Virus record (IMG/VR): IMGVR_UViG_3300017971_000032
Coordinates: 13,501 to 77,500 of that record
Strand: one strand, 5' to 3'
DNA from: a virus
DNA length: 64,000 bases
In this document: positions 1-64,000 of the stretch, in pieces
Layout of the letters: every line of letters starts with the position of its first letter
How positions within the stretch are numbered: position 1 is the stretch's first letter
Notes under the pieces: generated by a model
Databases searched by the model: none
What the model was told of the DNA's origin: nothing
Seen by the model: the letters and a program-made list of their open reading frames with translations, nothing else
Position numbers and translations under genes: made by a program

Positions 1-396
1 GTGGTGGATGCACTTGAGGCAGGCAAGTCGATCATCGTGACGGTCACGGAGAAAGGGTATGTCATCAGTATGGGCGGCACTGTCACGGCTCAGCAGGCTC
101 AGGAGGAGCCCAAGCCCAAGCGCAAGGGGTTGCGTGGGGATGAGTTCTGGCGAGAGGTTCTCACTGAGGATTACTACGACTTCAATAAGGTGGACTGCGG
201 CACCGGCAAGCCTTGGGAGAAGATGTCCAAGGAGGAGAAGGTAGAGTTCGCTGAGGAGTTGGATGTCACGTGGGAGGAGATGGATTCGGATCTTGTCACC
301 ACGATGAATATGGTCAAGGCAGTGTATGCGGAGTTGGGCATCGAGAAGTACAAGGAAGAGTACAAGTCGCCTTCCGCTCGCAAAGCGCTGCGGTGA
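1..396 (+). CDS. Hypothetical acidic protein, probably truncated at the window edge
   Basis: Open frame from position 1, followed by a terminator-like hairpin; no recognisable motif. Confidence 0.6.
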   Translation: MVDALEAGKSIIVTVTEKGYVISMGGTVTAQQAQEEPKPKRKGLRGDEFWREVLTEDYYDFNKVDCGTGKPWEKMSKEEKVEFAEELDVTWEEMDSDLVTTMNMVKAVYAELGIEKYKEEYKSPSARKALR

Positions 397-413
397 TCTA
401 TAGGTGTTGGCTT

Positions 414-449
414 GAGGAGAGACAGGGTATTGCGCCCTGTCTCTTCTTT
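414..449 (+). terminator. Intrinsic terminator-like hairpin
   Basis: AGAGACAGGG-7 nt loop-CCCTGTCTCT followed by TCTTT, just after the first ORF. Confidence 0.65.
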
Positions 450-500
450 GGGATAGTGTGCTGTGGGATAGGGTAGGCAACTTGAAGTGGATTTGATAAT

Positions 501-1340
501 TTGATGTACACTTGGCAGACATTTGGCCGGGAATTGATAGAGACTGAAGACCTGGATCCAGTGTACGTCATGCTAGTGGATTCCAAAGCGCTTATGAATG
601 ATAATCTGTTGAAGCGCTGGTTGCTGGCATATTGGTGCTATTACAGTTGCGGTGTGGCCTCGCGCATAGCGGAGTCGGATGACTTTTATGCATCCATGTG
701 GCAGGGCATTCATGAGAAGTGGCCCAGAGGGATGGAGCGTCGGTACTTCTGGGGTCGGCAGGCTGAGAATGCAATCCAATATCTCCAAGAGTGGGGTGAG
801 CCAGAGGCTGTAGTAGATCATATGACAATCCATGATACGTTCCAGGAAGCATCCGATGCCGTTCAAGAGTTTGTGGGGTTTGGGCCTTGGATGGGCTGGA
901 AGATTGTGGACATGGCTGAAAGGGTATTGGCTATTCCGGTTGACTTCTCTGAATCCACGTTAGGCATTTATAAGGATCCAGTTCAAGGTGCAGCGTTCGT
1001 GCGGTTTGGGGATTGGAAGCATCCTATCACTGAGGCTGAGTTGGATGAAGAAGTCCAGCGCCAGGTGGAGGAGTTCAAAGATCTATTGGCGCCACCATTC
1101 TATGATAGGCCACCTAATATCCAAGAAGTTGAGACTAATTTATGCAAGGCTAAGGCATCATTCAAGGGATTTTACCCGATGGGAAACGACACGTACCATG
1201 TACGTGAGAGCTTGAAGGGTTGGGGTGACTTAGCTCAGGAGCTGTTAGGGTGGTGCCCTAGGATGCGGGATGGGTGGGTGGATGAGGACGGCAACTTATT
1301 GCGGGCGAACAGGGTAGAGGTGGTGGAGACATATGGCTGA
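501..1340 (+). CDS. Amino acid:DNA transferase (alpha-glutamyl/putrescinyl thymine pyrophosphorylase family, clade 2-like)
   Basis: DLDPVY, RWLLAYWCYY, WPRGMERRYF, HhH-like GFGPWMGWK and NIQEVETNLCK motifs; neighbours are radical SAM, PLP enzyme and kinase genes. Confidence 0.75.
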   Translation: MMYTWQTFGRELIETEDLDPVYVMLVDSKALMNDNLLKRWLLAYWCYYSCGVASRIAESDDFYASMWQGIHEKWPRGMERRYFWGRQAENAIQYLQEWGEPEAVVDHMTIHDTFQEASDAVQEFVGFGPWMGWKIVDMAERVLAIPVDFSESTLGIYKDPVQGAAFVRFGDWKHPITEAELDEEVQRQVEEFKDLLAPPFYDRPPNIQEVETNLCKAKASFKGFYPMGNDTYHVRESLKGWGDLAQELLGWCPRMRDGWVDEDGNLLRANRVEVVETYG

Positions 1341-2754
1341 TAATGACAATCATGGGGTGCAAGAGTTTCATAGGTTGAATGAGCCTGTGGGTGAGGGTGA
1401 GGATGAGCATGGTCATTATCAGCTCATACCTTTGAGCATGGTGCGTGGAGGCAAGGCCAAGCCTTATAAAGTGTACACGAAGCCGATGAAGCATTTACTC
1501 AGAGACACTACGCCTGCACCCAGAGGCTGGTACAAGCCAAAGCACCCTGAATCTGACCGTGTGCGGGCAAGACCTTGCTACACTGAAGCACTTCTTACCA
1601 CACCCTATGGTGGATTTTGCCCTGTTAATTGCGCCCATTGCTATGTGAATAACGGAACACGCGGATACCGTGCTACAGGATTGCCGGTGGCACATTACAA
1701 ATATCCGGAGGCAATGCGAAAATGGGTTTCTAAGCTGTCTATCTCTGGTGCTGCATATATTACCTCATTCAGTGAACCGTTTCACTTCTTAGAGCCAGAA
1801 TACCACGTTACGCAGAATCTAGCGCAGGTCTTCATTGACGAGGGTTTGCCGATGTTCTTCCTATCGCGCAAGATTCCGCCTGATTGGGCTATGGATGCGT
1901 TGCTTGAAAATCCATATAGCTATATGCAGTGGAGCGTTAACACATCCAACCCCGATCACTACAGGCGATTCTCGCCAGGCAGCTTTAGTTTGGATGAGGT
2001 GTACGAGGCTATACAGCGCTTCCATGACAATCGCATCTTTGTTAGCATTCAATGCAATCCCATCATAGCGGGCATCACCACGCTCCAGGAGATTGTAGAT
2101 TTGGTGTATGAATTGGAGTATGCGGGTGCTGATCACATCATCTTCAAGTTCGTGGAGCAAGTGGCTAACAATCGCAAGGTGCTGCTGGATGCGTTCCACA
2201 GGCGTGGATTGCCGCATGTGGACGCATTTGACAATCTATTCAGCCAAGTGATTGGTGGGGTGTACACGATTAATGAGGATGTGCGTGTGGAATGGCTGGA
2301 AGTGCTGTTGGAGGAAACACGCAAGGCAGGCTTGACCATGAGCTTGTGCTATGAGTACTATGATGATGGTCATGCTGGCGCCAATTTGGCTCCTTACTAT
2401 ACTACGGCGGATCAATGCCATGGGCGTGGGGTGCCTATATTCTATCGTCCTGAGCCTGGAGCACGCTTCCAACCGTTGCCTGGGTGCTACCGCAAGGGTT
2501 GTCTGTATTGTGAGGAGTACGGCACGCGTGTGTGTGAGAATGATAAATTACTAAGCGCTTCAGATTTTCAGTATAAAGATCTGCGCACTATTCAGATCGA
2601 AGGGCACGAGTCTAATTGGGACTTGCCAGATAGTTGTGTCAGTCCTGATGAGCTGACCTTTCACGATAACTGCACATTTTCGGAACGACTACGGTTTGGC
2701 AATCCGAAGCTACAAACGGATGCTGAGATGTGGGGATGGGATGACGAAGTATAA
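1333..2754 (+). CDS. Radical SAM enzyme (SPL-like), DNA base modification
   Basis: CPVNCAHC (CxxxCxxC) motif, C-terminal CYRKGCLYC; gene context. Confidence 0.8.
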   Translation: MADNDNHGVQEFHRLNEPVGEGEDEHGHYQLIPLSMVRGGKAKPYKVYTKPMKHLLRDTTPAPRGWYKPKHPESDRVRARPCYTEALLTTPYGGFCPVNCAHCYVNNGTRGYRATGLPVAHYKYPEAMRKWVSKLSISGAAYITSFSEPFHFLEPEYHVTQNLAQVFIDEGLPMFFLSRKIPPDWAMDALLENPYSYMQWSVNTSNPDHYRRFSPGSFSLDEVYEAIQRFHDNRIFVSIQCNPIIAGITTLQEIVDLVYELEYAGADHIIFKFVEQVANNRKVLLDAFHRRGLPHVDAFDNLFSQVIGGVYTINEDVRVEWLEVLLEETRKAGLTMSLCYEYYDDGHAGANLAPYYTTADQCHGRGVPIFYRPEPGARFQPLPGCYRKGCLYCEEYGTRVCENDKLLSASDFQYKDLRTIQIEGHESNWDLPDSCVSPDELTFHDNCTFSERLRFGNPKLQTDAEMWGWDDEV

Positions 2755-3484
2755 GGTTTGTAATAAGTGGGATATAGACATACCAGATAGTGCATTGGTT
2801 GCGGCTGATGATAATCCGGGCAGTATTGCCAGGCCATATACATATTATATAGACCATAAGTTGGCGGATATAGGATATCAGGCCTGGTGCCGGGAGTACT
2901 TGTTGAATAATTTGGAAGGTGTACATAGTGTAGTGGAGTACTTTGGTGGTATAGGTGTGGATGCATCTATAGTAGAAGGCACATTCGATTTGGAAGAGCA
3001 TGTTTTATTGGATTTGGATGCCGGATGTGTGGACATTTTGCGCAGAAACAATCCAGAAGCGGAGAGAATAATACAAGGTGATTTTGTGGAATATGCTGGC
3101 ATAAGAGCTGATTTGGCTATATGTGATTTTGAACAATTCACGATGCTGCACATTACCAGAAATAGGAATGGCATGCGTGAGGCATTAGGCAAGGTGCTGT
3201 CAGCTTGCGATTGTTGTATAGTAACTGGCTCAGCAATTAGTAGGATGCATCTGAATGTAGATATATACTCTGAGGCTTCTGACATGCTTGTGAGGGACGT
3301 GTTCACATATATGCAAGCCATGTCTCATTGCTTTTATGATTTATATGGTTTCTGTGTGGGCATGGTGGCTTATGGGCCTCATGCATCGTTCATTACACTT
3401 CTTCCTGGCAAGCATGACTTATGCAATGCTGCATGTATAAAGGCTCCTAGTAGTGCTAGGGATAGTTTCAGGAGAATGGGATGA
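2741..3484 (+). CDS. Class I SAM-dependent methyltransferase-like protein
   Basis: VVEYFGGIG (motif I), LLDLD, IIQGDF; start moved to ATG 2741, overlapping the previous gene. Confidence 0.6.
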   Translation: MTKYKVCNKWDIDIPDSALVAADDNPGSIARPYTYYIDHKLADIGYQAWCREYLLNNLEGVHSVVEYFGGIGVDASIVEGTFDLEEHVLLDLDAGCVDILRRNNPEAERIIQGDFVEYAGIRADLAICDFEQFTMLHITRNRNGMREALGKVLSACDCCIVTGSAISRMHLNVDIYSEASDMLVRDVFTYMQAMSHCFYDLYGFCVGMVAYGPHASFITLLPGKHDLCNAACIKAPSSARDSFRRMG

Positions 3485-4350
3485 TGCATGACATGGTTTG
3501 TAGTTGGGAGCCTAGTTCTGGCAATGATAATCTTGTAGTGTCCAACACGCCCTGGGAAGTCTATAAGATAGATGGTGTGCCTGTTCATGTCAAGCGTGAG
3601 GATTTGTGTTGCCCACCTCCTGGGCCCAGTTTCTCTAAGATACGTGGTGTCAAGGCATATTTGGAGGAAGTGCCAAATGATACAGTTGTGGGCGTGTTGG
3701 ACACGATCCATTCCAAGGCTGGTTGGGGTGTGGCGTACGTATGCAATGCCTTGGGCTTAGAGTGCGTGGATTTTTATCCTGTATACAAACATGAGCCTTG
3801 GGAAACTGTGAGGCCTATACAAGCCAAGGCTAAAGAATTGGGAGCCACTTTGTATCCTATGAAGGCTTGGCGCTCCTCAGTGATGTATGGCAGGGCGAAG
3901 AAGATCTTAGATAAGATGGCAGATGATCGGGCACTCATGATGCCTAATGCTCTTAAGCTTCAAGCTACTGTAGATGCTACTGCAGAGGAGGTACGGTTGT
4001 ACACGCCCCAAGAATGGATGAGTGGCACTTGGATAGTATCCATATCGTCTGGCACAATAGCAGCTGGCGTGCTGAAAGGTTTGGGTGGCAATGATAATGT
4101 TTGCGTGATCGCTCATATGGGATATTCACGCAGTTCAGATTATGCCCGCAAGTATATGATAGACATGGCCAAGGGTGATGTACCATCAGACATATTGATA
4201 ATAGATGAAGGGTACGAATACACTGATTCAGTGAAGGAGAGTTGTCCATTTGAATGTAACAAATTCTATGATCTCAAGGCTTGGAAGTGGTTGAAGGGTG
4301 TTGTTGCTTCAATTGACCAACCTGTCATATTTTGGAACATAGGAGATTGA
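3481..4350 (+). CDS. PLP-dependent enzyme (fold type II), likely on-DNA decarboxylase
   Basis: VKREDL...FSKIRG (PLP lysine), SISSGTIAAG, YDLKAWKWL, IFWNIG. Confidence 0.8.
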   Translation: MMHDMVCSWEPSSGNDNLVVSNTPWEVYKIDGVPVHVKREDLCCPPPGPSFSKIRGVKAYLEEVPNDTVVGVLDTIHSKAGWGVAYVCNALGLECVDFYPVYKHEPWETVRPIQAKAKELGATLYPMKAWRSSVMYGRAKKILDKMADDRALMMPNALKLQATVDATAEEVRLYTPQEWMSGTWIVSISSGTIAAGVLKGLGGNDNVCVIAHMGYSRSSDYARKYMIDMAKGDVPSDILIIDEGYEYTDSVKESCPFECNKFYDLKAWKWLKGVVASIDQPVIFWNIGD

Positions 4351-4351
4351 C

Positions 4352-4600
4352 ATGGACATTACCAGCATCAGGGCTGAAGGTTCGGACAAGCATGTTGTAA
4401 TCAATGTGGATGGCACTGGTGAGGATTTATCCAAGTTGGGTGTGAATATCAGCGCTTTGAGATATGATCAGTGGTTCAATGTAGATTTGCAGGTATACCC
4501 ATCTACCTTGGACAAGATCATGCATGTCGAAGCTATTCCGCAGGAGCAGAGAGATCACATTAGACAGTTGGTGGAGGCAGGACATGGCGACGAAAGCTAA
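4352..4600 (+). CDS. Hypothetical protein
   Basis: Fills the operon gap; GGAG upstream. Confidence 0.55.
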   Translation: MDITSIRAEGSDKHVVINVDGTGEDLSKLGVNISALRYDQWFNVDLQVYPSTLDKIMHVEAIPQEQRDHIRQLVEAGHGDES

Positions 4601-4766
4601 TGATCAAGGATTTGAGGATGGCTTGTTGGGCAGACGCAGGCGCAACAGGCACAGATTTGAGCCGGAGAAGGCAGCTGACTACGATACTGGCTACGATGAT
4701 GCCGTGTTGAGATTGAAGGAGATTGGGCGTGGCAGGCCAGTGCGTGTGCGACATTTGACTGGATGA
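4584..4766 (+). CDS. Small hypothetical protein (GFEDG...YDTGY pattern)
   Basis: GGAGG RBS before ATG 4584; tightly packed in the operon. Confidence 0.5.
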   Translation: MATKANDQGFEDGLLGRRRRNRHRFEPEKAADYDTGYDDAVLRLKEIGRGRPVRVRHLTG

Positions 4767-4770
4767 TAAT

Positions 4771-5367
4771 ATGGCCCTACTAGGTATATATGGCCCGCAT
4801 GCAGTAGGTAAGACTACTGCTATGGACAGACTAATTGATAAAGTGGAAGGCAGGCCTGTCACTATCATCAATGCTGATAACAATCTGGAGCGCTGGTGGA
4901 ATGATAACAGTCTTGAGGAGATGCGCCACAAAGGTCGTGGTTGGTGGAAGGGCAAGGCTGAGGGCAAGCGTGCGCTGTGTGCAGACCTTATAGCTGATGA
5001 TATGCGCTTATGGGTGCTGGAGAGTGTGCGCTTCGACACTCACAAGGGCATTGCCCAAGCATATCAGGACTATGATGGTGGAGCACATGTGATATTCTTG
5101 GTTGCACGTTGGGATGTATTCGAATCATTCATGATAGAGCGCAACGAAGCTAATGGCAGAGAGTTCAATTATGATTATTGGACGCAATCCAAGCTGGCCT
5201 ATGAAGGATATGCTAGGTACATCAATCAGGCTCACAAGTACTTCGATCCATATGGAGTGCCATATGATGTAATTGAGGTCAGTCATGACCGGCATGAGTG
5301 GTCGGAGATTGATGAGCTAATTTGGATGCAAGTGATGAAGCCGTTGGATAGGTGGTATAATGGCTGA
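4771..5367 (+). CDS. P-loop nucleotide/DNA kinase
   Basis: N-terminal Walker A GPHAVGKTT; NMP-kinase-like length. Confidence 0.7.
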   Translation: MALLGIYGPHAVGKTTAMDRLIDKVEGRPVTIINADNNLERWWNDNSLEEMRHKGRGWWKGKAEGKRALCADLIADDMRLWVLESVRFDTHKGIAQAYQDYDGGAHVIFLVARWDVFESFMIERNEANGREFNYDYWTQSKLAYEGYARYINQAHKYFDPYGVPYDVIEVSHDRHEWSEIDELIWMQVMKPLDRWYNG

Positions 5368-5515
5368 GATTGTAATGAGTGTGATCCTATATCTGGCAGC
5401 TAAATGTTTGATATGGATAGGGTTGTTGCCAGACACTGAATCGGCAATTTTGCTATTATTGTGCCTAGTGTTTGTAGTACTGTCAAACCTCAATTTGTCA
5501 GGGGATTCAGCATGA
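5360..5515 (+). CDS. Small membrane protein (51 aa, absent from the ORF track)
   Basis: Two hydrophobic stretches; overlaps the previous stop and ends in an ATGA overlap with the next gene. Confidence 0.55.
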   Translation: MAEIVMSVILYLAAKCLIWIGLLPDTESAILLLLCLVFVVLSNLNLSGDSA

Positions 5516-6147
5516 AGCTTGTTCAGATAAAGGGTAGCAATGGTTCAGGAAAGACCACTATAGTCAAGCAGATGCTGGAGTTGGATCCAGATGCTTACTA
5601 TTTGGAATATGATGGCATGATAATCGCAACTGTCATGCCTACGGTGCGGTGGATTGCTGTAGGCAAGTATGATCTTGAATCGAAGATGGGTGGTTGTGAT
5701 AGGTTGTCTAGTGTGGACAAAGTGAAGGATGCTATAGACAGATCGTTGGATTGGGCATGTGAGTTGTCTGATATGGAACCTATGTATGGGATTGTGTATG
5801 AGGGTATGATGATAAGCACCATTAAGACGACTTTCTATGATTATGCTGTCTTAATGGCAAGTCGTTATGATGTGGATCCGTTGTTCGTAATATTAAGCGC
5901 TTCTCCGAAAGGGTGTATGCATCGCATACAAGATCGTGGTACAGCACGCAAAGACCTTAACCATGATAATGTGGCTAACAAGTGTTTGATGGTAAGACGT
6001 CATGCCTTAACGTATGACCCTGAGCTTGTGAGGTGGATGGATGTGGAGCGTATACCAGAGGCTTATATGTTACAAGCCTTTGCGGCATTGGTAGGAGATC
6101 ATGATTTGGTTGCCAGGTTGGTCATAGGAGCAGATTGGGGTGAATAA
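5512..6147 (+). CDS. 5-hydroxymethyluracil DNA kinase-like P-loop kinase
   Basis: QIKGSNGSGKTT, GKY...GGCD, IVYEG motifs; context. Confidence 0.75.
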   Translation: MKLVQIKGSNGSGKTTIVKQMLELDPDAYYLEYDGMIIATVMPTVRWIAVGKYDLESKMGGCDRLSSVDKVKDAIDRSLDWACELSDMEPMYGIVYEGMMISTIKTTFYDYAVLMASRYDVDPLFVILSASPKGCMHRIQDRGTARKDLNHDNVANKCLMVRRHALTYDPELVRWMDVERIPEAYMLQAFAALVGDHDLVARLVIGADWGE

Positions 6148-6895
6148 CATCGAAGTAGGATACATGACCAGTACAGAACATCTCATGTCAATGACAATCT
6201 ATGGTGAATCGTTAGATAGGGATAATGTGCCAACGTTTCCTAATGGTTGGCGTTTAGATCTGTGTGGAGAATGTAATGGGGCCAATGGGGGTTGTCCTGT
6301 AGGCGGGGCACCTCATTATCACCAGCTGAAGTCATCTATCCAAGGCTTTTATGTATTGGTGGTACGCTTTGATATGGTTTGGGCTATCAAATATGGTGGT
6401 GTGGGCAAGGGTGTGAGGCAGTCTAATTACTTCCGCTCTGGGTACGCAGACCGTCTGACAGATTGGTATACATGGAGGCTGTTGCGTAGGCTTGAGGAGA
6501 ATGCTAGTGCTTACAGCTTAGGATGTGGCAATTGTCCCAAATGCTCTCCCAAGAAATGCACTGTCATGACTGGTGCCAAGTGCTTATATCCCGATCAGCG
6601 CAGATACTCAGTAGAGGCTGTGGGTGTGGATTGCTCATCCTTGCACAATATGCTGTTTGGGCATCGTTTGGCTTACTGGTACTATGAGGAAGAATTGCCT
6701 CAATACATGTATCGTTATAGCGGGCTATTTGTGGAGGATGATGTGTGGGATTATGTAGTAGAGGCAGTATTGGCAGATGCTAGTTACAATGACAATCTGC
6801 CTGAGCCGCATGGCTTGCAGAGTGTGGAGTGCGAAGCGCCAGAGGGAGTATATGATGAGGGCATGGCATACCAGGGATACTTGCCCAAGTCCTGA
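6140..6895 (+). CDS. DUF2284-like Cys-rich metal-binding protein
   Basis: GCGNCPKC..KC......CLYPDQRRYSVEAVGVD pattern. Confidence 0.6.
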   Translation: MNNIEVGYMTSTEHLMSMTIYGESLDRDNVPTFPNGWRLDLCGECNGANGGCPVGGAPHYHQLKSSIQGFYVLVVRFDMVWAIKYGGVGKGVRQSNYFRSGYADRLTDWYTWRLLRRLEENASAYSLGCGNCPKCSPKKCTVMTGAKCLYPDQRRYSVEAVGVDCSSLHNMLFGHRLAYWYYEEELPQYMYRYSGLFVEDDVWDYVVEAVLADASYNDNLPEPHGLQSVECEAPEGVYDEGMAYQGYLPKS

Positions 6896-7433
6896 TAATT
6901 ATGTATGCCAAGAATGTGGTTTGTATAAGGGGTTAAATCACCCATTTCAGGGCATGGTAGGCAATGACAATCCACAGATATTGGCGGTGGCAGAGGCTCC
7001 CTGATGTGACACGGAGGAGGTGGGTACCACCTTCATAGGTCGTTCGGGAGAGATACTGCGTAGCGCAATGAAAAAGTTAGGCATGGATGATGTAACAGGT
7101 TATATCAATGTAGTGCGATGTCATCCACCCAACAACAAGTTGCCTGCCAGGTGCGCTAAGTTGTGCGCTAATTTCCTGAGACATGATCTCAAAGCTTTGG
7201 ATGTGGAGGCAGTGATGGCATTTGGAGCTACGGCATCCAAAGCTTTGATGGCACCAGACAAACCTCCGCATGATTGGCCTGGTGCCATATATCAGGTCAA
7301 TGAGATGGCGCATAGACATTTGTTGTTATTGGCATATCACCCAGCATACATTCTTCGTAGGCCTGGTTTGAAGGAGCAGTGGATGAGTGATTTGAGGCGA
7401 TTCAAAGCTATGTGGAGGAGTTGCTATGGCTAA
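6852..7433 (+). CDS. Family 4 uracil-DNA glycosylase-like protein with in-frame TGA at 7002-7004 (recoded codon or pseudogene)
   Basis: Track ORFs 6777-7004 and 7020-7433 share one frame: CQECGL...AEAP*CDTEEVGTTFIGRSG...INVVRCHPP...YHPAYILR; GGAG before ATG 6852. Confidence 0.8.
7016..7034 (+). promoter_or_regulatory. Candidate bacterial SECIS-like hairpin
   Basis: GGAGGTGG-GTA-CCACCTTC begins 11 nt after the in-frame TGA; loop G and U fall at +23/+24 counting from the U of UGA. Confidence 0.45.
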
Positions 7434-7617
7434 GAGACATGTTCAGCAAAGTCTTAAAGTGATTCAGAAAAGGTGTTCTGTATGCGGACGCGGTATGAGA
7501 TGGGAGGCGGTACGTAACAGGTGTGTGAGAGCAGGCACTAATAGAATAGTGCAAGATGGATTGTGGGTTTGCACTAATGCTGAGTGTGGTGGTGACGATG
7601 TTAACAATGAAAAGTGA
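7426..7617 (+). CDS. Small zinc-ribbon protein
   Basis: CSVCG...WVCTNAECG; GGAGG RBS. Confidence 0.55.
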   Translation: MAKRHVQQSLKVIQKRCSVCGRGMRWEAVRNRCVRAGTNRIVQDGLWVCTNAECGGDDVNNEK

Positions 7618-7930
7618 TCAATCTGCCCACATGGCTGACCGTGTCCACGTTGAGGTGGAGCGTTCAAGGTTGGAGAGTATAGCTTACCGTGTCATCAATC
7701 TTGTGATGCGCAAGAATGCGGACTATGGTGACGCGTGGCAACGTCAGGGCATTAACGGAGCCATGGTGCGATTGGCTGACAAGCTTTACCGCATTGACAA
7801 TCTGTCTGATGGGCGTGAGGTGTTGGTGCAGGAGGAAAGGTTGCTGGACACGCTGGTAGATGCTATCGGGTATGCTATGTTAGGCATATTATACCTTCAA
7901 GATGCGGGAGTGTTGGATGACAGTGAATGA
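7598..7930 (+). CDS. DUF1599 / nucleotide-modification-associated domain 1 (MazG-like fold)
   Basis: RKNADYGDAW, VRLADKLYRI, DTLVDAIGYA; start uncertain (7598 or 7607). Confidence 0.75.
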   Translation: MLTMKSDQSAHMADRVHVEVERSRLESIAYRVINLVMRKNADYGDAWQRQGINGAMVRLADKLYRIDNLSDGREVLVQEERLLDTLVDAIGYAMLGILYLQDAGVLDDSE

Positions 7931-10535
7931 TAATATTGGTTGCGCAGCCTGTGGTTTATGTGATCAATGCAAGTGCCCTAATATGCCCCCAGGCGAATAC
8001 TTCGATGACTACTGCGATATAATGTTTGTGGGGGAGGCTCCTGGCGCTACGGAGGATGATCAAGGCACCCCATTCGTAGGCAGATCTGGGAAGTTGTTAA
8101 GGGATGCTGTAGATTCTATAGGTCTATATAAATACGGGTACGTGTTTACTAATGTCGTACGCTGTCGCCCGCCCAACAATAAGACACCTACTAAGCGCCA
8201 AATAGGCTACTGTTTGCCTATATTGAAGGATGAGATTGAGCAATACCAGCCTAGGTTGATAATCTTGTTAGGTGGCACTCCGCTTAATGCGGTTCTAGGT
8301 GAGTCAATCGTCACCAATTGGCGAGGTACATTGATTGAACGTGATGGGTTAACATACTTGCCAGTGTTTCATCCGGCATACATCCTTCGCAATACATCAG
8401 CACTAGAAGAATGGGTGAAGGATCTTGAAAAAGCCAAATCCTTTTTGAGTGGTGATGTAGGTACTGGCAATGTGTCAGATGAGTATGAGTTGACGTTGAT
8501 AGAGACTGATGCACAAGCCCAAGATATGTACAAGACTATCAAGTCTATAGGCTTTTGTGCCTGGGACACGGAGACCAATGGGTTGCGATATGGGGACGAG
8601 CTGGTGATGATGAGCTTTGCAGTGGATGAGCCTGTCAAGCGTGCGTGGGCTGTACCAGTGCCGGGTTGCAATAAGGTGTGCAAGAGATTGTTGCTGGATC
8701 CTGACGTGTTGAAGGTGGGGCACAACATTAAATTTGATGTGTTGGCCATACATGGCAATTGGAATGTAGAAGTGCAGGGTATTGTAGGTGACAGCATGTT
8801 AGCGTCTTATGTGCTAGATCCAGTGCCAGGACGTCATGGTCTCAAGCCTTTGGCGGGCAGACATTTGGGTATGTATGATTATGCCAAGAAGCTGGAGGAT
8901 TATCAGGCATTACGCAAGGACACTAATCCTAAGTATGGTGGGGATTTGAGATTGGTGCCTACGGAAGTGTTAGCGGAGTATGCTGCTTTAGATGCTGTGG
9001 CCACATTAGAGTTGGAGTGGCGATTGTTGGATGATATGGAGGATGAGCAAAAGATAGTGTATGAGCAACTGCTCATGCCTGCTTCTGCTACATTCAGCCA
9101 TTTGGAAATGAATGGTGTTGTGATTGATGAATATTTAGTGGAGCGTTACAAAGCTATTTATGCAGAAGCCAGGGATGCTAGATTAGACGAGTTAAGATCT
9201 GATGAAATGATAGTAGCGTATCATAAGTTCAAGGTCAGACATGGGTATGATAAATTTGAGTTCAATCCTAATTCATCCTATCAGATGAGGGATGTGTTGT
9301 ATGGTTGTGTTGTATGTCCTGAGTGCCATAAGACTGTTGCTAATGAAAATGTGAATCAGGGGCGTAGGCATGAGTGTGCTAAGTGTGATACTAGATTTGC
9401 GGCAACCAAAAGCACAATGTTCAAAGGCTATGGATTAGGTATTACAGTCAAAACCAGTACTGGCAGGCCTTCCACTGGTTGGGATGTATTGAAAGAGTAT
9501 GTGGAGGAGTTGCCAATGCTGACAGTATATCGTCAGTACAAGTTGTTGGGTAAGATGCTGTCCACATATTTGGAACCGGCTATAGGGTGGAAGGATAAAG
9601 ACGGGCGTGTAAGGTCTGATTATAAGATTCACGGCACGGATACTGGCCGTGCCAGTAGTCGCAATCCCAATCTCCAAAACATTCCCACGCCTGAGAAGGA
9701 GCCTGGTACACTTTTGCAGTACTTGCCTATTAAGAACATCTTCACTTGCACTTGGCCAGAGGGTGGATGTTTGCTGTGTGCGGACTATAGTGGTATGGAG
9801 TTGCGCACGATGGCATCAGTATCAGAGTGCCAAGGTATGATAGACATATTCCTGCGCGGAGAAGATTTGCATTCTATCGTGACTGAGTTCTTGTATGATA
9901 TAAAGCGCGAGGATTATACACCAGAGGAGTGGAAGCCAATACGGTATAGAGCTAAGTGGACTAATTGGACGTTGCTGTTCGGTGGGAGTGCATACACACT
10001 CCACAGGTTGTACGGACTTGATAAAGAAGAGGCTGACCGTTTAGTCAATAGGTATTATGACTTGTTCCCGGAGGTATTGGAATACAAAGAGCGCACATTG
10101 GCTTTTGCGCGTGAACATGGATATGTAAGATCTATGTTTGGAAGGCGCAAATATTTGCCTTATATCAATGATTGGCATGATGGTAAACGTAAGGCAGACG
10201 AGCGTGCTGGCATAAATATGCCTATACAGAGTTCAGCCTTTGATGTGTTGTTATGCGCAATGATAATATTGGATGAGTGCATGTGTGATGCTAATATGCG
10301 TTCCTTGATAGTCAATACAGTCCATGACTCAATTATGTTTGATGTGTATCCTGGTGAGTTGGAGGAGTTAGCAGGTTTGTGTGGGGATGTAATGGAAAAA
10401 GTAACGAGTGTGTATGGGCCTGAAAGATTTCCAGGGCTGGACTTCTCGTGGTTCACCGTTCCACTGGTGGTGGACATGGAGATTGGCACACATTATGGAT
10501 CTTTGACAAAGTGGGGGGCAGAGAGTGGATTATAG
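7917..10535 (+). CDS. polA: Family A DNA polymerase with N-terminal UDG-4 domain and 3'-5' exonuclease
   Basis: GEAPGATED/HPAYILR (UDG); DTET, GHNIKFD, YAALD (exonuclease); TGRASSRNPNLQNIP, ADYSGMELR, RYRAKWTNW, VHDS (polymerase). Confidence 0.95.
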   Translation: MTVNDNIGCAACGLCDQCKCPNMPPGEYFDDYCDIMFVGEAPGATEDDQGTPFVGRSGKLLRDAVDSIGLYKYGYVFTNVVRCRPPNNKTPTKRQIGYCLPILKDEIEQYQPRLIILLGGTPLNAVLGESIVTNWRGTLIERDGLTYLPVFHPAYILRNTSALEEWVKDLEKAKSFLSGDVGTGNVSDEYELTLIETDAQAQDMYKTIKSIGFCAWDTETNGLRYGDELVMMSFAVDEPVKRAWAVPVPGCNKVCKRLLLDPDVLKVGHNIKFDVLAIHGNWNVEVQGIVGDSMLASYVLDPVPGRHGLKPLAGRHLGMYDYAKKLEDYQALRKDTNPKYGGDLRLVPTEVLAEYAALDAVATLELEWRLLDDMEDEQKIVYEQLLMPASATFSHLEMNGVVIDEYLVERYKAIYAEARDARLDELRSDEMIVAYHKFKVRHGYDKFEFNPNSSYQMRDVLYGCVVCPECHKTVANENVNQGRRHECAKCDTRFAATKSTMFKGYGLGITVKTSTGRPSTGWDVLKEYVEELPMLTVYRQYKLLGKMLSTYLEPAIGWKDKDGRVRSDYKIHGTDTGRASSRNPNLQNIPTPEKEPGTLLQYLPIKNIFTCTWPEGGCLLCADYSGMELRTMASVSECQGMIDIFLRGEDLHSIVTEFLYDIKREDYTPEEWKPIRYRAKWTNWTLLFGGSAYTLHRLYGLDKEEADRLVNRYYDLFPEVLEYKERTLAFAREHGYVRSMFGRRKYLPYINDWHDGKRKADERAGINMPIQSSAFDVLLCAMIILDECMCDANMRSLIVNTVHDSIMFDVYPGELEELAGLCGDVMEKVTSVYGPERFPGLDFSWFTVPLVVDMEIGTHYGSLTKWGAESGL

Positions 10536-11022
10536 CACTGGCGTCATTAGGGTTGTGTTAGGTGATTATGAAACGGAAGTTGACGTGGATGAAATCACTG
10601 GCATTGACACTCAAGATTTGACACATGAATTTGCTCAACAAGCATCATTGTTGGCTTATGTGTCAACGTTGGCTGCTGAGGCTGAGGCTGAGTGGAACAA
10701 TAGCAAACAAGCGTTTGATAGGGCCAAAGCAGAGATATACCAGGCAGTCAGGTCTGCTATGTTGGCAGATGGTGATAAGGTTACAGAGGCTAGAATAGAT
10801 GCTGCCGTAGTTCAGTCACGTGGGTATGTGGATGCCTCTGTATACGAGGCGGATGCTAGGTTGCAATATCGCATACTGCGCGGCTTAGTAGATGCTATGA
10901 TGGCTAAGGGTAGTATGTTACAGAGTTTGGGCGCGCATTTGCGATCTGAGCTGGAACAAACCGATATGGTCACACGCGTGAAGGGCATTATTGATGGCCG
11001 CACGCCTGGTGCCAGTAGATGA
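10525..11022 (+). CDS. UvsY-like recombination mediator (helical protein)
   Basis: Helical, KVTEARIDAAV pattern; lies between polymerase and SSB. Confidence 0.5.
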   Translation: MDYSTGVIRVVLGDYETEVDVDEITGIDTQDLTHEFAQQASLLAYVSTLAAEAEAEWNNSKQAFDRAKAEIYQAVRSAMLADGDKVTEARIDAAVVQSRGYVDASVYEADARLQYRILRGLVDAMMAKGSMLQSLGAHLRSELEQTDMVTRVKGIIDGRTPGASR

Positions 11023-11031
11023 CCGCGCAAA

Positions 11032-11043
11032 CGGTTTAGTATA
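11032..11043 (+). promoter_or_regulatory. Phage promoter-like motif CGGTTTAGTATA (copy 1)
   Basis: Intergenic, upstream of SSB; seven copies found, all intergenic and oriented with the downstream gene. Confidence 0.7.
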
Positions 11044-11104
11044 TCAGGTTCGAGTACATAGCCGATTTGCGGCAGTAGTCTATCATCTATAGTTGGAGGT
11101 AAAA

Positions 11105-11878
11105 ATGTCTAGCAGCAAAGCGTATAAAGACTTGTTGGACAAGATCCAAAGCGTGGATTTGGGCACAAGCGGGTTCTGGAAGCCACCTCAAGGTATGAGT
11201 ACGGTGCGCATCTTGCCACCGGTGGGTGACATGGAGTACTTTTTCATGGAGGTGGGCCAGCACTATGTGGGTGGGCAGAACTATATGTGCCCCAATCTTT
11301 GCACGGAGGGTAAGGAAGGGTGCCCGTTGTGCGACGTCAACGAGGTGCTGTACAAAGCGGGTGAGAAGGATGCAGCCAGTCAGTACCGTGTACGGCGCAG
11401 CTTCTGGATGAACATTATCGTGCGGGGCAGCGAGGGTGATGGCCCACAGATCTTCACCCCAGGAGTGACAATCTTTCGCACAATCGCTTCCATCATCAGT
11501 GACCCGGACTATGGTGATGTCACCGACCTTGATGAAGGGTTCGATATCAAGGTCGTGCGTGATGGCACTGGCCTCAGTACGAAGTATGAAACGCGTGCAG
11601 TGCGCAATCCATCCGAGTTGGGTGACGATGCACAGATTGAGGAGTGGTTAGAGAAGGCCACAGATCTGGATGAGTTCGTCTCTGGCCAGTTGTCTGACAG
11701 CTATGATGATCTAGCCGAGGAGAGTGGTGTGTCCCTTTTCCTGGATGAAGGTGACGTCACGTCCTTGATTGTGGATGCGCCAGAAGAGGACGAGGAGGAG
11801 GAAGCCAGCGCTTCGGATCGCATCCGTGATCGGTTGTCCAGAAGGGGGCAGCATCGGCGCAGCAGGAGTCGCCGTTGA
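11105..11878 (+). CDS. T4 gp32-like single-stranded DNA-binding protein
   Basis: FWKP, VRILPP, QHY..CP......CPLC, YGDVTDLDEGFDI, acidic tail; GGAGGT RBS. Confidence 0.8.
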   Translation: MSSSKAYKDLLDKIQSVDLGTSGFWKPPQGMSTVRILPPVGDMEYFFMEVGQHYVGGQNYMCPNLCTEGKEGCPLCDVNEVLYKAGEKDAASQYRVRRSFWMNIIVRGSEGDGPQIFTPGVTIFRTIASIISDPDYGDVTDLDEGFDIKVVRDGTGLSTKYETRAVRNPSELGDDAQIEEWLEKATDLDEFVSGQLSDSYDDLAEESGVSLFLDEGDVTSLIVDAPEEDEEEEASASDRIRDRLSRRGQHRRSRSRR

Positions 11879-11900
11879 TCGTATTCTCCTTCTTTGCGAT

Positions 11901-11933
11901 GGGGGAGGGACTGAGTCGGGCAGTCCCTCCCCC
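11901..11933 (+). terminator. 13-bp perfect hairpin after SSB
   Basis: GGGGGAGGGACTG-7 nt-CAGTCCCTCCCCC; U-tract weak. Confidence 0.55.
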
Positions 11934-12043
11934 TGGTTCTGAACCTGATTTGTTGGGTGATGTGTTGTTGGTAATGTATGTGATAATGTTGTTGGCTGTG
12001 TGGGTGTATCTTATAATAGATTCGTATATGAAGGGGGATTGAA

Positions 12044-12310
12044 ATGAAAATCATCAAATATAGGTCGTGGAGATTCAAAGCATTTATGGACAGTATCACG
12101 GGCAAGATTATTGTAGGCTTGCTTGTGGCATTGCTCTTGTGTGCCGCAGTGTGCGTAGGTTGGATTAACATCAACCAGGACAAGTTCACTGTGGTGTTCC
12201 ATACTGGCCCTACCACTGACCCGGTTGAGATGGACAAGAAGTATGGTGCCATCCTGGCTGAGCTTGAGGGGGAGTTGGGCAGGCCTGTGGAGTTGAAGAT
12301 GGCGGTATAG
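12044..12310 (+). pseudogene. phnD: N-terminal fragment of a PhnD-like phosphate/phosphonate-binding protein
   Basis: Membrane anchor, then ...KKYGAILAELEGELGRPVELK, which resembles the start of PhnD; stops after 88 aa. Confidence 0.6.
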
Positions 12311-12438
12311 GCATGGATCTAACTACTAGTGTAGGGCTGTTCAAATATGGTTGGACGGGTGTGATTATCATTATGATTGTGGCAGTGTCTGTGGGGTTAG
12401 ATTTGCTGAGCAGATATATTAGGAGCAGGTTGGAATGA
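12301..12438 (+). pseudogene. phnE: C-terminal fragment of a PhnE-like ABC permease
   Basis: GGIGMDLTTSVGLFKYGWTGVIIIMIVAVSVGLDLLSRYIRSRLE*; ends in an ATGA overlap with the next gene. Confidence 0.7.
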
Positions 12439-13151
12439 TTGGAATTGTATTAGCAGCCGGCAAATCTGAACGTATGAGTGGTGCAATGAATAAGTGCATC
12501 AAACCTTTGGATGGTGCTGGCCACACGATGTTAGGCAGAGTGATTAGTCAATTGCGCAGCTTGGATGTGGCTCCTGTTGTAGTAGTAGGTTACCAGGCTA
12601 AGGCTGTCATGAAGCGTTACTGTGCCAAGGCCACATTTGTCTACAACCCTGACTATGAATCCACAGGCAGCCTGTATTCTCTTTGGCTGGCGTTGAAAAT
12701 TATATATGATGTCAGTGATGTGGTGCTGGCTTCTGGATCTAATATAATTACAGCCTACACCTTGCGCAATATGATGCGCATTGAGGTGCCGAAAGGTGAC
12801 AACATTGCTGTCATGTATCCTTACCCTCATGGCCAAGCTGGTGCCCGCAACATATATCATCGTGTAGTGACTTCTGTGGAGAATGGCGCATTAAGGCATG
12901 ACATAGCAGAAACAGCTCCTCGTGATGAGTGTCCCGAATGGTGTGATGAGAGCATGGCATACTCTCAATTTGGGATAGCCAACAGATTATATTTGTTGCA
13001 TCACATACCGTATGTGCCTGGTTGGCGTACTGCTAGTGTAGGCAAAGCTTTAGCAGGATTCCAGGCTATGAATGTGGGTGTACATGACACGCTAGATGTT
13101 AACACACAGGCAGATTTTAGGTTGGCCAAGGAATGGTTTGGATATGGGTAA
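12435..13151 (+). CDS. NTP transferase (LicC/phosphocholine-cytidylyltransferase-like)
   Basis: IVLAAGKSERM..NKC, VVVGYQA, YNPDYESTGSLYSL, DVNT..D. Confidence 0.8.
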   Translation: MIGIVLAAGKSERMSGAMNKCIKPLDGAGHTMLGRVISQLRSLDVAPVVVVGYQAKAVMKRYCAKATFVYNPDYESTGSLYSLWLALKIIYDVSDVVLASGSNIITAYTLRNMMRIEVPKGDNIAVMYPYPHGQAGARNIYHRVVTSVENGALRHDIAETAPRDECPEWCDESMAYSQFGIANRLYLLHHIPYVPGWRTASVGKALAGFQAMNVGVHDTLDVNTQADFRLAKEWFGYG

Positions 13152-13917
13152 GATCGCTATCATAGCTGCGGCTGGATGGAAGGGTACCAGTTCAGTCTTT
13201 CCGGAGATTGACAAAGGCATACCTGAGCCGTTGTTGCCTTGCCACGGACAGACGTTGCTGTCTAGGCAAGTGTGTCAGTTGAGGTGTGCTGGGTATTACA
13301 CCATTGCGGCCATAGGACAACCAGGTAGCATATACGCGCAGTGGGCAAGCTTAAGGTTGCGTGAAGGTCATATTGATGTGTCAGGCACTTATGAAGGCAC
13401 TAGACCGCCTGGGCCATGGACTTGGCAGAGGGTGGATTATGTTAGATCTATAGGGGCTGTGCCTGTGTTAATACAGCACCCTGGCTGTCATAACAGCTTC
13501 GATACGGTTACTCAGTGTATGGATATGGTAGGCTATAGTCAGTGGGATGAATTACTGGTAACCTTTGGAGATTATATATTTAGTAATGAGTTACTGACTG
13601 CAATGTTGGAGTTGCCTGCCCCAGTCCAGATTTGGATGGGTGAAGTCAAGGGTGCGCTTCATCATAAGTTCTTGAGATTGAATGTGGAATGTGCCAAGGC
13701 TTATTATGAGTTGCCATCATACGACCAAAACAAAGTAGGACACACATCTCACAATGATAAAGTGCGCAAGGTCTTGGAGGAATTAGGAGCGCCAGTTATA
13801 AATGCGGAACAAGCATTCAAACGTATATACAAACATGGCGAGTATGGTTGGATGGATATTGACTTTCCTTCCAATTATACCAGATTGAGACAGTGGGTAA
13901 AGGATGGTAAGATATGA
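13144..13917 (+). CDS. Divergent nucleotidyltransferase
   Basis: IIAAAG, IPEPLLP..GQTLL, TFGDYIF, MDIDFPSNY. Confidence 0.65.
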   Translation: MGKIAIIAAAGWKGTSSVFPEIDKGIPEPLLPCHGQTLLSRQVCQLRCAGYYTIAAIGQPGSIYAQWASLRLREGHIDVSGTYEGTRPPGPWTWQRVDYVRSIGAVPVLIQHPGCHNSFDTVTQCMDMVGYSQWDELLVTFGDYIFSNELLTAMLELPAPVQIWMGEVKGALHHKFLRLNVECAKAYYELPSYDQNKVGHTSHNDKVRKVLEELGAPVINAEQAFKRIYKHGEYGWMDIDFPSNYTRLRQWVKDGKI

Positions 13918-14789
13918 TAGCTGCTGGATCTGTGAACGTAACGTATCCTGTTCGTATACATGAGGATGCGGACATTTGGGTGTCAGACCATTTGTCCATA
14001 GGCCAGTACACAGTCATCAAGTCCGGGTTCAAGGCCAAGTGTCGCAGTTTGACAATCGGACGTCATTGCTATATCCACGAGGGTGTAGAGATCGGGTTTG
14101 GCGGATGTATGGGCTTGAATGCGCATGTTCACATAGGTGATTATGTAGGCATCTTCCAAAACACGCATATTAACTGTGCGGAGCCTGTCTATATCGGTGA
14201 TTGCTGCGGTCTGGGGCAGGAAGTGAAAATCTGGACGCACGGCACCTGGTTGCCGGTGGCGGAGGGATTCCCTCCGCAGAAGCAGGAGCCGGTGCGCATT
14301 GGTGATAAAGTATGGCTACCCGCACGCACGCAGGTGTTGGCAGGTGTGGAGATTGGTGATAATGTGGTAGTTGGCATCAACTCACTGGTTAACAAGTCAT
14401 TGCCATCAGGATGCTTTGCTGCTGGCATTCCTGCCAAAGTGATAAAAGAGAATGTATATCCTAAGCCTTTGACCACTGAGGAGTTAATGCAAGTTGCACG
14501 TGAATTGTGCGCTGGATATTTGCCCATAGCGCAGGATAAGGGGTTTCAGCCAGATTGTCTTGCCCCGTATTTGGATACAGACAATGGGCATGTGTACATA
14601 GACTTCCAGATGAGTGAGGGCGAGGGTGCTGTAGAGTTTGATTTGAGTGACCCTAGTGCTACATATTTGCCTGGCATTAGTGAGTATGAGGAGGATTTTA
14701 GGGATTATTTGCGTCGCAACGGTTTCAAGTTTCACAATGGCGGTTTCTTCAAATCCATGTTGCCGACAAGGTTCACTGAGGTACGTTGA
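13914..14789 (+). CDS. Hexapeptide-repeat (LbH) sugar acyltransferase
   Basis: IGRHCYI/IGDYVGI/IGDKVWL/IGDNVVV repeats, IWTH, AGIPAKVIK. Confidence 0.9.
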   Translation: MIAAGSVNVTYPVRIHEDADIWVSDHLSIGQYTVIKSGFKAKCRSLTIGRHCYIHEGVEIGFGGCMGLNAHVHIGDYVGIFQNTHINCAEPVYIGDCCGLGQEVKIWTHGTWLPVAEGFPPQKQEPVRIGDKVWLPARTQVLAGVEIGDNVVVGINSLVNKSLPSGCFAAGIPAKVIKENVYPKPLTTEELMQVARELCAGYLPIAQDKGFQPDCLAPYLDTDNGHVYIDFQMSEGEGAVEFDLSDPSATYLPGISEYEEDFRDYLRRNGFKFHNGGFFKSMLPTRFTEVR

Positions 14790-15448
14790 TGTCGAAAGCC
14801 GAATTTATGGGATACAAAGATGTAATATGCCTGTCCCCACATCCTGATGATGTAGAATATGGCATGTATGGCACGGTGTTGTCCTGTCCTGGCACTACCT
14901 TTTGGATTATCGTAATGAGCCAGGGTGCTCCATCTAATCCTACCTATGGTAAGGTGAGGCTAGAAGAAGTCACCAGGTGCTGGAAGGGTGTGCACAATAA
15001 GACATTAATATTCACAAATGCTAGCAGTCTAATGTCTTTGGCGGAGCGTGAGTGGATTGGCAAGTTGGAGCATGATTATTCAGATGTGCTAGGTATATGT
15101 AGTACTATGATAGTGCCGCCGTTAGATGATGACCATTATGAGCATTCGCTAGTGTCCAGAGTAGGTCGTGCTATTGCCAGATCTAATGCCTATGGGTTGA
15201 TAGAATATCGCACTGCCAGTGCTAGGGAAAGTTGGACACCTAATTTAGTGGTGGATATTACAGACAATTATGTTGCCAAGCGTCAGGCTATGGTGAATTT
15301 TCAAAGTCAGGCCAAGCATGGCTACTTTTCGCAAGCTGGTTTGAATGCCTTTCACATCCATTATGGCGCATCCAGGCGTGGGTATGGTACATGGCATGAG
15401 TTGTTCAGAATAGTGATGATGTATATGGGGGGAGGCAATAATGATTAG
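14786..15448 (+). CDS. PIG-L/LmbE family deacetylase
   Basis: SPHPDDVEYG, DDHYEH, VDIT...KR.A...FQSQ. Confidence 0.9.
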   Translation: MMSKAEFMGYKDVICLSPHPDDVEYGMYGTVLSCPGTTFWIIVMSQGAPSNPTYGKVRLEEVTRCWKGVHNKTLIFTNASSLMSLAEREWIGKLEHDYSDVLGICSTMIVPPLDDDHYEHSLVSRVGRAIARSNAYGLIEYRTASARESWTPNLVVDITDNYVAKRQAMVNFQSQAKHGYFSQAGLNAFHIHYGASRRGYGTWHELFRIVMMYMGGGNND

Positions 15449-16109
15449 CAGACCTAATGGGCAGGCTTCTGTAGATGCCATAAAGCATTCTGAGCATATA
15501 CCAACGTATGGCAGTCAGTTGATGTTGTTCCATGATGCTATACGTAGTGCTTTAAAAGGCACGCGTGGGGCGATAGTTGCAGAGTTTGGCGTGTACAAGG
15601 GCAAGACGTTGCAAATGATTAGTGACAGACTGCGATGGCATAACATACATTGCAATCTGTATGGCTTTGACTCATTTCAAGGCTTGCCGGAGGCATACAC
15701 GCCTTATTATGGCAAAGGGCACTTCAATGTGAGTGAATCAGATATGGAACAGGTGCGGCGTGACGCTATGGCTTGTGATGCGTGTCTTATTGAAGGTTAT
15801 TTTCAAGACACGCTTGAGTCATTTTTGTTTACGCATCCAGGCCAGTTCAGATTCGTGCATATGGATGCTGATTTATATCAGCCTACTAAATATGTTTTGA
15901 GTACATTGATGGATTGGCATAGACTATTGCCAGGCTCAGTTATACAGTTCGATGAAATGTTTTATGTCAAGCCAGATGATGGACGTTGGTATTGGGATGA
16001 ATATAAGGCTTGGACAGAGTTTGTATACAGGTATAACATCAAGTATGAGTGGATAGGATCCTACACTCAACGAGGGGCTGTTATGTTGTGGGAGGTAGGG
16101 AATGAGTGA
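15441..16109 (+). CDS. TylF/MycF-family O-methyltransferase
   Basis: EFGVYKG, GFDSFQGLPE, GYFQDTL, HMDADLY, FDE. Confidence 0.9.
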   Translation: MISRPNGQASVDAIKHSEHIPTYGSQLMLFHDAIRSALKGTRGAIVAEFGVYKGKTLQMISDRLRWHNIHCNLYGFDSFQGLPEAYTPYYGKGHFNVSESDMEQVRRDAMACDACLIEGYFQDTLESFLFTHPGQFRFVHMDADLYQPTKYVLSTLMDWHRLLPGSVIQFDEMFYVKPDDGRWYWDEYKAWTEFVYRYNIKYEWIGSYTQRGAVMLWEVGNE

Positions 16110-17238
16110 CTATAACCAATTTGATTGTCACCGCAGATTCATCTCGGCCGACAATGGATCGGTTGTGGACAATTTCTGGGATGCATTGCCCTCAGACAAG
16201 ATGCTGACATTGGATCCAGATTATGTGTTTCCGGTGTTTGATATAGGCACATATCGTACCTTGTTCAGTGAGGTGGACGTGGCATTGCCTTTTGATGCGC
16301 TTACTGACAAGGAACTGGAGTTGGTGAAACTGCCTAACGGTTCTAATGAATGTAGCAAGGCTGAGTTGATTAAATGGTGGGGTGATGCTATAGTCGATCA
16401 TATATATAAGGCTTGGGATCCTACTAAATTTCATTTAGTGTTTCACAGCAGTGGGTGGGACAGCCGTGCGGTGTCTGGGGCTGTGTGGCGGGGTGTAAGG
16501 GAAGAGTTAGGTTGGGATTGGGATTGGGATGACGTGCTGTTTGTATGTATAGGGCCAGAGAGTGACGAATTCAAGTGTATTATGGAATACGAGGGTTGGG
16601 AAGACTATCAGTATGTGGCAGTAACTGATATGATTAGCCATTATGATAGGTGTTTGGATTTTCACGATGCTTGGCAGTGGTTGAATGGCCCCATCAACCT
16701 TGGATATAATATGAATTGGGTGTTGATTGAGCATTTGCAGCGCGAGGGATTGGTGCCTGAGCATGATGATGACATCCAACTATTTACCGGACGCAATGAC
16801 GTAGTGTTTGAAGTTAGTGCTGGATCTGATTGTACACTTAAACGAGATTATCTTCACAACTACAGCGCTGTTACCAGTTCTGTGTTGTACAAGGTTGACG
16901 ATTTGGTGTTGCCTCTTATGTCGTATGATGTGGTGCGCACGTTGGCCACATCCACAGCGCGTGTGGGTTATGCCTCCATGCGTCGAGATCTGGTGGCTTA
17001 CATGGATGAAGGTCTGGCCAAGTTCAATCGCATTCAAGATCCGTTCCCAACTATGGAAATAGGGCAGCATGAGCGAGCGATTCAGGATTACAAGGAATCG
17101 TGGTATGGTCAGAATGTGCATCCATCGTTGAAATCATCATCCGCTATATTGTCATATGATGAGTGGTGGAGCAGATGGACGTGTGCTGTTATTGTGGAGC
17201 ACTTGTTGGAAGAAGGCTATGACATCACAATTGGCTAA
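16102..17238 (+). CDS. Asparagine-synthase-like ATP-pyrophosphatase (amide-forming) protein
   Basis: PP-loop-like VFHSSGWDS; no clear glutaminase domain. Confidence 0.5.
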   Translation: MSDYNQFDCHRRFISADNGSVVDNFWDALPSDKMLTLDPDYVFPVFDIGTYRTLFSEVDVALPFDALTDKELELVKLPNGSNECSKAELIKWWGDAIVDHIYKAWDPTKFHLVFHSSGWDSRAVSGAVWRGVREELGWDWDWDDVLFVCIGPESDEFKCIMEYEGWEDYQYVAVTDMISHYDRCLDFHDAWQWLNGPINLGYNMNWVLIEHLQREGLVPEHDDDIQLFTGRNDVVFEVSAGSDCTLKRDYLHNYSAVTSSVLYKVDDLVLPLMSYDVVRTLATSTARVGYASMRRDLVAYMDEGLAKFNRIQDPFPTMEIGQHERAIQDYKESWYGQNVHPSLKSSSAILSYDEWWSRWTCAVIVEHLLEEGYDITIG

Positions 17239-17836
17239 GGTTGCATTGGTGTGCCCTTCTTTGAATCTGTGCAGGGCGCAAGATACGTTAGTTAAGGCTG
17301 AACATACAGCAGGCGTGCCTGTGGAGTTGATCGCATCGCATGACAAACATGGTGAAGGGTTTACTAAGGCAGTGAACAGAGGATGGCGTGCGGCATTGGA
17401 TGTTGACGATGTCACGCACTTGACTGTAATCAATGACGACACGCACCCTGACCGGATTGAGACAGGATGGCTCAGGCGATTAGTAGAGGCTTTGGAAAGT
17501 CACACCAATTTTGGAGTATGCGGGCCAAGTGGCCCATGTCGCACGGATCCTCAGAAGTCAGGCAAGCCTGGAATGCCTAAGCGTGTGGTAGGTGTCCAGC
17601 CCTATAGTCTAGCATTTTTCATGGTGGTTATGAAGCGCCAAGTGATGGATGATGTAGGGTTGTTGGACGAGAATTATATACATTATGGCAGTGATAATGA
17701 CTGGTGCCATAGGGCTGCCAAGGCTGGTTGGCGCGTGGTATGGGTGCAGGATGTGTATATGCCTCACGATGTGGGATCTATCAAACATGAGTGGCGTGCA
17801 CATGATAGATCACTATACCTTAACAAATGGGGTTGA
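17219..17836 (+). CDS. GT2-family glycosyltransferase
   Basis: GFTKAVNRG, INDDT, VGLLDENY.HYGSDNDWCHRA. Confidence 0.85.
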   Translation: MTSQLAKVALVCPSLNLCRAQDTLVKAEHTAGVPVELIASHDKHGEGFTKAVNRGWRAALDVDDVTHLTVINDDTHPDRIETGWLRRLVEALESHTNFGVCGPSGPCRTDPQKSGKPGMPKRVVGVQPYSLAFFMVVMKRQVMDDVGLLDENYIHYGSDNDWCHRAAKAGWRVVWVQDVYMPHDVGSIKHEWRAHDRSLYLNKWG

Positions 17837-18492
17837 TGATGCCTAAGTTGGTGGTGTACACAGCCCTGTATGGTAATTACGACACATTGCGAGATCAACC
17901 ACACAACCCTGACGTGGAATATCGTTGTTATGGTGACACGCCACAGCCATCCAAGACCTGGAAGTTCATTAAGCAGAATAGGCATCAACCGACAGTGGTG
18001 AGGGATGCTCGCAGGGTGAAGACATTAAGTCATTATTATGTGACTCAATGCATGTATTGTACTTGGATGGATACTAATTTGCTGTTGTGGGATGACCCAC
18101 TAAAGATTTGCGAGAAGTATTTGAAGGATGCGGATTTTGCCTTGTTCAGACATCCACATCGTGATTGCATATATGATGAAGTAAGAGCTTGTATAGAATA
18201 CCGCAAAGACAAACCAGAGATTATGAAACGCCAGGTGGAACGTTATAGGGCAGAAGGGTATCCAGAACATGGTGGTTTGGCATCTACTGGTTTCTTGCTC
18301 CGCCGTCAGACAGAGGCTGTGATAAGGTTCAATGAGATGTGGTGGGCGGAGATTGAAAATGGTTCGCATCGTGATCAATTGAGCCTGCCTTATGTGCACT
18401 GGAAGACTGGCCTCAAGTTCTCTGTCATACCTGGCAGCATTCGCACAACTATGGATTTGCCGTCTTATTTGCATAAACCTTATAAGGGTTGA
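17836..18492 (+). CDS. DUF616-type glycosyltransferase
   Basis: VVYTALYGNYD, HPHRDCIYDE, SHRDQLSLPYV. Confidence 0.85.
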   Translation: MMPKLVVYTALYGNYDTLRDQPHNPDVEYRCYGDTPQPSKTWKFIKQNRHQPTVVRDARRVKTLSHYYVTQCMYCTWMDTNLLLWDDPLKICEKYLKDADFALFRHPHRDCIYDEVRACIEYRKDKPEIMKRQVERYRAEGYPEHGGLASTGFLLRRQTEAVIRFNEMWWAEIENGSHRDQLSLPYVHWKTGLKFSVIPGSIRTTMDLPSYLHKPYKG

Positions 18493-18494
18493 GT

Positions 18495-19052
18495 ATGCCG
18501 CTACTATCTATCGTGACCCGTTGCTATAAGCGTCCTAAGGCATTGAAAATTAACCAGGCATCTGTACTATCTCAAAAAGATGGGGATGTAGAGCATATGC
18601 TTATTGTGGATGATGAGGGACGCGGCACGTTCTGGGCTAATTGCTCGTTTTACCGCAACCATGATAAAGTTCATGGTGACTATGTGTTCATAATGGATGA
18701 TGACGACTATCTGGCGTATGATGGATTTGTAGGGCATTTGCGGGAGATTGTGGAGCGCTATCAGCCTGCTATTATCATGGTCAAGGCAGAGGCTGCCGGA
18801 CGCATATTGCCTACGGACTTGGTGTGGAAACAAGAGAGATACCCTGTGGTTGGGCAAATAGGTTCCGGCAATTTTGTGGTGCGAGCAGATCTGTGGCACA
18901 AGCATATTGAGGCATTTTGCCAGCCTGTGGCTGGTGATTATACTTTTATATGTGATGTGTTTGACGATGTTGGTAATGGGGAGATCTACTGGTTCGATAA
19001 AGTGTGCTTGCGTGCGCAAAGGGTGAGTGATGGAGCACCAGAGCATTCATGA
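18495..19052 (+). CDS. GT2-like glycosyltransferase (paralog A)
   Basis: LSIVTRCYKRP, YVFIMDDDD, GDYTFI. Confidence 0.8.
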   Translation: MPLLSIVTRCYKRPKALKINQASVLSQKDGDVEHMLIVDDEGRGTFWANCSFYRNHDKVHGDYVFIMDDDDYLAYDGFVGHLREIVERYQPAIIMVKAEAAGRILPTDLVWKQERYPVVGQIGSGNFVVRADLWHKHIEAFCQPVAGDYTFICDVFDDVGNGEIYWFDKVCLRAQRVSDGAPEHS

Positions 19053-19656
19053 TGAGTATGTAGCTGGTTTGGACGCTAGATTGTTGACTATAAATTTGTG
19101 GTCAACAGGCCAGAACTTCTTGGGCCATAATGTAGCCCAACGCCCTGTAGACTTATTGTTGTGGGACAGGTTTCTTCAGCGACGCACCAGCCTTAAAGCC
19201 ATCGTGGAATTGGGCTCCGCAGCATTTGGCCTGTCACTGTTTCTAGCATTGCAGGCCAAACAGCGTAGTATGGTTTTCAAGACATTTGATTGCGTGCCTA
19301 ATGATAATATACATACTCCATTGTCTAGGATGGTAGGGTTGGAGGATGACTTTGTGTTAGGTGATGTGTTTGGTGACACTAGGCAGAAGCTGATGGGTAT
19401 GCTGACTAAAGAGTTGCCGCATCCATTGCTTCTATTTTGCGATGATGGAGACAAGCCTCGTGAGTTCCGTGAGTTTGTGCCTTATATGCATGCAGGAGAC
19501 TACGTTGGGGTTCATGATTGGGGTATTGAGATAAACGCGCAGGACGTGCAGATCTTTGGTGATGCTGTGGTTCCGTTGTATTGGCGCGAGTGGGCTTCTG
19601 TAGGTAGCATAACGCGCTTTATGAAGGTGACACGATGCCCTTCCTCTCAATCGTGA
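19027..19656 (+). CDS. Class I methyltransferase (CmcI/Methyltransf_24-like)
   Basis: IVELGSA.G.S, LFCDDG.K, GDYVGVHDW. Confidence 0.7.
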   Translation: MMEHQSIHDEYVAGLDARLLTINLWSTGQNFLGHNVAQRPVDLLLWDRFLQRRTSLKAIVELGSAAFGLSLFLALQAKQRSMVFKTFDCVPNDNIHTPLSRMVGLEDDFVLGDVFGDTRQKLMGMLTKELPHPLLLFCDDGDKPREFREFVPYMHAGDYVGVHDWGIEINAQDVQIFGDAVVPLYWREWASVGSITRFMKVTRCPSSQS

Positions 19657-20186
19657 CACGTTGCTATAAGCGTCCCAAAGCGTTAAGGCTTAATGTCGTG
19701 TCTGTGGCTAAGCAGACAGACCGCGATTGGGAGCAAGTGTTCATTACGGATGATGAGGGACGCGGTCTGTTGTGGGCTAACAAGAGTTTATATCTCAATA
19801 GGCACCGTGTTAAGGGTGACTATGTATTAATATTAGATGATGATAATATACTATATCACAACAAGGTTGTAGAGCACTTGAAGGCAGTTGTGGCGGCACA
19901 TGATCCTGACATATTGATAGTAAAATTACATCAGATCAAACGCTTATTACCTACAGATGAAGTGTGGGGTAAGCAGCCAGTCTTTGGGCACATAGACACT
20001 GGATGTTTCGTTGTCAGGCACGATGTATGGGTTGACAATATTATATTGTTTGGGCAGCCATATGGGGGTGATTGTGCATTTATAGGTGGGTTGTTTGCCC
20101 AGATAGAATATAATGGATGGAAAGTGTGTTGGCACGATGAGGTCATGACAGCTATACAAAGAGTAAGTTATGGCAAACCAGAGTGA
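19635..20186 (+). CDS. GT2-like glycosyltransferase (paralog B)
   Basis: LSIVTRCYKRP, YVLILDDDN; clear paralog of 18495-19052. Confidence 0.8.
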   Translation: MPFLSIVTRCYKRPKALRLNVVSVAKQTDRDWEQVFITDDEGRGLLWANKSLYLNRHRVKGDYVLILDDDNILYHNKVVEHLKAVVAAHDPDILIVKLHQIKRLLPTDEVWGKQPVFGHIDTGCFVVRHDVWVDNIILFGQPYGGDCAFIGGLFAQIEYNGWKVCWHDEVMTAIQRVSYGKPE

Positions 20187-21048
20187 TTGGGATGAGGTAA
20201 GACCTAATGTATATATGTTGGTTAGGTCTGAGCATGTCAAGCCTGCTCCTATTATTGCAAGGTCTTCCAAACCGCGCAAGACGTTGCACCGTGATAAGCC
20301 TGGAGTGAGGCAGCGCACAACCGGCAAATTTGCGTCCATATCTGTAGTGATGATGACTCACAACCGTGGCGGATTGAGATTGCGCAATACATTGGATTCC
20401 TTGTTGTGCCATCAAAGCTATTTGCCTAAGGAAGTTGTGGTTGTAGACACATCTACAGATAATGACATAGCCAATGGCAATAAAGGCATCGTTGCTCTTT
20501 ATCCTAATGCTTATTGGGTGCGCAAGAAGCGGTCAGTGTTTAGCAAATCTTGGGCATTGAATTATGGTATAAGATCTTGCACAAAGTGCTCCACATTTCT
20601 AGCCTGTATGGACGTGGATGTGATGTTAAGTAGTGGGTTCATCAAGACAGCCATTGATATATTGAGACAGAGCAAGGCTTTTTTACTAGTAGATACTTAC
20701 TTGGCCCCCAGGAACATAGACATAGATCCATTTGATAATTGGCCTGTACTATTGAGGATGTGCACTAAGGCCAAACCGCGTGGGCCTGGATCCTTTCAAG
20801 CTTGCGAACGTAGATGGTGGTTCAATACACATGGATATGATGAGAGATTTAGTGGCGGCTTAGGCGGTATGGATGACGATATATGGGTGCGTGCCAAGAA
20901 ATCTGGATTGAATATAGTGTGGATACCATCTGATAAAGCACAAGCGGTTCATCAGTGGCACGAGCGTTCTCCATTGAAAGGCAGGACTAGCCACTTGTTC
21001 AGCCATGATCCTAAAGTTGTAGTTAACCCTAATGGGTGGGGCAAATAG
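20170..21048 (+). CDS. GT2 glycosyltransferase with GT7C-like C-terminus
   Basis: VVVVD, KSWALNYG, MDVD, GYDERF.G.GGMDDD, HQWH. Confidence 0.85.
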   Translation: MANQSDWDEVRPNVYMLVRSEHVKPAPIIARSSKPRKTLHRDKPGVRQRTTGKFASISVVMMTHNRGGLRLRNTLDSLLCHQSYLPKEVVVVDTSTDNDIANGNKGIVALYPNAYWVRKKRSVFSKSWALNYGIRSCTKCSTFLACMDVDVMLSSGFIKTAIDILRQSKAFLLVDTYLAPRNIDIDPFDNWPVLLRMCTKAKPRGPGSFQACERRWWFNTHGYDERFSGGLGGMDDDIWVRAKKSGLNIVWIPSDKAQAVHQWHERSPLKGRTSHLFSHDPKVVVNPNGWGK

Positions 21049-21052
21049 GAAA

Positions 21053-21064
21053 CGGTTTAGTATA
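21053..21064 (+). promoter_or_regulatory. Phage promoter-like motif CGGTTTAGTATA (copy 2)
   Basis: Exact copy, immediately upstream of the tRNA-like RNA. Confidence 0.7.
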
Positions 21065-21066
21065 GC

Positions 21067-21145
21067 GAGGCTAACAGTTGACCGCTGGGCAGGTTGCCGG
21101 AAGCCAAGGGTTCGAATCCCTTGGCGGCGGTCAACTGTTAACCTC
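21067..21145 (+). ncRNA. tRNA-like structured RNA with a canonical T-loop (not a complete tRNA)
   Basis: 15-bp closing stem (+4 bp), GGCA-GGT-TGCC mini-hairpin, GCCAAGGG-TTCGAAT-CCCTTGGC T-arm; no anticodon arm. Confidence 0.65.
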
Positions 21146-21161
21146 AAAGAAAAGGAGTGCT

Positions 21162-21875
21162 GTGAACTGGTCTACAATTGCTTGCTTGATCCCGACCTAT
21201 AATAGACCTGACATTCTGCCAATGACTATTAAGTTGCTGGATGAGAATTTGGGCTATCCTGGCCGCATCGTGTACTTTGTTGGTAATGATGGGGATATAG
21301 ATGTTGCCCCTGTTTTGGTTGAGACGTTAAGTGAGGACATCAGGGAGAGGCTACAAATCATATGTGGCCCACGGCGTGAGAATGGCAGCGGCGGATTGGG
21401 TGATAATCTGAACAAGTTGTTAAGAGTGACCGCTAATTATCACATAGACTATCTGCTACAAATGGATGATGATCATTGGTTGATTAAGCCTATAGATTTA
21501 GTGCCCCATGTAATTCAACTGATGGATGATGGGGCTGGCTGGATACGGCTAATGGGCATTGGCTCACACCACTATACAGCCACGCTTGAAGGTAATTATT
21601 GGTATGTGCATTGGGATAGCGAGGGGCCGTACAGCTTGTATATCCCATCTAATCGTCCCCATTTAAAGCACAGAAGGTTCCACGACTTTTATGGGTACTA
21701 TCCTGAAGGTATGAAGTTAGGAGAGACTGAGGAGAGCTTTTGTCACCAATGTCGCAGGGCGTGGAGGACTGCTACAGAGAATGACAATCCGCCCAGTGTG
21801 TTAGTGCCATTGAATAACAATTCAGAATCTGCCTGGATGCATGTAGGTGTATCCTGGCAATCCAAAGGAGAATGA
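21162..21875 (+). CDS. GT2-like glycosyltransferase
   Basis: LIPTYNRP, VGNDG, LQMDDD; AAGGAG RBS before GTG 21162. Confidence 0.8.
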   Translation: MNWSTIACLIPTYNRPDILPMTIKLLDENLGYPGRIVYFVGNDGDIDVAPVLVETLSEDIRERLQIICGPRRENGSGGLGDNLNKLLRVTANYHIDYLLQMDDDHWLIKPIDLVPHVIQLMDDGAGWIRLMGIGSHHYTATLEGNYWYVHWDSEGPYSLYIPSNRPHLKHRRFHDFYGYYPEGMKLGETEESFCHQCRRAWRTATENDNPPSVLVPLNNNSESAWMHVGVSWQSKGE

Positions 21876-21876
21876 G

Positions 21877-22947
21877 ATGCCACAGTTGGAGGAGCTATCC
21901 ATCGAGGTTACCAATGAATGCCCTATGATGTGTATCCATTGCTCATCCGGTTCCAGCCCCAAACGGTTGCCTGATGAGATCTCAGTGGAGCTACAATTGG
22001 ATTTGATTGAGCAAGCACGGGATATGGGCGCAACTGTGCTGAGCCTGAGTGGTGGGGAGCCTTTGGTGTACCCTCACCTTATGGAGCTGGTGCGAAAGGC
22101 TGAACGGTGGGGTTATGATCGCATCCTGTTGTACACTACTGGCCATACGCACGAGCATCGTTGGGTGAATCAGCACCCTCTTGTGAGTAGGTTGTTAAGC
22201 GTGCGCAATTTGACTTGGATATTCTCGCTCCATTCTGCTAACCCTGCGGTTAATGACCACATCATGAACCGTGAGGGTGCTACTAATCACATCAAGGACT
22301 CCGTATCTTGGTTGGTGAGCCAAGGTGCCGATGTTGAGATTCACATGGTGCCAATGAAAATCAACTTCACCAGCATTGCTGGCTTGCGCCAATGGTGCTC
22401 TTCTATAGGTGTGAGTAAGATGAGTTTGCTGCGGTTTGTGCCCCAAACACGTGGTGCGGCCAACAAGGACGCATTGCTGATGGACGTGCCTGATTTCTCA
22501 TTGATGCAGGCCATTATGCATATTCAGACTACCATGTCCGCCAGCCCTACAGACCTGCGACTAGGATGCCCGATTGACTTCAGACACTCTCTTGGATTGG
22601 TGTCGGAGAAACAAAAGCCATGCCATGCTGGTGATGATCTTATTCTTGTGCGGCCAGATGGTGCTGCCCATCCTTGCGCTGCTTGGAAGTCTTTGCCGTC
22701 TGACGCCAACGTGCGGGACTACAGCCTGGAGAGCATTTTCAATGATAGTACGGTGTTCCAAGCCGTACGTCACTTCAAGTACGACAGGGGATGGGATCGC
22801 ATCGAGGGATGCAAGGATTGTAAGTATGTGGAGAGTTGTATGGGTGGTTGCCCTGCTCAACGTCTTCATGCCTATGGCAAGAAGCTGGATGCGTTGTTTG
22901 CCGCCCCTGGCGATCCATTGTGTCACATGGTGAGGGGTAATGTCTGA
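21877..22947 (+). CDS. Radical SAM/SPASM-domain protein
   Basis: CPMMCIHC, SGGEPL, SPASM cysteines CHAG..PC..CKDC...CMGGC...DPLC. Confidence 0.9.
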   Translation: MPQLEELSIEVTNECPMMCIHCSSGSSPKRLPDEISVELQLDLIEQARDMGATVLSLSGGEPLVYPHLMELVRKAERWGYDRILLYTTGHTHEHRWVNQHPLVSRLLSVRNLTWIFSLHSANPAVNDHIMNREGATNHIKDSVSWLVSQGADVEIHMVPMKINFTSIAGLRQWCSSIGVSKMSLLRFVPQTRGAANKDALLMDVPDFSLMQAIMHIQTTMSASPTDLRLGCPIDFRHSLGLVSEKQKPCHAGDDLILVRPDGAAHPCAAWKSLPSDANVRDYSLESIFNDSTVFQAVRHFKYDRGWDRIEGCKDCKYVESCMGGCPAQRLHAYGKKLDALFAAPGDPLCHMVRGNV

Positions 22948-23944
22948 GCTATTGAAACATATCACTGGCCACAACCCCAAGACTAGAATCATCACTCTAA
23001 GCAATCAGTCGGCTTTGAGCAAGGTCACGGAGTTCGTTCCAACCGGTTGCCCGCCACTGGATTGGATCATGGGTGGGGGCGTGCCGGCAGGGCGCATAAC
23101 GGAGATCTATGGTGACACTTCAACAGGCAAGACGCTTCTGGCTGAGCATATTCTGGCCGAGACGCAGGCCATGGGTGGCACTGCCGTATTGCTGGATACT
23201 GAAACAGCCATTGATCAGCATTTGGCTGAGACCATAGGCATAGATATAGAAGAGTTGCTGTACGCTAATCCTGAGACTATTGAGGATGTATACAAGACCA
23301 TACAGGAGTTTATCGAAGCCAAGCGCGAAGTTGATCCTGATGGGCTAATGACAATTGTGTGGGATAGTGTAGCTGCTACATCCTCAGAGGAAGAAGTTGA
23401 GAAGGTCAGGAAGGAAGGCTTGGGTGCCCGCACGGTAGCCACGCATGCTCGGCTCATATCCAAAATGTGTCGGGTGATGAGACGTGAGGTAGCATCAGAG
23501 CGCTTGGCATTGGTATTGATAAATCAAACACGCCAGAAGATCGGAGTTTTGTTTGGGGATGACAAGAGTACGTTCGGTGGCCGAGCAATTGGGTACTACT
23601 CATCTGTTAGGCTTGAATTGGCGCAGCGTGGTCAGATCAAGGATCATGGGGATGTGATAGGCATTAAGGCTAGAGCATATGTGGCCAAGAACAAGGTGGC
23701 TCCACCATTTGGCCAATGTACCATACCTATATTGTTTGACGTGGGTATAGACGAGCCTGGGGCCATGTTGGAATGGTTGAAGTCCCAAGACGTTATCACT
23801 ACTGCTGGGGGATGGCATCGCATAACTTTGGATGGAGAAGAGCACTCATTCCAACGCCCATCTTGGCCTGAGTTGTATCTCAAACACAGGTCTGAGATAC
23901 TGAGTTGGATGTTTGATACGGAGGACACTAATGAATTTGATTGA
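22940..23944 (+). CDS. recA: RecA/UvsX recombinase
   Basis: GGGVPAGRITEIYGDTSTGKT, WDSVAA, INQTR, KNKVAPPF. Confidence 0.95.
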   Translation: MSELLKHITGHNPKTRIITLSNQSALSKVTEFVPTGCPPLDWIMGGGVPAGRITEIYGDTSTGKTLLAEHILAETQAMGGTAVLLDTETAIDQHLAETIGIDIEELLYANPETIEDVYKTIQEFIEAKREVDPDGLMTIVWDSVAATSSEEEVEKVRKEGLGARTVATHARLISKMCRVMRREVASERLALVLINQTRQKIGVLFGDDKSTFGGRAIGYYSSVRLELAQRGQIKDHGDVIGIKARAYVAKNKVAPPFGQCTIPILFDVGIDEPGAMLEWLKSQDVITTAGGWHRITLDGEEHSFQRPSWPELYLKHRSEILSWMFDTEDTNEFD

Positions 23945-24191
23945 TTTGCTCAGGGTTGTGGCATCTTCCAGGACACGCATCAATGCCATGGCCATGACGT
24001 TCGATGGCGTTTACTCTTATCTGGATGATAATTTGCCCGTGGCGTTGGAGCATGATGCCGAGTTCATGCATTATGATCAGGCAGCATTGGCCAATAACAT
24101 TGCAAGTAATCTTAAGCGTGTGGCAGAGCTTATGGATAGTATGGTGGAGGCATTGAACGAGGAGCAAAAGCTGGAGAGCACCTCGCACTGA
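23931..24191 (+). CDS. Hypothetical protein
   Basis: GGAGG RBS; overlaps the recA stop. Confidence 0.5.
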   Translation: MNLIDLLRVVASSRTRINAMAMTFDGVYSYLDDNLPVALEHDAEFMHYDQAALANNIASNLKRVAELMDSMVEALNEEQKLESTSH

Positions 24192-24265
24192 CGCATGGGG
24201 GCCATACAGAAGATGGAAGCGTCACAAAGATCAATTGTATCCACCTAAGTGTAAGTCTAGCAAGG

Positions 24266-25189
24266 ATGAAGATGAATCTGATAATCGACGGGACGAATCT
24301 GGCTCACAGGGCACGTCATGCGTATGACCTGTCTTACAGGGGCAAGGATACGTCAACCACATATGGCGTGATGCGCATGTTGGCGGCTTTAGTGAGGAAC
24401 TACAACCCCTCATCCGTGGTATTTGCCTGGGATGGAGGTACACCTGGCTTCCGGCGCAGGCTCGTTCCTGAGTACAAATCCAAGCGCAAGCATGAGGAAG
24501 ATCCAACGTGGCTGGAGTTCTTGGCTCAATTAGGTGAGCTTGAGAAGATCTTGCCATACACTGGGGTGCTTCAGGTTAAGCGCAGAGGCATAGAAGCTGA
24601 TGATATCATGGCCCATGCGGCTCAGATGCTGACAGGTGATAATTTGATAATCACTACAGATGATGATCTGCTACAATGCGTGGATGACGCCACATCTGTG
24701 TTCAAGCCTGGAGGCAAGAAGGGCACTATCTATCGCATGTCTAATTTTGAGGATAAAGTAGGCTGGCCACCATTCAAGTTCGTATTGAGTAAAGTGTTGC
24801 AAGGTGATAGTAGTGATAACATCAAGGGTGTTTTTGGCATTGGCCCCAAGACTGCTCACAAGTTGTTACAACATGACAATGTGTTAGAAGCTGCCTCCCC
24901 CAAACTTAGGGATAGGATTGAAAAGTTCATCGAAGATGGGTCATACGTCAAAGCCTACGGGGCAATAGATCTAAGCCATGATAGAGCAGGTGCTAGATTG
25001 ACTATATTGCGTTCCAAATGGCATCCAGCTCATGTCAAACGTTTGTATAAGTGGTGTATAGACAGGGGTTTTGTTAGCATTATTGAGCAAGAGAGCCTGA
25101 GCGTATTCGGGCGTTTGCGGGAGCCACAGTTTGATAAGTTGTTGCGTCGCACTCCATTGGTATGGGATTATGGCAGAGCAGAACATTGA
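24266..25189 (+). CDS. 5'-3' exonuclease / flap endonuclease (Pol I N-terminal-like)
   Basis: LIIDGTNL, PEYKSKR, EADD, GDSSDNIKGV.GIGPKTA. Confidence 0.95.
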   Translation: MKMNLIIDGTNLAHRARHAYDLSYRGKDTSTTYGVMRMLAALVRNYNPSSVVFAWDGGTPGFRRRLVPEYKSKRKHEEDPTWLEFLAQLGELEKILPYTGVLQVKRRGIEADDIMAHAAQMLTGDNLIITTDDDLLQCVDDATSVFKPGGKKGTIYRMSNFEDKVGWPPFKFVLSKVLQGDSSDNIKGVFGIGPKTAHKLLQHDNVLEAASPKLRDRIEKFIEDGSYVKAYGAIDLSHDRAGARLTILRSKWHPAHVKRLYKWCIDRGFVSIIEQESLSVFGRLREPQFDKLLRRTPLVWDYGRAEH

Positions 25190-25332
25190 TGACGGTTTTG
25201 ATCCTGACAAGGCTAGTGAGAGCTGTGCTGCTTTGAAAGCCTACTTGGAATACATCCAGTGCATAGAAAGAACGTACGAGGCTGTGCTAGGCTATTTAAG
25301 CCTTGCCCTAGAAAGTTATGAAAGGAAAAACG

Positions 25333-25386
25333 ATGGATAACCATAAGCCAGAATCTGAGATGGATAACCCTAAGCCAGAATCTGAA
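25333..25386 (+). repeat. 27-nt tandem duplication
   Basis: ATGGATAACC(A/C)TAAGCCAGAATCTGA(G/A) x2. Confidence 0.85.
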
Positions 25387-25578
25387 TCGTTTATCACATC
25401 CAAGACCGCTGTGGATAAGTGGCCTGTAATATCAGTAGGTGATGAGGTGGTGGTGGGTGACATGCTATTCGTCATCCAAAGGCTGAATGCTTCTAGCGTA
25501 GTGATAAGGCCACAGGTAGACGGTATGAGAGCCAAGGACGCTATGGCAGTGTTGCGCAAAAAGGCTGCAGATGGGTAA
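25333..25578 (+). CDS. Hypothetical protein starting with a 9-aa tandem duplication
   Basis: MDNHKPESE-MDNPKPESE. Confidence 0.5.
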   Translation: MDNHKPESEMDNPKPESESFITSKTAVDKWPVISVGDEVVVGDMLFVIQRLNASSVVIRPQVDGMRAKDAMAVLRKKAADG

Positions 25579-26029
25579 ACGCTCCAAGGAGAAGGGTGCT
25601 GCATTCGAGCGCAGAATATGTAAAATCTTAGGTGACGCTTACGGCATAGAGCTGCGCCGCACACCTTTGAGTGGTGGATGGGCTCAACACTATGATGATG
25701 TAGCGGGTGATGTGGTGGCTGTCAAGGGCACTTTTCCTTACTGTGTGGAGTGCAAGAAGGAAGAGGGTTGGAAGCTGGAGAGTTTGCTTACAGACAGCCA
25801 CGCCTGGTTCGATGCTTGGTGGATGCAAACAGTTAATGCTTGCCCATCTGGGCAAGTGCCATTGTTAATATTCTCCCGCAATTACATGCCCGTGTTTGCA
25901 GCATCTAATTGCGAAGATCTACTATCAGATTTGAGGTATGGTAATATAGATGTGTCTTATGCGATAATTGAGGACATAGCTATCATGTTATTAGATAATT
26001 TTATTGCTTGGGACAAGGAAGAGTTATGA
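25571..26029 (+). CDS. Holliday junction resolvase (PD-(D/E)XK)
   Basis: SKEKGAAFER, RTPLSGG, GD, VECK. Confidence 0.85.
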   Translation: MGKRSKEKGAAFERRICKILGDAYGIELRRTPLSGGWAQHYDDVAGDVVAVKGTFPYCVECKKEEGWKLESLLTDSHAWFDAWWMQTVNACPSGQVPLLIFSRNYMPVFAASNCEDLLSDLRYGNIDVSYAIIEDIAIMLLDNFIAWDKEEL

Positions 26030-26211
26030 AATTAGTGTTAAAAGGCAAATCTCCAATAGTGGTCATAAATAGTACTACCAATGATGATTGGATAAAATCC
26101 TTGCCTGGACACTCTGACGAGGTAGACGTAATTGACGCATCGGCTACGGTTGGCGTTGAGAAAAAAGGCATCAGGTTGGTGAAGGGCCATGATAAAGAAG
26201 CTGAAACTTAG
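26026..26211 (+). CDS. Small hypothetical protein
   Basis: ATGA overlap with the resolvase; overlaps the next gene. Confidence 0.5.
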   Translation: MKLVLKGKSPIVVINSTTNDDWIKSLPGHSDEVDVIDASATVGVEKKGIRLVKGHDKEAET

Positions 26212-27196
26212 GCTTGGTGAGAAAGGTGGTCCAGGCTCCGGTAATTGGGGACATGCGGGTCGTCCTGGGCTAGTGGGTGGTAGCTCTAAGCGCAGCGTAC
26301 ATTTTGGCCCTGGGGATGCTGGTGCTTGGGGTGAAGATTTGAATGCTTTCATGGATGAGCGCACTCCCGAATATGGTGATTGGCGTCGTGCTAGTCACCG
26401 TATTAGAGCTGTAGTGAAGTCGCAAATCACCGATGAGCTTTGTGAACGCACAGGCTTAGACAGGGAATTGGTACGTGATTTTATTAAGCAATGGGCCCAT
26501 TCCAGTAATGATTCAGATATGCGCTCCTTGTCCATTCAGGAGGCAGCCGCAGAGGAATTGGGTGTTGAGTTGAGTGATTGGCAAAAGGCATCCATAGAGA
26601 AAATATTGGATGTCAGTTGGATGGATGAGCAATACTCGCATTGGCCCAAAGAAACACTAGACAAAGCCAAGGCTGATTATTTCAATCGACTTGATCGCAA
26701 GCCCTTGATGCCAAGAGAGCAAGAACGCCAGCTTGTGCGTGCTATGTATGATTATACTCAGGAGGAGTTGGCCAAGGCAGGCTACAAGCCTGATGATACT
26801 ATAGAAGTGTACCGTGGCGTTACATATGGTGACACCAAACCTGATTTTGGTGAGAGTGATGTAATTAACTATAAAGGCAATGCCATTGAATCTTGGAGTG
26901 TAGGAGAGCAAGTGGCTGATGCATTTGCTGCTGGTGGGGGTGAGTTGGGCCCAATTGACCCGATGGGAATATTGGATTATGGGGCAACAATATCTATGAA
27001 TGTGCCGGTCAAGAATATAATATCTACAGCTCATACAGGGTTTGGGTGTTTAAAGGAGGGCGAGGTTATTGTGGCTGGTAACGTGCCTGGCTCCAAAGGG
27101 TTTGTAAATACACTGTTTGAGCCACCTACCCAAGAAGAGATTGATGAGTACATGAACTTGACAGGTGCGAGTGAAGTGATAGATTATTGGACTTAA
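26189..27196 (+). CDS. Motif-tagged ADP-ribosyltransferase-like protein
   Basis: KGGPGSGNWGHAGRPGLVGGS at aa 12-32; C-terminal VYRG...ESWS...KEGEVIV (R-S-E signature). Confidence 0.7.
   Translation: MIKKLKLRLGEKGGPGSGNWGHAGRPGLVGGSSKRSVHFGPGDAGAWGEDLNAFMDERTPEYGDWRRASHRIRAVVKSQITDELCERTGLDRELVRDFIKQWAHSSNDSDMRSLSIQEAAAEELGVELSDWQKASIEKILDVSWMDEQYSHWPKETLDKAKADYFNRLDRKPLMPREQERQLVRAMYDYTQEELAKAGYKPDDTIEVYRGVTYGDTKPDFGESDVINYKGNAIESWSVGEQVADAFAAGGGELGPIDPMGILDYGATISMNVPVKNIISTAHTGFGCLKEGEVIVAGNVPGSKGFVNTLFEPPTQEEIDEYMNLTGASEVIDYWT
26222..26284 (+). repeat. Peptide tag KGGPGSGNWGHAGRPG(L/M)VGGS, copy 1 of 6
   Basis: Seen directly in DNA and translation. Confidence 0.97.
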
Positions 27197-27197
27197 T

Positions 27198-27983
27198 ATG
27201 GATGACAAAGCATTAGCTGGCCCAATATCCCCAGAGACAGAGATACGCACTCATCCAGATGGTCAGGATTGGGTGTATTATGCTGGCCAACCTATTGTAG
27301 AGCTTGGCCGCAAGCGTGCGCTGCCTGATGAGCATTGTCATCCTGAGCCTGGGTACACTGTAGGGCGTTGTAAAATGATAAAGCGCAATGGCGAACGTTG
27401 CCGCAACCCTGTGCGCAAGGGTTGGACAGTGTGCCATTACCATGGTGCTGGCTTCCCTTCTAACCCTGGAGGTTTGAACAATAAGCAGATTGTCTCAGGG
27501 CGTCACACACCTCATCTGCCTTCCAGGCTTGTGGAAACATACCTTAACTACGCTAACAGCCCTGAGCATCTCAGTATGGCTGATGAGTTGGCCTTGCTAG
27601 ATACGCGCATGGCAGAGCTGCTGACCAGGCTAGACACGTCAGACGTGAAGCGTGCTTGGTTGAAAGTGAGACATGCACGCCAATTGTTGAACGGGGTTGA
27701 CTCGGATGATAAACGTTTGGATGATGCCATAGGTTTGTTAGATGAGGCTACGGGCATCAAAGGTGAGGACGCTGAGATATGGGATGAGATATGCGCTATT
27801 GTGGAGGAAAGACGCAAGGTTGCTGATTCAGAGCGCAAGCGTGTGACTGATGCTCAGCAAGTCATGACCTATGAGAAGGCCAATATGCTAGTGGCTTTTT
27901 TGATGTCTAGTGTCCAAACCCATGTCCAAGATCCACAGGTGCTGCGTGCCATAGCTGATGATATGAAGCGTGTTACTCTGTAA
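27198..27983 (+). CDS. Probable terminase small subunit (HGGxSTG-like zinc finger)
   Basis: C....RNGERC.......VCHYHGAG followed by a helical region; upstream of TerL. Confidence 0.6.
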   Translation: MDDKALAGPISPETEIRTHPDGQDWVYYAGQPIVELGRKRALPDEHCHPEPGYTVGRCKMIKRNGERCRNPVRKGWTVCHYHGAGFPSNPGGLNNKQIVSGRHTPHLPSRLVETYLNYANSPEHLSMADELALLDTRMAELLTRLDTSDVKRAWLKVRHARQLLNGVDSDDKRLDDAIGLLDEATGIKGEDAEIWDEICAIVEERRKVADSERKRVTDAQQVMTYEKANMLVAFLMSSVQTHVQDPQVLRAIADDMKRVTL

Positions 27984-27984
27984 G

Positions 27985-27996
27985 CGGTTTAGTATA
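27985..27996 (+). promoter_or_regulatory. Phage promoter-like motif CGGTTTAGTATA (copy 3)
   Basis: Exact copy, directly after a stop codon. Confidence 0.7.
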
Positions 27997-28000
27997 GTAA

Positions 28001-28085
28001 GTGGTGGGGGCAACGTGCCTCCTTAGGATAACCTGCAACGGGATTTGGACATCTGAATGCTTGTACTACTACTTGCCCCCACCAC
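28001..28085 (+). ncRNA. Candidate structured RNA or 5' leader closed by a 13-bp stem
   Basis: GTGGTGGGGGCAA ... TTGCCCCCACCAC enclosing about 59 nt. Confidence 0.4.
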
Positions 28086-28152
28086 TACACAAGGTAATTA
28101 TAGCTATTGTAGTAGGTGCAGACTTTAATGTGAATCGGGAGGAGTTGCAGTT

Positions 28153-28314
28153 ATGCCAGATCCAAAGCCAGAACCAAAACCAGAAGAAGTAAAAGAAACG
28201 GAGTCCGCCCAATATGTGGATCGCCATCTTCACTACATCGAAGACATCGACAGCGAGGGAGGTCACCATGGCGATTGGATAAAGATTGAGGAGAATAAAG
28301 ATGAAAGATCTTGA
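28153..28314 (+). CDS. Small acidic protein (53 aa)
   Basis: GGAGGAG RBS; MPDPKPEPKPEE... Confidence 0.55.
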   Translation: MPDPKPEPKPEEVKETESAQYVDRHLHYIEDIDSEGGHHGDWIKIEENKDERS

Positions 28315-28456
28315 ACATTCCGGCCATATAGACGAGGATCAGTTCTACAGCATCGCACTAGGTGTCTTGATTGGCGGAGTGGCCGTTCTGGTAGGATTGT
28401 TGCTTGGCGTGATTGTGGGCCGACTCGGTTTGTTGGAATTGATTCTGGGGATGTGA
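28301..28456 (+). CDS. Small membrane peptide with a glycine zipper (51 aa)
   Basis: GAGGAG RBS; LGVLIGGVAVLVGLLLGVIVG. Confidence 0.6.
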   Translation: MKDLEHSGHIDEDQFYSIALGVLIGGVAVLVGLLLGVIVGRLGLLELILGM

Positions 28457-28462
28457 GGTAAC

Positions 28463-28597
28463 ATGAAAGATCCAGCTGTAGGATTCTCGGCAAGGTTCCT
28501 GTTGTATGTGCTGATTCTAATAGCAATAGCAGGTGTAGGAATTGCCATATTTGATTTCTTGGGTCATCAGATCTTTGGCCCTGTGTGGGTGTGGTGA
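28463..28597 (+). CDS. Small membrane peptide (44 aa)
   Basis: GAGGT RBS; FLLYVLILIAIAGVGIAIF. Confidence 0.6.
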   Translation: MKDPAVGFSARFLLYVLILIAIAGVGIAIFDFLGHQIFGPVWVW

Positions 28598-28824
28598 TGA
28601 CAAAACACAGAGACGATTACAGGTTGGTCAACGTCAAAGGTTCAGGCATTGGCGTGATAGAGCCTGACACCTGGGCACGGATGCCAGAGGAGCTGAAGAC
28701 TGAAAACCATATTGAGGTTCTTGCTACGAACGAGGAAGTTGTCATCAGAGCAGCCTACCATTCTCATCCAGATAAGTACAACTGGAGGGACTCTGGTCAT
28801 ATAGCACCTAAGAATAAGAAATAG
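28597..28824 (+). CDS. Hypothetical protein
   Basis: TGATG coupling with the previous ORF. Confidence 0.5.
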   Translation: MTKHRDDYRLVNVKGSGIGVIEPDTWARMPEELKTENHIEVLATNEEVVIRAAYHSHPDKYNWRDSGHIAPKNKK

Positions 28825-28850
28825 AAAGTGAACGATGACGGGAGGTAAGT

Positions 28851-29081
28851 GTGATGCCCAAGTTTGATCCTTATGATAATCCTGATTATACGATTATAGC
28901 GGCGGAGCCTGGTACGCCTGAGCATGATGCTATGTGCGAGTTCTACAACGAGGGCAACTATGGGTTTGGTGGATTGTTGATGAGGCTGGCGCTGATTCTG
29001 CTTCTTCTACCGCTTGGCACAGCATGCATATGCGCACTAATGGGAGATCCAGAACTAGTGCGACAAGTGTTAGGAATGTGA
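28851..29081 (+). CDS. Small membrane protein
   Basis: GGAGGT RBS; one TM segment. Confidence 0.6.
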   Translation: MMPKFDPYDNPDYTIIAAEPGTPEHDAMCEFYNEGNYGFGGLLMRLALILLLLPLGTACICALMGDPELVRQVLGM

Positions 29082-29082
29082 T

Positions 29083-29220
29083 ATGACCTGCCCATCTAGA
29101 CCCAACTACACTGGGTTGATATGCGTGGTTCTAGGCCTCATTTTCATATGCTGCATGGCCACCATTGCTGCACCAGACACAGTGCTAGACCTGATATTTA
29201 ACCTGGTCGTAAACTGGTGA
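29083..29220 (+). CDS. Small Cys-containing membrane peptide (45 aa)
   Basis: GLICVVLGLIFICCMATIA. Confidence 0.55.
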   Translation: MTCPSRPNYTGLICVVLGLIFICCMATIAAPDTVLDLIFNLVVNW

Positions 29221-29254
29221 CATAGGAGAGTTTGCTCAGATTTGGGGGAGATTG

Positions 29255-29368
29255 ATGTTCAAGAACTGGAACTTCGATTGGGAAGGAATCAAGAGCTGCG
29301 TGCTTGTTCCTATTGCTCTCGTTCTTCTCATGATCCTAATTGGAATGGTGCTAGGAAAGTGTAGCTAA
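29255..29368 (+). CDS. Small membrane peptide (37 aa)
   Basis: GGGAG RBS; CVLVPIALVLLMILIGMVL. Confidence 0.55.
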   Translation: MFKNWNFDWEGIKSCVLVPIALVLLMILIGMVLGKCS

Positions 29369-29375
29369 TGGGTGA

Positions 29376-29489
29376 ATGCTAGTGAGTAATGTCAAAGGCT
29401 ACAATCCTGTAGGTGGATGTGGGTGTCTACTATTTGTATTGTGTATTACCGCTGTGCTAGCAATGTGTGTAGTTAACAGCATGAGGTGA
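29376..29489 (+). CDS. Small Cys-rich membrane peptide (37 aa)
   Basis: GGCGCLLFVLCITAVLAMCVV. Confidence 0.5.
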   Translation: MLVSNVKGYNPVGGCGCLLFVLCITAVLAMCVVNSMR

Positions 29490-29492
29490 TTT

Positions 29493-29684
29493 ATGGACTA
29501 CCTATTGGTGTGCGACGATGAGACTGCCAGACTATTGCAAGAGGCTTTGAACGGCCACAAGATCAAGGTAGTGCCTAAGGTTGAATCATTGGGATTCCAA
29601 CATCCTGAGGGTTCTCCTTTGCGTGAGATCAAGCGTGACGGCACTCCCACTTCCCAAATGGACAAACATGGACATAGACGGTAG
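29493..29684 (+). CDS. Hypothetical protein
   Basis: GAGGT RBS; operon packing. Confidence 0.5.
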   Translation: MDYLLVCDDETARLLQEALNGHKIKVVPKVESLGFQHPEGSPLREIKRDGTPTSQMDKHGHRR

Positions 29685-30165
29685 TGACGAGTATGTGGAG
29701 TTCCCTGACTTCGAGGAATGGTTAGGCTTGAGGTATGGTATGCCGAAGCAGGGAACTGCAGAATATAATGTTCTGAAGCGTTTTGGGCACCGTGTCTACT
29801 TGGACAGAGCGTATCCTGAGATATTCTGCCAAACCGGAGTTTCTAAGCGGGATATATGGGGTTGGCAGCATCACTTGTACCGTTGGTACTGTGTAAGGCT
29901 AATGACCGGAGATGATGACGAGGTTGACGAGGATGCGCTCCTCGCACTTTTAGAGACAGCCCCTGTATATTATGTGCTTAACGACATCTCCGTGCCCGGA
30001 GTCACGAATATCGCGGTCAACACTAAGTGCGTGCCTGTGTGGTGGGATGGGGGCAGGGCTGTTGTGCTGTTTTGCATAGGAGATGACTTAGTACTAGCAG
30101 AAGTGCCGCAGGCTGATCTGAAAGAGACTGACAGCACTTTCAGATCTTGGGAGGATATAGAGTGA
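29668..30165 (+). CDS. Hypothetical protein
   Basis: ORF in operon; start uncertain. Confidence 0.55.
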   Translation: MDIDGSDEYVEFPDFEEWLGLRYGMPKQGTAEYNVLKRFGHRVYLDRAYPEIFCQTGVSKRDIWGWQHHLYRWYCVRLMTGDDDEVDEDALLALLETAPVYYVLNDISVPGVTNIAVNTKCVPVWWDGGRAVVLFCIGDDLVLAEVPQADLKETDSTFRSWEDIE

Positions 30166-30389
30166 TGGATGGCAAGTCTGTATACGCATTTCTAGCGGAT
30201 CCTGCTAATCGTGTGGTCAACAATGATTTGTATAATTTGGCCAAAGATTGGGCAAGGCGTGCGCAGAGTTTAGACACTACACCCACTCAGCACGAGACAG
30301 AGGAGCTGGCTGCAGCCTGTACGGCTGTGCTGGCAACAGTGCCTTATATGTATAAAGATTCAGACGAACTGGATGAGGAGTTCCTATAG

Positions 30390-30734
30390 GTGCGCGACAA
30401 TCACTCACTAGGCGAGATCGTCGTGGCATTGATTATAGTCACAGCCACACTGATAGTGTTGGCCGTGTTGTCGCACGGCGAGATACGTAAACATACAGAT
30501 CCAAGGTGGGTGAGTGCGGCTGCCGACATCATACAAATGGTCATACTTATGTATATAGGCAGCTGGGTGTGGCGTATATCTCACAACTTAGATGCCTTGT
30601 TGGCCATACTCAGTGGTGATGCATCACATCTAAACCCTAACTTGACTGGGTTGGTTGCGCTAGCAGTCCAGAAGTTCAAAGAGGCAGCACAAGAGCTGGA
30701 GGATAATCTCAAAGATGGCGGGAAAAAAGACTAA
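30390..30734 (+). CDS. Membrane protein (2 TM)
   Basis: Two hydrophobic segments; GAGGAG RBS. Confidence 0.55.
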   Translation: MRDNHSLGEIVVALIIVTATLIVLAVLSHGEIRKHTDPRWVSAAADIIQMVILMYIGSWVWRISHNLDALLAILSGDASHLNPNLTGLVALAVQKFKEAAQELEDNLKDGGKKD

Positions 30735-31636
30735 CGTATGCAAAGACATAAAGCAATGTCCTGTATGTGGTGGTACACATCCTAATTTGAGCCTTGCCCC
30801 ATTGCCTGAAGGTGCAATGATGGAGGATTATGGCTGGAGTGAGGAGGTAACGCATTGGGGTATATGCCCAATGACCAATTCTATTATCCAAGTGAAGGTA
30901 GAAGAGGATGGGGGAGATGAGGCCTGACGACAACGAGAAGGGCCCATTGGTAACCTACTATGAAGATCTGGCAGGTGTTACCATCATTGACGTGGCCACT
31001 ATTCCTGCTGAAGTTCCAAGGCAATGCAAGACATATGTTTTGCTAAAGGGCAGGGATAGGGAAGGCAATCCTGTACGATTTATGCTGGCAATGGTTGGGG
31101 TTAAGAGTGCTTGTCCTGACCATGGCGATATGCTGGATGATATGATTGATGGTATTGACTTCTTTGCCCTGCAAGAAGTAAGGCAAAGGGAGCGTGGGCA
31201 GGCATTGAACAGCTTGCGCTTGCTAAAGGAGCAAGACGGTGAAGGCTGAGGAACCGCTTTCAGAGAAGGTTCTGCGCATAATGTGTGTCAATGGTACCAT
31301 ATACACGCGATCAAAGCGTTCCAATTGGGACAAATGGGCTGTGATATTGATGATTATATTGGTTGTGGCCATAATTGTAGTAAACGCTATTAGCAAGACG
31401 TTTATTTAGTAAATATGGGAGCAAGCTATGAGGCCTATAGATTTTGAAGATGCTCAGGAAACGTTAGCCCAAGAATTTGTTATAAGCGAGATCCAACGGG
31501 TGATCAACGAACATGAAGCACGCAAGCGTTTTGAAATGATCAAAGCACGCAAGCGTTGGGAGCGTCATTGGCGCACACGTCTGTCCAAATGGCTAAGGTC
31601 TGTGGCGCATCATGTAGCGTTGCCGGAGCCGCCTGA

Positions 31637-33187
31637 GTGCTAGATATAGAAGCGTTTCAACAGCCTGACCAGCCTGACTTGGCTAACAGGCTAATACAAG
31701 AATGGGCGGACAAGCTCACATTTGGTGGCCCTATAGATGCTAATAACCCTATAGAGTCACCTACTGAATGGATACAAACCAACTTCCTGATTGACAGGCC
31801 AAGGGAGCCGGTTACAGGAAGAGTGTTACCTAAAGGACCAATACGTCTGGCAGAGTATCAAGCCAGGGTTGTAGAAGAAGCGCTACGGCGTGACGCTGAC
31901 GGCAAGCTCATTTACAATACAATAGTGTGGTCAGAGCCAAAGAAATCAGGCAAGACGGCTGTAGCAGCAGGCGTAGGTATGTATATGGGACAGACTAATG
32001 AGGCCTGCCACATATACTGCCTGGCTAATGACGGCAAGCAATCCCAAGACCGCATATTCAATGCAATGGCCAGATCTATCCAGCTACATAATAAGCTTGG
32101 TGGATGCTATGTAGGGCTGAAAGCCACATACTCTCCGCCTACGATAGTCTTGCCCAACCGTACTAAGATTGAAGCTATCCCGTGCGACGCAGCGGGCGAA
32201 GCTGGATCAGAACCATTGATGACGATATGGTCAGAGCTGTGGGGCTATGCTCAGAAGCACAAAGAGCGCATTTGGACAGAGTTGACTATACCTCCTACAC
32301 TTCACGGCTACGCAATGCGTTGGGTTGAGAGTTATGCAGGCTATGAGGATGAATCCACCACTCTTTGGAATCTATATGATGTAGGAGTCAATCATGGCAA
32401 GCGGCATCCCCATTTCTCTGAGTTGCCTGTATATGTGAATGAGGCTGCCAAGCAACTGACATTTTGGTCTCACGAGCCCAGGCAGCCTTGGCAGACTAAA
32501 GACTACTATGCTGCTGAATCGCTGTTGCTGACACCTAATGAGTTCACGCGTATTCACTGCAACCAGTGGATCACATCTGTGACCTCATTGTTTGAGGACA
32601 TTATCACTTGGGACAAGTGTGCTAACCCTAATATTGCCAGACCACTGTTGCCAGGAGATGATACCCCACTAGTACTAGCAATGGATGCAGCCTACGCCAA
32701 TGATTGTGCGGCTATTGTGGGAGTGACACGTCATCCAGATGATGAGTGGGATGCTGAGCACAGACGTGTCATAGAACGTGTAGCATTGGTTTGGGAACCG
32801 CCCAAAGGTGATAAACTCAATTTTACCCTTACTTTAGAGCCAGCCATCATTGAGCTTTGTGAGGAGATGAACGTTTACACAGTTGTGTATGACCCATACC
32901 AGCTACACAAATTTGCCACGGATATGATGATGCAAGGCATTGCCCCATTCAAAGAGTTTTCGCAGGCTGGTAGGCGATTGCGGGCAGACAGACAGTTTTA
33001 CGATATGGTCATCCATCGTCATTACATACATTCAGGCAATGACGATATGAGACAGCATGTACGCAACTGTGCCAAGAAGGAAGAGGGCAAGAACTTGAGA
33101 TTAGTCAAGAAGTCACCCACTAAGCCCATTGACTTGGCCGTGGCCACATCAATGGCAGTGGATGAGTGCTTGAGGTTAAATATCTAG
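31637..33187 (+). CDS. terL: Terminase large subunit
   Basis: LAEYQ, PKKSGKT (Walker A), IWSE (Walker B variant), LAMDAA, YDPYQ, PIDLAVATSMA. Confidence 0.92.
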   Translation: MLDIEAFQQPDQPDLANRLIQEWADKLTFGGPIDANNPIESPTEWIQTNFLIDRPREPVTGRVLPKGPIRLAEYQARVVEEALRRDADGKLIYNTIVWSEPKKSGKTAVAAGVGMYMGQTNEACHIYCLANDGKQSQDRIFNAMARSIQLHNKLGGCYVGLKATYSPPTIVLPNRTKIEAIPCDAAGEAGSEPLMTIWSELWGYAQKHKERIWTELTIPPTLHGYAMRWVESYAGYEDESTTLWNLYDVGVNHGKRHPHFSELPVYVNEAAKQLTFWSHEPRQPWQTKDYYAAESLLLTPNEFTRIHCNQWITSVTSLFEDIITWDKCANPNIARPLLPGDDTPLVLAMDAAYANDCAAIVGVTRHPDDEWDAEHRRVIERVALVWEPPKGDKLNFTLTLEPAIIELCEEMNVYTVVYDPYQLHKFATDMMMQGIAPFKEFSQAGRRLRADRQFYDMVIHRHYIHSGNDDMRQHVRNCAKKEEGKNLRLVKKSPTKPIDLAVATSMAVDECLRLNI

Positions 33188-33843
33188 TATGAGTACTCCA
33201 GAGACTAAACACACAGGAAAGTTCCGCAGAGTAGGACGTCAATGCCGCCCGCCAGCACAACCACGCCAGCGCACTTGCAAGGGTTGTAATATTCCTATGG
33301 AATGGGTATGCACAGGCCACAATGACCGTACGGGCAAGGCATACGGATATTGGATTTGCCCTGAATGCGGAGAGACCAAATGAGCATAGTAATGATCACA
33401 ATTCCAGACGAGGGCCATCCATTGCATATAGTGGAGTGGGATTCACCAGCAGTGTTTATATACGTCCCACGTGACAATCCAGACATCACTATAGAGCATA
33501 CTACTGAAGGTGATAAGCTCAATTTTACCCTTGCTATAAAGCCGGCTATTACAAAGCTTTGTAATAGCCTGAGACATCTGATTTGCCTGGCACCAGAAAG
33601 GTCATAGAATGGATGAGCAAACACAATCCGTTGAGATTATTGAACCAAATTTAAGCGTTGATTGCCGTAATTGCGACATTGCTATGGAATGGGTGCCTAC
33701 GGACATAGTTGATCATCCTGAGGACGTAGACGCCAAGTGTCGTATAGGGTATTATCAGTGTCCTGAATGCCAAAGGACCACATGGCTGATAACACCATAC
33801 AATAATCCAGGTGCATATGGTATAGGAGAGGAGCCATTAGAGA

Positions 33844-34071
33844 ATGGATGAGGAAGGACGAGACCCAAGAGTAGGAATGACTATAGGAGTAACAGCCAGT
33901 ATAGGGAACTATCAATCCTTGAAAGTATCCGTATATGCGGAGATGTGCGTACTACCAGGGGAGACTACTACCCGAGCCTTGGACGTATTACAGAAGCATC
34001 TCCTACAGGAGCTATACGATCGTGCGAAGGAGATAGAAGGGGGCTTAAGGGATAACGGTATAGTAAGATAG
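33844..34071 (+). CDS. Hypothetical phage protein
   Basis: GVTASIGNYQSLKV pattern; last + strand gene of this block. Confidence 0.55.
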   Translation: MDEEGRDPRVGMTIGVTASIGNYQSLKVSVYAEMCVLPGETTTRALDVLQKHLLQELYDRAKEIEGGLRDNGIVR

Positions 34072-34386
34072 ATCTAAAGCAATAAGGTATAAGGCTAAAG
34101 GAGCTTATGTCTAGGGGCTTATAGGCTAACATATTTGTAGGGGGCAGAGCATCTCCTATAAGTCCTTAGGTATAGGCTCCTTTATAGTGTATATAGGGGA
34201 GAGGGATAGTATGTGGGGGAGGGGAGTGGGTACGGATATGTATGGGGGTGTAGGAGTATATGTAGTGATGGGATATGGGCATAGGGATGGAGGGAGTGTG
34301 TAGAATAGACAAATATCCCCCCTTGCCTCCCCTCTTGCTAAACGCTCCCCTAGCACTAGCTCCCTCCTATAGGAGCGCAGCACAAC

Positions 34387-34423
34387 AGCCTATCAGTTAG
34401 CCATTAACTGATAGGCTTTATTT
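34387..34423 (+). terminator. Terminator hairpin between convergent blocks
   Basis: AGCCTATCAGTTA-GCCAT-TAACTGATAGGCT then TTATTT. Confidence 0.7.
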
Positions 34424-34646
34424 ATAGCGCTATGTAATTGTACAGGCAATAATTATTGCCTGGCGCGCATGGCATGGGGTGGGGTGTGTTTGTATATTAC
34501 TGTGGTCAGAACAACTCGGGAAAACTTTATACTTGCCAACCAATTTTTGAATACTGGCCCAAGCAAGTATTTATGGGGATATATGGGAATAGGTATAGGG
34601 GAGTATATACAGGGTGTACGTGCTCCCCTATACCTACGGGCACTGC

Positions 34647-34985
34647 CTACTCGTACCGCTCCAATAGACTATTCACAGCAGACCTTATAGAGTGGCCTTC
34701 AGCATGCCCTACTACTTCATGGAGGCTACTTTCCAAGAAAGCGTAGCAGTGTCCTTCACTACCTTCCACTACTACTCTGAGACTCCCATTCAGTACATCT
34801 TCCTCCACATAGCTACTCTTCTCCTCTTGGCGCTTTGGCCTATCTTCTTCTACCGCAGCTTCCCAACCAGCTTGCCAATCATCATGGGCAATCGTTCCTG
34901 GTTCATATGGATTATCCTGTCCACCATACCAATAAAACCGACAACCTTGCCTATAGGCTCTTGACTTCAAGCGTGACTTGTTCAT
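34647..34985 (-). CDS. Hypothetical protein with an RMF-like motif
   Basis: AYRQG...NPY......WQAGW; GGAGGT RBS before ATG 34985. Confidence 0.5.
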   Translation of the reverse strand: MNKSRLKSRAYRQGCRFYWYGGQDNPYEPGTIAHDDWQAGWEAAVEEDRPKRQEEKSSYVEEDVLNGSLRVVVEGSEGHCYAFLESSLHEVVGHAEGHSIRSAVNSLLERYE

Positions 34986-35791
34986 AGTCCCACCTCCATG
35001 AGCTTGGCCAGCGCTTCCTCTGGACTGTCCTGCCATCCACTGCTACTGACAGCTCCGGCATGGTTGCGGCATTGTTGCGGCCATGAGAAGCGGTCATGAG
35101 AAATGGCCCAGGAGATGCTTGCTATGTACTTGTTGGCCGTCCCTATGGCCCCATTAGTTTGGCCACGGCGAATGCGAATAATGGCATCAGGACGTTCCGA
35201 CATGGCATCGAGAATGGACTGACGCTTATTGGTGTCTACTACTGGATCCTCCAACTGGGACACGCGTGCATCCAACTTGGCCATCTCCTCACCTACCTTG
35301 TCATCCATAACCTCCATGCGATTACACACTTCATTTACATAGTCCTCCAAAATCTCGGAGGACTTCTTTAGATCCAAGAAGAGCTTGTCTACCTCCCGCA
35401 AGGTATGCTCCAACAGGGATACACGTCGGCCGAGCATGTTTAGGATCTGTACATTGTTGGCCCTGGCCTTGTCCAAGGCTGCCATGAGCTTGCGCACATC
35501 TTCCTTAGCTGACTCATGAGGCTGGATGTCTTCTATGATGGGAATAACGTAAGCCTCATGTCCATACTCAACTTCACCCCTATGATTGTCTTTGGCAAAT
35601 GCGGATGGATCTGCCAAGATCTTATGAACGTATTGGCCAACGTCCTGCATCTGCACTGGCTGCTCCAGCTCGATCATAGCATACAGCTCTGGGTATAACT
35701 TCATATGCTTGCCGGGAACATAGTTCGTGATGCTGATGCTAGCCAACTCCCAACTATTTACTGGTGTGACGAATATGTAGTTGTCGTGCAT
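34982..35791 (-). CDS. Coiled-coil hypothetical protein
   Basis: GGAGG RBS before ATG 35791; central heptad region. Confidence 0.6.
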   Translation of the reverse strand: MHDNYIFVTPVNSWELASISITNYVPGKHMKLYPELYAMIELEQPVQMQDVGQYVHKILADPSAFAKDNHRGEVEYGHEAYVIPIIEDIQPHESAKEDVRKLMAALDKARANNVQILNMLGRRVSLLEHTLREVDKLFLDLKKSSEILEDYVNEVCNRMEVMDDKVGEEMAKLDARVSQLEDPVVDTNKRQSILDAMSERPDAIIRIRRGQTNGAIGTANKYIASISWAISHDRFSWPQQCRNHAGAVSSSGWQDSPEEALAKLMEVGL

Positions 35792-36432
35792 TTTTGGTGC
35801 CTCCTTACCAACAGTCTGGTTCTCCAACGGCTGCCAAGCTTGGAAAGACAGCTTGGCAAACCTCATCCTCATGGGCGTGGATGCGCATGCCTTGTGGCGG
35901 AACATCCCCATCCCAATGGCAACGGTACAAGCGGTAGTGCAACTTGCCCTCAACGGATCGAACAACAATGGCCTTGACGATGAACAACATCTCATCTCCT
36001 GGCTCAATGTCATCTGGCGTTACCGTGTACGGATCTACAATCTTAGGCATCGTTCTCTCCTTCTCCTACACAATAGTTATACATACTGGCTCTGTACTCT
36101 GGTGAGCCGAACTCATATCCTGCTACGTATTGGTGATATACAAGCATAGTAGGTGGTATGTCAATGAACAGGAATACCAACGTGGCCGTGGTCAGATCTT
36201 GATCAATCGAAAATGGGTCGACAATAACGTCTACCAGTCCTTCAAACGTGATGGGCCCAACCTTGAAGTGGCAGCCTATGTAGCAATTTGATAAGTGTTC
36301 AAACAGCTCCAGCTCCCCTACCACTTGAAGCTCCCAACAGCTTTTCTTATTGCGTTGAGGAGGCCATTTGGCAGTATGACTGACATGTTTGCCAGCCAAC
36401 GTCTTAAGTGTCTTGTAGGGCATGTCAACATC

Positions 36433-37488
36433 CTATATGCTTACTAGCCAATCACCCAAGATCTGACGTATGAGTCCGAACAGGTTGTCCAGATCTGCTG
36501 GGTATTGGACGCATCGGTTGGGGACACTGTAATCAGCCCATTCTTCCATTGGAAGGAAGTTCAACACAACTGATTGAAGTGTTCCATCACGACGATCTTG
36601 AATCTCATCGCACTTGCGTACATCGGTGGGATGTTCCATAACCCCATCCGATACAATCAGATCTAAGCGGTAGGCACCCGCATCGCCGTGGGTATTCTCC
36701 CATGATTCCAGTTCTTCCATGAGAGGATACATCCATGTATCTTGCCCATTCCATCTGCTTGGATATTGGGGCAATCTACTGACCGCAGTGCCTAATGGGT
36801 CATCTTCGTCCTCAAATGGGTGGTGATATTCTCCCCAGTAGTTTTCATCGGTTGACAACAACCGTACGTGCTTGCCATCCTCTCCACCTGCCCAAGTCCA
36901 CAGGTTGACAATTAGGCTGTCATCCAGCAGATCCTTGCTGGCAGCGAACAAGCTGAGGTAAAGTGTGCGGATGACGGCCACTGACACGTCCGACAAACCA
37001 TTATACACCATGGAATTGGATACATCCAGGCAAATATTGACTTGTAGCTTGATGCCCTTGGTAGCCCTAACTTCTTCGCCAAATCCGCCCTGCCCTGAGG
37101 CAGCGGCAACCGGGTCATCTATCCAGTCCCCATCGTACAGACCGTGGACTTCTCCCCAACCGATGGAGGCAGCCAGTTCTGACTGGAGGTACCCTGTGGT
37201 GGCTCTGGCTTCGTCTGCTAACAACTGCTGAGCCTCTACATGACGTTGATGGGCTAAGAGTGTTAGTTTGGCCTGCTCAGCTTGGCGCTTCTTCTCAACT
37301 TCATTCTCTGCATCCAAGAATGCCTGTCGTTCCTCCTCACTCATGGCCGCCAACATAGCTTCCCGCTTCTCACGTTCCTGCTTCTCACGTTCCTGCTCTT
37401 GGCGTCTTTCGCGCTCCCATCTGCGCTCGTCCTCCTTGGTCCAGGAGCGACGTCTTCCCTTTTTGATCTTGCGGTCTGTGTAAGGCAT
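36433..37488 (-). CDS. vWA-domain protein
   Basis: MIDAS LDVSNSM and IVSDG; charged N-terminus; adjacent to the AAA+ gene. Confidence 0.85.
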   Translation of the reverse strand: MPYTDRKIKKGRRRSWTKEDERRWERERRQEQEREKQEREKREAMLAAMSEEERQAFLDAENEVEKKRQAEQAKLTLLAHQRHVEAQQLLADEARATTGYLQSELAASIGWGEVHGLYDGDWIDDPVAAASGQGGFGEEVRATKGIKLQVNICLDVSNSMVYNGLSDVSVAVIRTLYLSLFAASKDLLDDSLIVNLWTWAGGEDGKHVRLLSTDENYWGEYHHPFEDEDDPLGTAVSRLPQYPSRWNGQDTWMYPLMEELESWENTHGDAGAYRLDLIVSDGVMEHPTDVRKCDEIQDRRDGTLQSVVLNFLPMEEWADYSVPNRCVQYPADLDNLFGLIRQILGDWLVSI

Positions 37489-38585
37489 CAGTTTCTCCCG
37501 AATTGGACTGTCTGGGCCGTGCTCTTGAGTGTTTCCTTGAGCACCCTGGCCTCAGCCACATTGTCTACCATGTGGACAACGGACGCTTCGAGCGCATCCA
37601 CTACGTCCTCCCCAGCTTTGACCAACGTGATCGCATCCATGAGCCTTCTGGGAGTAATCTGGTAACGACAACGCCCCTTCTTGTGTTGTTCCCAGCAGGC
37701 TATGCCATACTCCACCACCAGGTTGGTCCAAGCCTCTCCCTGTGGCATACCATTGGCTTCTAGCAGAAGTGATAATCTGTAGGCTGAAGGGAACTCCAGC
37801 TTGATAGGGAAGAAGCGGTCTTGGAGTGCTGGGGGCAGTGGCTTGGTGCCTACCAGACCTGGGTTGTAGGTGATGAATAACCGGAAGTCCGGGTGAACTG
37901 GAGCACTCTTGCCGTAAAAGCTCACCTGGAAGGGTGGTGCCAGCTGGTGGTTGAGGTACATAAGTGCATCCGGTTCGGCTGCGTTGATGTCATCAATCTT
38001 GGCCCACCACCCGTTAACGGCTGCGGCCACATACTCGGCGGTCAGGAAATTTGCCCCATTGACCAACTGGTGGCCGACCAGATCGCGACGTCGCAGCCCT
38101 GCATCGGCTGCGACGTTGACCAAAGGCTTGCCACATTCGGCTGCCAACTGCTCCACAGCGGTGGACTTGCCAATGCCTGGTGGCCCCTTGATCATGATGT
38201 GACGCCCTGACCTGACCATAGCCTTCATACGGGCGTACCATTCGGGTGTGCGGAAGTTCTCCATCTGCTCTGCTACCATCGGCACGTCTGGCCAGCGGAT
38301 GATGGGTGCGTAGTCTTTGTCTGGGCTGGGGCTTGCGGCCACGGTCTGCGCGTCAACATGGTCTGCCTGTTGGATGACTGTTTGGGGGATGACATCAGTA
38401 TAGGTGCCACCCCGACGGCTGAGGGTGAAGTTGTCGCAGTATTGGCCAAGCTTGTAGATGGTGTATATGTCATTCCATCCGAAGCCAGCTTCTCGCATGG
38501 CGTCTTGGGACACATCGTCGCTGGATAGAACAAAGTCTGCCAGCTTCTCCAAATCTGTGTCGGGTTTGACTCTGAACGTGTACAT
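37488..38585 (-). CDS. MoxR/CbbQ/CobS-type AAA+ ATPase
   Basis: GPPGIGKS, KIDDIN, HPDFRLFITYNPG, ALQDRF, ITPRRL. Confidence 0.9.
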   Translation of the reverse strand: MYTFRVKPDTDLEKLADFVLSSDDVSQDAMREAGFGWNDIYTIYKLGQYCDNFTLSRRGGTYTDVIPQTVIQQADHVDAQTVAASPSPDKDYAPIIRWPDVPMVAEQMENFRTPEWYARMKAMVRSGRHIMIKGPPGIGKSTAVEQLAAECGKPLVNVAADAGLRRRDLVGHQLVNGANFLTAEYVAAAVNGWWAKIDDINAAEPDALMYLNHQLAPPFQVSFYGKSAPVHPDFRLFITYNPGLVGTKPLPPALQDRFFPIKLEFPSAYRLSLLLEANGMPQGEAWTNLVVEYGIACWEQHKKGRCRYQITPRRLMDAITLVKAGEDVVDALEASVVHMVDNVAEARVLKETLKSTAQTVQFGRN

Positions 38586-38691
38586 GCACTTTCTCCTTCT
38601 TGCTTAGAGTGTGTCGGGTTTGGCTCTAACAGCTACGGAGAATGTCTTCTTCGTAGCTGTAGGGGCCAAACAGCCCCTAGCAGATCTATAA

Positions 38692-39381
38692 TCACTCCTC
38701 CTCTTCCTGTGGCCAGCCATTGAGGGTGTAGAACGCACACACCCCATCCAGTAGCCTTTCGATGGCACGGGTGCTGAATTTCCAGGAGTATCCGCCAAAC
38801 AAGTCCATGATAGCCTCATGCTCCCAGATGGACGTGTCACGCGTGACGCTGTTGGTGCAGCGATCAGCAGTCCAGCTCATAGCGCGGTCTAGCAGGTTGT
38901 CCATAGCATAGTTGCGCCAGAGCCACACCTTGACCGGGTTGTTGGGGTTCTCGTTTATGGCATCTAGGAGAGGTTTGGCGTACTTGAACCACTGTGCCTC
39001 TGCCATAACGATCCCACGTGAGTAAGATTCTATGGCATCCTTCCAGTTCCAGCTGTCAGCACGCTTCAGGAACTCTGCTTTGGCCTTTTCGTATTCCTCC
39101 AAATAGGATTCACAGTGGGCTTGGATCTCGGCAACGGCTTCCTTAGGATCAACTGGTGCAGGAGGCAAATCCATGCGCTCCTCCTGCAACCCTTTGACCT
39201 GTGCTTCCAGTGGGGTGATCTCCCTGGTGATCTGTCCCTTCTCGTAACCGGACAGACCTTCGCGCTCCTGTTTCAGCTGCTTAATATTGGCTTGGAGCAC
39301 TCGAAGCGTTCTGTCTACTTCCATCCTGCGAACCAGAGCATCCCTGATGTAAGTCTTGGCTTCCCAATTGTTGTGAGACAT
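38692..39381 (-). CDS. Hypothetical helical protein
   Basis: AAGGAG RBS; 229 aa. Confidence 0.6.
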   Translation of the reverse strand: MSHNNWEAKTYIRDALVRRMEVDRTLRVLQANIKQLKQEREGLSGYEKGQITREITPLEAQVKGLQEERMDLPPAPVDPKEAVAEIQAHCESYLEEYEKAKAEFLKRADSWNWKDAIESYSRGIVMAEAQWFKYAKPLLDAINENPNNPVKVWLWRNYAMDNLLDRAMSWTADRCTNSVTRDTSIWEHEAIMDLFGGYSWKFSTRAIERLLDGVCAFYTLNGWPQEEEE

Positions 39382-39427
39382 CTGCTTTCTCCTTATAAGA
39401 TAGCGTCAGGTTTGGCCCCTGACGGAT

Positions 39428-39748
39428 CTATTGATGAGCTTCCTGCCAGTCTTCTTCAGTTTCTGCGGTTGCGCGTCGGATGATGGTCTTCCACAAATTC
39501 AGCTGGTTGCTGGTATAGCCCATGTGCGACAAGACGGTTTTGATGGCCAGGGCTTGGGCTTGTCCCTCTATGCCATTGCTGAGCGTTTCTCCAGGGAATA
39601 GCGGTTCCCCTACCATGAGGCTCACACCGATGGCTGCTTTCTCTTCGTCATCCTTGCCATGTTCCATCGACTCGATAATGACATCTGTGAGTTCGCCTGT
39701 GCCTCCGTGCTCTTGCATAACCTTGGTTAGATCTGACTTTTTGGACAT
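39428..39748 (-). CDS. Hypothetical protein, first gene after duplicated promoter A
   Basis: AAGGAG RBS before ATG 39748. Confidence 0.6.
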   Translation of the reverse strand: MSKKSDLTKVMQEHGGTGELTDVIIESMEHGKDDEEKAAIGVSLMVGEPLFPGETLSNGIEGQAQALAIKTVLSHMGYTSNQLNLWKTIIRRATAETEEDWQEAHQ

Positions 39749-39766
39749 CTGCTTGCTCCTTATGGG

Positions 39767-39884
39767 CTTGGTCTTGCTCTTGTAAAATCCTACTATGCCC
39801 TTATTATAGCTGAGAAGCATTAGAATCGCATTAGAATTTTATTAGAATTTGTTATGAAATTGGTAAAGAAACTATTAAAACCAT
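39767..39884 (-). promoter_or_regulatory. 118-bp duplicated promoter, copy A (TATAAT plus 11-bp phased repeats)
   Basis: One mismatch versus 43896-44013; TTCTAAT x3 at 11-bp spacing, ending 10 nt upstream of TATAAT on the - strand. Confidence 0.8.
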
Positions 39885-41582
39885 GCCTGTCCATTCTGAG
39901 CCATTATATAGCCATGAATCCAAACACGACCTTATAATAGCTCATGCGGATCTACACCGAAAGCCAATGCAAAGCAGTACATAGCCGAACTGGCGGTCTT
40001 GTCCTCATCTTACTCACTGTCATCACCTGTATGGACATGATAATAGCAGGCTATTCTTGACAGATTTACATCTGGCAGCGGAACCACCTCCTTCAAGCGT
40101 TCACCATAAGCTTGCGGATCTGACAATGCTTCTGATGCAGTTGGCCCTACATCCTCCAGGTTGATCTCACACATGTACACGAGGTGATGCCACCAATAAT
40201 TAGCGTCCACAGGTTCCTCGTTTAATAACCTCACCTCACATTGACTCCAACTCTTAGACAAGCTCCTATTGCCTGCAGGCACTATTAGTAGATACACATC
40301 CATGACAATCACTCCATGTAGTAGAACAGCACATCCACGGTGCGGGCATCCACGCGCTTCATCTCACTGAACTCCCAATACTCCGCATCTTCGTACACTC
40401 TGTTCACGTAAGACCTGGCCCACGCACGCACCTTGTGCATATCATTATTAGGTATAGCATCACCTATGTCTTCCGTGATGATGCGCACACGCAACACTTG
40501 CTCCAAGAACTTGACTGCCAGATCCATTAGCGTGGCCTGTATATCAGATCCACTGGAGCACCGATACGGGACAGCAGCCAAGCCAGCTTCAATGCCTCAT
40601 AAAGTGGCTTAATGACTGTCACTACGCTTCCATCAATCTTACGATACATAACTACACACATGTCACTTCTCCTTTGGCTCAGGCAGTTCTTCAGGGAATG
40701 GTACTGGCTTCTGAACCTTCTTGCGCATCTCCTCACGCTCCTTCAGGATTTGCTTGGCGGTCTCCACTGCACTCGGCACTTTCTTCTTGTCCGCCATCTG
40801 ATACCCTCCTGTCTGTCAATATGTCTTTCATCCTATCAATCTCGATTTGTGGCCCTTTCAAATCCCAATCAGCAGTCTCTATGTCTTGGGCAACTCTCGC
40901 AAATCGCCTTCTGGCATGATTCATGTCATGTAGCTCTTCAACAAGCGTGGCTATGTTGTGATTGATAGCGCGCAATGTGCCTGTGATGGCTTTGATCTCA
41001 TATAAGATTGCGCTAAATTGTGCTCCATCCATGATAACTACTCCTTAAGGATGTGGTCTAGGCTCCACTTATCCTTCATGCGTTGTATGGCTGCATCCAT
41101 ATCCTCTTCTGTCTCAAGCCATTTGCCCTCATGCATGTCGTACAGACCTATAGGCTTGCCTTGGTCATCTACTTCCGTGACGAAGCTGGAGGACATGGAA
41201 GCAGCCATCTTCCTGGCTCTCTCAAAATCGCAATATGGGTATGGGCCTGCTAGATACATGACTAGTAATCAATCCTCCCACGTGTTGATGTTAAGCATAC
41301 GGCAGAAATATCGTGCTGCTTGGCTGTTGGGCCCCTCAGCCCTGTATGCTATCACAAATGCGATAGCACTGTCAAGTGTAGGCCATGAGTGGTGTGTGTC
41401 CTTGCCATCAACAAATGGATGAAATGATGCGTCTTCCTCATACCCATCTCCTCTGTTAGGGTGATAGTATTCCACGATGTCATACACATCAATGGAGTGC
41501 GTGGCTACATATTGGCCCCACTTGAATCCACCCTTCCATCTGGCTCCAACACTCTCTTCCAGATCTGTCTTCGTTTCCTCAT

Positions 41583-41792
41583 TCATTCGAGTGCCTCCGG
41601 GTGACGGTCAGTAAATGAGCCCATCCATTGGGACAAGACAAGACGTGCTGTAGGCTTGTCCAGATCGAACTCCTCTTGGAGATATGGGGCAGCCCCAAAC
41701 ATATTAGTGGAGCCTGACTCGCGCAGGTCATCCAAATATTCGTACATCTCCTCAAGTTCCTCTTCATCAATGATCTTGACTTCAACGTCCAT
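41583..41792 (-). CDS. Small hypothetical phage protein
   Basis: YLDDLRESGSTNMFGAAPYL; GGAGGT RBS. Confidence 0.65.
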   Translation of the reverse strand: MDVEVKIIDEEELEEMYEYLDDLRESGSTNMFGAAPYLQEEFDLDKPTARLVLSQWMGSFTDRHPEALE

Positions 41793-41806
41793 CTTAACAC
41801 CTCCGC

Positions 41807-41818
41807 TATACTAAACCT
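41807..41818 (-). promoter_or_regulatory. Phage promoter-like motif AGGTTTAGTATA (copy 4)
   Basis: 11/12 match, intergenic, 2 nt before the GGAGGT RBS. Confidence 0.65.
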
Positions 41819-41827
41819 GCGTGAATA

Positions 41828-43471
41828 TTAGCTATCAACGAATCCAAGATAGTCCTTGGATCGTGTCAAAGCCACATACAGTATGTTATCTTCTTGAACT
41901 TGTTGCCAGGGCTGTGTTGCTAACGGATGTGGCATAAGGTCTGGACGTAGAATGTATACTCTCTCAGCCTCAGTACCCTTGGCCCTGTGAACCGATGATA
42001 ATATGATGGCCTTGCGGGTGACGTCATCGAAGATCTTGCGGATGTGATGTCGCAGATCCGACAGATCCCTCATCCCATCGCACAAAGCCTCCAAAGTGTC
42101 GCATCTGTCATACAGGCTGGCAATCTTCTCTTCTTTGTCAGCTGCCTTCAGTCTAGCAGCCTCACGGTGTTTGTACAACCGCAGCTCCGTTAGAAGTGCT
42201 GTAATGGTCTGTCGCTCCGGTGGGGTGTCCCTTAGCAATCTGTCGATCATGTTGTTAAGCATCTGGCCGATGTTGCGTCCACGGATGACTGCCTTGCGCC
42301 CCTGGCGAATGAATGAGTAGCAAGTCTTAACTAGTGGGGCATTGACTCTGCAAAGCACCAAATCCTCTTCTTGGACTTGCTGGTTGAAGGCATATTCTGA
42401 TAGGTGCTCAATTTCACCCTCCTTAGCCCAAGGTGCCGGTTCTGTCGTGATATGGGGGAAGTGTTGACGAACCAGATCCAAATGGGAAGTGGGGTTGCGG
42501 TAGGAGATTGACAAAGGCAGCTCATCGGCTTCGAGCGCTGCCTTCAATCTGGGCATAGCCTCCGTGTCCGCTCCACGGAATCCATAAATGGACTGTTTAG
42601 CATCACCCACGGCCACGATGCGCCCGTCCCCGTTGGTCAGCTTGAGCGCCAATTGGATTTGGCAAGCGTTCAGATCCTGGCACTCGTCAATGAAAACGTA
42701 GTCGTACTTGCCGATGTTTATGTCGAACACGACAGGCATCCAGATCATGTCATCGAAGTCGATGATGTATGTGCGTTCTTTGCACATTTGGAGTGCAACG
42801 GGCAGTAGCTCTATCAGCCTGTCTGCATCCCCATTCAACTCAATCTCGTACCTGGAAGCCATAGCATCCACTGCCTCACGGTCTGTCGGATCCACCAGTG
42901 TTGCTTTAGCCAAAGACACCATCTTCTTGAGTGGTGCCCGCAGGGATTGATCCTTGTGGGTAGGCAGCAGCTCCTTGCAAATGTTCCAGACCTTAGATGT
43001 GTCCAGCTCAGGCCTGCCAGGCAGATAATTGCTCAGTGCCCGTAGCCCTATGGAGTGAAGAGTGCCAGCGCTGACGTGGGGCGGCACTTTGGCTGCCAAC
43101 TCATCAGCCATGTCCTTGCTAAAGGTGCAGTACAGCACCTTGGCGTCTTTGGGCGTGAGCTTGAGTGCTTGAACAGCGGTGGTGGTCTTGCCGGAGCCTG
43201 CATCAGCTCCAACTACGATGTGGCCAGTGCCTTGTTCAATCTTGTCGAAGATGGCTTGCTGGAAGTGGGATGGGGTGAATTGGCGCTTAGGCTTGGATTG
43301 AGATAACTCCAGCATCCGCTTGACTGACTTGACTGACCGCGTGCCTTTGCACTTGGGGTACTTGGAGCATCCGTAGAATGCCCCATAACGCCCATTGCGC
43401 AAGACCATGGGCGAACTGCAATCTGGACAATTAACTTGTATATGCTTGTCGGGTAGCACTTGCTTAGACAT
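41828..43471 (-). CDS. UvrD/Rep (SF1) helicase with N-terminal topoisomerase-type zinc ribbon
   Basis: CPDC..MVLRNGRYGAFYGCSKYPKC; AGSGKTT, IDECQD, VGDAKQSIYGFRGAD, SVHRAKG.E, YVALTR. Confidence 0.92.
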   Translation of the reverse strand: MSKQVLPDKHIQVNCPDCSSPMVLRNGRYGAFYGCSKYPKCKGTRSVKSVKRMLELSQSKPKRQFTPSHFQQAIFDKIEQGTGHIVVGADAGSGKTTTAVQALKLTPKDAKVLYCTFSKDMADELAAKVPPHVSAGTLHSIGLRALSNYLPGRPELDTSKVWNICKELLPTHKDQSLRAPLKKMVSLAKATLVDPTDREAVDAMASRYEIELNGDADRLIELLPVALQMCKERTYIIDFDDMIWMPVVFDINIGKYDYVFIDECQDLNACQIQLALKLTNGDGRIVAVGDAKQSIYGFRGADTEAMPRLKAALEADELPLSISYRNPTSHLDLVRQHFPHITTEPAPWAKEGEIEHLSEYAFNQQVQEEDLVLCRVNAPLVKTCYSFIRQGRKAVIRGRNIGQMLNNMIDRLLRDTPPERQTITALLTELRLYKHREAARLKAADKEEKIASLYDRCDTLEALCDGMRDLSDLRHHIRKIFDDVTRKAIILSSVHRAKGTEAERVYILRPDLMPHPLATQPWQQVQEDNILYVALTRSKDYLGFVDS

Positions 43472-43895
43472 GCTAGCATCCTTTTTGACAATCTGGGCAA
43501 ATGGTCTCAGAGAACAGCCCTTTTGTGCGGGAGCGCCAGCCTTTTGGCAGTGCCGCTGCTTGGCTAGAGCCCTTGGCCTTGGCCTCACCTTCTGCCCCGC
43601 AACGGGAGCAGGTGACCTTGACTGTGGCTATAAGTCTTTGGCGCTTCCTGGTGTAAGTGTTAGGCATCTTTGACCTCGTCATAAGGGTACAAAATGGGCT
43701 ACTCCATGCATAACTAGTGCCCAGACCGCTTTCTTGCCTTCTCTTTTGTGCTTTTATTGATGGTCAGATTGGACAATCCATAAATCCTTGCGTAATGGTC
43801 AATTATTGCCCTTGCTCTTTTTTCTGTCATCACGTATCCTACATATAGCAATTTGTTTCCTGCGCTAATTTGAAGTATCATCTGCCTGCTGCCTC

Positions 43896-44013
43896 CTTGG
43901 TCTTGCTCTTGTAAAATCCTACTATGCCCTCATTATAGCTGAGAAGCATTAGAATCGCATTAGAATTTTATTAGAATTTGTTATGAAATTGGTAAAGAAA
44001 CTATTAAAACCAT
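43896..44013 (-). promoter_or_regulatory. 118-bp duplicated promoter, copy B
   Basis: Near-identical to 39767-39884. Confidence 0.8.
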
Positions 44014-44258
44014 CACATTTGCCCGTTGCGTTCCAACAAAGCTTCAGCAGCCAGTAGCACCATCTCCGCTGCATCCCCATCTACAGCTACGCGCAGACCT
44101 TTGCCGAACTTGAGCTCCTCTCCAGAGCGGTGCATCTTCCTCATGTCCAGCCATAGCTTGTCGTACTGATCTATCAATGTTATGCGGATGGGGGACAGAG
44201 AATCTTCCAGCACTGTAACCTCATCCACTACTGTACCATACTTGTCTTGCTTTGACAT
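44013..44258 (-). CDS. PC4/YdbC-like ssDNA-binding protein
   Basis: IRITL......WLDMRKM......GKGL; GGAGGT RBS before ATG 44258. Confidence 0.6.
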   Translation of the reverse strand: MSKQDKYGTVVDEVTVLEDSLSPIRITLIDQYDKLWLDMRKMHRSGEELKFGKGLRVAVDGDAAEMVLLAAEALLERNGQM

Positions 44259-44270
44259 ACCCACCTCCGA

Positions 44271-44282
44271 TATACTAAACCG
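44271..44282 (-). promoter_or_regulatory. Phage promoter-like motif CGGTTTAGTATA (copy 5)
   Basis: Exact reverse complement TATACTAAACCG, 2 nt before the RBS. Confidence 0.7.
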
Positions 44283-44399
44283 GCAGACATATTGCCTCAT
44301 AAAATCAAACACGACCTTATAAGAGCTTGGCCTAATCCAAGCTATTTGTTGGGCGTTAATGATAATCCATACCAGTCCATGCGCATCACTAGCGGAGGA

Positions 44400-44531
44400 A
44401 GGGAAGGGGGAGGGGATCCTCCCGTAGGGAGGAGGGGAGGGGGAAGGGATGGTGGTCTACGAGTTCTAGGGCTACGAAGTTATATTTGATGGTATACTAT
44501 TCCTCATCTACTCGTCCTCCCTACGGGAGGA
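44400..44531. repeat. Polypurine mirror repeat plus a pair of inverted 17-bp palindromes
   Basis: AGGGAAGGGGGAGGGGA (44400-16) and its mirror (44433-49); TCCTCCCGTAGGGAGGA (44417-33) and its reverse complement (44515-31). Confidence 0.85.
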
Positions 44532-44624
44532 CTCCTAGATGAACAGCTTCGCTGTTGGAGGACATGCAATATATCCAAACATACATGAGGTGTTGAAAAT
44601 GAGTGGAAGACCTCATATTCGTAG

Positions 44625-44636
44625 CGGTTTAGTATA
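44625..44636 (+). promoter_or_regulatory. Phage promoter-like motif CGGTTTAGTATA (copy 6), upstream of the head operon
   Basis: Exact copy about 40 nt before the portal start. Confidence 0.7.
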
Positions 44637-44675
44637 CTAGCGTCATATTTACAGTGGTGAGCAAGGAGATGTGGA

Positions 44676-47195
44676 TTGAGCAAGAAGCCGTTTAGCGTAC
44701 AACAAGCACAGAATGTCGAGCCATTAGATCTCGGCATGTCTCTGCCAATAACATTCTTCTCCAACCAGGAGATAGCTCCTGAATGGGATGCGGCTGATAG
44801 GGACGCTTGGCTGCGTAAATTTTGGAAGATGTTTGGTAATGACATGCTACAGGGTGTCTTGGCTGCTAGTGTAGCTAAGGTTCAAACCCAGAACTGGGAG
44901 CTGGAAGGGCCAGAAGGTCTGGTTGACTTGTACCATCCTATCATGCGGGATGACGCTAACTTTGGCAAAGGCTATGGCGATCTGGTAGCCAGGGGTGTGG
45001 TTGACTACTACACACAGGATAATGGATGGTTTATGGAACGTCAGCGTTCTGGCGCTAAAGACCACGAAGGCCCCATGTTAGGTTTGGCTCACCTAGATTC
45101 TGCTCGCATGAGACCTACAGGCAATGCTGACTATCCATACATATACATGGATGTGTATGGAGAGCATCACTTAATGCATCGTTCTCAGTTCATAAGAATT
45201 GTGGACATGCCTAATCCTAAGACTGAGCTTCACGGTTGGGACAAAGGATTCTGTGCTTTGTCCAGAGCACTCTCCACTGCTCTCATATTGACAATGCTCG
45301 TGACGCTGAAACAAGAGAAGCTATCAGATCTGCCTCCCTCAGCGCTGGCAATCTTCAACAACCTAACACGCAAACAGTTTGAGAAGGCTATATCACTATA
45401 TGGGGCGCAGGAGGACATGAAAAACAACACTGTTTGGCGTTCTCTCATGCCTCTGTTTGGTATAGATCCAGCCCATCCAGCCAGCGTTCAATTCATATCA
45501 TTACGGGAAGTGTGGGAGTCATATGATGACATGACTGCCATGAATATTGCTGCATACTCGTTTGCGGCTGCTTGGCGCATAGATCCACGTGAATTTTGGC
45601 CGGTCTCTCAAGGCCCACTCGGCACTGGCAAGGAGGCAGAGGTTCAGCATCAGAAGGCCAAGGCTAAGTCCACAGGGTTGTTGTTCACAGAGATTGAACG
45701 TGCCTTCAATGCTCGTGAGAGCTTGCCGGATGGGTTGACATTCAAATATGCGCTTCAGGATGCAGATGAGGAACAGCAACGTGCAGCTATACACCAGCTT
45801 CAGATAGGCAATGTAAAGACTATGCAAGAAGCTGGTGCGTCGTTGACACCGGACGAGGTACGATGGATATTATCTACACAGTACAGGATACTGCCTAGAG
45901 AATTGGCTAAAGTGCCTGCCGAGGGTGAGGAGTTCAATCTGGTCAACGCCCGTATGTATCTGGATGACGTGGAGCGTCAGGCCAAAGAGTATCATGGATG
46001 GTACTGGGGGCCATGTGTAAGGATGGATGCCTACGGCAAGAAGGAGATGGCATCCCCTGGCGGATCCAGGTTGCCTACAGGCATAATGTATTTAGGTGAG
46101 AAGGGTGGTCCAGGTAGCGGGAATTGGGGACATGCGGGTCGTCCTGGGATGGTTGGTGGTAGTGCTAAGCGTGGTGGAGGTATTGCTGGTGTAACTTTGG
46201 TGGATAGGGCCAGTGAGGTAATGCAGGATGATGGTGGTAGTTTAAGATATTATATAATGCCTGATGGGAAACTAGCGGATGTGTCGGGAACTGATGATGG
46301 TGCAAGCGAATGCACCCATGCCGAATATGCGGCAAGGTTTCCAGGTTTATTTGGTATAGACAAGAAGCCAATGACTTTGGAAGAAATATGGCAAACGCAT
46401 ACTGGGTTGAGCGTGGAAGTGGCAAAGGAATATTTGCAGGATGTGAATGATGCAGGTGCTATAACGGTTTTACAATATGGCAATCAAATTGGACTTGCAG
46501 GCAATTTGCCAATCACGACTCCAAACTTACGTAAAATACATTCTTGGTTGGATAAGGGTAAATTGCCTGTAAGACGCAACTCCACATATGCATGGCAAGA
46601 TATGTCGAGCGGAAAATCTGTTACAGTTAGTTATGATGATTTGATAACGTCCAGAAATGTGAGAGATTTGCAAGTGTTATCTAAGGAGCTCAATGACAAT
46701 CTTGTCTTTGGATCCAAAGAAGCATTAACTGATGGTTTGAAGGGGCAATTTACCTGTTGTGAGAGCCATGCGGCTCAGATGTTCCCAGACATAGTCAATG
46801 ATTTGTTTGAGTTAGGCTATCTGTCTGTGGAAGAGGCTTGCAAAGCCAGTATGGCTCCATCTGCTTGGGTGTATGGTGTAGCAGGCGCGATTGCTCCAGC
46901 TACTGCTGGCAAGCGTGATGTCTTGCTGGCTGCTGCCGAGGAAATTTCACGTTGCTTGGGTGAAGTTGAATTTGCTTTGGGGGAGAAGGAGAGCAAGGGG
47001 TTGCAGACCATCAACCAAAAGATAGCATCCCTGCCTGCCCCTATTGCACGCACCGTTCGAGACAATGCCAAACGTTTACAGGGTGCCATGAATTCAACAA
47101 CCAAACGCAGACAGAATGCTTTGAAGGCTATTCCTGATGAGTTGTGGGATGAATGGGTGGCTGAGGATGAGTTGGCAGAGCAAATAGGGACTTGA
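44676..47195 (+). CDS. Portal protein with a long motif-tagged C-terminal extension
   Basis: First gene of the head operon; DYYTQDNGWFMERQR...LGLAHLD portal-like pattern; tag at aa 476. Confidence 0.75.
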   Translation: MSKKPFSVQQAQNVEPLDLGMSLPITFFSNQEIAPEWDAADRDAWLRKFWKMFGNDMLQGVLAASVAKVQTQNWELEGPEGLVDLYHPIMRDDANFGKGYGDLVARGVVDYYTQDNGWFMERQRSGAKDHEGPMLGLAHLDSARMRPTGNADYPYIYMDVYGEHHLMHRSQFIRIVDMPNPKTELHGWDKGFCALSRALSTALILTMLVTLKQEKLSDLPPSALAIFNNLTRKQFEKAISLYGAQEDMKNNTVWRSLMPLFGIDPAHPASVQFISLREVWESYDDMTAMNIAAYSFAAAWRIDPREFWPVSQGPLGTGKEAEVQHQKAKAKSTGLLFTEIERAFNARESLPDGLTFKYALQDADEEQQRAAIHQLQIGNVKTMQEAGASLTPDEVRWILSTQYRILPRELAKVPAEGEEFNLVNARMYLDDVERQAKEYHGWYWGPCVRMDAYGKKEMASPGGSRLPTGIMYLGEKGGPGSGNWGHAGRPGMVGGSAKRGGGIAGVTLVDRASEVMQDDGGSLRYYIMPDGKLADVSGTDDGASECTHAEYAARFPGLFGIDKKPMTLEEIWQTHTGLSVEVAKEYLQDVNDAGAITVLQYGNQIGLAGNLPITTPNLRKIHSWLDKGKLPVRRNSTYAWQDMSSGKSVTVSYDDLITSRNVRDLQVLSKELNDNLVFGSKEALTDGLKGQFTCCESHAAQMFPDIVNDLFELGYLSVEEACKASMAPSAWVYGVAGAIAPATAGKRDVLLAAAEEISRCLGEVEFALGEKESKGLQTINQKIASLPAPIARTVRDNAKRLQGAMNSTTKRRQNALKAIPDELWDEWVAEDELAEQIGT
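46101..46163 (+). repeat. Peptide tag copy 2 of 6 (inside portal)
   Basis: KGGPGSGNWGHAGRPGMVGGS. Confidence 0.97.
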
Positions 47196-47198
47196 CAT

Positions 47199-48779
47199 AT
47201 GCCACCACGTCAATGGGAGCCAATAGTTGAAGATTTCTCTGTGGTGATGAAGAAGGTACACCTTCTCTTTCGCCGTGATCAAGTGGACATTGAAAATATA
47301 TATGCCGAGATCTTCCGTGAGAAGCGTGAGGCCTACGAGGATGGATTGGCAATCCAAGCAGCTAATGTAGGATGTGCTGGCAGACGTGGCATCACTCCGC
47401 CTGATGTGATGAAGGAAATTAGTGATGAGGCTCACACGGAGGCAGCTGGCATAGCTAATACATACAACTACGATTTGGCTTTGGCTGTGAGGGCCATTCG
47501 TACTGAGACGCCACGTGCCAACCGTTGGACATATGCTAAACGTTTGGGTGAGTGGGAAGCCACGCGTGACGAGTGGAAGAGCAAGCAAATATCGCTGTGG
47601 AATCAGATGAAGTGGCAAGACCGTGCCACACGTGATTTCATGCAACACAACCCACAAGCATTGAAGGGTTGGGCCAAGGTTGAGCCATCTGGTCGCGCAG
47701 TTTGCGATGTGTGTCAATATTGGGTCAATCGGGGCAAGGTGTCCATAGATGAGACACGCAAACAAGAATGGCCAGCTCATCTGAATTGTCCTCATTATTG
47801 GGATGTGCATTACACAGGCAAGGTGGATTGCAAGGAGCTGTGGCTTGGCGCACCATTGCGTGAGTGGTGGGAGGGCAAGGAGATTGGAGAGAAAGGTGGC
47901 CCTGGTTCTGGTAACTGGGGACACGCAGGTCGTCCTGGAATGGTAGGTGGTAGTGCTAAGCGTAGCGTGGCCATGTCTATCAGAACTGGTAGAGATTGGC
48001 AGGAAAGACAACAAGCAGCCAAGAAGATGGCCGAAGCTCAGAAGGCATCTGTGGCTGGTGTGGAAGGGGAATGTAAGCGTGCTATTGATGAATTTATTGG
48101 GGACATTAGTTATGGCCCAGGTGCTTTTGATAATCTGGTAGAGATAAATGATGACGACATTAAAGCCATGTTTGGATTGGGTCATATGGATTATAGGGCT
48201 GATATTAAGGTGATCACTGTGGGAGAGCATGGCAATGTGACCAGACTTGAGATAGATTATTATGATGCGGATGGATCTACAGTAGCCAATGTGGCAAGAG
48301 AGTTGCGCAGGATGGGTGGTGAGGAATGGATGGCATACAACGAGCTGTTGGATGTAATGCCTGAGTATCAGGACAAGGGCATAGCAACCAGTTTGTATAA
48401 TAGGCAGATATACACATTAAGGAATGCCGGTGCATCTGAAATTCAATTATATGCTAATATATCTATAGGACGTTATGCATGGGCCAAAAAGGGGTTTGAT
48501 TATAAGGAAGGCAGCAAGAAATATACGTTGAGACGGGTCAATAGCAATTTTAGGAAATGGGCAGATGACAAGGGCATTCCTGAGCCTTCTGGGGGTTGGC
48601 CTACATTTGATTCAGCCCATAGCGTAGCCACATATAGTCACCCCACTCACACAGTGAAAGGATCGGACATATACAATGATGATGTGGCTGATGATTATGT
48701 TATGCACTTAGGCAAAGCGTTCATGTTGGAATTGCATCACGGGCATGGGCCATGGAATGGCGTATTGAAGTTGAACTGA
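47199..48779 (+). CDS. MuF/SPP1 gp7-like minor head protein fused via the tag to a GNAT acetyltransferase domain
   Basis: VCDVC...PAHLNCPH (MuF C-terminal motif); V.PEYQDKGIATSL...YAWAKKGF (GNAT). Confidence 0.75.
   Translation: MPPRQWEPIVEDFSVVMKKVHLLFRRDQVDIENIYAEIFREKREAYEDGLAIQAANVGCAGRRGITPPDVMKEISDEAHTEAAGIANTYNYDLALAVRAIRTETPRANRWTYAKRLGEWEATRDEWKSKQISLWNQMKWQDRATRDFMQHNPQALKGWAKVEPSGRAVCDVCQYWVNRGKVSIDETRKQEWPAHLNCPHYWDVHYTGKVDCKELWLGAPLREWWEGKEIGEKGGPGSGNWGHAGRPGMVGGSAKRSVAMSIRTGRDWQERQQAAKKMAEAQKASVAGVEGECKRAIDEFIGDISYGPGAFDNLVEINDDDIKAMFGLGHMDYRADIKVITVGEHGNVTRLEIDYYDADGSTVANVARELRRMGGEEWMAYNELLDVMPEYQDKGIATSLYNRQIYTLRNAGASEIQLYANISIGRYAWAKKGFDYKEGSKKYTLRRVNSNFRKWADDKGIPEPSGGWPTFDSAHSVATYSHPTHTVKGSDIYNDDVADDYVMHLGKAFMLELHHGHGPWNGVLKLN
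47892..47954 (+). repeat. Peptide tag copy 3 of 6 (inside MuF-like protein)
   Basis: KGGPGSGNWGHAGRPGMVGGS. Confidence 0.97.
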
Positions 48780-48786
48780 GGTGATC

Positions 48787-48915
48787 ATGATAGTAGATGT
48801 GCTTGAAGGCGAGGAAGTTGAGAACGACTCGGATATAGAGTTCTGGAATTATGTACTGTACGATGATGATATTGATGTAATGACCTATCAGGAGGAGTTT
48901 GATCTTCCTGATTGA
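48787..48915 (+). CDS. Very acidic 42-aa peptide (possible immunity protein)
   Basis: GAGGT RBS; 16 D/E and no K/R; directly after the GNAT cargo. Confidence 0.5.
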   Translation: MIVDVLEGEEVENDSDIEFWNYVLYDDDIDVMTYQEEFDLPD

Positions 48916-48947
48916 CTTGATGATAATCTTAGGAGGAGGTGATATAG

Positions 48948-49217
48948 GTGAATCAAGACATGTCATATTCGGATCCAGAGGCTGATATTGAAGAACTCGT
49001 TGAAGCTGAGGATGAAAAGACTGGTTGGGACTACTTCTGGGACTTGCTCTCAGAGAGTACGCTTGCATCGGCTGCCATTGCACTGACTTTGGTAGGCACT
49101 GCGTGCTACATGTGGAGTGTAGGCCAGGAGGTGCCTGATCAGTTGTACAACCTGCTACAGCTTGTAGTAGGATACTTCTTCGTATCCAAGACAGCAGCCT
49201 CTGCACGTAGGATGTAG
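48948..49217 (+). CDS. Small membrane protein (holin-like)
   Basis: AGGAGG RBS; two hydrophobic segments, VVGYFF. Confidence 0.55.
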   Translation: MNQDMSYSDPEADIEELVEAEDEKTGWDYFWDLLSESTLASAAIALTLVGTACYMWSVGQEVPDQLYNLLQLVVGYFFVSKTAASARRM

Positions 49218-49227
49218 GAGGTAACAT

Positions 49228-50541
49228 ATGCCGTATTCTAGTATGGAACAAGCTAATCCATCACTCAAAGGCATCGAGCCGCCTATTTCATTGATACAAG
49301 CCAACCAGATAGCAGCGGTGGCAGACAGAATCACAGGCGTGGACAGCCCCTGGGCAGTGGCTATCAGTCAGTTCAAGAAAAGTCATACTGTCAAGGATGG
49401 TAAGTGGGTCAAGAAGGAAGGCAGTGAGTGGGGTGGCAAGAAGGAGTACGTATCTGGGCTGAAGGCCATCGAACGTGATGGTGATCAGTATCTAGTGCTG
49501 TGGACATCGAATGCGTTCGAAGATGACGAGAAGGAGATCTTTGCAACTAAGGCATGGGAGGACTATGTTGAACGTTGTGATGAAAATCCTGAACTGCGTG
49601 GGCGTGTGTGGTTCTGGCATGTCAAATCTACGGACTTCGCAGATGTTGTCTGGCAGGGTATGGTAGGGCGCATTCTTGTGGAGGTGGCTAAGGTTGACAA
49701 TACGGCATATGGTCAGAAGATGTTCCATGCGCTCCAGAATCCAGATGAGCACCCGGACGTGGTGCCGTTTGGGTGGGGCACTAGCCATGGGTATGTGTAC
49801 AAGCCTGGCACGAAGCATATAGGGCCACCAAATGTGTATACGTGGGTTCATAAATTTGAGACTACCGTGTTGCCGTACGACCGGGCAGCGAACAAACACG
49901 GTGGCGTCAAGGAGGTGATAGACATGTCCGTTTCAAAGAAGAAGGTTGAAGGTCTGGCTAGCATCGTTGGTGAGGATCAAGCCAAGCAGCTGTTGGGAGA
50001 TACTGAGGCTGCCAGTGACGAGTACGAGAAGCAGTATGCCTTCAAGGAGAAGGACGAGGCTGGGGATGAGGATGAGAAGGGTGTTGCCAAGCCTGTCAAA
50101 GCGGTGACTGAGGATGAAGAAGACGAGGAAGAAAAGGCTGAGGAAGAGGAAACCGCTGAGGAATCCAAGGAGGTGTGGGAGATGGAGGTGACTGATGAAT
50201 TAATGAAGGAGATTGCCGCCCATGTCCCAGTGGCTGAGGCTGTCGAGGCAGTTGTCAAGGAGCTAATGCCTAAGTATCTGGGCGAGGCACTGAAGGAATT
50301 GGTGCCACAGATGGAAACGGCAGTGAAGGAAGCTGTTGAATCCACCACTGTGGCATCCAAGGAGAGTATTGTCCAACAGGCAGTGGCTGGCACGTTGCGA
50401 TTGACGCCCTACTCTGCTAGCAAGGATGAGGGCAACGTGGTGAGTGAGAAGGAAGTGGATGAGCACTTCAAGGGCAATGACAAAGCCCAGCAGGGTGATG
50501 TAGTCCATGCAGTAGTCCAGCGCATGTTGGCTGGCATGTAG
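49228..50541 (+). CDS. Probable prohead protease/scaffold protein with ChaB-like N-terminus
   Basis: Lies before the capsid gene; MPYSS...KDGKWVKK; SNAFEDD.KE, FWH, GTSHGY, FETTVLP...AAN; acidic helical C-terminus. Confidence 0.65.
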   Translation: MPYSSMEQANPSLKGIEPPISLIQANQIAAVADRITGVDSPWAVAISQFKKSHTVKDGKWVKKEGSEWGGKKEYVSGLKAIERDGDQYLVLWTSNAFEDDEKEIFATKAWEDYVERCDENPELRGRVWFWHVKSTDFADVVWQGMVGRILVEVAKVDNTAYGQKMFHALQNPDEHPDVVPFGWGTSHGYVYKPGTKHIGPPNVYTWVHKFETTVLPYDRAANKHGGVKEVIDMSVSKKKVEGLASIVGEDQAKQLLGDTEAASDEYEKQYAFKEKDEAGDEDEKGVAKPVKAVTEDEEDEEEKAEEEETAEESKEVWEMEVTDELMKEIAAHVPVAEAVEAVVKELMPKYLGEALKELVPQMETAVKEAVESTTVASKESIVQQAVAGTLRLTPYSASKDEGNVVSEKEVDEHFKGNDKAQQGDVVHAVVQRMLAGM

Positions 50542-50586
50542 TATAGATCTATTGCACTTATTTATAATTTGATTGGAGGTGGAATT

Positions 50587-52158
50587 ATGGCTACTGAAAA
50601 TGGCCTGAACGTGGATGTTCTGGCCGGTGCGTTGGCACGAGTGATGCTTCACCCTGAGCAATACGGTGCGGACGTGTCCTATCCGTTGTTCAAAGGGGTG
50701 ATGGGGCAAGGTACGAAGGGAGTCACTGGAACACCATCCTTTGTGTCTGCCCATGGTCCTGGGGGCATCTTCTCTACGCCTGGCATCGAGAATGTGGTGG
50801 TGAATGCGCATATGACGCCAAGGGACATGGACAGCATGCTGCCTGTGTACCCCACAGTGTACACCAATCCATTGTACCCATCCCTGACCGGGTTTTCAGA
50901 GGACGATGGTGATGAACCTACAGGCGAGTGCGAGAACTGCCTGGGTGGGACGATGCAGGGTTGCACACTCACTGCCACGTTCGGACGTGTGTGCCGTGAG
51001 ACTGACGAGATCGCAATCAATGAGACAATGCAGATGATCAATCGTGGCGAGACCACGCCGTTGACAATCCTGGGTGATGTGCTCGGCCCTGGTGGCATCT
51101 CTCGTATGCCTAACACGCCTGGGGAATGGCTGGAGGTGGTCACTCGCGCAGAGATGGTGAAAGTTGCCGTGCTCATCCAGCGCTGGTTGGTGCGGCGCAC
51201 ATGGGATGGCAATCCGGCCAACAACACTGGCCCTGGCTATATGGAGTTCCCTGGCCTCAACATGCTCGTTGGCACTGGCAAGATGGATGCCATCACCGGC
51301 ACAGCCTGCCCTGCCCTTGACAGTGATGTCAAGAACTTCAACTATACTGATGTAGGAGGGGCAGTGGCTGGTAACAACATCGTGGTCTACATGAGTATGC
51401 TGGAATGGTGGATTCGTCACAATGCTGACCGTATGGGTTTGGAGCCTGCGACGTGGCTGTGGGCAATGAGACCGGAGCTGTGGTTTGAACTCACGGCCAT
51501 CTGGCCTTGCTCCTATCTCACGGATCGATGCAACAACACGCAGCAAGCCATGCGTTGGGCGCAGGATCCTGGTGGTGGCTGGCACTCAATCCCGATGGGC
51601 AACACATATCTGGAGGGAACGACCAACGTGGACATGCGGGATGCGATGCGCCAGAATCTCCAGCTCACCGTGAATGGCCGCACATACCCGGTGGTGCTGT
51701 GCGATGGTATACCTGAGGAGCAGGGTGGCGATCCAAGCCTGGACAACTGGGTGGACGATCTGGATCCGGGCGAGTTCGCTTCTGACATCTTCTTCCTGCC
51801 TCTGACGTGCCGTGGTGGGATGAAGACGCTGTATTGGGAGCACATGGACTACTCCAAGGCCAATTCAGAGGTGGCATTGTCTAAGTCCGGCAACGACTTC
51901 TGGACTGATGGCGGACGCTTCTTCTGGACAGCGGAACGGAAGATGTGGTGCTACATCATGGCGGCAAAGATCCAGCCACGCATCATCCTCCGTACGCCAC
52001 ACATTGCGGGACGCATCGACGACGTGGCATACACTCCGCTCCAGCACCTGCGCAGTCCCTTCTATGGCGATCCGTACTTCTTGAAGGGTGGTGTCAGCAC
52101 ACGGGACAACCCTGCGAGTGACTACTACTCCGAGTGGAATCCTACAGGGCCAAGGTAA
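50587..52158 (+). CDS. Major capsid protein
   Basis: Follows protease/scaffold; GGAGGT RBS; WDGNPANN...EFPGL pattern; C-rich codon usage distinct from its neighbours. Confidence 0.75.
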   Translation: MATENGLNVDVLAGALARVMLHPEQYGADVSYPLFKGVMGQGTKGVTGTPSFVSAHGPGGIFSTPGIENVVVNAHMTPRDMDSMLPVYPTVYTNPLYPSLTGFSEDDGDEPTGECENCLGGTMQGCTLTATFGRVCRETDEIAINETMQMINRGETTPLTILGDVLGPGGISRMPNTPGEWLEVVTRAEMVKVAVLIQRWLVRRTWDGNPANNTGPGYMEFPGLNMLVGTGKMDAITGTACPALDSDVKNFNYTDVGGAVAGNNIVVYMSMLEWWIRHNADRMGLEPATWLWAMRPELWFELTAIWPCSYLTDRCNNTQQAMRWAQDPGGGWHSIPMGNTYLEGTTNVDMRDAMRQNLQLTVNGRTYPVVLCDGIPEEQGGDPSLDNWVDDLDPGEFASDIFFLPLTCRGGMKTLYWEHMDYSKANSEVALSKSGNDFWTDGGRFFWTAERKMWCYIMAAKIQPRIILRTPHIAGRIDDVAYTPLQHLRSPFYGDPYFLKGGVSTRDNPASDYYSEWNPTGPR

Positions 52159-52183
52159 GACGTGGGTTAGGTTATAGGGGAAG

Positions 52184-52195
52184 CGGTTTAGTATA
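52184..52195 (+). promoter_or_regulatory. Phage promoter-like motif CGGTTTAGTATA (copy 7)
   Basis: Exact copy after the capsid gene. Confidence 0.7.
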
Positions 52196-52200
52196 GGGAT

Positions 52201-52238
52201 AGGGTGGGCGTGGTCGTATCCACGGCTGCGCCCACCCT
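52201..52238 (+). other. 17-bp RNA hairpin with three G-U pairs
   Basis: AGGGTGGGCGTGGTCGT-ATCC-ACGGCTGCGCCCACCCT. Confidence 0.7.
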
Positions 52239-52252
52239 CGAAGAGGCATTCT

Positions 52253-52840
52253 ATGAGCAAAACTTATCTGGTGCGTGTATGTAAAGCGCGTGATGAGGGG
52301 CAAGGCGTGGGTGGTGTTAGGCAGGGGGATGGTGGCGCAGACAAGTGCTATTGCCCCGATTGTGACAAGACCTTTGCCCATGAAAAAGGCAAGCCTTGCT
52401 CTGAGCAGGCCTGTCCTGAGTGTGGTGGCACTCTTCAAGGGGTGGGGGAGAAAGGTGGTCCTGGTTCTGGTAATTGGGGTCATGCAGGCAGACCTGGGCT
52501 AGTAGGTGGTAGTGCCGGCAGAGGTGGGGGCGGAGTTGCGAAGACGGCTCAAGGAGCGTTTGACCCACGCATGCCGTTGAGTGAAGTTGAGAAATTAATG
52601 AGGGATGATGGGTGGGAAGTAGGGACTATGTATGGAACCACGGCATTAGGGCATTCCAAGGTCAAGGGAGACGGGGTGGCCATGGCAGTGGAGAGCGATG
52701 ATGCTGGACGGTGGGGCACAGAATTGACTATCAGATCTGGCAGTTGGAGTACTACTATAGATGCTGGCAGTTTGAGATTTACTCCGGAGCAGGCTCACAG
52801 CAAATTGAGGGCGAAATTGCAGGAGCATTTTCAGGAGTGA
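52253..52840 (+). CDS. Zinc finger + peptide tag + unknown cargo
   Basis: CYCPDC...H..G.PC....CPECG, then tag at aa 67. Confidence 0.75.
   Translation: MSKTYLVRVCKARDEGQGVGGVRQGDGGADKCYCPDCDKTFAHEKGKPCSEQACPECGGTLQGVGEKGGPGSGNWGHAGRPGLVGGSAGRGGGGVAKTAQGAFDPRMPLSEVEKLMRDDGWEVGTMYGTTALGHSKVKGDGVAMAVESDDAGRWGTELTIRSGSWSTTIDAGSLRFTPEQAHSKLRAKLQEHFQE
52451..52513 (+). repeat. Peptide tag copy 4 of 6
   Basis: KGGPGSGNWGHAGRPGLVGGS. Confidence 0.97.
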
Positions 52841-52859
52841 CATGTCTCCAAGGAGTTGA

Positions 52860-55808
52860 TTGAGTATAATGTCTATCAGCGTTTCAATGAAGCCGACGAA
52901 ATCAGCACTAGGCATAGGCCAGGTTGTAAGTGCCTACCAGCGGTTCTTGCCTGAGTATGGCGTGGAGTTCACGGAGGATGAAGATCAGGCAGATTTGGTG
53001 GTGGTGCATGCGGGTGAGCACACTAAACGCGCTCCTCATATCCACCACTGTCATGGATTGTATCCCACAGCTACGCTCGACAAATCTGAATCCTACTTCC
53101 GTATGAATGCGGACGTGATTGAAAATGCGCGCACCGCACGCCAGATTGTAGTGCCGTCTGAGTGGGTGGCGCAGTTGTTTCGCAGGGATATGTTGGTGAA
53201 TCCAATTGTAATGCCTCATGGCATCGACCCAGATGTGTGGCCCTTTTCTCGCAACGGTCATGACGGTTACGTGTTGTGGGCAAAGGGGCACAATCCTGGG
53301 GTATGCGATCCTAGCACGCTTAATGCCTTGGCTGAGGCTGTGCCAGGACAGAACTTCGTGACGACGTTCGGAGCCGAACAGCATAATATTAAGCAGACTG
53401 GCCGATTGCCCTTTGAGCAGATGAAGCAGACATTGTCGCAAGCGGAGATCTATTTGGCCGTGACGAAGGAGACGTTCGGCATCCAAACGCTAGAAGCCAT
53501 GGCTTGCGGCGTGCCAATATTAGGGTATGATTGGGGTGGTACAGGTGATATTGTGACGCACGGCCATGACGGGTATTTGGTTGAGCCTGGTGACATAGAT
53601 GGGTTGGTCAAGGGTTTGGTGTGGTTGAAGGCACACCGTGCTGTTGTTGGGGCTAATGCCATAGAGACATCCAAACAGTATGCGTGGCCTGCCATAGCAG
53701 AGCAGTTGGCTGATATATATGCCCAAGTGCTGAATGATAATCTGCTGGATGGGCGCACCAATGTGTCTGTGATTATACCTTGTTACAATTATGGTGATAG
53801 GGTGGGCAAGGCCATAGAATCCGTGCTTGCCCAGGACTATGATGGCATAGAAATAGTAGTGGTCAATGATGGATCCACGGATGACACGGCCACGATTTTG
53901 GATGGGTATAAGGATGTAGTGACGATTGTAGATCAACCGAACAGTGGTGTTGCTGCTGCCCGCAATAATGGTGTTCAATATTCGTCTGGTGAATATGTAG
54001 CGTGCTTGGATGCGGATGATGAGTACTTGCCTAATTTCATATCTACACTATTGCCTGCGTTAGATGCTGACCCAGGGTTAGGTATAGCATATAGCAAACT
54101 TGTAATGGTGGATGATACTGGCAGAACCAGAGTGAGTGGGTGGCCACCTGATTTTTGCTATAAGCGGCAGGCTTTGGGTCACAACCAGGTGCCGTCTGCG
54201 TGCCTAATGCGTCGGAGTGCGTGGGAGCGTGCCGGAGGATACAAGCCCCAATATACCCCTGCAGAGGATGCGGAATTGTGGTTACGCATCACCTCCGTTG
54301 GTTTTGATGCGGTAAGGGTTACGGATGAGCCGTTGTACCGTTACAGCGTTCATGAGGGCTCACTCAGTAGATCTATGCCTAATGTCAAATATGAGGAGGA
54401 CAAGCCTTGGGCTGTCAATGCCTTGTTCGGGGCACCCGCATGTGATTATGAATTTGATTCATATCCTGTTAGGAATTATGATGATACATGGGTGAGTGTG
54501 ATAATACCTGTAGGCCCAGGGCATGAGGACATAGCTTGGAGAGCAGTAGATAGTGTATTTCTGCAATCTATGCCTTATTGGGAAGTTGTGGTGGTGAATG
54601 ACAGTGGTGCTGAGTTGGTTAACCCTAACACTGGACTGTCACTCCAAGATACGTACCCATTTGTGATTCAAGAAGCAGTGGATTATAGGAATGTGAGCAA
54701 GTCCAGGAACAGAGGGGTGGAGTTGGCAGCCTCAGATTTGTTGGTGTTCTTGGATGCTGACGATGCGTTAGATAAAGACTATTTGTTGGCAAGCATACAA
54801 GCTTACAATGATAATCCTGACAAGTATATATACACAGATTGGCTGAGTTGGGACGGATCTGGAGAGAAGCGTGGTGGCAGGAAGTTTAGTTGTGAAGGCT
54901 TGTTGTTGCAAACACTCCATCCAGTGACTGCTATGGTGCCTAGATCATGGCATCAGGAAGTGGGTGGATTTGACGAAGATCTTGGGGTGAAGGGTTGGGA
55001 AGATTGGGACTATTGGTTGAAGATGGTGTTGGTGGGGCGTCATGAAGGTTACAGAGTTGATCAACCATTAGTCAAATATGACATATCTACGGGCAGCAGG
55101 CGTGAGGATAGTCTAGTGGATAAGGATAAGTTGTTGCCCATAATTACAGGGAGGTATTCTGAGGACATGTGCAGAAATTGTGGTAGATCTAAGTCAAGGC
55201 CAGGTGCATCACGTCCAGCTCCAGCACCTGCTAAACCTGTAATAGCACCTGCTAGACCTGCAGCAGCATCTGGACCATTTTCACGACCAAGGGGGAAGTT
55301 GATGACTTCGGCAACAAGTGATAACCAGTCTGCCAATATGGTGAAAGTTGTGGAGAATTCTGGCAATCGTGGCAAACACCAAGTTGTAGGGGTAGTCACG
55401 GGCACGAAGTACGGCAAGAAGAGGCATGGGCAGCGTTTTGATATGGATGTGCGAGATCAGCAAATGCAGCCCCATCTATATGTGATAGCAGGAGCAGCCC
55501 AGGTGCAGCCAGTCGCTCCTACCATGCCTGAACGCCCTGTGCCGCCAACGTCTGTGCGCAGACCGTCACCACCACCTGTTGCTCAACCCCAACGGTCACC
55601 AGAAGATGAATTGGAAACGTACAGTGCTGAAGATGATGGCATTGATCTGGCGTTGTTGAAGGTGTCCCAGATCAAAGCTTTGGGCTTGGAAGGTGAGGAT
55701 GCGGCTATTGCCTATGAGCAGGAGTTCGAGGGCAAGCAGCGCAAGACGGTTCTGGAGTATCTTGAGGCTCAGGCTGGAGATTGGCTTGAGCCAATTGACG
55801 AGGAGTAA
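52860..55808 (+). CDS. Multidomain glycosyltransferase (GT4 + GT2 + GT2) with a Pro-rich linker and C-terminal helical domain
   Basis: ETFGIQTLEAMACG (GT4); VSVIIPCYNY..VNDGSTD..LDADD; second VSVIIP..VVNDS..FLDADD. Confidence 0.9.
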   Translation: MSIMSISVSMKPTKSALGIGQVVSAYQRFLPEYGVEFTEDEDQADLVVVHAGEHTKRAPHIHHCHGLYPTATLDKSESYFRMNADVIENARTARQIVVPSEWVAQLFRRDMLVNPIVMPHGIDPDVWPFSRNGHDGYVLWAKGHNPGVCDPSTLNALAEAVPGQNFVTTFGAEQHNIKQTGRLPFEQMKQTLSQAEIYLAVTKETFGIQTLEAMACGVPILGYDWGGTGDIVTHGHDGYLVEPGDIDGLVKGLVWLKAHRAVVGANAIETSKQYAWPAIAEQLADIYAQVLNDNLLDGRTNVSVIIPCYNYGDRVGKAIESVLAQDYDGIEIVVVNDGSTDDTATILDGYKDVVTIVDQPNSGVAAARNNGVQYSSGEYVACLDADDEYLPNFISTLLPALDADPGLGIAYSKLVMVDDTGRTRVSGWPPDFCYKRQALGHNQVPSACLMRRSAWERAGGYKPQYTPAEDAELWLRITSVGFDAVRVTDEPLYRYSVHEGSLSRSMPNVKYEEDKPWAVNALFGAPACDYEFDSYPVRNYDDTWVSVIIPVGPGHEDIAWRAVDSVFLQSMPYWEVVVVNDSGAELVNPNTGLSLQDTYPFVIQEAVDYRNVSKSRNRGVELAASDLLVFLDADDALDKDYLLASIQAYNDNPDKYIYTDWLSWDGSGEKRGGRKFSCEGLLLQTLHPVTAMVPRSWHQEVGGFDEDLGVKGWEDWDYWLKMVLVGRHEGYRVDQPLVKYDISTGSRREDSLVDKDKLLPIITGRYSEDMCRNCGRSKSRPGASRPAPAPAKPVIAPARPAAASGPFSRPRGKLMTSATSDNQSANMVKVVENSGNRGKHQVVGVVTGTKYGKKRHGQRFDMDVRDQQMQPHLYVIAGAAQVQPVAPTMPERPVPPTSVRRPSPPPVAQPQRSPEDELETYSAEDDGIDLALLKVSQIKALGLEGEDAAIAYEQEFEGKQRKTVLEYLEAQAGDWLEPIDEE

Positions 55809-57007
55809 TGAGTTACCTGAGTGACTTCGGCCAAACAATAATGCCCCTGGATTGGTGGCGTCAAGCCATGGGCATTGACCCATACCACTTTTGGCAGATG
55901 ACTAATGATAATCATCCTCTGCGTGGGTACTCTCATATCTATCCACACCACAGATGGCAATATACACTCGTTAATGATGCTATGCCAGCGCGTGATGCTA
56001 AACGTGGGCCTGGCAGATATGACATAATCCAAGCCATACTTGAGGCGGAGAGTGCTTTGGCTCAATACTCACCGTTGAACACATGGCCTGGGCCTACATA
56101 TGTTGAGAATGAAAAAGTGGTTATACAAAAGCCTAAGCAGGTCACGATGTATCGCAAGCTTCCGTTTGGCTTGACCACGAAGTGGCATCATGTACGATAT
56201 GTGGGTGTGGAGACATTCACAGAGATTGAGTCAGGCGTAGCATTGGCGTATGCGGGCGATGATGCTACATGCTCCGTGACCACAACAGTGGATGCGGACG
56301 AGATAGTGGTGCGGTATGCTGGTGAGACGGTTCAGCTACGCCCTGTAGATGTGTCCAAGGCAGGCAACACAGCCACCATCACAATAAAGCGCTGGTTGTG
56401 TGCGGATCCAGATCTGTGGGATGATGCGTCACCCATTGATTCGGATGATACCGCCAACCTGATTGCTACGGTGGATGTGTATCGCCGTCATATAGATCCA
56501 AGTCAACAGATCTTGCTGGCTTGGGAACCGGATATTAGCACATGCGGGTGTTTGGAGACAGATAGTTGTGCTGCTTGCCAGCAAGCTACGCGCAATGCTT
56601 GCGCTATACGCAGAGATTATGACATCGGCTTTGTGGGTTGGCAGACAGCCACTTGGGATGCTGATGAGGAAGAGTATGTGCGCAGCAGCGCGTGCTGGCC
56701 GTATAACCGTCATCCAGACTACGCATACATATCCTACGAGCATGGCTTCGACAATGAAAATCAGCGCTATATGTCATCCAGATGGGTCAAGACGGTAGCA
56801 GCACTGGCGGCGGCAGTTATACCAGAGTATGTAGAAGACACAACTATGCGCCCAGACGCTATGCATTATTGGCGGGTTGATTTGTCAGTACCAGATGAAA
56901 ACGGCAAACATCGCAATTTGGATCTGGGAGATCTATCCAACCCGTTTGGCGTCAGACGTGGGCAGGTTGAGGCTTGGCGTTCAGTCAAACGCATTCTAGG
57001 GGAGTGA
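55808..57007 (+). CDS. Probable head-tail adaptor/neck protein
   Basis: Position; IIQAILEAESALAQY..., ISYEHGF; family not recognised. Confidence 0.5.
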   Translation: MSYLSDFGQTIMPLDWWRQAMGIDPYHFWQMTNDNHPLRGYSHIYPHHRWQYTLVNDAMPARDAKRGPGRYDIIQAILEAESALAQYSPLNTWPGPTYVENEKVVIQKPKQVTMYRKLPFGLTTKWHHVRYVGVETFTEIESGVALAYAGDDATCSVTTTVDADEIVVRYAGETVQLRPVDVSKAGNTATITIKRWLCADPDLWDDASPIDSDDTANLIATVDVYRRHIDPSQQILLAWEPDISTCGCLETDSCAACQQATRNACAIRRDYDIGFVGWQTATWDADEEEYVRSSACWPYNRHPDYAYISYEHGFDNENQRYMSSRWVKTVAALAAAVIPEYVEDTTMRPDAMHYWRVDLSVPDENGKHRNLDLGDLSNPFGVRRGQVEAWRSVKRILGE

Positions 57008-57009
57008 TA

Positions 57010-57096
57010 ATATGCCTCAGATACATTGTCGCCAAGTACGTTCCAGAGGCTTAAGACCTGATTGGGATGAGGTAATCAAGGTCGTGGCTGATGGTA
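57010..57096 (+). repeat. 87-bp exact direct repeat, copy 1
   Basis: Identical to 58014-58100. Confidence 0.9.
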
Positions 57097-57557
57097 TGGA
57101 TAGGGAGGTCAAGCCTAAGATCTTAAGCTACTTCTTCCGTATCGTGGCGCATTGGAAGGAGGAGGACAGACCTGGCTTTAAGGCCACTAAGCGCATAACT
57201 AGGGATTATATCAAGCTTTACGTCTTCCCAACTGGCCCTAACAAGAATATATGGAAGTGGGTGTCTGTCACAGGTTGCAAGGCCAGGGATATAGTAGTAA
57301 GGAAAGCTAAGTGGTTGCGGTTCAGGTGGGCGGGGCCAGGTAGCTATAAAGCGCGCACCGACAAGTCAGGCCATTACAAGGGGCCAGGTGAGGCATTTGG
57401 TCCTATTATTCGTAGATTTGTAGTGGATTGGCCAGGGTTTGATCCGCGCAATTTCGAGAAGCATATTGCGCGTTGGACATTGAAGTGGTATCGTCGCACT
57501 ATGGAGAAGCTGTTCAAAAAAGGCATACGTGCGGCCAAGGCTAAGGCGAGACGTTAA
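57012..57557 (+). CDS. Basic neck/tail-completion-like protein
   Basis: Position; KAKWLRFRW...VDWPGFDPRNF pattern. Confidence 0.55.
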   Translation: MPQIHCRQVRSRGLRPDWDEVIKVVADGMDREVKPKILSYFFRIVAHWKEEDRPGFKATKRITRDYIKLYVFPTGPNKNIWKWVSVTGCKARDIVVRKAKWLRFRWAGPGSYKARTDKSGHYKGPGEAFGPIIRRFVVDWPGFDPRNFEKHIARWTLKWYRRTMEKLFKKGIRAAKAKARR

Positions 57558-58003
57558 TGACAATCACTCTCCTAGTACGCGTTAAGGGTGGTCCAGGCTC
57601 CGGTAATTGGGGTCATGCAGGTAGACCTGGACTAGTAGGTGGTAGCTCTAGGGCTGGTGGTGGTGCTTATGATAAGTTGTCTGTTAGTAATGTTAAGAAA
57701 GTGCTAAGTGAGGCGGGTTTGCCCGTATCTAAGGGTTCTAGCGTTAGTCGCAGGGCTGCATCTTCCAGGGCTGTTAGAACTCAAGGCTTTCTTGTTGAAC
57801 CTTATAGGGACAAAGTTGAGGTTAAATGGTCTGCCAAGACTAGGTCGGCTCGATTGCGCAAAGATGATATGCTCAAACAAGCAGCTCAAGCAATAGTTAA
57901 AGAAGGATCATTTGTCGCATCCTTGGAGAATGTAGAAATACCTCCATTGCCTGGTCATCAGCCAAAAACTATGTTGAGATTATTTGTAGAGTTTGGAGGT
58001 TAA
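57557..58003 (+). CDS. Leader + peptide tag + unknown basic cargo
   Basis: MTITLLVRV-tag; TAATG coupling with the previous gene. Confidence 0.75.
   Translation: MTITLLVRVKGGPGSGNWGHAGRPGLVGGSSRAGGGAYDKLSVSNVKKVLSEAGLPVSKGSSVSRRAASSRAVRTQGFLVEPYRDKVEVKWSAKTRSARLRKDDMLKQAAQAIVKEGSFVASLENVEIPPLPGHQPKTMLRLFVEFGG
57584..57646 (+). repeat. Peptide tag copy 5 of 6
   Basis: KGGPGSGNWGHAGRPGLVGGS. Confidence 0.97.
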
Positions 58004-58013
58004 GGACAATACG

Positions 58014-58100
58014 ATATGCCTCAGATACATTGTCGCCAAGTACGTTCCAGAGGCTTAAGACCTGATTGGGATGAGGTAATCAAGGTCGTGGCTGATGGTA
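58014..58100 (+). repeat. 87-bp exact direct repeat, copy 2 (truncated duplicate of the 57012 gene start)
   Basis: Re-encodes MPQIHCRQVRSRGLRPDWDEVIKVVADG, then diverges. Confidence 0.9.
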
Positions 58101-58157
58101 CAGAATGGAGTATGATGACTATTATATGTGAAGGACTTATTACTAGGAGGTGGAATT

Positions 58158-59609
58158 ATGTTTGTTCATAGGGGTTGGGGCAATATCTTCTTCCAAGAAG
58201 ATCCAAAGGAGGAGTTCTTCTATCTGACATCCACAGGCGTGGGGGATGTAGCCACGCCAGGTAGACCGCGCACAGTGGTATTCGATCCAGATACGGAGCG
58301 CTCCGGTGAGTTCGTGCGGAGTGAGTTTATCCGTGGTGAGCCTGGGGACATCACGGCACCATTCACTCGTCCGCTTGACACGGTTCATAACTATCTTCAG
58401 GAGTTGGTATGTGCCGTCAACGCACGCATCAACCACGCTTGCCGTGGTGATCGCACTATCGTCCACAACTATGAGGTGGCTCAGATCTTGCTTGACGGTG
58501 AGTTCGAGACAAGTGCGACAGGACAGCCTGTGGTTGCTCAGCCTGGTGAGGATGACCGCGTCATGACGTCAGGTGACCTCAAAGCGCTAGATTGGACGTA
58601 TCTCTACCTGCTGCACGGTCTGGAGCAGACAGTGTCGGCAACCACGCCCATCTATGACATTGCGTTCGTGCCTGAGGAATGCCCAAGCATCTGCGGACGG
58701 CGCATCAAGCTTGGGTGTGAAGGCTTTGCTACTGCCGGCACGCTTGGCTATCTGCTGGGCAACAACGTCTTCTACACTGTGGATTGTGGGGCAACATGGG
58801 CTAACACTGCAGCAGATCCGTTCTTGGGAGCTAAGGCAGCAGGGCCATTGCTGATTGCTGAGTCATCGTCTGGGTATCGGGTGCTGGTGGGTGGTGGGGC
58901 AGAGGCTGGACAGCCTGCTGAAATATCCTACGCTGACGATGGTGGAGTATCGTGGACTGATGTAACGGTGGGTGCGGTCAATGGTCAGTCCATCAATGCG
59001 TTGTGCCGGGACAAGCTTGGCCGGTTGTGGGCTGCGGCTAGTGATGGTATGGTGTATCGTTCCACCAACCTGGGTGCTAGTTGGGTGTTGATGTACACGT
59101 CGGCTTCTGGAGAGGATCTGAATGGCATCGTGTTTGTGGACGCCAATGTTGGCTTTGCGGTGGGTGATAATAATGATGTCAACTACACGCTTGACGGCGG
59201 CATCACGTGGGCAGCATTGGTAGGGCCAGTGGCAGGTCAGAATCTCACGTCCATTGACGTCAATAGGTATGATTATCTGTATGTAAGCGTCAACAATGGT
59301 GAGTTGTGGCGTTATGATATGGACACGGAGGGATGGGAAGAAGTTCTGGACATGGGTGCAGGCTCCATTGCCCGTGTGCGCTTCGAGCACGACATGAAAT
59401 ACTTTGGTGGGTTGGTGTACAATGATGCCTCAGGTGCCGGTTCCTTGTTCCGTTCTGAGGATGGTGGCGTGACATGGCTGGGATGGGACACGGAGACCAA
59501 CACAGGCTTGAACTCACTGTTCCTGTGCGATCCAAACATGATCTATGTTTGCGGTGACGTTGCGGCAATGACAGGCTTCATTGAGAAGTTCACTCGCGCT
59601 GAATCGTAG
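58158..59609 (+). CDS. Probable major tail protein fused to an Asp-box (BNR) beta-propeller
   Basis: Precedes the chaperone and tape measure genes; repeats TVDCGATW, ADDGGVSW, STNLGASW, TLDGGITW, SEDGGVTW. Confidence 0.6.
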   Translation: MFVHRGWGNIFFQEDPKEEFFYLTSTGVGDVATPGRPRTVVFDPDTERSGEFVRSEFIRGEPGDITAPFTRPLDTVHNYLQELVCAVNARINHACRGDRTIVHNYEVAQILLDGEFETSATGQPVVAQPGEDDRVMTSGDLKALDWTYLYLLHGLEQTVSATTPIYDIAFVPEECPSICGRRIKLGCEGFATAGTLGYLLGNNVFYTVDCGATWANTAADPFLGAKAAGPLLIAESSSGYRVLVGGGAEAGQPAEISYADDGGVSWTDVTVGAVNGQSINALCRDKLGRLWAAASDGMVYRSTNLGASWVLMYTSASGEDLNGIVFVDANVGFAVGDNNDVNYTLDGGITWAALVGPVAGQNLTSIDVNRYDYLYVSVNNGELWRYDMDTEGWEEVLDMGAGSIARVRFEHDMKYFGGLVYNDASGAGSLFRSEDGGVTWLGWDTETNTGLNSLFLCDPNMIYVCGDVAAMTGFIEKFTRAES

Positions 59610-59627
59610 GTGTGGTAGGAGGTTGAT

Positions 59628-60356
59628 TTGGAGTTGACAATAGTTCAACTGGTGGGTGAGTGGGAGGTGCAGGTCACGCCTGTGCCTCCCCAAGCCAGTT
59701 TCAGATGGTCCAAGCATCACGTCAAATATCCACCTAAGCCCTACAGGCCCATGGTGGAGATAAGATCTAAGCTATTGCCTGAAGGCGCACCTCCGGAGAT
59801 AGTGCCTGCTTTGCCAGAATCCCCAGAATGGAATGGTTGGCTGGAGGAAATGAAAATCTGGCAGGAGGAATGCGAGCATATTCGTGAGGAGATGGCTCCT
59901 AAGGAGATGGAATTCTCTTTGGACTATGCTGTCAAAGGATGGCGCAAGAAGGGTTCGGAGGATGAATGGCTTGCTGAGCCGCCTGATGGATGGCTTCCCA
60001 GTGAAGCATTGGAGAGACATGGTATTGAGGATGGGTTGAGTGTGCGGCTATCTTTTATATACTACGAGTTGTTGGCCCATCCGCAGAACTTTGATTTGAT
60101 AATGGCAGCAGCCTTCCCCAAGGGGGAGCGGGACACATCCCTCATAAGTGAGGAGGAGGTGGATGCTGCTCTCAGCAAATTTCGATCTGGAGGTGGAATG
60201 TCTGGATCAGCCGGGCATGTGGGAACCAATGCCGGAACCGGAACCCAAGTCAGGGGAGCCCAGGGTGCGGATGAGCACGTTCGCAGAGGAAATGTTTCTA
60301 GCAGACGCAAAGGGACTATCGCCAGATGGTTGGTACGAACTTTCCAGAGGAAGTAG
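59628..60356 (+). CDS. Tail assembly chaperone (gpG-like)
   Basis: Lies between the tail tube-like gene and tape measure; has an overlapping downstream frame. Confidence 0.6.
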   Translation: MELTIVQLVGEWEVQVTPVPPQASFRWSKHHVKYPPKPYRPMVEIRSKLLPEGAPPEIVPALPESPEWNGWLEEMKIWQEECEHIREEMAPKEMEFSLDYAVKGWRKKGSEDEWLAEPPDGWLPSEALERHGIEDGLSVRLSFIYYELLAHPQNFDLIMAAAFPKGERDTSLISEEEVDAALSKFRSGGGMSGSAGHVGTNAGTGTQVRGAQGADEHVRRGNVSSRRKGTIARWLVRTFQRK

Positions 60357-60435
60357 GGTGGTGATGGTGGCGGTGAAGCGTGCCAGGGCCAGGATAGAAC
60401 ATCTTTACCGTGAGTTACAGGAAGCCAATCAATGA
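60180..60435 (+). CDS. Probable +1 frameshift extension of the tail chaperone (gpGT-like)
   Basis: AAA TTT CGA at 60177-85; the +1 frame stays open to 60435 and ends in an ATGA overlap with the next gene. Confidence 0.55.
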
Positions 60436-60944
60436 CAATCAAACTTCTAGTTTGCGTTAAGGGTGGTCCTGGTTCTGGTAATTGGGGTCATGCGGGTCGT
60501 CCTGGGCTAGTGGGTGGTAGTGCCGGTAGAGGTAGTGGATTGGTATGTAAGATGAATGCGGCAGATGTGGAGGAAAGATACTTCCATAATGCTGGGCCTA
60601 ATACTGATGCGGTGCTTGCGTCAGGAGTGATAAGGGGATCAGAAGACAACTTTGCCCCATATGTGTATAGGGGTTGGACAGCTGGGATGGGTAATCAAAC
60701 CGTCGTTTTTGGAGTTCCGAAGAGACAACTACATAATTTTAGGTTCACATTCACTAATGAGGTGGCTAGCAATTTGAAGGATACGCATTTGTCTGATGCA
60801 GGGGTTAAGGTGATAGTGTATGACAAGTCTACTAAGTTATACTATGATCTGACGAAAGCGTATGAATCTGGTTCCAGCACGGAAGCAGAATTATTAACTG
60901 TTTGGGAGAATGAGATGATTGGATTGTCTGGTATTGAGGCATGA
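60432..60944 (+). CDS. Leader + peptide tag + cargo with weak ART-fold resemblance
   Basis: MTIKLLVCV-tag; YFHN...DAVLASGVIRGS...YVY. Confidence 0.7.
   Translation: MTIKLLVCVKGGPGSGNWGHAGRPGLVGGSAGRGSGLVCKMNAADVEERYFHNAGPNTDAVLASGVIRGSEDNFAPYVYRGWTAGMGNQTVVFGVPKRQLHNFRFTFTNEVASNLKDTHLSDAGVKVIVYDKSTKLYYDLTKAYESGSSTEAELLTVWENEMIGLSGIEA
60459..60521 (+). repeat. Peptide tag copy 6 of 6
   Basis: KGGPGSGNWGHAGRPGLVGGS. Confidence 0.97.
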
Positions 60945-60975
60945 TTATTGATTGACAATCCGGGAGTAATAGATC

Positions 60976-63366
60976 TTGCCTGAAGCAGCGGAACGCATTG
61001 GAGTTGAATCGTACTTTGGTATTGCGGACTTTATCCGCAATACTGCTGTGTATGATAAAACACTTGCGCAGCTGGATAAGCGCACAAGCCAATATGGTAA
61101 CAAGGTTGCCTCATCCACATCTGGCGCTGCCAAGTCTTGGAATTCATATAATCGCACCACTGACCAGGTAGTGGCTGATTTGCGCGCATCCCTTACTCAA
61201 GGCGAGAAGAAAGTTCAAGAGTATGGTGATGAAAATCGCAAGGTGACGCAGCAGGCAGCTAATAGCTGGCAGCAATTTACATCCTCAACTATTGGACAGG
61301 TGGCTAAGTTGAGAGCCACGTTGGATGCTGGACGTTACATGTTCCAAGCCTTCCTCAAGCCGTTCCAGCAATTTATAGCGTTAGGTACTGAAGGTGCAGG
61401 CATGGCACGTATGGAGCGTAACCTAATGCGCATGACTGGTTCCCAGGAAGCTTACAATGAGGCTTTGGGGGAGATGCGGGAAGCCACAATGGGCACGGTG
61501 CGTGATGCCGAGTTGATAAACCAAGCGTTCAAAATCATGAATCTTGGATTGGCTGATACGGCGGATCAGGCAGCCAGGGTTGCACGCAATGTCACGCTTC
61601 TAGGCAAAGCCTCTGGACAGGTGCCTACCCCAGAGGCTGCCATGCAGGTGTTCTCTCTCATGATGTCCAACCAGTCTAAAATGCGTTTGGATGCTTTTGC
61701 ATTATCCATACAGGAGGTGGATGCGCGCATAGATAGTTTGAAAGATACTATGGGCGTGAGTGAGGAAGAGGCTTTTCGCTTGGCAGTGTACGAGCTCATG
61801 GATGAAAAAGTGGAGAAGATGGGCCTGGCAGTGGAAGATTCAGCTACCAAAGCTTCCCGCATGAATGCTGCTTTTGGTAATATGGCTGATTCACTCAAGA
61901 CTATGATAGTGCCTGAATTTGATGACTTCATCACTATAGTGAGCAATCTAGCCACTAAGATCACAGACAATGCCCAGGAGATTGAAAAATGGTACCGTCT
62001 GTTCGTGGGAGTGACCAGGGGCATCTTGTATCAATTGGGTGATGTGGCTTTAGCCTTTGTATATGCTGGTCATACAGCTTCAGCATTCTTTAAGGGTGAT
62101 ATTGAAGGAGCTAAGGAAGCAGCTAATACGCTTAAGGGGTTGTTAGGTGAAATTGTGACCTTCACGGCTATAGGTGAATCTGTGAAGGAAGAAGCTGCTA
62201 AGATGTTTGATAATATGGCAGAGTCCGCTGATGGTGCAGCCCGAGCTCAAGCCCAGGCTATGAGACAAGCAGCGGAAGAGGCATCATCAGCCATAGCCGA
62301 TGTTAGATCTGAATGGGATGAGAAGTTGACTGAAGTCCACGCACAGGCTGAGAAGCGTATGGCAGACATAACTGTGCGTGAGACTGAACGCGCAATAGAT
62401 GCTGCCATAGCGGCGCAGCGCAAGCGTGAGGACTCAGCCAGGGAGACTGCCAAGCGTATAGAGCAAATTGAGACGCAATATGCCACAGCATTGGCCAACG
62501 CTATGAATGCTCGTTCTATGGCACTGGCTAATGCGGCCAAACAGCATAGTGATAAAATGCTCCAAATTGAAGAGGATTATCAGCGTGCTAAGCGTGACAT
62601 AATGGAGCGGTATGAGTTGGCGGCATGGGAAGCCATATCTGAACGTGATGCTACGGCCATGCTCAAAGCCCAACGCACGCGTGATGAAGGTTTGAGGGAT
62701 GCAGAAGAAAATCGCAACCGTCAGATTGATCAGACCAACCGTCAGTATGCTGATCAAACACGCGCTGCGGAGGATGCCTTTAGACAGCAGGAGCAGGCAG
62801 CCAAGGATAGTTACAACAGGCAACAGCAGGAGCTGCGCGAGAACCTGGCGGAGCAAGCAGAGGAGCAAAGGATAGCTGCTGAGAGGCAAGCGGAGGATGC
62901 CCAACGTGCTAGGGAGCGTGAGTTGGGGCGCATACGTCAAGATCAAGGTCAGAAGATAGCTGACTTGTATCTCCATTATAATGAGGAGTTGTCTGCTGCT
63001 CAACAGCATCATACAGACATGTTGAATGAGCTAAACAGATACCTGCGGCAGTATGCTAACTTGATGCGGCAATACAGATACACGGGTGGGGAGCCATCTC
63101 ACGCTGGTAGATACGCTGAGGGTGGATCTTTTATAGCCAATAAGCCTACCAATATTATGGTGGGTGAGGGTGGCAAGCCTGAGCTTGTGATAGTTCAGCC
63201 TTTGAACACGATGGGGCAATCCACGCCGCAATCATCCACAGTCAATCATAACGTGACGGGTGAGGTGAGTGCTAGGGTGGATGCTATAGTTCAACAAGGC
63301 TTAAGCGGATTTGAGGGTAGAATCTCCGCAGCATTGTACCAGGCTTTGAATGAGGTGTTGCGCTAA
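60976..63366 (+). CDS. Tape measure protein
   Basis: Long Ala/Glu/Gln-rich helical protein; C-terminal YAEGG....PT...GEGGKPELV..PL. Confidence 0.85.
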   Translation: MPEAAERIGVESYFGIADFIRNTAVYDKTLAQLDKRTSQYGNKVASSTSGAAKSWNSYNRTTDQVVADLRASLTQGEKKVQEYGDENRKVTQQAANSWQQFTSSTIGQVAKLRATLDAGRYMFQAFLKPFQQFIALGTEGAGMARMERNLMRMTGSQEAYNEALGEMREATMGTVRDAELINQAFKIMNLGLADTADQAARVARNVTLLGKASGQVPTPEAAMQVFSLMMSNQSKMRLDAFALSIQEVDARIDSLKDTMGVSEEEAFRLAVYELMDEKVEKMGLAVEDSATKASRMNAAFGNMADSLKTMIVPEFDDFITIVSNLATKITDNAQEIEKWYRLFVGVTRGILYQLGDVALAFVYAGHTASAFFKGDIEGAKEAANTLKGLLGEIVTFTAIGESVKEEAAKMFDNMAESADGAARAQAQAMRQAAEEASSAIADVRSEWDEKLTEVHAQAEKRMADITVRETERAIDAAIAAQRKREDSARETAKRIEQIETQYATALANAMNARSMALANAAKQHSDKMLQIEEDYQRAKRDIMERYELAAWEAISERDATAMLKAQRTRDEGLRDAEENRNRQIDQTNRQYADQTRAAEDAFRQQEQAAKDSYNRQQQELRENLAEQAEEQRIAAERQAEDAQRARERELGRIRQDQGQKIADLYLHYNEELSAAQQHHTDMLNELNRYLRQYANLMRQYRYTGGEPSHAGRYAEGGSFIANKPTNIMVGEGGKPELVIVQPLNTMGQSTPQSSTVNHNVTGEVSARVDAIVQQGLSGFEGRISAALYQALNEVLR

Positions 63367-63710
63367 TGAAAATCACTATAGATCATGAACCCCCAGTGAC
63401 TATGCAGCCAGATTCACTGTCTTGGCAACCACCTGGTGAGTTAGGAGATGATGGTGAGGGTGCGCCTGTGATGGGTGCAGTGTACAGATGTGCCTTGGGA
63501 TTCAATTCTATCACGTGGCCTTACTACCAGGCCTGGTATGATGCGTGGGATGGTGAATTGCATGACATAACGCTGCCGCATCCAGCCACTGGGGAGATGA
63601 CCACATACTCATGCTACGTGAAGTCTATAACGCCCAGGATGATAGCTAAGTCTTGCAAGGGCATAACCTCTGGAGTTGATATAGTGTTGTCTAACATAGT
63701 GGTGACATAA
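63366..63710 (+). CDS. Distal tail/minor tail protein
   Basis: Coupled to the tape measure stop; position. Confidence 0.55.
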   Translation: MKITIDHEPPVTMQPDSLSWQPPGELGDDGEGAPVMGAVYRCALGFNSITWPYYQAWYDAWDGELHDITLPHPATGEMTTYSCYVKSITPRMIAKSCKGITSGVDIVLSNIVVT

Positions 63711-64000
63711 TGCCAGTCATTCCAGCAACGCAGTTGGCATATTTGCGTGATCAACGTCCCCAAACAGCAAGAGTGCAATGGTACTTAGCTGTTGCGCCGT
63801 TTGGGGATGCTTGCTTTACTGCACGGGTTAATGATGCGGCTATAGATCGTGGGGCAAGGTCTATAGTGTATGATAATGATGTGGGTGAGGATAATGTTAG
63901 TGCTGGAATGACTTTATGGGTAGGTTCAGCTGCTGGTTTGTATGACGTAGGGCGTGTGCGTGTGAGATCCATAGACACGGCCACTAACACGCTTACGGTA
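63710..64000 (+). CDS. Tail protein, runs off the window end
   Basis: TAATG coupling; open frame MPVIPATQLAYLR... to the end. Confidence 0.6.
   Translation, partial: MPVIPATQLAYLRDQRPQTARVQWYLAVAPFGDACFTARVNDAAIDRGARSIVYDNDVGEDNVSAGMTLWVGSAAGLYDVGRVRVRSIDTATNTLTV

Follow-up and report, generated by a model that had tools for sequence, protein, structure and literature searches.

A probable M6-type thymidine-hypermodification operon with a putative methyltransferase-fold tailoring gene in an uncultured phage

Organization of the operon

The window, a stretch of 64,000 nucleotides (positions 13,501 to 77,500 of IMG/VR record IMGVR_UViG_3300017971_000032), belongs to an uncultured phage with a complete genome of 77.5 kb (G000). 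Positions 501-7930 open a single operon of closely packed genes, extending to about 11022, in which neighbouring genes overlap or nearly abut (junction spacings of -8, -14, -4, +1, +4 and -8 nt). A phage promoter motif has its sole occurrences at window positions -609 and 11032, bracketing the whole block. The genes that the first-pass annotation had named in 501-7930 were all found again in place and on the + strand by family or profile matches; the UDG-like gene is indeed present, but its extent had been called as 7020-7433, whereas the real span is 6777-7433 and includes an in-frame TGA. The features are:

1..396, +, 3' part of a gene (start at window position -587) for an acidic, low-complexity SAP-domain protein of 327 aa (PF02037 SAP, 3.1e-10)
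501..1340, +, ADDT, clade 2 aGPT-Pplase, predicted orthologue of M6 gp51 (glycine:DNA transferase; PF18724, E 2.7e-18)
1333..2754, +, radical SAM enzyme, predicted orthologue of M6 gp53 (glycinyl-thymine isomerase; PF04055; phrog_9252, 3.7e-85)
2741..3484, +, gene X, class I SAM-methyltransferase fold by profile and fold, proposed tailoring N-methyltransferase
3481..4350, +, PLP-dependent enzyme, predicted orthologue of M6 gp52 (decarboxylase giving 5-NedU; phrog_7093, 1e-75)
4352-4600 and 4524-4766, +, two small overlapping ORFs of 82 and 80 aa, no family match
4771..5367, +, second protein with a P-loop kinase fold; Walker A, GPHAVGKT (weak matches to AAA_14 and to the N-terminus of uridine kinase)
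5461..6147, +, 5-hmdU DNA kinase (5-HMUDK), predicted orthologue of M6 gp54 (PF18748, 9.2e-22)
6140..6895, +, Cys-rich DUF2284-like protein (PF10050, 2.5e-8)
6777..7433, +, putative family-4 UDG-like gene containing a TGA in frame (7002-7004; 3' part matches PF03167, 1.8e-13)
7556..7930, +, DUF1599 ('nucleotide modification associated domain 1') protein (PF07659, 1.8e-7)
7902..10535, +, fusion of UDG, 3'-5' exonuclease and family A DNA polymerase, same operon (PF03167, PF01612, PF00476)
21847..22947, +, radical SAM-SPASM enzyme, PqqE- and SkfB-like, between a glycosyltransferase island and recA (PF04055, PF13186)

The SAP-domain gene is the first after the upstream promoter motif, and is kept upstream of the kinase module in the nearest relative (G009, a second complete genome of the lineage) and in metagenome loci. 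In L014, L016, L019 and L026 a homologue of the DUF1599 protein (55-73% identical) likewise stands ahead of the polymerase gene. For the two small ORFs, family searches gave no match and none of the fetched loci contained a homologue.

Core enzymes of the M6 type

The 5-NedU pathway of the Pseudomonas phage M6 (Yuavirus) is encoded by gp51-gp54 (Lee et al., PMC5889632, PMC8989533), whose functions were demonstrated in vitro (PMC8989533). The proposal that our cluster is of this type held up well, the four core enzymes being 27-50% identical to the M6-species proteins with catalytic motifs kept. ADDT (PF18724 at 67 bits, cut-off 26.2) is 36.9% identical to the protein of phage M6 itself, 35-36% to those of PaMx11-type phages and 59% to that of G009; among cultured phages it best matches glycine transferases of the M6 and PaMx11 types, with no ViI-type match in that search, and by these comparisons it is a predicted glycine-type amino acid:DNA transferase orthologous to M6 gp51. 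The radical SAM enzyme, whose Pfam match also exceeds the cut-off, aligns with the M6-species protein at 38% identity over 410 aa, its CPVNCAHC falling on CTVGCAFC, that is, on the CxxxCxxC cluster motif of the M6 SPL-like isomerase (PMC8989533). The PLP enzyme is 50% identical over 280 aa to the M6-type decarboxylase, including the Schiff-base lysine of FSKIRGV; its Pfam PALP match is under the cut-off (30.7 vs 35 bits), and it was assigned through phrog_7093. 5-HMUDK matches PF18748 at 77.9 bits (cut-off 27), with its Walker A motif aligned with that of the M6-species kinase, to which it is 27% identical, compared with about 30% for ViI-type kinases.

A conserved kinase module and a UDG-like gene

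It had been suggested that the DUF2284-like protein and the second kinase may add a further step or sequence context. Rather than additions to this cluster, we find the two to be parts of a P-loop / HMUDK / DUF2284 module kept across the lineage; in G009 some 12 kb separate this module from the ADDT-radical SAM-PLP block. The second P-loop protein shows no similarity to HMUDK; its structural neighbours are adenylate-kinase-like (TM 0.64-0.72), and it has homologues in G009 (29% identity, directly upstream of HMUDK) and L014 (59%). A 519-aa ORF of G009 joins HMUDK and DUF2284 in one protein, and so do at least six further clusters, 41-45% identical to the G009 fusion. The DUF2284-like protein of our phage scores 34.3 bits against PF10050 (cut-off 25), a match covering profile positions 91-139 only; its nearest Atlas entries are viral DUF2284 clusters, and seven cysteines (C42, C45, C52, C132, C140, C148 and C165) are invariant, so that it probably binds Fe-S or another metal. 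Its fusion in relatives makes it a putative functional partner of the kinase; in some relatives that carry DUF2284, the fetched stretch showed no kinase.

The 3' part of the UDG-like gene matches PF03167 at 51 bits, and upstream of this its motif A reads AEAP-TGA-C, against GE(A/G)PG. The TGA, standing at the Gly of GEAPG, is conserved in five homologues (those in L014, L015, L016 and G009 among them), and is followed 14 nt downstream by a hairpin with GU in its loop and one compensatory pair change. These features make the gene a candidate selenoprotein gene.

A methyltransferase-fold gene within the core

Gene X overlaps the radical SAM gene by 14 nt and the PLP gene by 4 nt. It had been described as methyltransferase-like, which both a profile search (matches to SAM methyltransferases) and a predicted model (pLDDT 94) bear out, the latter having a Rossmann-like, seven-stranded class I SAM-methyltransferase fold; M6 and G009 both lack this gene. 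It has no Pfam, PHROG, NCBIfam or cultured-phage match and no match to characterised methyltransferases at the sequence level; its family, some 290 clusters in size, is uncharacterised. The top structural matches are nucleic-acid methyltransferases acting on amines (among them Trm1, Trm5, RlmKL, RsmD-like, TrmM, PrmC and METTL5), the closest folds being those of Trm1, Trm5 and RsmD-like enzymes, whose targets are exocyclic amines. In motif I (EYFGGIG), G77 and G79 of the GxG are invariant in 76 sequences; close homologues all have D98, and nearly all have E73, D100 and D121. Asp136, conserved at 90% or more across the family, directly follows strand 4, at the site of (D/N)PP(Y/F) in the structural matches. 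On the model and these motifs, gene X encodes a class I SAM-methyltransferase-fold protein and putative SAM binder. It differs from Trm1, Trm5 and the RsmD type in having D-F-x-x-F in place of (D/N)PP(Y/F), in an N-terminal beta-hairpin and helices peculiar to it, and in lacking their RNA-binding domains, and its sequence identity to them is only 9-13%.

Homologues of X occur among homologues of ADDT, the radical SAM enzyme and the PLP enzyme in five of nine other, otherwise unrelated loci, where X adjoins the PLP or radical SAM gene in differing gene orders; one of them, G002, has genes for a ThyA-like enzyme and for HMUDK as well. The remaining four showed no homologue of ADDT, radical SAM, PLP enzyme or kinase in the fetched stretch, up to 10 kb per side. 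Because X recurs among these three genes in other uncultured phages, while G009 has all three (at 54-66% identity) without X, its product is most likely a tailoring enzyme of the modified base.

Proposed pathway

We read the operon, at a probability of roughly 55%, as a post-replicative thymidine-hypermodification pathway of the M6 type in which X most likely N-methylates the product. 5-HMUDK would phosphorylate 5-hydroxymethyl-uracil in phage DNA, ADDT would swap the phosphate for glycine to give N-alpha-glycinyl-thymine, the radical SAM enzyme would isomerise this to the C-alpha-linked form, and the PLP enzyme would decarboxylate the latter to 5-(2-aminoethyl)uracil. X would then, most likely, methylate the freed primary amine one or more times, yielding an N-methylated aminoethyl-uracil so far undescribed in DNA. 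We infer the four earlier steps from orthologous enzymes whose activities were characterised in vitro, and the last from the fold and conserved motifs of X and the gene company that it repeatedly keeps; with the substrate taken from context, N-methylation of aminoethyl-uracil is the most economical reading, and probably correct. The PLP decarboxylation requires a free primary amine (PMC8989533), and N-methylation must therefore come after it.

The four enzyme families (glycine:DNA transferase, radical SAM isomerase, PLP decarboxylase and 5-hmdU DNA kinase) are shared with M6, as is the location of the pathway genes, adjacent to the DNA polymerase gene and close to a UDG-like one. Gene order is not the same; our phage lacks a clade 1 aGPT-Pplase (gp55 type), a ThyA-type dUMP hydroxymethylase and a phosphohydrolase, and has X, the second P-loop kinase, the DUF2284-like protein and the DUF1599 protein as extras. 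PaMx11 (gp46-49: glycine transferase, flavin-dependent lyase, acetyltransferase and kinase) likewise combines a kinase and glycine-transferase core with subsequent amine tailoring, but there a flavin lyase and an acetyltransferase do the tailoring, and here a radical SAM enzyme, a PLP enzyme and a methyltransferase-fold enzyme.

In tRNA, nm5U is converted to mnm5U through N-methylation by MnmC (its methyltransferase domain) and MnmM. As proposed for X, SAM serves there to N-methylate a primary amine carried by a uracil C5 side chain, but the substrate is RNA and the chain is one carbon shorter; neither MnmC nor MnmM is among the top fold matches of X, which does not by itself exclude homology. 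A parallel to MnmC has been drawn for PaMx11 gp47 (PMC8989533). The literature consulted (PMC13458397, PMC8989533) names radical SAM isomerases, PLP decarboxylases, flavin lyases and acetyltransferases as tailoring enzymes, and no methyltransferase. A methyltransferase-fold family recurring in such clusters would be a new class of tailoring enzyme, and would probably bring with it a new natural DNA base.

The source of 5hmU and alternative readings

Hypermodified thymines guard the DNA of phages against restriction enzymes and further nuclease-based defences, and the systems that make them are a source of new DNA-modifying enzymes. The dUMP hydroxymethylase, already noted as missing from the window, is also missing from the complete genome: neither ThyA (PF00303), ThyX (PF02511) nor Tet_JBP (PF12851) had a match there, and tblastn with the M6-species hydroxymethylase was negative. 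The ThyA search did recover divergent ThyA-like genes in G002 and G008, a positive control. Extending the search to 2OG-oxygenases (PF12851, PF13640, PF13759 and PF13532, i.e., Tet_JBP and three other families) gave no candidate at E<=1, and dCMP deaminase, dUTPase and MazG were likewise absent from the complete genome. Metavirome clusters are described in which TET/JBP replaces the dUMP hydroxymethylase (PMC8989533); they too carry genes for a kinase and a transferase but none for a ThyA-type enzyme, implying that 5hmU is made on DNA, but neither our phage nor G009 has a Tet_JBP match.

The first-pass annotation had held that a genome without a 5hmU synthesis gene would refute its proposal, and for the known enzymes this is what we find. 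We regard it as an open problem rather than a refutation, because the complete genome of G009 shows the same pattern (no ThyA and no PF12851 candidate) with the pathway genes kept at 39-66% identity. It could also be supposed that the cluster is inert, a decaying or exapted remnant whose kinase has no substrate, as the absence of all the enzymes listed above would allow. This is the least probable of the readings considered here: the cluster ORFs are all intact with catalytic motifs retained, and the conservation of the same genes in G009 and of the kinase-DUF2284 fusion across diverged clusters indicates long-term selection, which points to the existence of a substrate.

Other alternatives concern X. 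The operon might make plain 5-(2-aminoethyl)uracil as M6 does, X being an unrelated DNA (adenine/cytosine) or RNA methyltransferase co-located with anti-restriction genes. Methyltransferases can accompany such clusters without tailoring the base, as with the two N6_N4 DNA methylases directly upstream of the ADDT gene in G009; moreover, the four X-family loci that showed no hypermodification genes in the fetched stretch would fit, as would the diverse substrates of the RNA and protein methyltransferases that are its fold neighbours. We consider this unlikely, given that X is wedged between the radical SAM and PLP genes with overlaps on both sides and keeps such company in the five unrelated loci, that DNA-methylase Pfam families match neither X nor 76 family members, and that its top 50 fold matches include no DNA methyltransferase, although this last point does not by itself exclude one. 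Much less likely is transfer of a non-methyl group from SAM or decarboxylated SAM (3-amino-3-carboxypropyl or aminopropyl), giving a polyamine-like adduct with a longer side chain. The structural neighbours do include TYW2 (rank 13), a nocardicin 3-amino-3-carboxypropyl transferase (rank 35) and AzeJ (rank 40), one family member weakly matches a spermidine-synthase Pfam, and polyamine-bearing thymines (putrescinyl-T and diaminopropanyl-T) are known (PMC13458397); yet most top neighbours, the best ones included, are true methyltransferases, and no gene supplying decarboxylated SAM was seen in the genome.

Keeping to the N-methylation reading, 5hmU might arise by a third, oxygen-independent route on DNA, neither ThyA-type nor TET/JBP, in which a conserved metal or selenium protein acts ahead of the M6-type pathway and N-methylation by X to give a new base; we offer this whole sequence as a speculation. 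Two complete genomes keep the entire downstream pathway without a known 5hmU-making enzyme, and the existence of another route is now directly testable with five conserved candidate genes, one of them fused to the very kinase that consumes 5hmU. The leading candidate is that seven-cysteine DUF2284-like protein; alternatives are the UDG-like protein, if it contains Sec, and the radical SAM-SPASM enzyme, a further candidate for the missing 5hmU-forming step that has a 43% identical homologue adjoining gp32 in G009.

Organization of the gene cluster

The IMG/VR virus record of 77,500 bp, of which the window covers bases 13501–77500, carries direct terminal repeats of 123 bp and is rated complete. 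Its hypermodification genes sit in the replication module, which lies wholly on the + strand; upstream are genes for helicases, a primase, a sigma-like protein and a SAP-domain protein, and downstream a UDG-exonuclease-PolA fusion, a gp32-like SSB, RecA and a flap endonuclease. Every gene named in the first-pass annotation was confirmed in the window:

501–1340, +, amino acid:DNA transferase (ADDT)
1333–2754, +, radical SAM (rSAM) enzyme
2741–3484, +, gene X, unannotated; likely start the ATG at 2741, matching homologues
3481–4350, +, PLP enzyme
after the PLP gene and before the P-loop gene, +, two orphan small ORFs
4771–5367, +, P-loop protein
5461–6147, +, 5-hmdU DNA kinase (HMUDK)
6140–6895, +, DUF2284-like protein
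6777–7433, +, UDG-like gene in a single frame, with a TGA inside at 7002–7004
7556–7930, +, DUF1599

Gene junctions in the block either overlap by 4–14 nt or leave 1–4 nt between genes. The phage promoter motif CGGTTTAGTATA occurs at window position –609 and next at 11032 (genome 12891 and 24532), with no copy between; because it stands only at both ends, the stretch that starts with the SAP gene and runs past the polymerase to the end of the next gene (165 aa) looks like one transcription unit, and the hypermodification genes and polymerase are probably co-transcribed. No cultured phage matched the cluster in megablast, and single-protein scans of IMG/VR with HMUDK, the PLP enzyme, X and the rSAM-SPASM protein encoded farther downstream found no close relatives.

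An M6-type core pathway

The initial reading of the cluster as M6-type is supported by four orthologues with kept motifs, found with the proteins of phage AN14 (species Pseudomonas virus M6) as tblastn queries: transferase (37% identity), radical SAM enzyme (38%), PLP enzyme (50%) and kinase (27%). The rSAM CxxxCxxC aligns with the M6 gp53 motif given in PMC8989533, and the PLP lysine and kinase Walker A are likewise kept relative to the M6-species proteins. The best cultured matches of the ADDT were M6 itself and PaMx11-type phages, all glycine transferases, with no ViI-type (serine) transferase among them. In vitro, the M6 kinase yields 5-PmdU, gp51 with glycine gives N-alpha-GlyT, gp53 gives C-alpha-GlyT, and gp52, which requires the primary amine unmasked by gp53, gives 5-NedU (Lee et al., PMC8989533). 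By orthology to these characterised enzymes, the kinase, ADDT, rSAM and PLP steps would proceed here as in M6.

Two loci encode rSAM isomerase homologues of ~800–835 aa: L013 reverse complement 4502–7009, in the closest relative found (G009), and L003 4482–6887. Past about residue 102 the match is broken by an insertion of ~1 kb, possibly an intein or an additional domain.

Gene X, a putative methyltransferase of rSAM/PLP-type clusters

Gene X had no Pfam, PHROG or NCBIfam match and no tblastn match among 50,697 phage records. A word-indexed search found only three homologues (~70% identity); a full HMMER scan gave 292 representative clusters of ~240 aa. A profile of 76 X-family sequences matched SAM methyltransferases in the PDB (EEF2KMT, 1.7e-5; KsgA, 2e-4), and a few family members weakly matched the RrnaAD and TRM5 Pfam families. 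A broader X alignment was too divergent for pattern scans. The AF2 model, built on the 76 sequences, is confident (pLDDT 94.3, pTM 0.91), and its Foldseek matches were methyltransferases only. In the motif EYFGGIG, G77 and G79 are invariant across the 76 sequences, and Asp136, at least 90% conserved, directly follows strand 4, the site of (D/N)PP(Y/F) in fold-related methyltransferases. Profile matches, predicted fold and these conserved residues together indicate that X is very probably an active SAM-dependent transferase.

Among eight IMG/VR loci with X homologues, four have them in the midst of ADDT, rSAM and PLP homologues.

Gene order at loci with X homologues
L003: P-loop kinase, ADDT, PLP, X, rSAM (ADDT and kinase by Pfam)
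L004 (complete 101.9-kb genome): kinase, ADDT, rSAM, 287-aa unknown, X, PLP, clade 1 Pplase, ThyA-like gene
L006: X, small ORF, rSAM, ADDT
L010: two X paralogues (1305–2075 and 10991–11572), one abutting rSAM
L034 (Dehalococcoidia MAG contig): ADDT, rSAM, gap, X, PLP, kinase

Since the loci differ in gene order and polymerase type, this linkage is not mere common descent of one block. G009 (77,754 bp, complete) has the ADDT, rSAM and PLP genes at 54–66% identity without X; that trio, set against the presence of X in varied clusters, indicates that X is a mobile accessory of rSAM/PLP-type clusters. The methyltransferase assignment made at first pass is now firmer, on predicted fold and recurrent neighbourhood. 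Because the PLP enzyme requires a primary amine, X would act after decarboxylation, and its simplest role would be to methylate the amine of 5-NedU once the PLP enzyme has done its work. The tailoring enzymes described in PMC13458397 and PMC8989533 are isomerases, decarboxylases, lyases and acetyltransferases; a methyltransferase is not among them. A role for X as a ThyA substitute was ruled out, as two other phage genomes with X homologues (G002 and G008) carry both and G009 neither.

The two X paralogues within one L010 hypermodification region could mean successive methylations. No homologue of the 287-aa ORF adjoining X in L004 was found elsewhere.

An older kinase and DUF2284 module

The second kinase and the DUF2284-like protein had been taken for extras of this cluster. 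G009 and the metagenome loci correct this: they belong to a module of the lineage. In G009 the order is SAP, a P-loop protein (29% identity) and one 519-aa ORF with HMUDK and DUF2284 domains (L012 9194–10753), a natural fusion (fusion proteins P0161–P0167). The fusion recurs in six more protein clusters, 41–45% identical to that of G009 and on contigs up to 82 kb, and in a seventh whose protein is almost the same as that of G009 (96%). In the lineage's metagenome loci the DUF2284-like gene is constant, with the SAP gene, DUF1599 and the UDG-PolA gene as its neighbours; its product has seven invariant cysteines. In some of these loci no kinase was found within the fetched stretch. On the strength of the fusion and this lineage-wide constancy, the second P-loop protein and the DUF2284-like gene are an older module rather than decorations of the cluster. 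Gene order indicates that the ADDT-rSAM-X-PLP block was inserted into the older kinase module here, the block (without X) lying elsewhere in G009.

The fold of the second P-loop protein resembles that of adenylate kinase; that it forms a pyrophosphate form of 5-PmdU, or phosphorylates nucleotides, is our conjecture. It is not an HMUDK paralogue, there being no similarity. None of the PDB sequence searches for DUF1599, the second P-loop protein or the DUF2284 profile was informative, and the literature on DUF1599 and DUF2284 yielded no function. Complex prediction for HMUDK with the DUF2284-like protein scored 0.02, a value that speaks neither way on binding. Distant DUF2284 matches turned up on three 'Bacteriophage sp.' contigs from the human gut, which had no pathway genes.

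The source of 5hmU

The dUMP hydroxymethylase had been reported as missing from the window; it is indeed missing there, and also from the rest of the genome, so that a gene for 5hmU synthesis is lacking as far as known enzymes go. In the complete genome, searches for Thymidylat_synt, Thy1 (ThyX), Tet_JBP and three families of 2OG-oxygenases all came back empty, and tblastn with the M6-species hydroxymethylase was negative. The same ThyA search succeeds in G002 and G008, where it finds ThyA-like genes of divergent sequence. Nor did dUTPase, MazG or dCMP deaminase, the last also sought beyond the window as the first-pass annotation had proposed, have any match in the complete genome. The complete genome of G009 has neither ThyA nor Tet_JBP.

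As pool-level enzymes are absent altogether, the likeliest origin of 5hmU is formation on DNA by an enzyme not yet recognised. The functionally unassigned genes common to this phage and G009 in the module encode the P-loop, DUF2284-like and UDG-like proteins, a 165-aa phrog_2058 protein and the rSAM-SPASM enzyme. Because it is fused to the kinase, the DUF2284-like protein is the leading candidate for a putative 5hmU-forming enzyme. The SAP-domain protein was ruled out as a hidden dioxygenase, its sequence being acidic and low-complexity. We consider this gap in known enzymes the most interesting question raised by the cluster.

This is a 77.5-kb phage with a base-hypermodification pathway, yet without recognisable pool enzymes (ThyA, ThyX, dCMP deaminase, dUTPase, MazG).

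A conserved in-frame TGA in the UDG-like gene

The UDG-like gene travels with the hypermodification genes, adjoining PLP in G009 and the DUF2284 gene here. Its TGA (7002–7004) sits at the second Gly of GEAPG in family 4 UDGs and in the polymerase's own UDG domain. An identical TGA, with protein sequence conserved on both sides, occurs in three metagenome loci of the lineage (L014 2495–3060, L015 524–1085, L016 500–1060) and in G009 (reverse complement of L013, 8562–9086); in these five homologues, the window gene included, the TGA holds the Gly position of the motif (AEAP-TGA-CDTEEVG). An 8-bp hairpin begins 14 nt past the TGA, its loop containing GU at +23/+24; one G-C pair of the hairpin has become U-A in G009 through a change in each arm. 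TGA and hairpin fit selenocysteine insertion and point to a phage selenoprotein in which Sec and Cys are neighbours. Genome-wide reassignment was ruled out: TGA is the most frequent genuine stop codon of this genome, ending 48 of the 81 ORFs.

Other neighbouring features

In G009 the ADDT gene is immediately preceded by two N6_N4 DNA methylase genes (L013 14632–16643, – strand); there are none at that position in the window phage. Between its gp32-like and rSAM-SPASM genes lies a 9.4-kb island (12435–21875) encoding a MobA-like nucleotidyltransferase, a hexapeptide acyltransferase, a PIG-L deacetylase, a TylF-like methyltransferase, about six GT2 or TOD1-like glycosyltransferases and three unknowns. 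The syntenic relative G009 lacks the island, its rSAM-SPASM gene coming straight after gp32. Homologues of its TOD1-like glycosyltransferase adjoin DNA methylases in Cellulophaga phages.

Follow-up and report, generated by a model that had tools for sequence, protein, structure and literature searches.

The window analyzed here is a 64,000-nucleotide stretch (positions 13,501 to 77,500) of an uncultured 77.5-kb phage, IMG/VR record IMGVR_UViG_3300017971_000032. Positions 6852-7433 (+) of this window comprise one uracil-DNA-glycosylase (UDG)-like gene, situated inside a thymine-hypermodification operon and interrupted only by a TGA at 7002-7004. The relevant features, in window coordinates, are as follows:

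501..4350 (+), amino acid:DNA transferase (501-1340), radical SAM protein (1333-2754), unassigned open reading frame (ORF) (2696-3484) and PLP enzyme (3481-4350) (Pfam PF18724, PF04055 and PF00291)
5461..6147 (+), 5-hmdU DNA kinase (PF18748, E 9.2e-22)
6140..6895 (+), DUF2284 predicted metal-binding protein (PF10050, E 2.5e-8), translationally overlapped with the UDG-like gene
6842..6848 (+), Shine-Dalgarno (SD) sequence GAGGGAG in front of ATG 6852/6855
6852..7433 (+), family 4-like UDG-fold Fe-S protein gene, 193 codons including one UGA, overlapping the end of the DUF2284 gene by 44 nt
6906..6917 (+), CxxC (C19, C22), the first two Fe-S ligands, in the half before the UGA
6990..7004 (+), motif A/1, reading A-E-A-P-U instead of G-E-(A/G)-P-G, with the UGA at 7002-7004 as codon 51
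7005..7015 (+), 11-nt spacer, codons C-D-T-E (partial)
7011..7013 (+), codon T54, aligned with the thymine-excluding Glu47 of Thermus UDGa
7016..7034 (+), SECIS-like hairpin, 8-bp stem 7016-7023 / 7027-7034, loop GUA 7024-7026 (G+23, U+24)
7338..7358 (+), motif B/2, HPAYILR, in which H163 aligns with the leaving-group His155 of Thermus UDGa
7556..10535 (+), DUF1599 gene (7556-7930) and UDG-DNA polymerase A fusion (7902-10535) carrying a canonical GEAPG paralogue

ORF 6777..7004 and ORF 7020..7433 share a frame and are separated only by the TGA. The read-through product gives one Pfam UDG match (PF03167, E 2.8e-17, 63.5 bits against a cutoff of 24.3) that covers residues 61-203 of the translation P0001 and spans the TGA at its residue 76. 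Around this codon the product reads AEAP-[TGA]-CDTEEVGTTF, against GEAPGATEDDQGTPF in the UDG domain of the polymerase. The four Fe-S cysteines (C19, C22, C90 and C105 of the product P0155) are nearly invariant columns in a 56-sequence alignment, and H163 and P164 are invariant. An AlphaFold2 (AF2) model of the read-through product is a single confident domain (pLDDT 90.7, pTM 0.87), and the top Foldseek hits of this model are the family 4 UDGs 1l9g, 4zbx and 1ui0 and UdgX, with TM scores of 0.72 to 0.81.

We confirmed the hairpin noted in the preliminary description, which had proposed a possible phage selenoprotein. The stem begins 11 nt after the TGA, and its local energy of -11.9 kcal/mol lies in the best 2.4% of equally sized windows of this genome; among the 39 in-frame TGA contexts in the genome, this one is the strongest. 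A longer lower stem that pairs the UGA itself in the window is not reproduced in two orthologs, L020 and L016. The downstream GTG at 7020 directly abuts GGAGGAG (7013-7019), so its SD spacing is poor, as the preliminary description had stated.

We next asked whether the TGA could be a sequencing error or a GGA-to-TGA nonsense change, alternatives that the preliminary description had raised, the latter in a redundant copy of the polymerase UDG domain. Canonical UDGs have Gly (GGN) at this codon, and an intact UDG domain exists 900 bp downstream. However, T7002 is present in Logan contigs of two runs from two studies at about 16x depth, with no differences over 6700-7500, although either run may be the source of this DNA. 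Furthermore, TGA sits at the identical codon in five orthologous contigs, namely, the window contig (WIN), L019, L020, L016 (=L021) and L022, which come from separate metagenome assemblies and form three lineages at 48-64% amino acid identity. Synonymous sites are saturated (pS 0.69-0.82), while pN is 0.28-0.40 in both halves, so the stop has been kept by selection and the N-terminal half is translated. The protein is only 35% identical to the polymerase domain and hence is not a recent duplicate. These data contradict the error and decaying-paralogue explanations, which we regard as highly improbable.

An alternative genetic code, in which UGA is read throughout as Gly (table 25) or Trp (table 4), would restore GEAPG-like chemistry in the former case, as Gly is the canonical residue. 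This explanation is likewise contradicted and remote: TGA ends 49 of 82 long ORFs, the 877-codon polymerase has no in-frame TGA, and the genome has no tRNA genes. Of the two complete phages that carry the gene, G000 encodes no suppressor tRNA and G001 encodes only tRNA-Ile(TAT).

The sister clade (L023/P0157 and P0005) has Cys, not Gly, at the position of the UGA, reading GEAV-C-CD in an ungapped alignment with AEAP-U-CD. This removes the caveat of the preliminary description that the site aligns with Gly rather than Cys. In the tree, the Sec clade plus the Cys clade has a support of 93, and adding the Gly-form P0010 gives 98. Only three independent TGA lineages and two Cys sequences exist in the collections searched. 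Scans of viral contigs with P0001, P0005 and P0013 found no orthologs, the P0013 scan returning only L027, an ordinary Gly-form polymerase fusion; a scan of genome contigs found nothing; and a further scan returned only distant Gly-form UDGs, which we used as controls. Another sequence, L018, is a distant GP-S form outside the subfamily.

All five TGA forms have the hairpin with the same 11-nt spacer and with G and U as the first two loop bases (-10.7 to -12.9 kcal/mol). In contrast, the Cys form gives -1.2 kcal/mol, 13 Gly-form UDG loci average -4.7 with a best of -8.8, and the equivalent place in the window's own polymerase fusion has no hairpin (-2.2 kcal/mol). Stem pair 7 changes from G-C to U-A, pair 2 changes from G.U to A-U, and 97.5% of cells are paired; however, this covariation, one compensatory pair and two one-sided changes, is weak and not significant against shuffles, 57 of 500 of which score as high. 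Hairpin codons are identical in 7/7 cases between WIN and L020 (P 0.003) and in 6/7 between WIN and L019 (P 0.027), against a 43% background, although the hairpin overlaps conserved codons (E-x-V-G-x-T-F). The geometry fits the published description of bacterial SECIS elements, a 6-8 bp stem with a conserved loop G about 20 nt after the UGA (PMC4605307). A covariance-model search of L001, L019, L020 and L022 matched no Rfam SECIS family at E values up to 10; since these models are lineage specific, this is weak evidence.

It is conceivable that translation stops at the UGA and restarts at a nearby in-frame GTG, giving a 50-residue Fe-S/motif A peptide and a 137-residue C-terminal piece that assemble noncovalently, with the hairpin tuning this coupling. 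An in-frame GTG lies 3-6 codons after the UGA in every lineage, so reinitiation is physically possible, and gene callers in public data start the C-terminal piece at exactly these GTGs (P0002, P0004 and P0006). Selection on both halves is also predicted for a split protein, and because 60% of the stops in this genome are TGA, the presence of TGA in only three lineages does not discriminate against this model. On the other hand, the restart codon is not conserved in position: the GTG at codon +6 in the WIN lineage is GTT in L016, where the GTG is at codon +3. The SD spacing is 0-2 nt, and the GTG is buried in the stem, whereas every TGA-form ortholog has a GGAG-type SD 6 nt before its N-terminal start (L019:512, L020:2510, L016:4863 and L022:1051). 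The three substitutions among WIN, L019 and L020 in codons +1 to +5, which this model leaves untranslated, are all synonymous, and Asp +2 is kept in all clades. The break would fall inside catalytic motif A, and the model does not explain Cys at this exact residue in the sister clade or the loss of the hairpin there. We therefore consider a split gene unlikely.

A second possibility is that the UGA is decoded at some frequency by a near-cognate tRNA (Trp or Cys), stimulated by the hairpin, giving a regulated low level of full-length protein. A conserved UGA followed by a structure is also the signature of programmed readthrough, Cys in homologs is compatible with decoding by tRNA-Cys, and no host Sec machinery could be shown. 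However, the hairpin has the specific SECIS geometry (11-nt spacer, 7-8 bp stem and G-U opening the loop at +23/+24) in lineages whose stems differ, and low-yield readthrough of an active-site residue has no obvious advantage over a Cys codon, which the sister clade uses. SelB-independent readthrough thus appears improbable.

These results favor a model in which the UGA at 7002-7004 is a selenocysteine codon, a reading that we consider likely, although SelB dependence and selenium incorporation are inferred and the host, and with it the presence of selA/B/C/D, is unknown. In this model, ribosomes start at ATG 6852/6855 and, when the UGA reaches the A site, the hairpin sits at the mRNA entrance and recruits the host's SelB with Sec-tRNA(Sec), yielding one 193-residue Fe-S protein of the family 4 UDG fold. 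The phages themselves lack tRNA-Sec, SelA and SelB. Attempts to infer the host gave nothing: there was no nucleotide match to cultured phages, the polymerase and helicase are at most 35% identical to those of phages of many hosts, and the portal has no match. We found no selenoprotein reported for a virus of bacteria. If the model holds, selenoproteins would not be confined to cells and a few poxviruses, the host must be a Sec-using bacterium, and standard phage gene calling would systematically split or miss such genes.

Sec would occupy the fifth position of motif A, the loop residue that faces C5 of the flipped pyrimidine. Motif A reads AEAP-U in WIN, L019 and L020, QEAP-U in L016 and L022, and GEAV-C in the Cys forms (motif definitions from PMC10359453 and PMC5387724). 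The residue aligned with the thymine-excluding Glu47 in an ungapped HMMER alignment to 1l9g is Thr in the window, Val in the L016 lineage and Gly in the Cys forms (PMC5387724). The preliminary description had inferred that Sec insertion would create a Sec-Cys pair in the base-binding pocket; this dyad is not universal, because the L016/L022 lineage reads U-R. Both complete phages carry the gene next to amino acid:DNA transferase, PLP and 5-hmdU kinase genes, and L020 has the same DUF2284 neighbor. The inferred function is that the protein flips a C5-substituted uracil (5-hmdU, its phosphorylated form, or an amino acid adduct) out of phage DNA and uses the selenolate, or a thiolate in the Cys forms, on the C5/C6 edge as one step of the surrounding pathway. 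The glycosylase residues (N95 and H163) are retained, however, so plain glycosylase chemistry is not excluded and the need for Sec is unexplained. More tentatively, the protein may no longer simply excise uracil but use the selenolate to attack C6 or the 5-methylene carbon of 5-hmdU-derived bases in polymeric DNA, with a selenenylsulfide or disulfide resolving the intermediate in the U-C and C-C forms. This would constitute a hypermodification step, or a base, not yet described, and would tie phage DNA chemistry to host selenium metabolism.

Among known systems, bacterial selenoprotein genes with an in-ORF SECIS read by SelB, of which Escherichia coli fdhF is the prototype, share the in-frame UGA with Cys in homologs and the hairpin immediately downstream inside the coding sequence (PMC4605307); the 11-nt spacing and the loop G23/U24 are probably shared with fdhF as well. 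The phage stem differs in being perfect, with a 3-nt loop and without the bulged U that fdhF appears to have, and the UDG fold is not among the selenoprotein families that we could find. The poxvirus glutathione peroxidase selenoproteins (molluscum contagiosum and fowlpox) are also virus encoded and dependent on host Sec machinery (PMC8310308), but those are captured cellular genes of eukaryotic viruses with eukaryotic SECIS elements, whereas the present hairpin is of the bacterial in-ORF type and the enzyme has no cellular selenoprotein counterpart.

Family 4 UDGs (Thermus UDGa 1ui0, Thermotoga maritima 1l9g and Sulfolobus tokodaii 4zbx) and UdgX share the fold predicted here, the PF03167 match, the four Fe-S cysteines, motif B, the pocket residues Asn and Phe and the catalytic His/Asn, but differ in motif A and at Glu47. 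As with UdgX, a changed active-site residue suggests a changed reaction, but there is no UdgX R-loop His. The window's own polymerase belongs with the UDG-DNA polymerase A fusions of phages with hypermodified thymidine (SP-15 and YerA41; bioRxiv 10.1101/2025.03.26.645540) and is the nearest paralogue in the genome, yet its fused domain has canonical GEAPG with Glu47, and the stand-alone gene belongs to a separate clade. Finally, the four gene types of M6-type thymidine hypermodification clusters (5-HMUDK, amino acid:DNA transferase, radical SAM isomerase and PLP decarboxylase; PMC8989533) are present together within window positions 501-6147, just upstream of the UDG-like gene, and 5-HMUDK, amino acid:DNA transferase and PALP genes were identified in G001. 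In that pathway, an active-site thiolate attacking C6 is already the proposed chemistry of the transferase. The M6 study does not mention a UDG-family or DUF2284 component, and the Sec/Cys UDG-fold protein would be an extra, uncharacterized step.

We first examined the reading frame around the in-frame UGA. Two ORFs on the + strand lie in one frame and are separated only by a TGA codon, and the elements considered here are as follows:

6777..7004 (+), ORF ending at the TGA
6852/6855, ATG, the likely start, behind GAGGGAG
7002-7004, the TGA codon separating the two ORFs
7016-7023 / 7027-7034, stem of the hairpin, with loop GUA
7020..7433 (+), ORF after the TGA

When read through, the product gives a single Pfam UDG match (PF03167, E 2.8e-17) that spans the TGA, and it aligns without gaps around the break to the UDG domain of the phage's own polymerase (AEAP-[TGA]-CDTEEVGTTF against GEAPGATEDDQGTPF). 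The hairpin begins 11 nt after the TGA, which puts G and U at +23/+24. The preliminary description, which had claimed a UDG-family frame split only by this TGA, with a SECIS-like hairpin beginning 11 nt after the TGA, is therefore confirmed in every detail.

The window is bases 13501-77500 of a complete 77.5-kb IMG/VR phage record (G000) with 123-bp terminal repeats. No cultured phage is close, and the DNA occurs in sediment and seawater metagenome runs. The UDG-like gene closes an operon-like array:

501-1340, amino acid:DNA transferase
1333-2754, radical SAM
3481-4350, PLP enzyme
4771-5367, a P-loop protein
5461-6147, 5-hmdU DNA kinase
6140-6895, DUF2284

The array is followed by DUF1599 and a UDG-polymerase A fusion. 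This is the gene set of the M6-type thymidine hypermodification pathway (PMC8989533), plus extra genes. The DUF2284 gene ends in a tandem stop, TGA TAA (6893-6898), inside the N-terminal coding part of the UDG-like gene, with a 44-nt overlap; the two genes are translationally overlapped in the window and in L020, a contig carrying an orthologous gene. In L020, however, an N6/N4 DNA methylase gene (L020:1025-1795) sits between the 5-hmdU kinase and DUF2284, and the window has no such gene at that place. A 63-codon ORF with two CxxC pairs (zinc-ribbon-like; 7426-7617, ATG 7426) overlaps the UDG-like gene's stop (TAA 7431-7433) and has no Pfam match. Farther along, a run of sugar-nucleotide-type genes (12435-17238: MobA-like NTP transferase, hexapeptide acyltransferase, PIG-L deacetylase, and TylF-like methyltransferase) follows the replication genes and could point to a further DNA or virion glycan modification. 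In the related 77.7-kb phage G001, the ORF between the amino acid:DNA transferase and the PLP enzyme (L016:815-3322) is 835 aa, contains an intein (PF14890, E 3.4e-12), and sits where the window has its radical SAM gene.

Trivial explanations for the TGA are excluded. Logan contigs of two runs from two studies are identical to the window over 6700-7500 at about 16x depth, although either run may be the source of this DNA. TGA is the commonest ordinary stop in this genome (49 of 82 long ORFs), the 877-codon polymerase has no internal TGA, and ARAGORN finds no tRNA. Whole-genome recoding (tables 4 and 25) and a phage suppressor tRNA are therefore ruled out.

We next asked whether the stop is shared among homologs. 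Protein searches found a small, sharply delimited subfamily, with scores dropping from 153 to 108 bits at its edge. Several database proteins begin right after the break (P0004, MGTTF...; P0006, VEKVGPTF...), which suggested that the stop was shared, and the corresponding DNA confirmed this. Contigs L019 and L020 (61-64% identity) read AEAP-TGA-CDTEEVGTTF, while L016 (identical to L021) and L022 (48-49% identity) read QEAP-TGA-RDVEKVGPTF. In contrast, L023 (the same as P0157) and P0005 (35-38% identity) are uninterrupted and read GEAV-Cys-Cys-D, and more distant relatives, including L024, P0010, and 13 viral loci, have the canonical GEAPG. The neighborhood of the Cys-form gene in L023 (L023:256-3669) is different, comprising dCMP deaminase, two Dam-like N6-adenine methyltransferases, and a 5'-3' exonuclease, with no 5-hmdU kinase present on the 4.4-kb contig. 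A quick maximum-likelihood tree puts the five TGA forms in one clade (support 89), which is sister to the two Cys forms (93), with the Gly-form P0010 outside (98*). Between the TGA lineages, synonymous sites are saturated (pS 0.69-0.82), while pN is 0.28-0.40 on both sides of the stop; thus, the UGA has been maintained for a long time, and the 43-50 codons before it are translated. Each TGA form has a GGAG-type SD about 6 nt before its N-terminal start. A pseudogene or an alternative code, taken together, is very unlikely.

All five TGA forms have an 8-bp stem (7 bp in L019) after an identical 11-nt spacer, with loop GUA or GUC and local energies of -10.7 to -12.9 kcal/mol. The same window gives -1.2 in the Cys form, and in 13 Gly-form loci, including the phage's own polymerase domain, the mean is -4.7 and the best is -8.8, so that all TGA forms rank above all 14 controls. 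Between lineages, stem pair 7 changes G-C to U-A, pair 2 changes G.U to A-U, and 97.5% of cells pair; with three lineages this covariation is not significant against shuffles (57/500), and we do not lean on it. Independent support comes from synonymous-site suppression: the seven hairpin codons are identical in 7/7 (the window's sequence, WIN, versus L020; P 0.003) and 6/7 (WIN versus L019; P 0.027) against a 43% background. Within this genome, the hairpin lies in the best 2.4% of windows and is the strongest among 39 in-frame TGA contexts. The portal-like gene (44676-47195) ends in TGA and the next gene (ATG 47199, 526 aa) is in the same frame two codons later, so that readthrough would fuse the two (47193-47201), but there is no hairpin downstream (-1.7 kcal/mol) and this is probably just adjacency. 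The geometry of the hairpin matches the published generalization for bacterial SECIS elements, a 6-8 bp stem and a conserved loop G about 20 nt after the UGA (PMC4605307), and would also appear to match the 11-nt spacing and G23/U24 of E. coli fdhF. Rfam's SECIS models did not match.

An in-frame GTG follows the UGA in every lineage, and termination-reinitiation, giving a split gene, cannot be excluded. Several points speak against it. The GTG is not positionally conserved: it is at codon +6 in the WIN lineage, where L016 has GTT, and L016 instead has GTG at +3. It has 0-2 nt SD spacing and lies inside the stem. Codons +1 to +5, which would be untranslated in the window's lineage, differ among WIN, L019, and L020 only by three synonymous third-position changes, and Asp at +2 is kept in all clades. 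A split would cut catalytic motif A and would explain neither the Cys in the sister clade nor the absence of the hairpin there. SelB-independent readthrough remains possible, but it does not explain the SECIS-specific geometry. With only three TGA lineages and two Cys sequences, no expression data, and an unknown host whose sel genes could not be checked, we consider that the UGA probably encodes Sec, while a split gene is unlikely and other readthrough slightly more so.

AlphaFold2 on a 56-sequence alignment folds the read-through product as one domain (pLDDT 90.7, pTM 0.87), and the best Foldseek matches are family-4 UDGs (1l9g, 4zbx, and 1ui0) and UdgX (TM 0.72-0.81). The four Fe-S cysteines and motif B (HPAYILR) are conserved, as are the residues aligned with Thermus UDGa N80, N89, and H155. 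Two things differ. First, the inferred Sec occupies the fifth position of motif A, which is Gly in families 2-5 and Tyr in family 1 (PMC10359453). Second, Glu47, which blocks thymine in Thermus UDGa by approaching C5 (PMC5387724), aligns without gaps to Thr in the WIN lineage, Val in L016, and Gly in the Cys forms, while the Gly-form sister P0010 keeps Glu. The whole Sec/Cys subfamily has therefore opened the C5 side of the pocket and placed a selenol (as inferred) or thiol there.

The gene sits with the 5-hmdU kinase/transferase operon in both complete phages, G000 and G001, and the transferase of this pathway is already thought to work by thiolate attack on C6 (PMC8989533). We therefore propose, as an inference, that the protein flips a C5-substituted uracil out of phage DNA and uses the selenolate on the C5/C6 edge. 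It is conceivable that the adjacent Cys (U-C, C-C) acts as a resolving thiol in two of the three lineages. The retained glycosylase residues mean that an altered-specificity glycosylase, acting on 5-hmU, thymine, or pathway intermediates, is a live alternative.

Full-text searches found no report of a selenoprotein encoded by a bacteriophage, nor of a Sec-containing UDG-family protein, and a 2021 recoding review lists only poxvirus glutathione peroxidases as viral selenoproteins (PMC8310308). In the reading favored here, the Sec-insertion mechanism is the known bacterial one; what is new is its use by a phage, the protein family, and the position of Sec in the UDG active site within a DNA-hypermodification pathway.

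What the first reader, a model, noticed from the sequence alone, without database searches (positions are those of the whole stretch)
26189..60944. One 21-aa peptide tag on six unrelated proteins: a candidate tag-plus-cargo system for virion-delivered effectors
SEEN: KGGPGSGNWGHAGRPG(L/M)VGGS occurs at 26222, 46101, 47892, 52451, 57584 and 60459. The copies match at 20 of 21 residues, but codons differ synonymously (Ser TCC/AGC/TCT, Arg CGT/AGA), so selection acts on the peptide. What follows each tag is different: an R-S-E ADP-ribosyltransferase, a GNAT domain, a possible second ART fold and three unknown domains. What precedes it is either a head protein (portal, MuF-like) or a short beta-strand-like leader ending in Lys (MTITLLVRVK, MTIKLLVCVK, MIKKLKLRLGEK; MSKTYLVRVCK starts the zinc-finger copy). 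Five of the six lie in the morphogenesis operon. DNA similarity is mosaic: the 5' half of copy 1 matches copy 5 and its 3' half matches copy 6. KNOWN: MuF proteins can carry polymorphic C-terminal toxins; T4 Alt is a packaged, protease-processed and injected ART; HK97 prohead protease cuts after Lys; Rhs and CdiA toxins have conserved peptides marking the swap point. INFERENCE: leader or head-protein fusion targets the cargo to the prohead, cleavage at K|GGPG frees it with a common N-terminus that acts as a packaging or ejection signal, and the 63-nt tag doubles as a recombination handle for cargo exchange. I do not recognise this as a described system.
Basis: partly seen in the sequence, partly recalled or inferred. 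Interest (0 to 1): 0.95.

Follow-up and report, generated by a model that had tools for sequence, protein, structure and literature searches.

The report
Cleavable header tag on phage-head cargo
A marine phage puts the same 20-residue glycine-rich peptide in front of six unrelated protein modules, and comparison with thousands of metagenomic phage proteins indicates that the junction just before it is cut by the phage's own head-maturation protease, which would leave a set of swappable enzymes inside the capsid, all starting with the same peptide.

Summary
K-GGPGSGNWGHAGRPG(L/M)VGGS occurs six times, all on the + strand. Of the 63 nt, 20 sites vary, and they cause only one amino-acid change. 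The genome is a complete 77.5-kb phage from sediment and seawater metagenomes.

I confirmed by fold that the carriers and neighbours include a portal, a gp21-like prohead protease fused to a scaffold, and an HK97-fold capsid protein.

The tag is widespread. It hits 3808 protein clusters, with up to 10 copies per protein, joined to portals, MuF, ADP-ribosyltransferases (ARTs), GNAT, NUDIX, zeta-toxin and other domains. It matches no Pfam, PHROG or NCBIfam model and appears in no searchable paper.

The tag is nearly invariant, but the residue before it is fixed within a genome and differs between genomes (K, R, D, E, N, L/A). That residue tracks the head-protease family. [LIM]-x-E|GG goes with T4-type S77, D with DUF2213 proteases, and K/R with this phage's protease family.

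Close portal relatives carry different cargo, or none while keeping the Lys sites.

Best reading: these are cargo cassettes cut by the prohead protease. What the tag itself does is unresolved. Cleavage and packaging are inferred, not shown.

This scan found the same tag earlier on other DNA.

The parts
26189..27196 (+). Stand-alone tagged protein (335 aa). It has a 12-aa leader MIKKLKLRLGEK, the tag at 26222-26284, and a DRAT-like ADP-ribosyltransferase cargo at 26285-27193. It lies outside the head operon, next to a RusA-like resolvase gene.
   Evidence: tag; the cargo aligns to tag-delimited modules of P0046, P0035, P0034 and P0003; those modules carry DRAT hits (P0003 54 bits at 574-661); no direct Pfam or PDB sequence hit. 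RusA neighbour.
44676..46100 (+). Portal core (aa 1-475), ending in the P-side motif GIMYLGEK.
   Evidence: AF2 model from a 40-sequence alignment, pLDDT 73. Foldseek gave 100 hits at E<=1e-3; all listed are phage or GTA portal/neck entries, best 8qje at 1.9e-11.
46101..46718 (+). Tag (46101-46163) plus an unknown cargo of about 185 aa, inserted in the portal gene. It ends at a second Lys site, NLVFGSK|E (K681).
   Evidence: ortholog P0296 (78% identical) lacks this segment but keeps GVMFLGLK|G and NLIFGSK|E; the segment differs among orthologous portals.
46719..47195 (+). Conserved C-terminal domain of this portal lineage (FGSKE...CCESH...). It contains a further LGEK|E at aa 768-771.
   Evidence: it is shared by relatives with and without the tag.
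47199..48779 (+). 526-aa protein. The N-terminal domain (aa 1-231) is MuF-like on weak evidence, ending EIGEK. The tag is at 47892-47954, followed by a probable GNAT acetyltransferase cargo at 47955-48776.
   Evidence: GNAT 17-18 bits, below the cut-off; phrog_27103 and phrog_25452 on aa 335-511; aa 168-232 align to the C-terminal part of PF04233 in P0003 and P0048; no direct MuF hit.
49228..50541 (+). Prohead protease fused to a scaffold (437 aa). It has a small N-terminal helical domain, a gp21/assemblin-fold protease domain (aa ~76-250) and an acidic, helical tail. It is the candidate enzyme that cuts at K|GG.
   Evidence: His131 and Ser186 are invariant in 33 homologues; best structural match is T4 gp21 (5jbl), Z 11.4, 132 aa, rmsd 3.3; herpesvirus assemblins score Z 6-7.8. 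Atlas structural neighbours are S78 proteases; no Pfam S78 or ClpP hit.
50569..52158 (+). HK97-fold major capsid protein (529 aa).
   Evidence: TM 0.74-0.83 to major-capsid clusters.
52253..52840 (+). 195-aa protein. It has a leader-like start MSKTYLVRVCK, a Cys4 zinc ribbon, VGEK, the tag at 52451-52513, and a 108-aa unknown cargo.
57557..58003 (+). Stand-alone tagged protein (148 aa). It has the leader MTITLLVRVK, the tag at 57584-57646, and a 118-aa unknown cargo.
   Evidence: together with the 181-aa gene upstream, it is bracketed by an exact 87-bp direct repeat.
60432..60944 (+). Stand-alone tagged protein (170 aa). It has the leader MTIKLLVCVK, the tag at 60459-60521, and a 140-aa unknown cargo.
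   Evidence: P0084 is 62% identical over 159 aa and has the same architecture.

Best explanation
The six copies mark cargo cassettes destined for the phage head. Each cassette has three parts: a short P-side element specific to the phage lineage (here hydrophobic-x-G-x-K or LLV-x-V-K), an almost universal 20-residue header (GG-P-GSG-N-F/W-G-H-x-GRPG-x-V-GGS), and a variable domain. The P-side element is supplied either by a head protein (portal, MuF-like) or by a leader of about 10 residues. I infer that the phage's own prohead protease (49228-50541) cuts between the Lys and the first Gly inside the procapsid. That would remove the leader or free the cargo from its carrier, so every cargo (a DRAT-like ART, a probable GNAT, four unknowns) ends up as a separate protein with the same free GG... 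N-terminus. The cargo would sit in the capsid, probably to be ejected with the DNA. Shown here: the tag exists and is under purifying selection, it is widespread, the P-side residue matches the protease family, cargo varies among orthologous carriers, and the portal, protease and capsid genes are correctly identified. Inferred: cleavage, encapsidation and ejection. Unresolved: what the invariant header does. Every architecture would yield the same free N-terminal header, and portal-fused copies keep it intact although their packaging is already assured. I therefore favour a role that needs the exposed header after cleavage (release or ejection, or a role in the host) over a pure recruitment signal.
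For: (1) Six copies; 20 variable nt cause one amino-acid change.
(2) A profile of the tag hits 3808 cluster representatives at E<=1e-3 among 1.84 billion, with up to 10 copies per protein. Co-occurring domains include portals (PF04860, PF06381, PF06074), MuF, ARTs, GNAT, NUDIX, zeta toxin and 2'-5' RNA ligase.
(3) There is a sharp break at the junction. Entropy is 3.6-4.0 bits at P6-P2, against about 0 at 12 tag positions (partly fixed by the search pattern). The tag consensus is the same in every class.
(4) The residue before GG is identical in 157 of 194 multi-tag proteins (shuffle mean 19.5, max 31). The exceptions are mostly L/A or K/R mixes. In 42 of the 43 records compared it is a single residue or an L-type mix.
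(5) Upstream patterns are class-specific: L-[VIT]-E-R|, L-[RK]-[AT]-L|, [LIM]-x-E|.
(6) Protease match across 44 records. T4-type S77 occurs only in E-class records, 3 of 5, and the other two are fragments of 9 and 15 kb. T4 gp21 and its relatives cut after Glu (PMC9026906). DUF2213, which matches phrog_530 'head maturation protease' at E 6.6e-83, occurs in 15 of 18 D-class records, weakly in 3 of 4 L and 1 of 1 N, and in no K, R or E record. This phage's protease family occurs only in K-class (own, G008, G011) and R-class (G039) records.
(7) Half of the tagged proteins (123 of 241) start with a leader of 30 aa or less, most often 10 aa. E-class leaders resemble the T4 capsid targeting sequence.
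(8) A tag-less portal ortholog keeps the same Lys sites, and orthologous portals carry different cargo.
(9) The protease, portal and capsid genes were identified by fold.
Against: There is no direct evidence for cleavage, packaging or ejection: no cultured phage with the tag, no proteome, and no RNA run listed. The association between class and protease rests on few independent lineages; the D-class records, for example, are one related group. Uniformity within a genome could partly reflect gene conversion, because sequence after GGS is also homogenised within proteins. T4's own substrates need no such header, so protease recognition does not explain why the header is conserved. Twenty phages with a related protease (28-44% identity) have no tag within 10 kb, so that protease family works without it. 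No other Phi-Phi-G-x-K site was found in the capsid or protease proteins here.
Confidence: 0.62

Rival explanations
1. The header is mainly a loading address, like an encapsulin cargo-loading peptide or the C-terminal targeting tail of the HK97 protease. It would dock onto the procapsid interior, scaffold, portal or protease and so recruit cargo. Cleavage at the junction would be secondary or absent for some copies.
For: Stand-alone single-domain proteins carry leader plus tag although nothing needs separating. Strong conservation suggests a specific binding partner. The capsid protein has the HK97 fold, as encapsulin shells do.
Against: Portal-fused copies keep the tag under purifying selection although their packaging is already assured. 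The tag is invariant across phages whose capsid, portal and protease proteins share no detectable sequence similarity. No shared partner gene appeared within 10 kb at BLAST sensitivity.
Confidence: 0.17
2. The peptide is only a flexible hinge between domains of polyvalent proteins and is not cleaved. The uniform preceding residue would reflect recent duplication and gene conversion.
For: The tag is rich in Gly, Ser and Pro and lies between domains. Sequence after GGS is homogenised within proteins, which shows concerted evolution.
Against: A hinge needs no invariant His, Arg-Pro and aromatic residue in every class, and no copy 10 residues from the N-terminus of single-domain proteins. Gene conversion does not explain why the E class coincides with T4-type proteases, or why each class has its own P4-P2 pattern.
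Confidence: 0.08
3. The junctions are cut, but not by the prohead protease. The enzyme would be a host protease, or a peptidase domain of the polyvalent protein acting after injection, as Iyer et al. proposed for the zincin-like domains of polyvalent proteins.
For: Iyer et al. 2017 propose peptidase-mediated release of domains after delivery (PMC5512222). The invariant header could be the recognition element of a conserved enzyme.
Against: No peptidase domain other than the prohead protease was found among the head-operon and tagged genes scanned here. The variable P1 residue tracks the phage's head protease, not a constant enzyme.
Confidence: 0.08
4. The main function is at the DNA level: the 63-nt repeat is a recombination handle for cassette shuffling, and the peptide is incidental.
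For: Cargo modules always align starting at the tag and occur in different orders and carriers. Copy 1 has a mosaic pattern. The phage encodes a recombinase, an exonuclease and a RusA-like resolvase.
Against: Synonymous divergence leaves identical runs of only 11-32 nt. Selection is plainly on the peptide. Shuffling may well happen, but as a by-product.
Confidence: 0.05

Closest known systems
T4 internal proteins and Alt with their capsid targeting sequence (CTS), processed by prohead protease gp21; likewise the ejection proteins of phiKZ and SPN3US (PMC9026906)
   Same: A propeptide of about 10 residues is cut off by the prohead protease. The cargo is diverse and non-essential, includes an ART, is held in the head and is ejected. 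The CTS has itself been suggested as a way for T4-like phages to load varied proteins. E-class tag phages have T4-type proteases, [LIM]-x-E| junctions and CTS-like leaders.
   Different: T4 substrates have no conserved sequence after the cut. Here an almost invariant 20-residue header follows the cut and is shared by phages with at least three different head-protease families. Cassettes are also strung into polyproteins and inserted into portals.
Phage-type polyvalent proteins (Iyer, Burroughs, Anand, de Souza, Aravind 2017, PMC5512222)
   Same: Multi-domain phage proteins that combine MuF, ART-PolyVal, NUDIX, 2H phosphoesterase and other conflict domains, predicted to be delivered with the DNA. 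Relatives found here (P0004, P0005, P0008) carry ART-PolyVal.
   Different: The paper's text contains neither 'linker' nor 'glycine', and it attributes processing to zincin-like peptidase domains. Here, processing sites are matched to the prohead protease. The paper's supplementary alignments could not be read.
MuF polymorphic toxins of temperate phages (Jamet et al. 2017, PMC5576092)
   Same: A head protein (MuF) carries a variable C-terminal toxin or effector domain. Cargo is polymorphic among related phages.
   Different: No junction motif or cleavage is described there. In this phage the MuF assignment is weak, no immunity gene is evident, and the same tag also heads portal-fused and stand-alone cargo.
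Encapsulin cargo-loading peptides, and the C-terminal targeting tail of the HK97 protease (from general knowledge, not tested here)
   Same: A short peptide tag sends unrelated cargo into an HK97-fold shell.
   Different: Those tags are C-terminal, bind the shell and are not cleavage-linked. No binding of this tag to the shell was tested.

Membership tests
Prohead (capsid maturation) protease, gp21/HK97/assemblin fold: gene 49228-50541 | Assemblin-like fold | tested here: met
   VIA Z 11.4, 132 aa, rmsd 3.3 to T4 gp21 (5jbl). Herpesvirus assemblins follow at Z 6-7.8.
Prohead (capsid maturation) protease, gp21/HK97/assemblin fold: gene 49228-50541 | Conserved catalytic His and Ser | tested here: met
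   His131 and Ser186 are invariant in 33 homologues. I did not check that they superpose on the gp21 catalytic residues.
Prohead (capsid maturation) protease, gp21/HK97/assemblin fold: gene 49228-50541 | Match to a curated sequence model (Pfam S77, S78 or ClpP) | tested here: not met
   No hit in hmmscan of the protein. PF04586 and PF00574 gave no hit in the own genome. PF03420 was searched only in the other 43 records. The protein belongs to the fold, not to a curated sequence family.
Phage portal protein: 44676-46100 | Portal fold | tested here: met
   Foldseek gave 100 hits at E<=1e-3; all listed are phage or GTA portal/neck entries. No Pfam hit.
T4-type CTS-targeted internal proteins | Short N-terminal propeptide ending in the protease's P1 residue | tested here: met
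   Leaders here are 10-12 aa and end in Lys. Across relatives the commonest leader length is 10 aa. The P1 class matches the protease family.
T4-type CTS-targeted internal proteins | Shown to be incorporated in the prohead, cleaved and ejected | not testable with these tools
   No cultured tag-bearing phage was found and there is no proteome.
Polyvalent proteins (Iyer et al. 2017) | Two or more unrelated conflict or effector domains in one phage polypeptide | tested here: met
   In this window there are only two-part proteins (portal+cargo, MuF-like+GNAT-like). Relatives have up to 10 tag-delimited modules, including ART-PolyVal.
MuF polymorphic toxins (Jamet et al. 2017) | N-terminal MuF (PF04233) domain | tested here: inconclusive
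   No Pfam hit even at E<=1. Only aa 168-232 align to the C-terminal part of PF04233 in P0003 and P0048.
MuF polymorphic toxins (Jamet et al. 2017) | Cognate immunity gene downstream of the toxin domain | not tested
   A 448-bp gap follows the gene before the protease gene. I did not examine it for a small immunity gene.
R-S-E ADP-ribosyltransferases (DRAT-like): cargo of 26189-27196 | Sequence match to an ART family | tested here: inconclusive
   No direct Pfam or PDB hit. The link is transitive: the cargo aligns to P0003 374-656 (E 2e-12), which contains a DRAT hit of 54 bits, and weaker DRAT hits occur in P0034 and P0024.
Encapsulin cargo-loading peptide | C-terminal peptide that binds the inner face of the shell | tested here: not met
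   The tag is N-terminal to its cargo in all 740 instances tabulated. Binding to the shell was not tested.

The most novel reading that the evidence does not exclude
The 20-residue header would be a lineage-independent delivery code for phage protein cargo. Any domain given 'local protease site + GG-header' would be loaded into the head, trimmed to a free GG... N-terminus, and ejected into the host. The header would be read by something common to all tailed phages (the DNA, or the exit path through portal and tail) rather than by a lineage-specific protein. That would make cargo freely portable between unrelated phages, needing only a change of the P-side residues.
Probability: 0.3. Interest if true: 0.9.

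Novelty: new variant of a known kind. Interest (0 to 1): 0.8.

Why it matters
Proteins packaged in the capsid and injected with the DNA are a phage's first actors in the host: counter-defence, host takeover. Outside T4, P1, N4 and the giant phages they are hard to recognise from sequence. If this reading is right, the header is a simple sequence flag that picks out thousands of candidate injected effectors in metagenomes and marks their domain boundaries. The residue before it would also report the specificity of each phage's head protease, which is otherwise rarely known. Finally, the system would offer a natural, portable design for loading foreign proteins into phage heads, an extension of the T4 CTS approach.

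Tried and rejected
- Complex prediction, protease domain (aa 1-272, alignment A3) with leader+tag (A1): verdict 'no answer', score 0.00. This is not evidence either way.
- tblastn of tagged proteins, the tag alone, and a four-tag protein against 50,697 GenBank phage records: no tag hit. BLAST's low-complexity filter may mask the tag, so absence from cultured phages is not established.
I used IMG/VR loci and whole-record family searches instead.
- Pfam S78 and ClpP searches of 44 records: none found.
- hhalign of this phage's protease family against DUF2213 proteases: no similarity. I could not show that the header is always read by one fold.
- PDB sequence searches with copy 1 and with the protease profile: nothing significant.
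- Search for a partner gene shared by tag-bearing loci (all-against-all BLAST of 3422 ORFs, tags masked): only the cargo supercluster spans the classes.
- Scan for further Phi-Phi-G-x-K sites in the head proteins of this phage: none in the capsid or protease proteins.
- Sequencing runs: the phage is held by a sediment and a seawater metagenome; no RNA holder is listed.
- Ideas considered and dropped for lack of any test or support: an AT-hook-like GRP DNA hook, Gly-Ser self-cleavage, and the tag Arg as an ADP-ribosylation target.
- 'Possible second ART fold': not supported. The ART domain of portal relative P0321 lies outside the region that aligns to this phage's portal cargo.

Full report
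**Observation.** Translating the window in six frames finds exactly six copies of KGGPGSGNWGHAGRPG(L/M)VGGS. Their Lys codons start at 26222, 46101, 47892, 52451, 57584 and 60459, all on the + strand. The window is part of a 77.5-kb record whose ends overlap by 124 bp, so the genome is complete, and it holds no further copy. Among the six 63-nt copies, 20 sites vary, spread over 16 codons. Only Leu/Met changes the peptide, and Ser switches between TCN and AGY and Arg between CGT and AGA. Selection therefore acts on the peptide.

**Genes around the copies.** Pfam and PHROGs recognise almost nothing in the head operon, so I used structure.
- Portal: residues 1-475 of the 839-aa protein, modelled from 40 homologues, gave 100 Foldseek hits at E<=1e-3, and all those listed are phage or GTA portal/neck entries.
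- Protease: the 437-aa protein two genes downstream has invariant His131 and Ser186 in 33 homologues. Its residues 76-217 match T4 prohead protease gp21 at Z 11.4, with herpesvirus assemblins next. An acidic, helical, scaffold-like tail follows.
- Capsid: the next gene encodes an HK97-fold major capsid protein.
- Terminase: the large terminase subunit is at 31637-33187.

Five tagged genes lie in this operon. The sixth (26189) lies among recombination genes.

**Cargo.**
- Copy 1 is DRAT-like by transitive homology only.
- Copy 3 is a probable GNAT, scoring below Pfam's cut-off.
- The other four are unknown.
- The 'second ART' was not confirmed.
- 'MuF-like' rests on a roughly 60-residue transitive alignment.

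**How widespread the tag is.** A profile of the six copies finds 386 proteins in one database. In another it finds 3808 cluster representatives at E<=1e-3 out of 1.84 billion, with up to 10 copies per protein. In 245 of the best hits I tabulated 740 instances. The consensus is GG-P-GSG-N-F-G-H-A-GRPG-E-V-GGS. Modules between tags have a median length of 225 aa. Half of the proteins begin with a leader of 30 aa or less, most often 10 aa. Co-occurring domains are three portal families, MuF, several ART families, GNAT, NUDIX, zeta toxin, 2'-5' RNA ligase, poly(A) polymerase/HD and others. This is the repertoire of the 'polyvalent proteins' of Iyer et al. 2017. No Pfam, PHROG or NCBIfam model matches the tag, even in proteins with 2-6 copies. 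No paper in the searchable library contains any of 12 spellings of it. The polyvalent-protein and MuF-toxin papers mention no such linker. Hits in binned genomes come from Lachnospiraceae, Clostridia, Christensenellales, Succinivibrio and a Methanothrix bin.

**The junction behaves like a protease site.** The header has the same consensus everywhere, but conservation stops abruptly at its first Gly. Entropy is 3.6-4.0 bits at P6-P2, against about 0 at 12 header positions, although several of those were fixed by my search pattern.

The residue just before the header is different in character.
- It is identical in 157 of 194 multi-tag proteins (shuffle mean 19.5), and the exceptions are mostly L/A or K/R mixes.
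- In 42 of the 43 IMG/VR records compared it is a single residue or an L-type mix.
- Each class has its own upstream pattern: L-[VIT]-E-R|, L-[RK]-[AT]-L|, [LIM]-x-E|, K-x-L-N|.

I then typed the head proteases of 44 records. No record breaks the pattern.

| Head protease family | Classes where found | Classes where absent |
|---|---|---|
| T4-type Peptidase_S77 | E: 3 of 5 (the other two are fragments of 9 and 15 kb) | all 38 other records |
| DUF2213, which is phrog_530 'head maturation protease' (E 6.6e-83) | D: 15 of 18; weakly L: 3 of 4 and N: 1 of 1 | K, R, E |
| This phage's own protease family | K: own, G008, G011; R: G039 | all others |

T4 gp21 and its giant-phage relatives are known to cut after Glu (PMC9026906). 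The match between the E class and S77 is therefore mechanistic, not just statistical. E-class leaders also resemble the T4 capsid targeting sequence MKTYQEFIAE.

The caveat is that the classes are few lineages, so the number of independent associations is small.

**Cargo exchange.** Of 120 homologues of this portal, 14 carry a tag, always after Lys. The closest relative, P0296 (78% identical), has no tag and no cargo. It still keeps both flanking Lys sites (GVMFLGLK|G and NLIFGSK|E), joined by a short spacer to the conserved C-terminal domain. So in this phage, tag plus cargo (aa 476-681) is an insertion between two native Lys sites of the portal. Other orthologues carry an exoenzyme-type ART, a DRAT-like domain, a zinc ribbon or unknown domains at this place. 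The cargo of copy 1 recurs as an internal module of polyproteins in other phages, and the alignment usually starts at or next to the tag. The refutation test 'homologues always keep the same cargo' therefore fails. Identical DNA runs between the six copies are only 11-32 nt. The tag is thus at best a weak recombination handle.

**What the header does.** This remains open.
- Twenty phages with a related protease have no tag nearby, and T4 substrates need none. The protease alone therefore does not explain the header.
- Portal-fused copies keep it under purifying selection although their packaging is already assured. That argues against a pure recruitment signal.
- Single-domain proteins carry leader plus header although nothing needs separating. 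That argues against a mere spacer.
- The common outcome of all architectures is a cargo with a free GG-header N-terminus. I therefore favour a role after cleavage, in release or ejection, or in the host. This is inference.
- A predicted complex of protease and leader+tag gave no answer.
- I found no partner gene shared by tag-bearing loci.

**Verdict.** The finding is real and striking, and it is not in the literature or family libraries I could search. It extends two known ideas, T4-style protease-processed head cargo and polyvalent proteins, with a new near-universal header and a lineage-matched cleavage site. Cleavage, packaging and ejection are all still untested. This scan met the same tag earlier in other genomes (e1-5852166, e1-5922746, e1-6053483). 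I reproduced the link between P1 residue and protease on an independent sample. What I add here is that tag-less orthologues retain the Lys sites, that cargo differs among orthologous portals, and that the K/R class goes with a gp21-fold protease family.

Noticed in passing
window 57010-57096 and 58014-58100: An exact 87-bp direct repeat, 1004 bp apart, brackets the 181-aa gene (57012-57557) and the tagged gene 57557-58003. The second copy starts a truncated 51-aa ORF. It looks like a recent duplication or insertion scar and could delete or amplify the unit.
   Followed up: partly
window 52860-55808: A 982-aa protein with three glycosyltransferase domains (GT4/GT1 and two GT2) lies inside the head operon, between the zinc-ribbon tagged gene and the neck genes. 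It may glycosylate virion proteins.
   Followed up: no
P0002 / record G008 (L013): In a K-class relative, the homologue of this phage's protease is the C-terminal module of a 1578-aa polyprotein with five tags. That arrangement resembles a viral polyprotein with an embedded protease.
   Followed up: partly
window 49228-49440 (aa 1-70 of the protease): A small helical N-terminal domain precedes the protease domain. It recurs at the start of other head-operon proteins in E-, K- and R-class loci, for example L020 frame starting at 13133 and L036. The top Atlas feature neighbour is a cluster in which 68% of members carry ChaB. It may be a shared targeting or assembly domain.
   Followed up: no
L004, L007, L010, L018, L022 and others (D-class DUF2213 proteases): Many D-class head proteases begin ...K-R-V-I-R-L-D-S. 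This resembles the R-x-D| pattern seen before the tag in several of the same genomes, so it may be a self-processing site. The DUF2213 alignment has invariant His74, Ser124 and His154.
   Followed up: partly
P0396 (portal homologue, 710 aa): This portal carries an exoenzyme-type ART (96 bits) but no GG-header. The junction region contains HNQSDGRF instead, possibly a second, different junction motif.
   Followed up: no
window 31637-33187: In the large terminase subunit, only the C-terminal nuclease half (aa 299-512) matches PHROG models. The N-terminal ATPase half is not recognised.
   Followed up: no
window 52253-52285: The zinc-ribbon protein starts with a leader-like MSKTYLVRVCK that is not followed by a header. 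It may be a Lys site without a tag, like those kept in tag-less portal orthologues.
   Followed up: no
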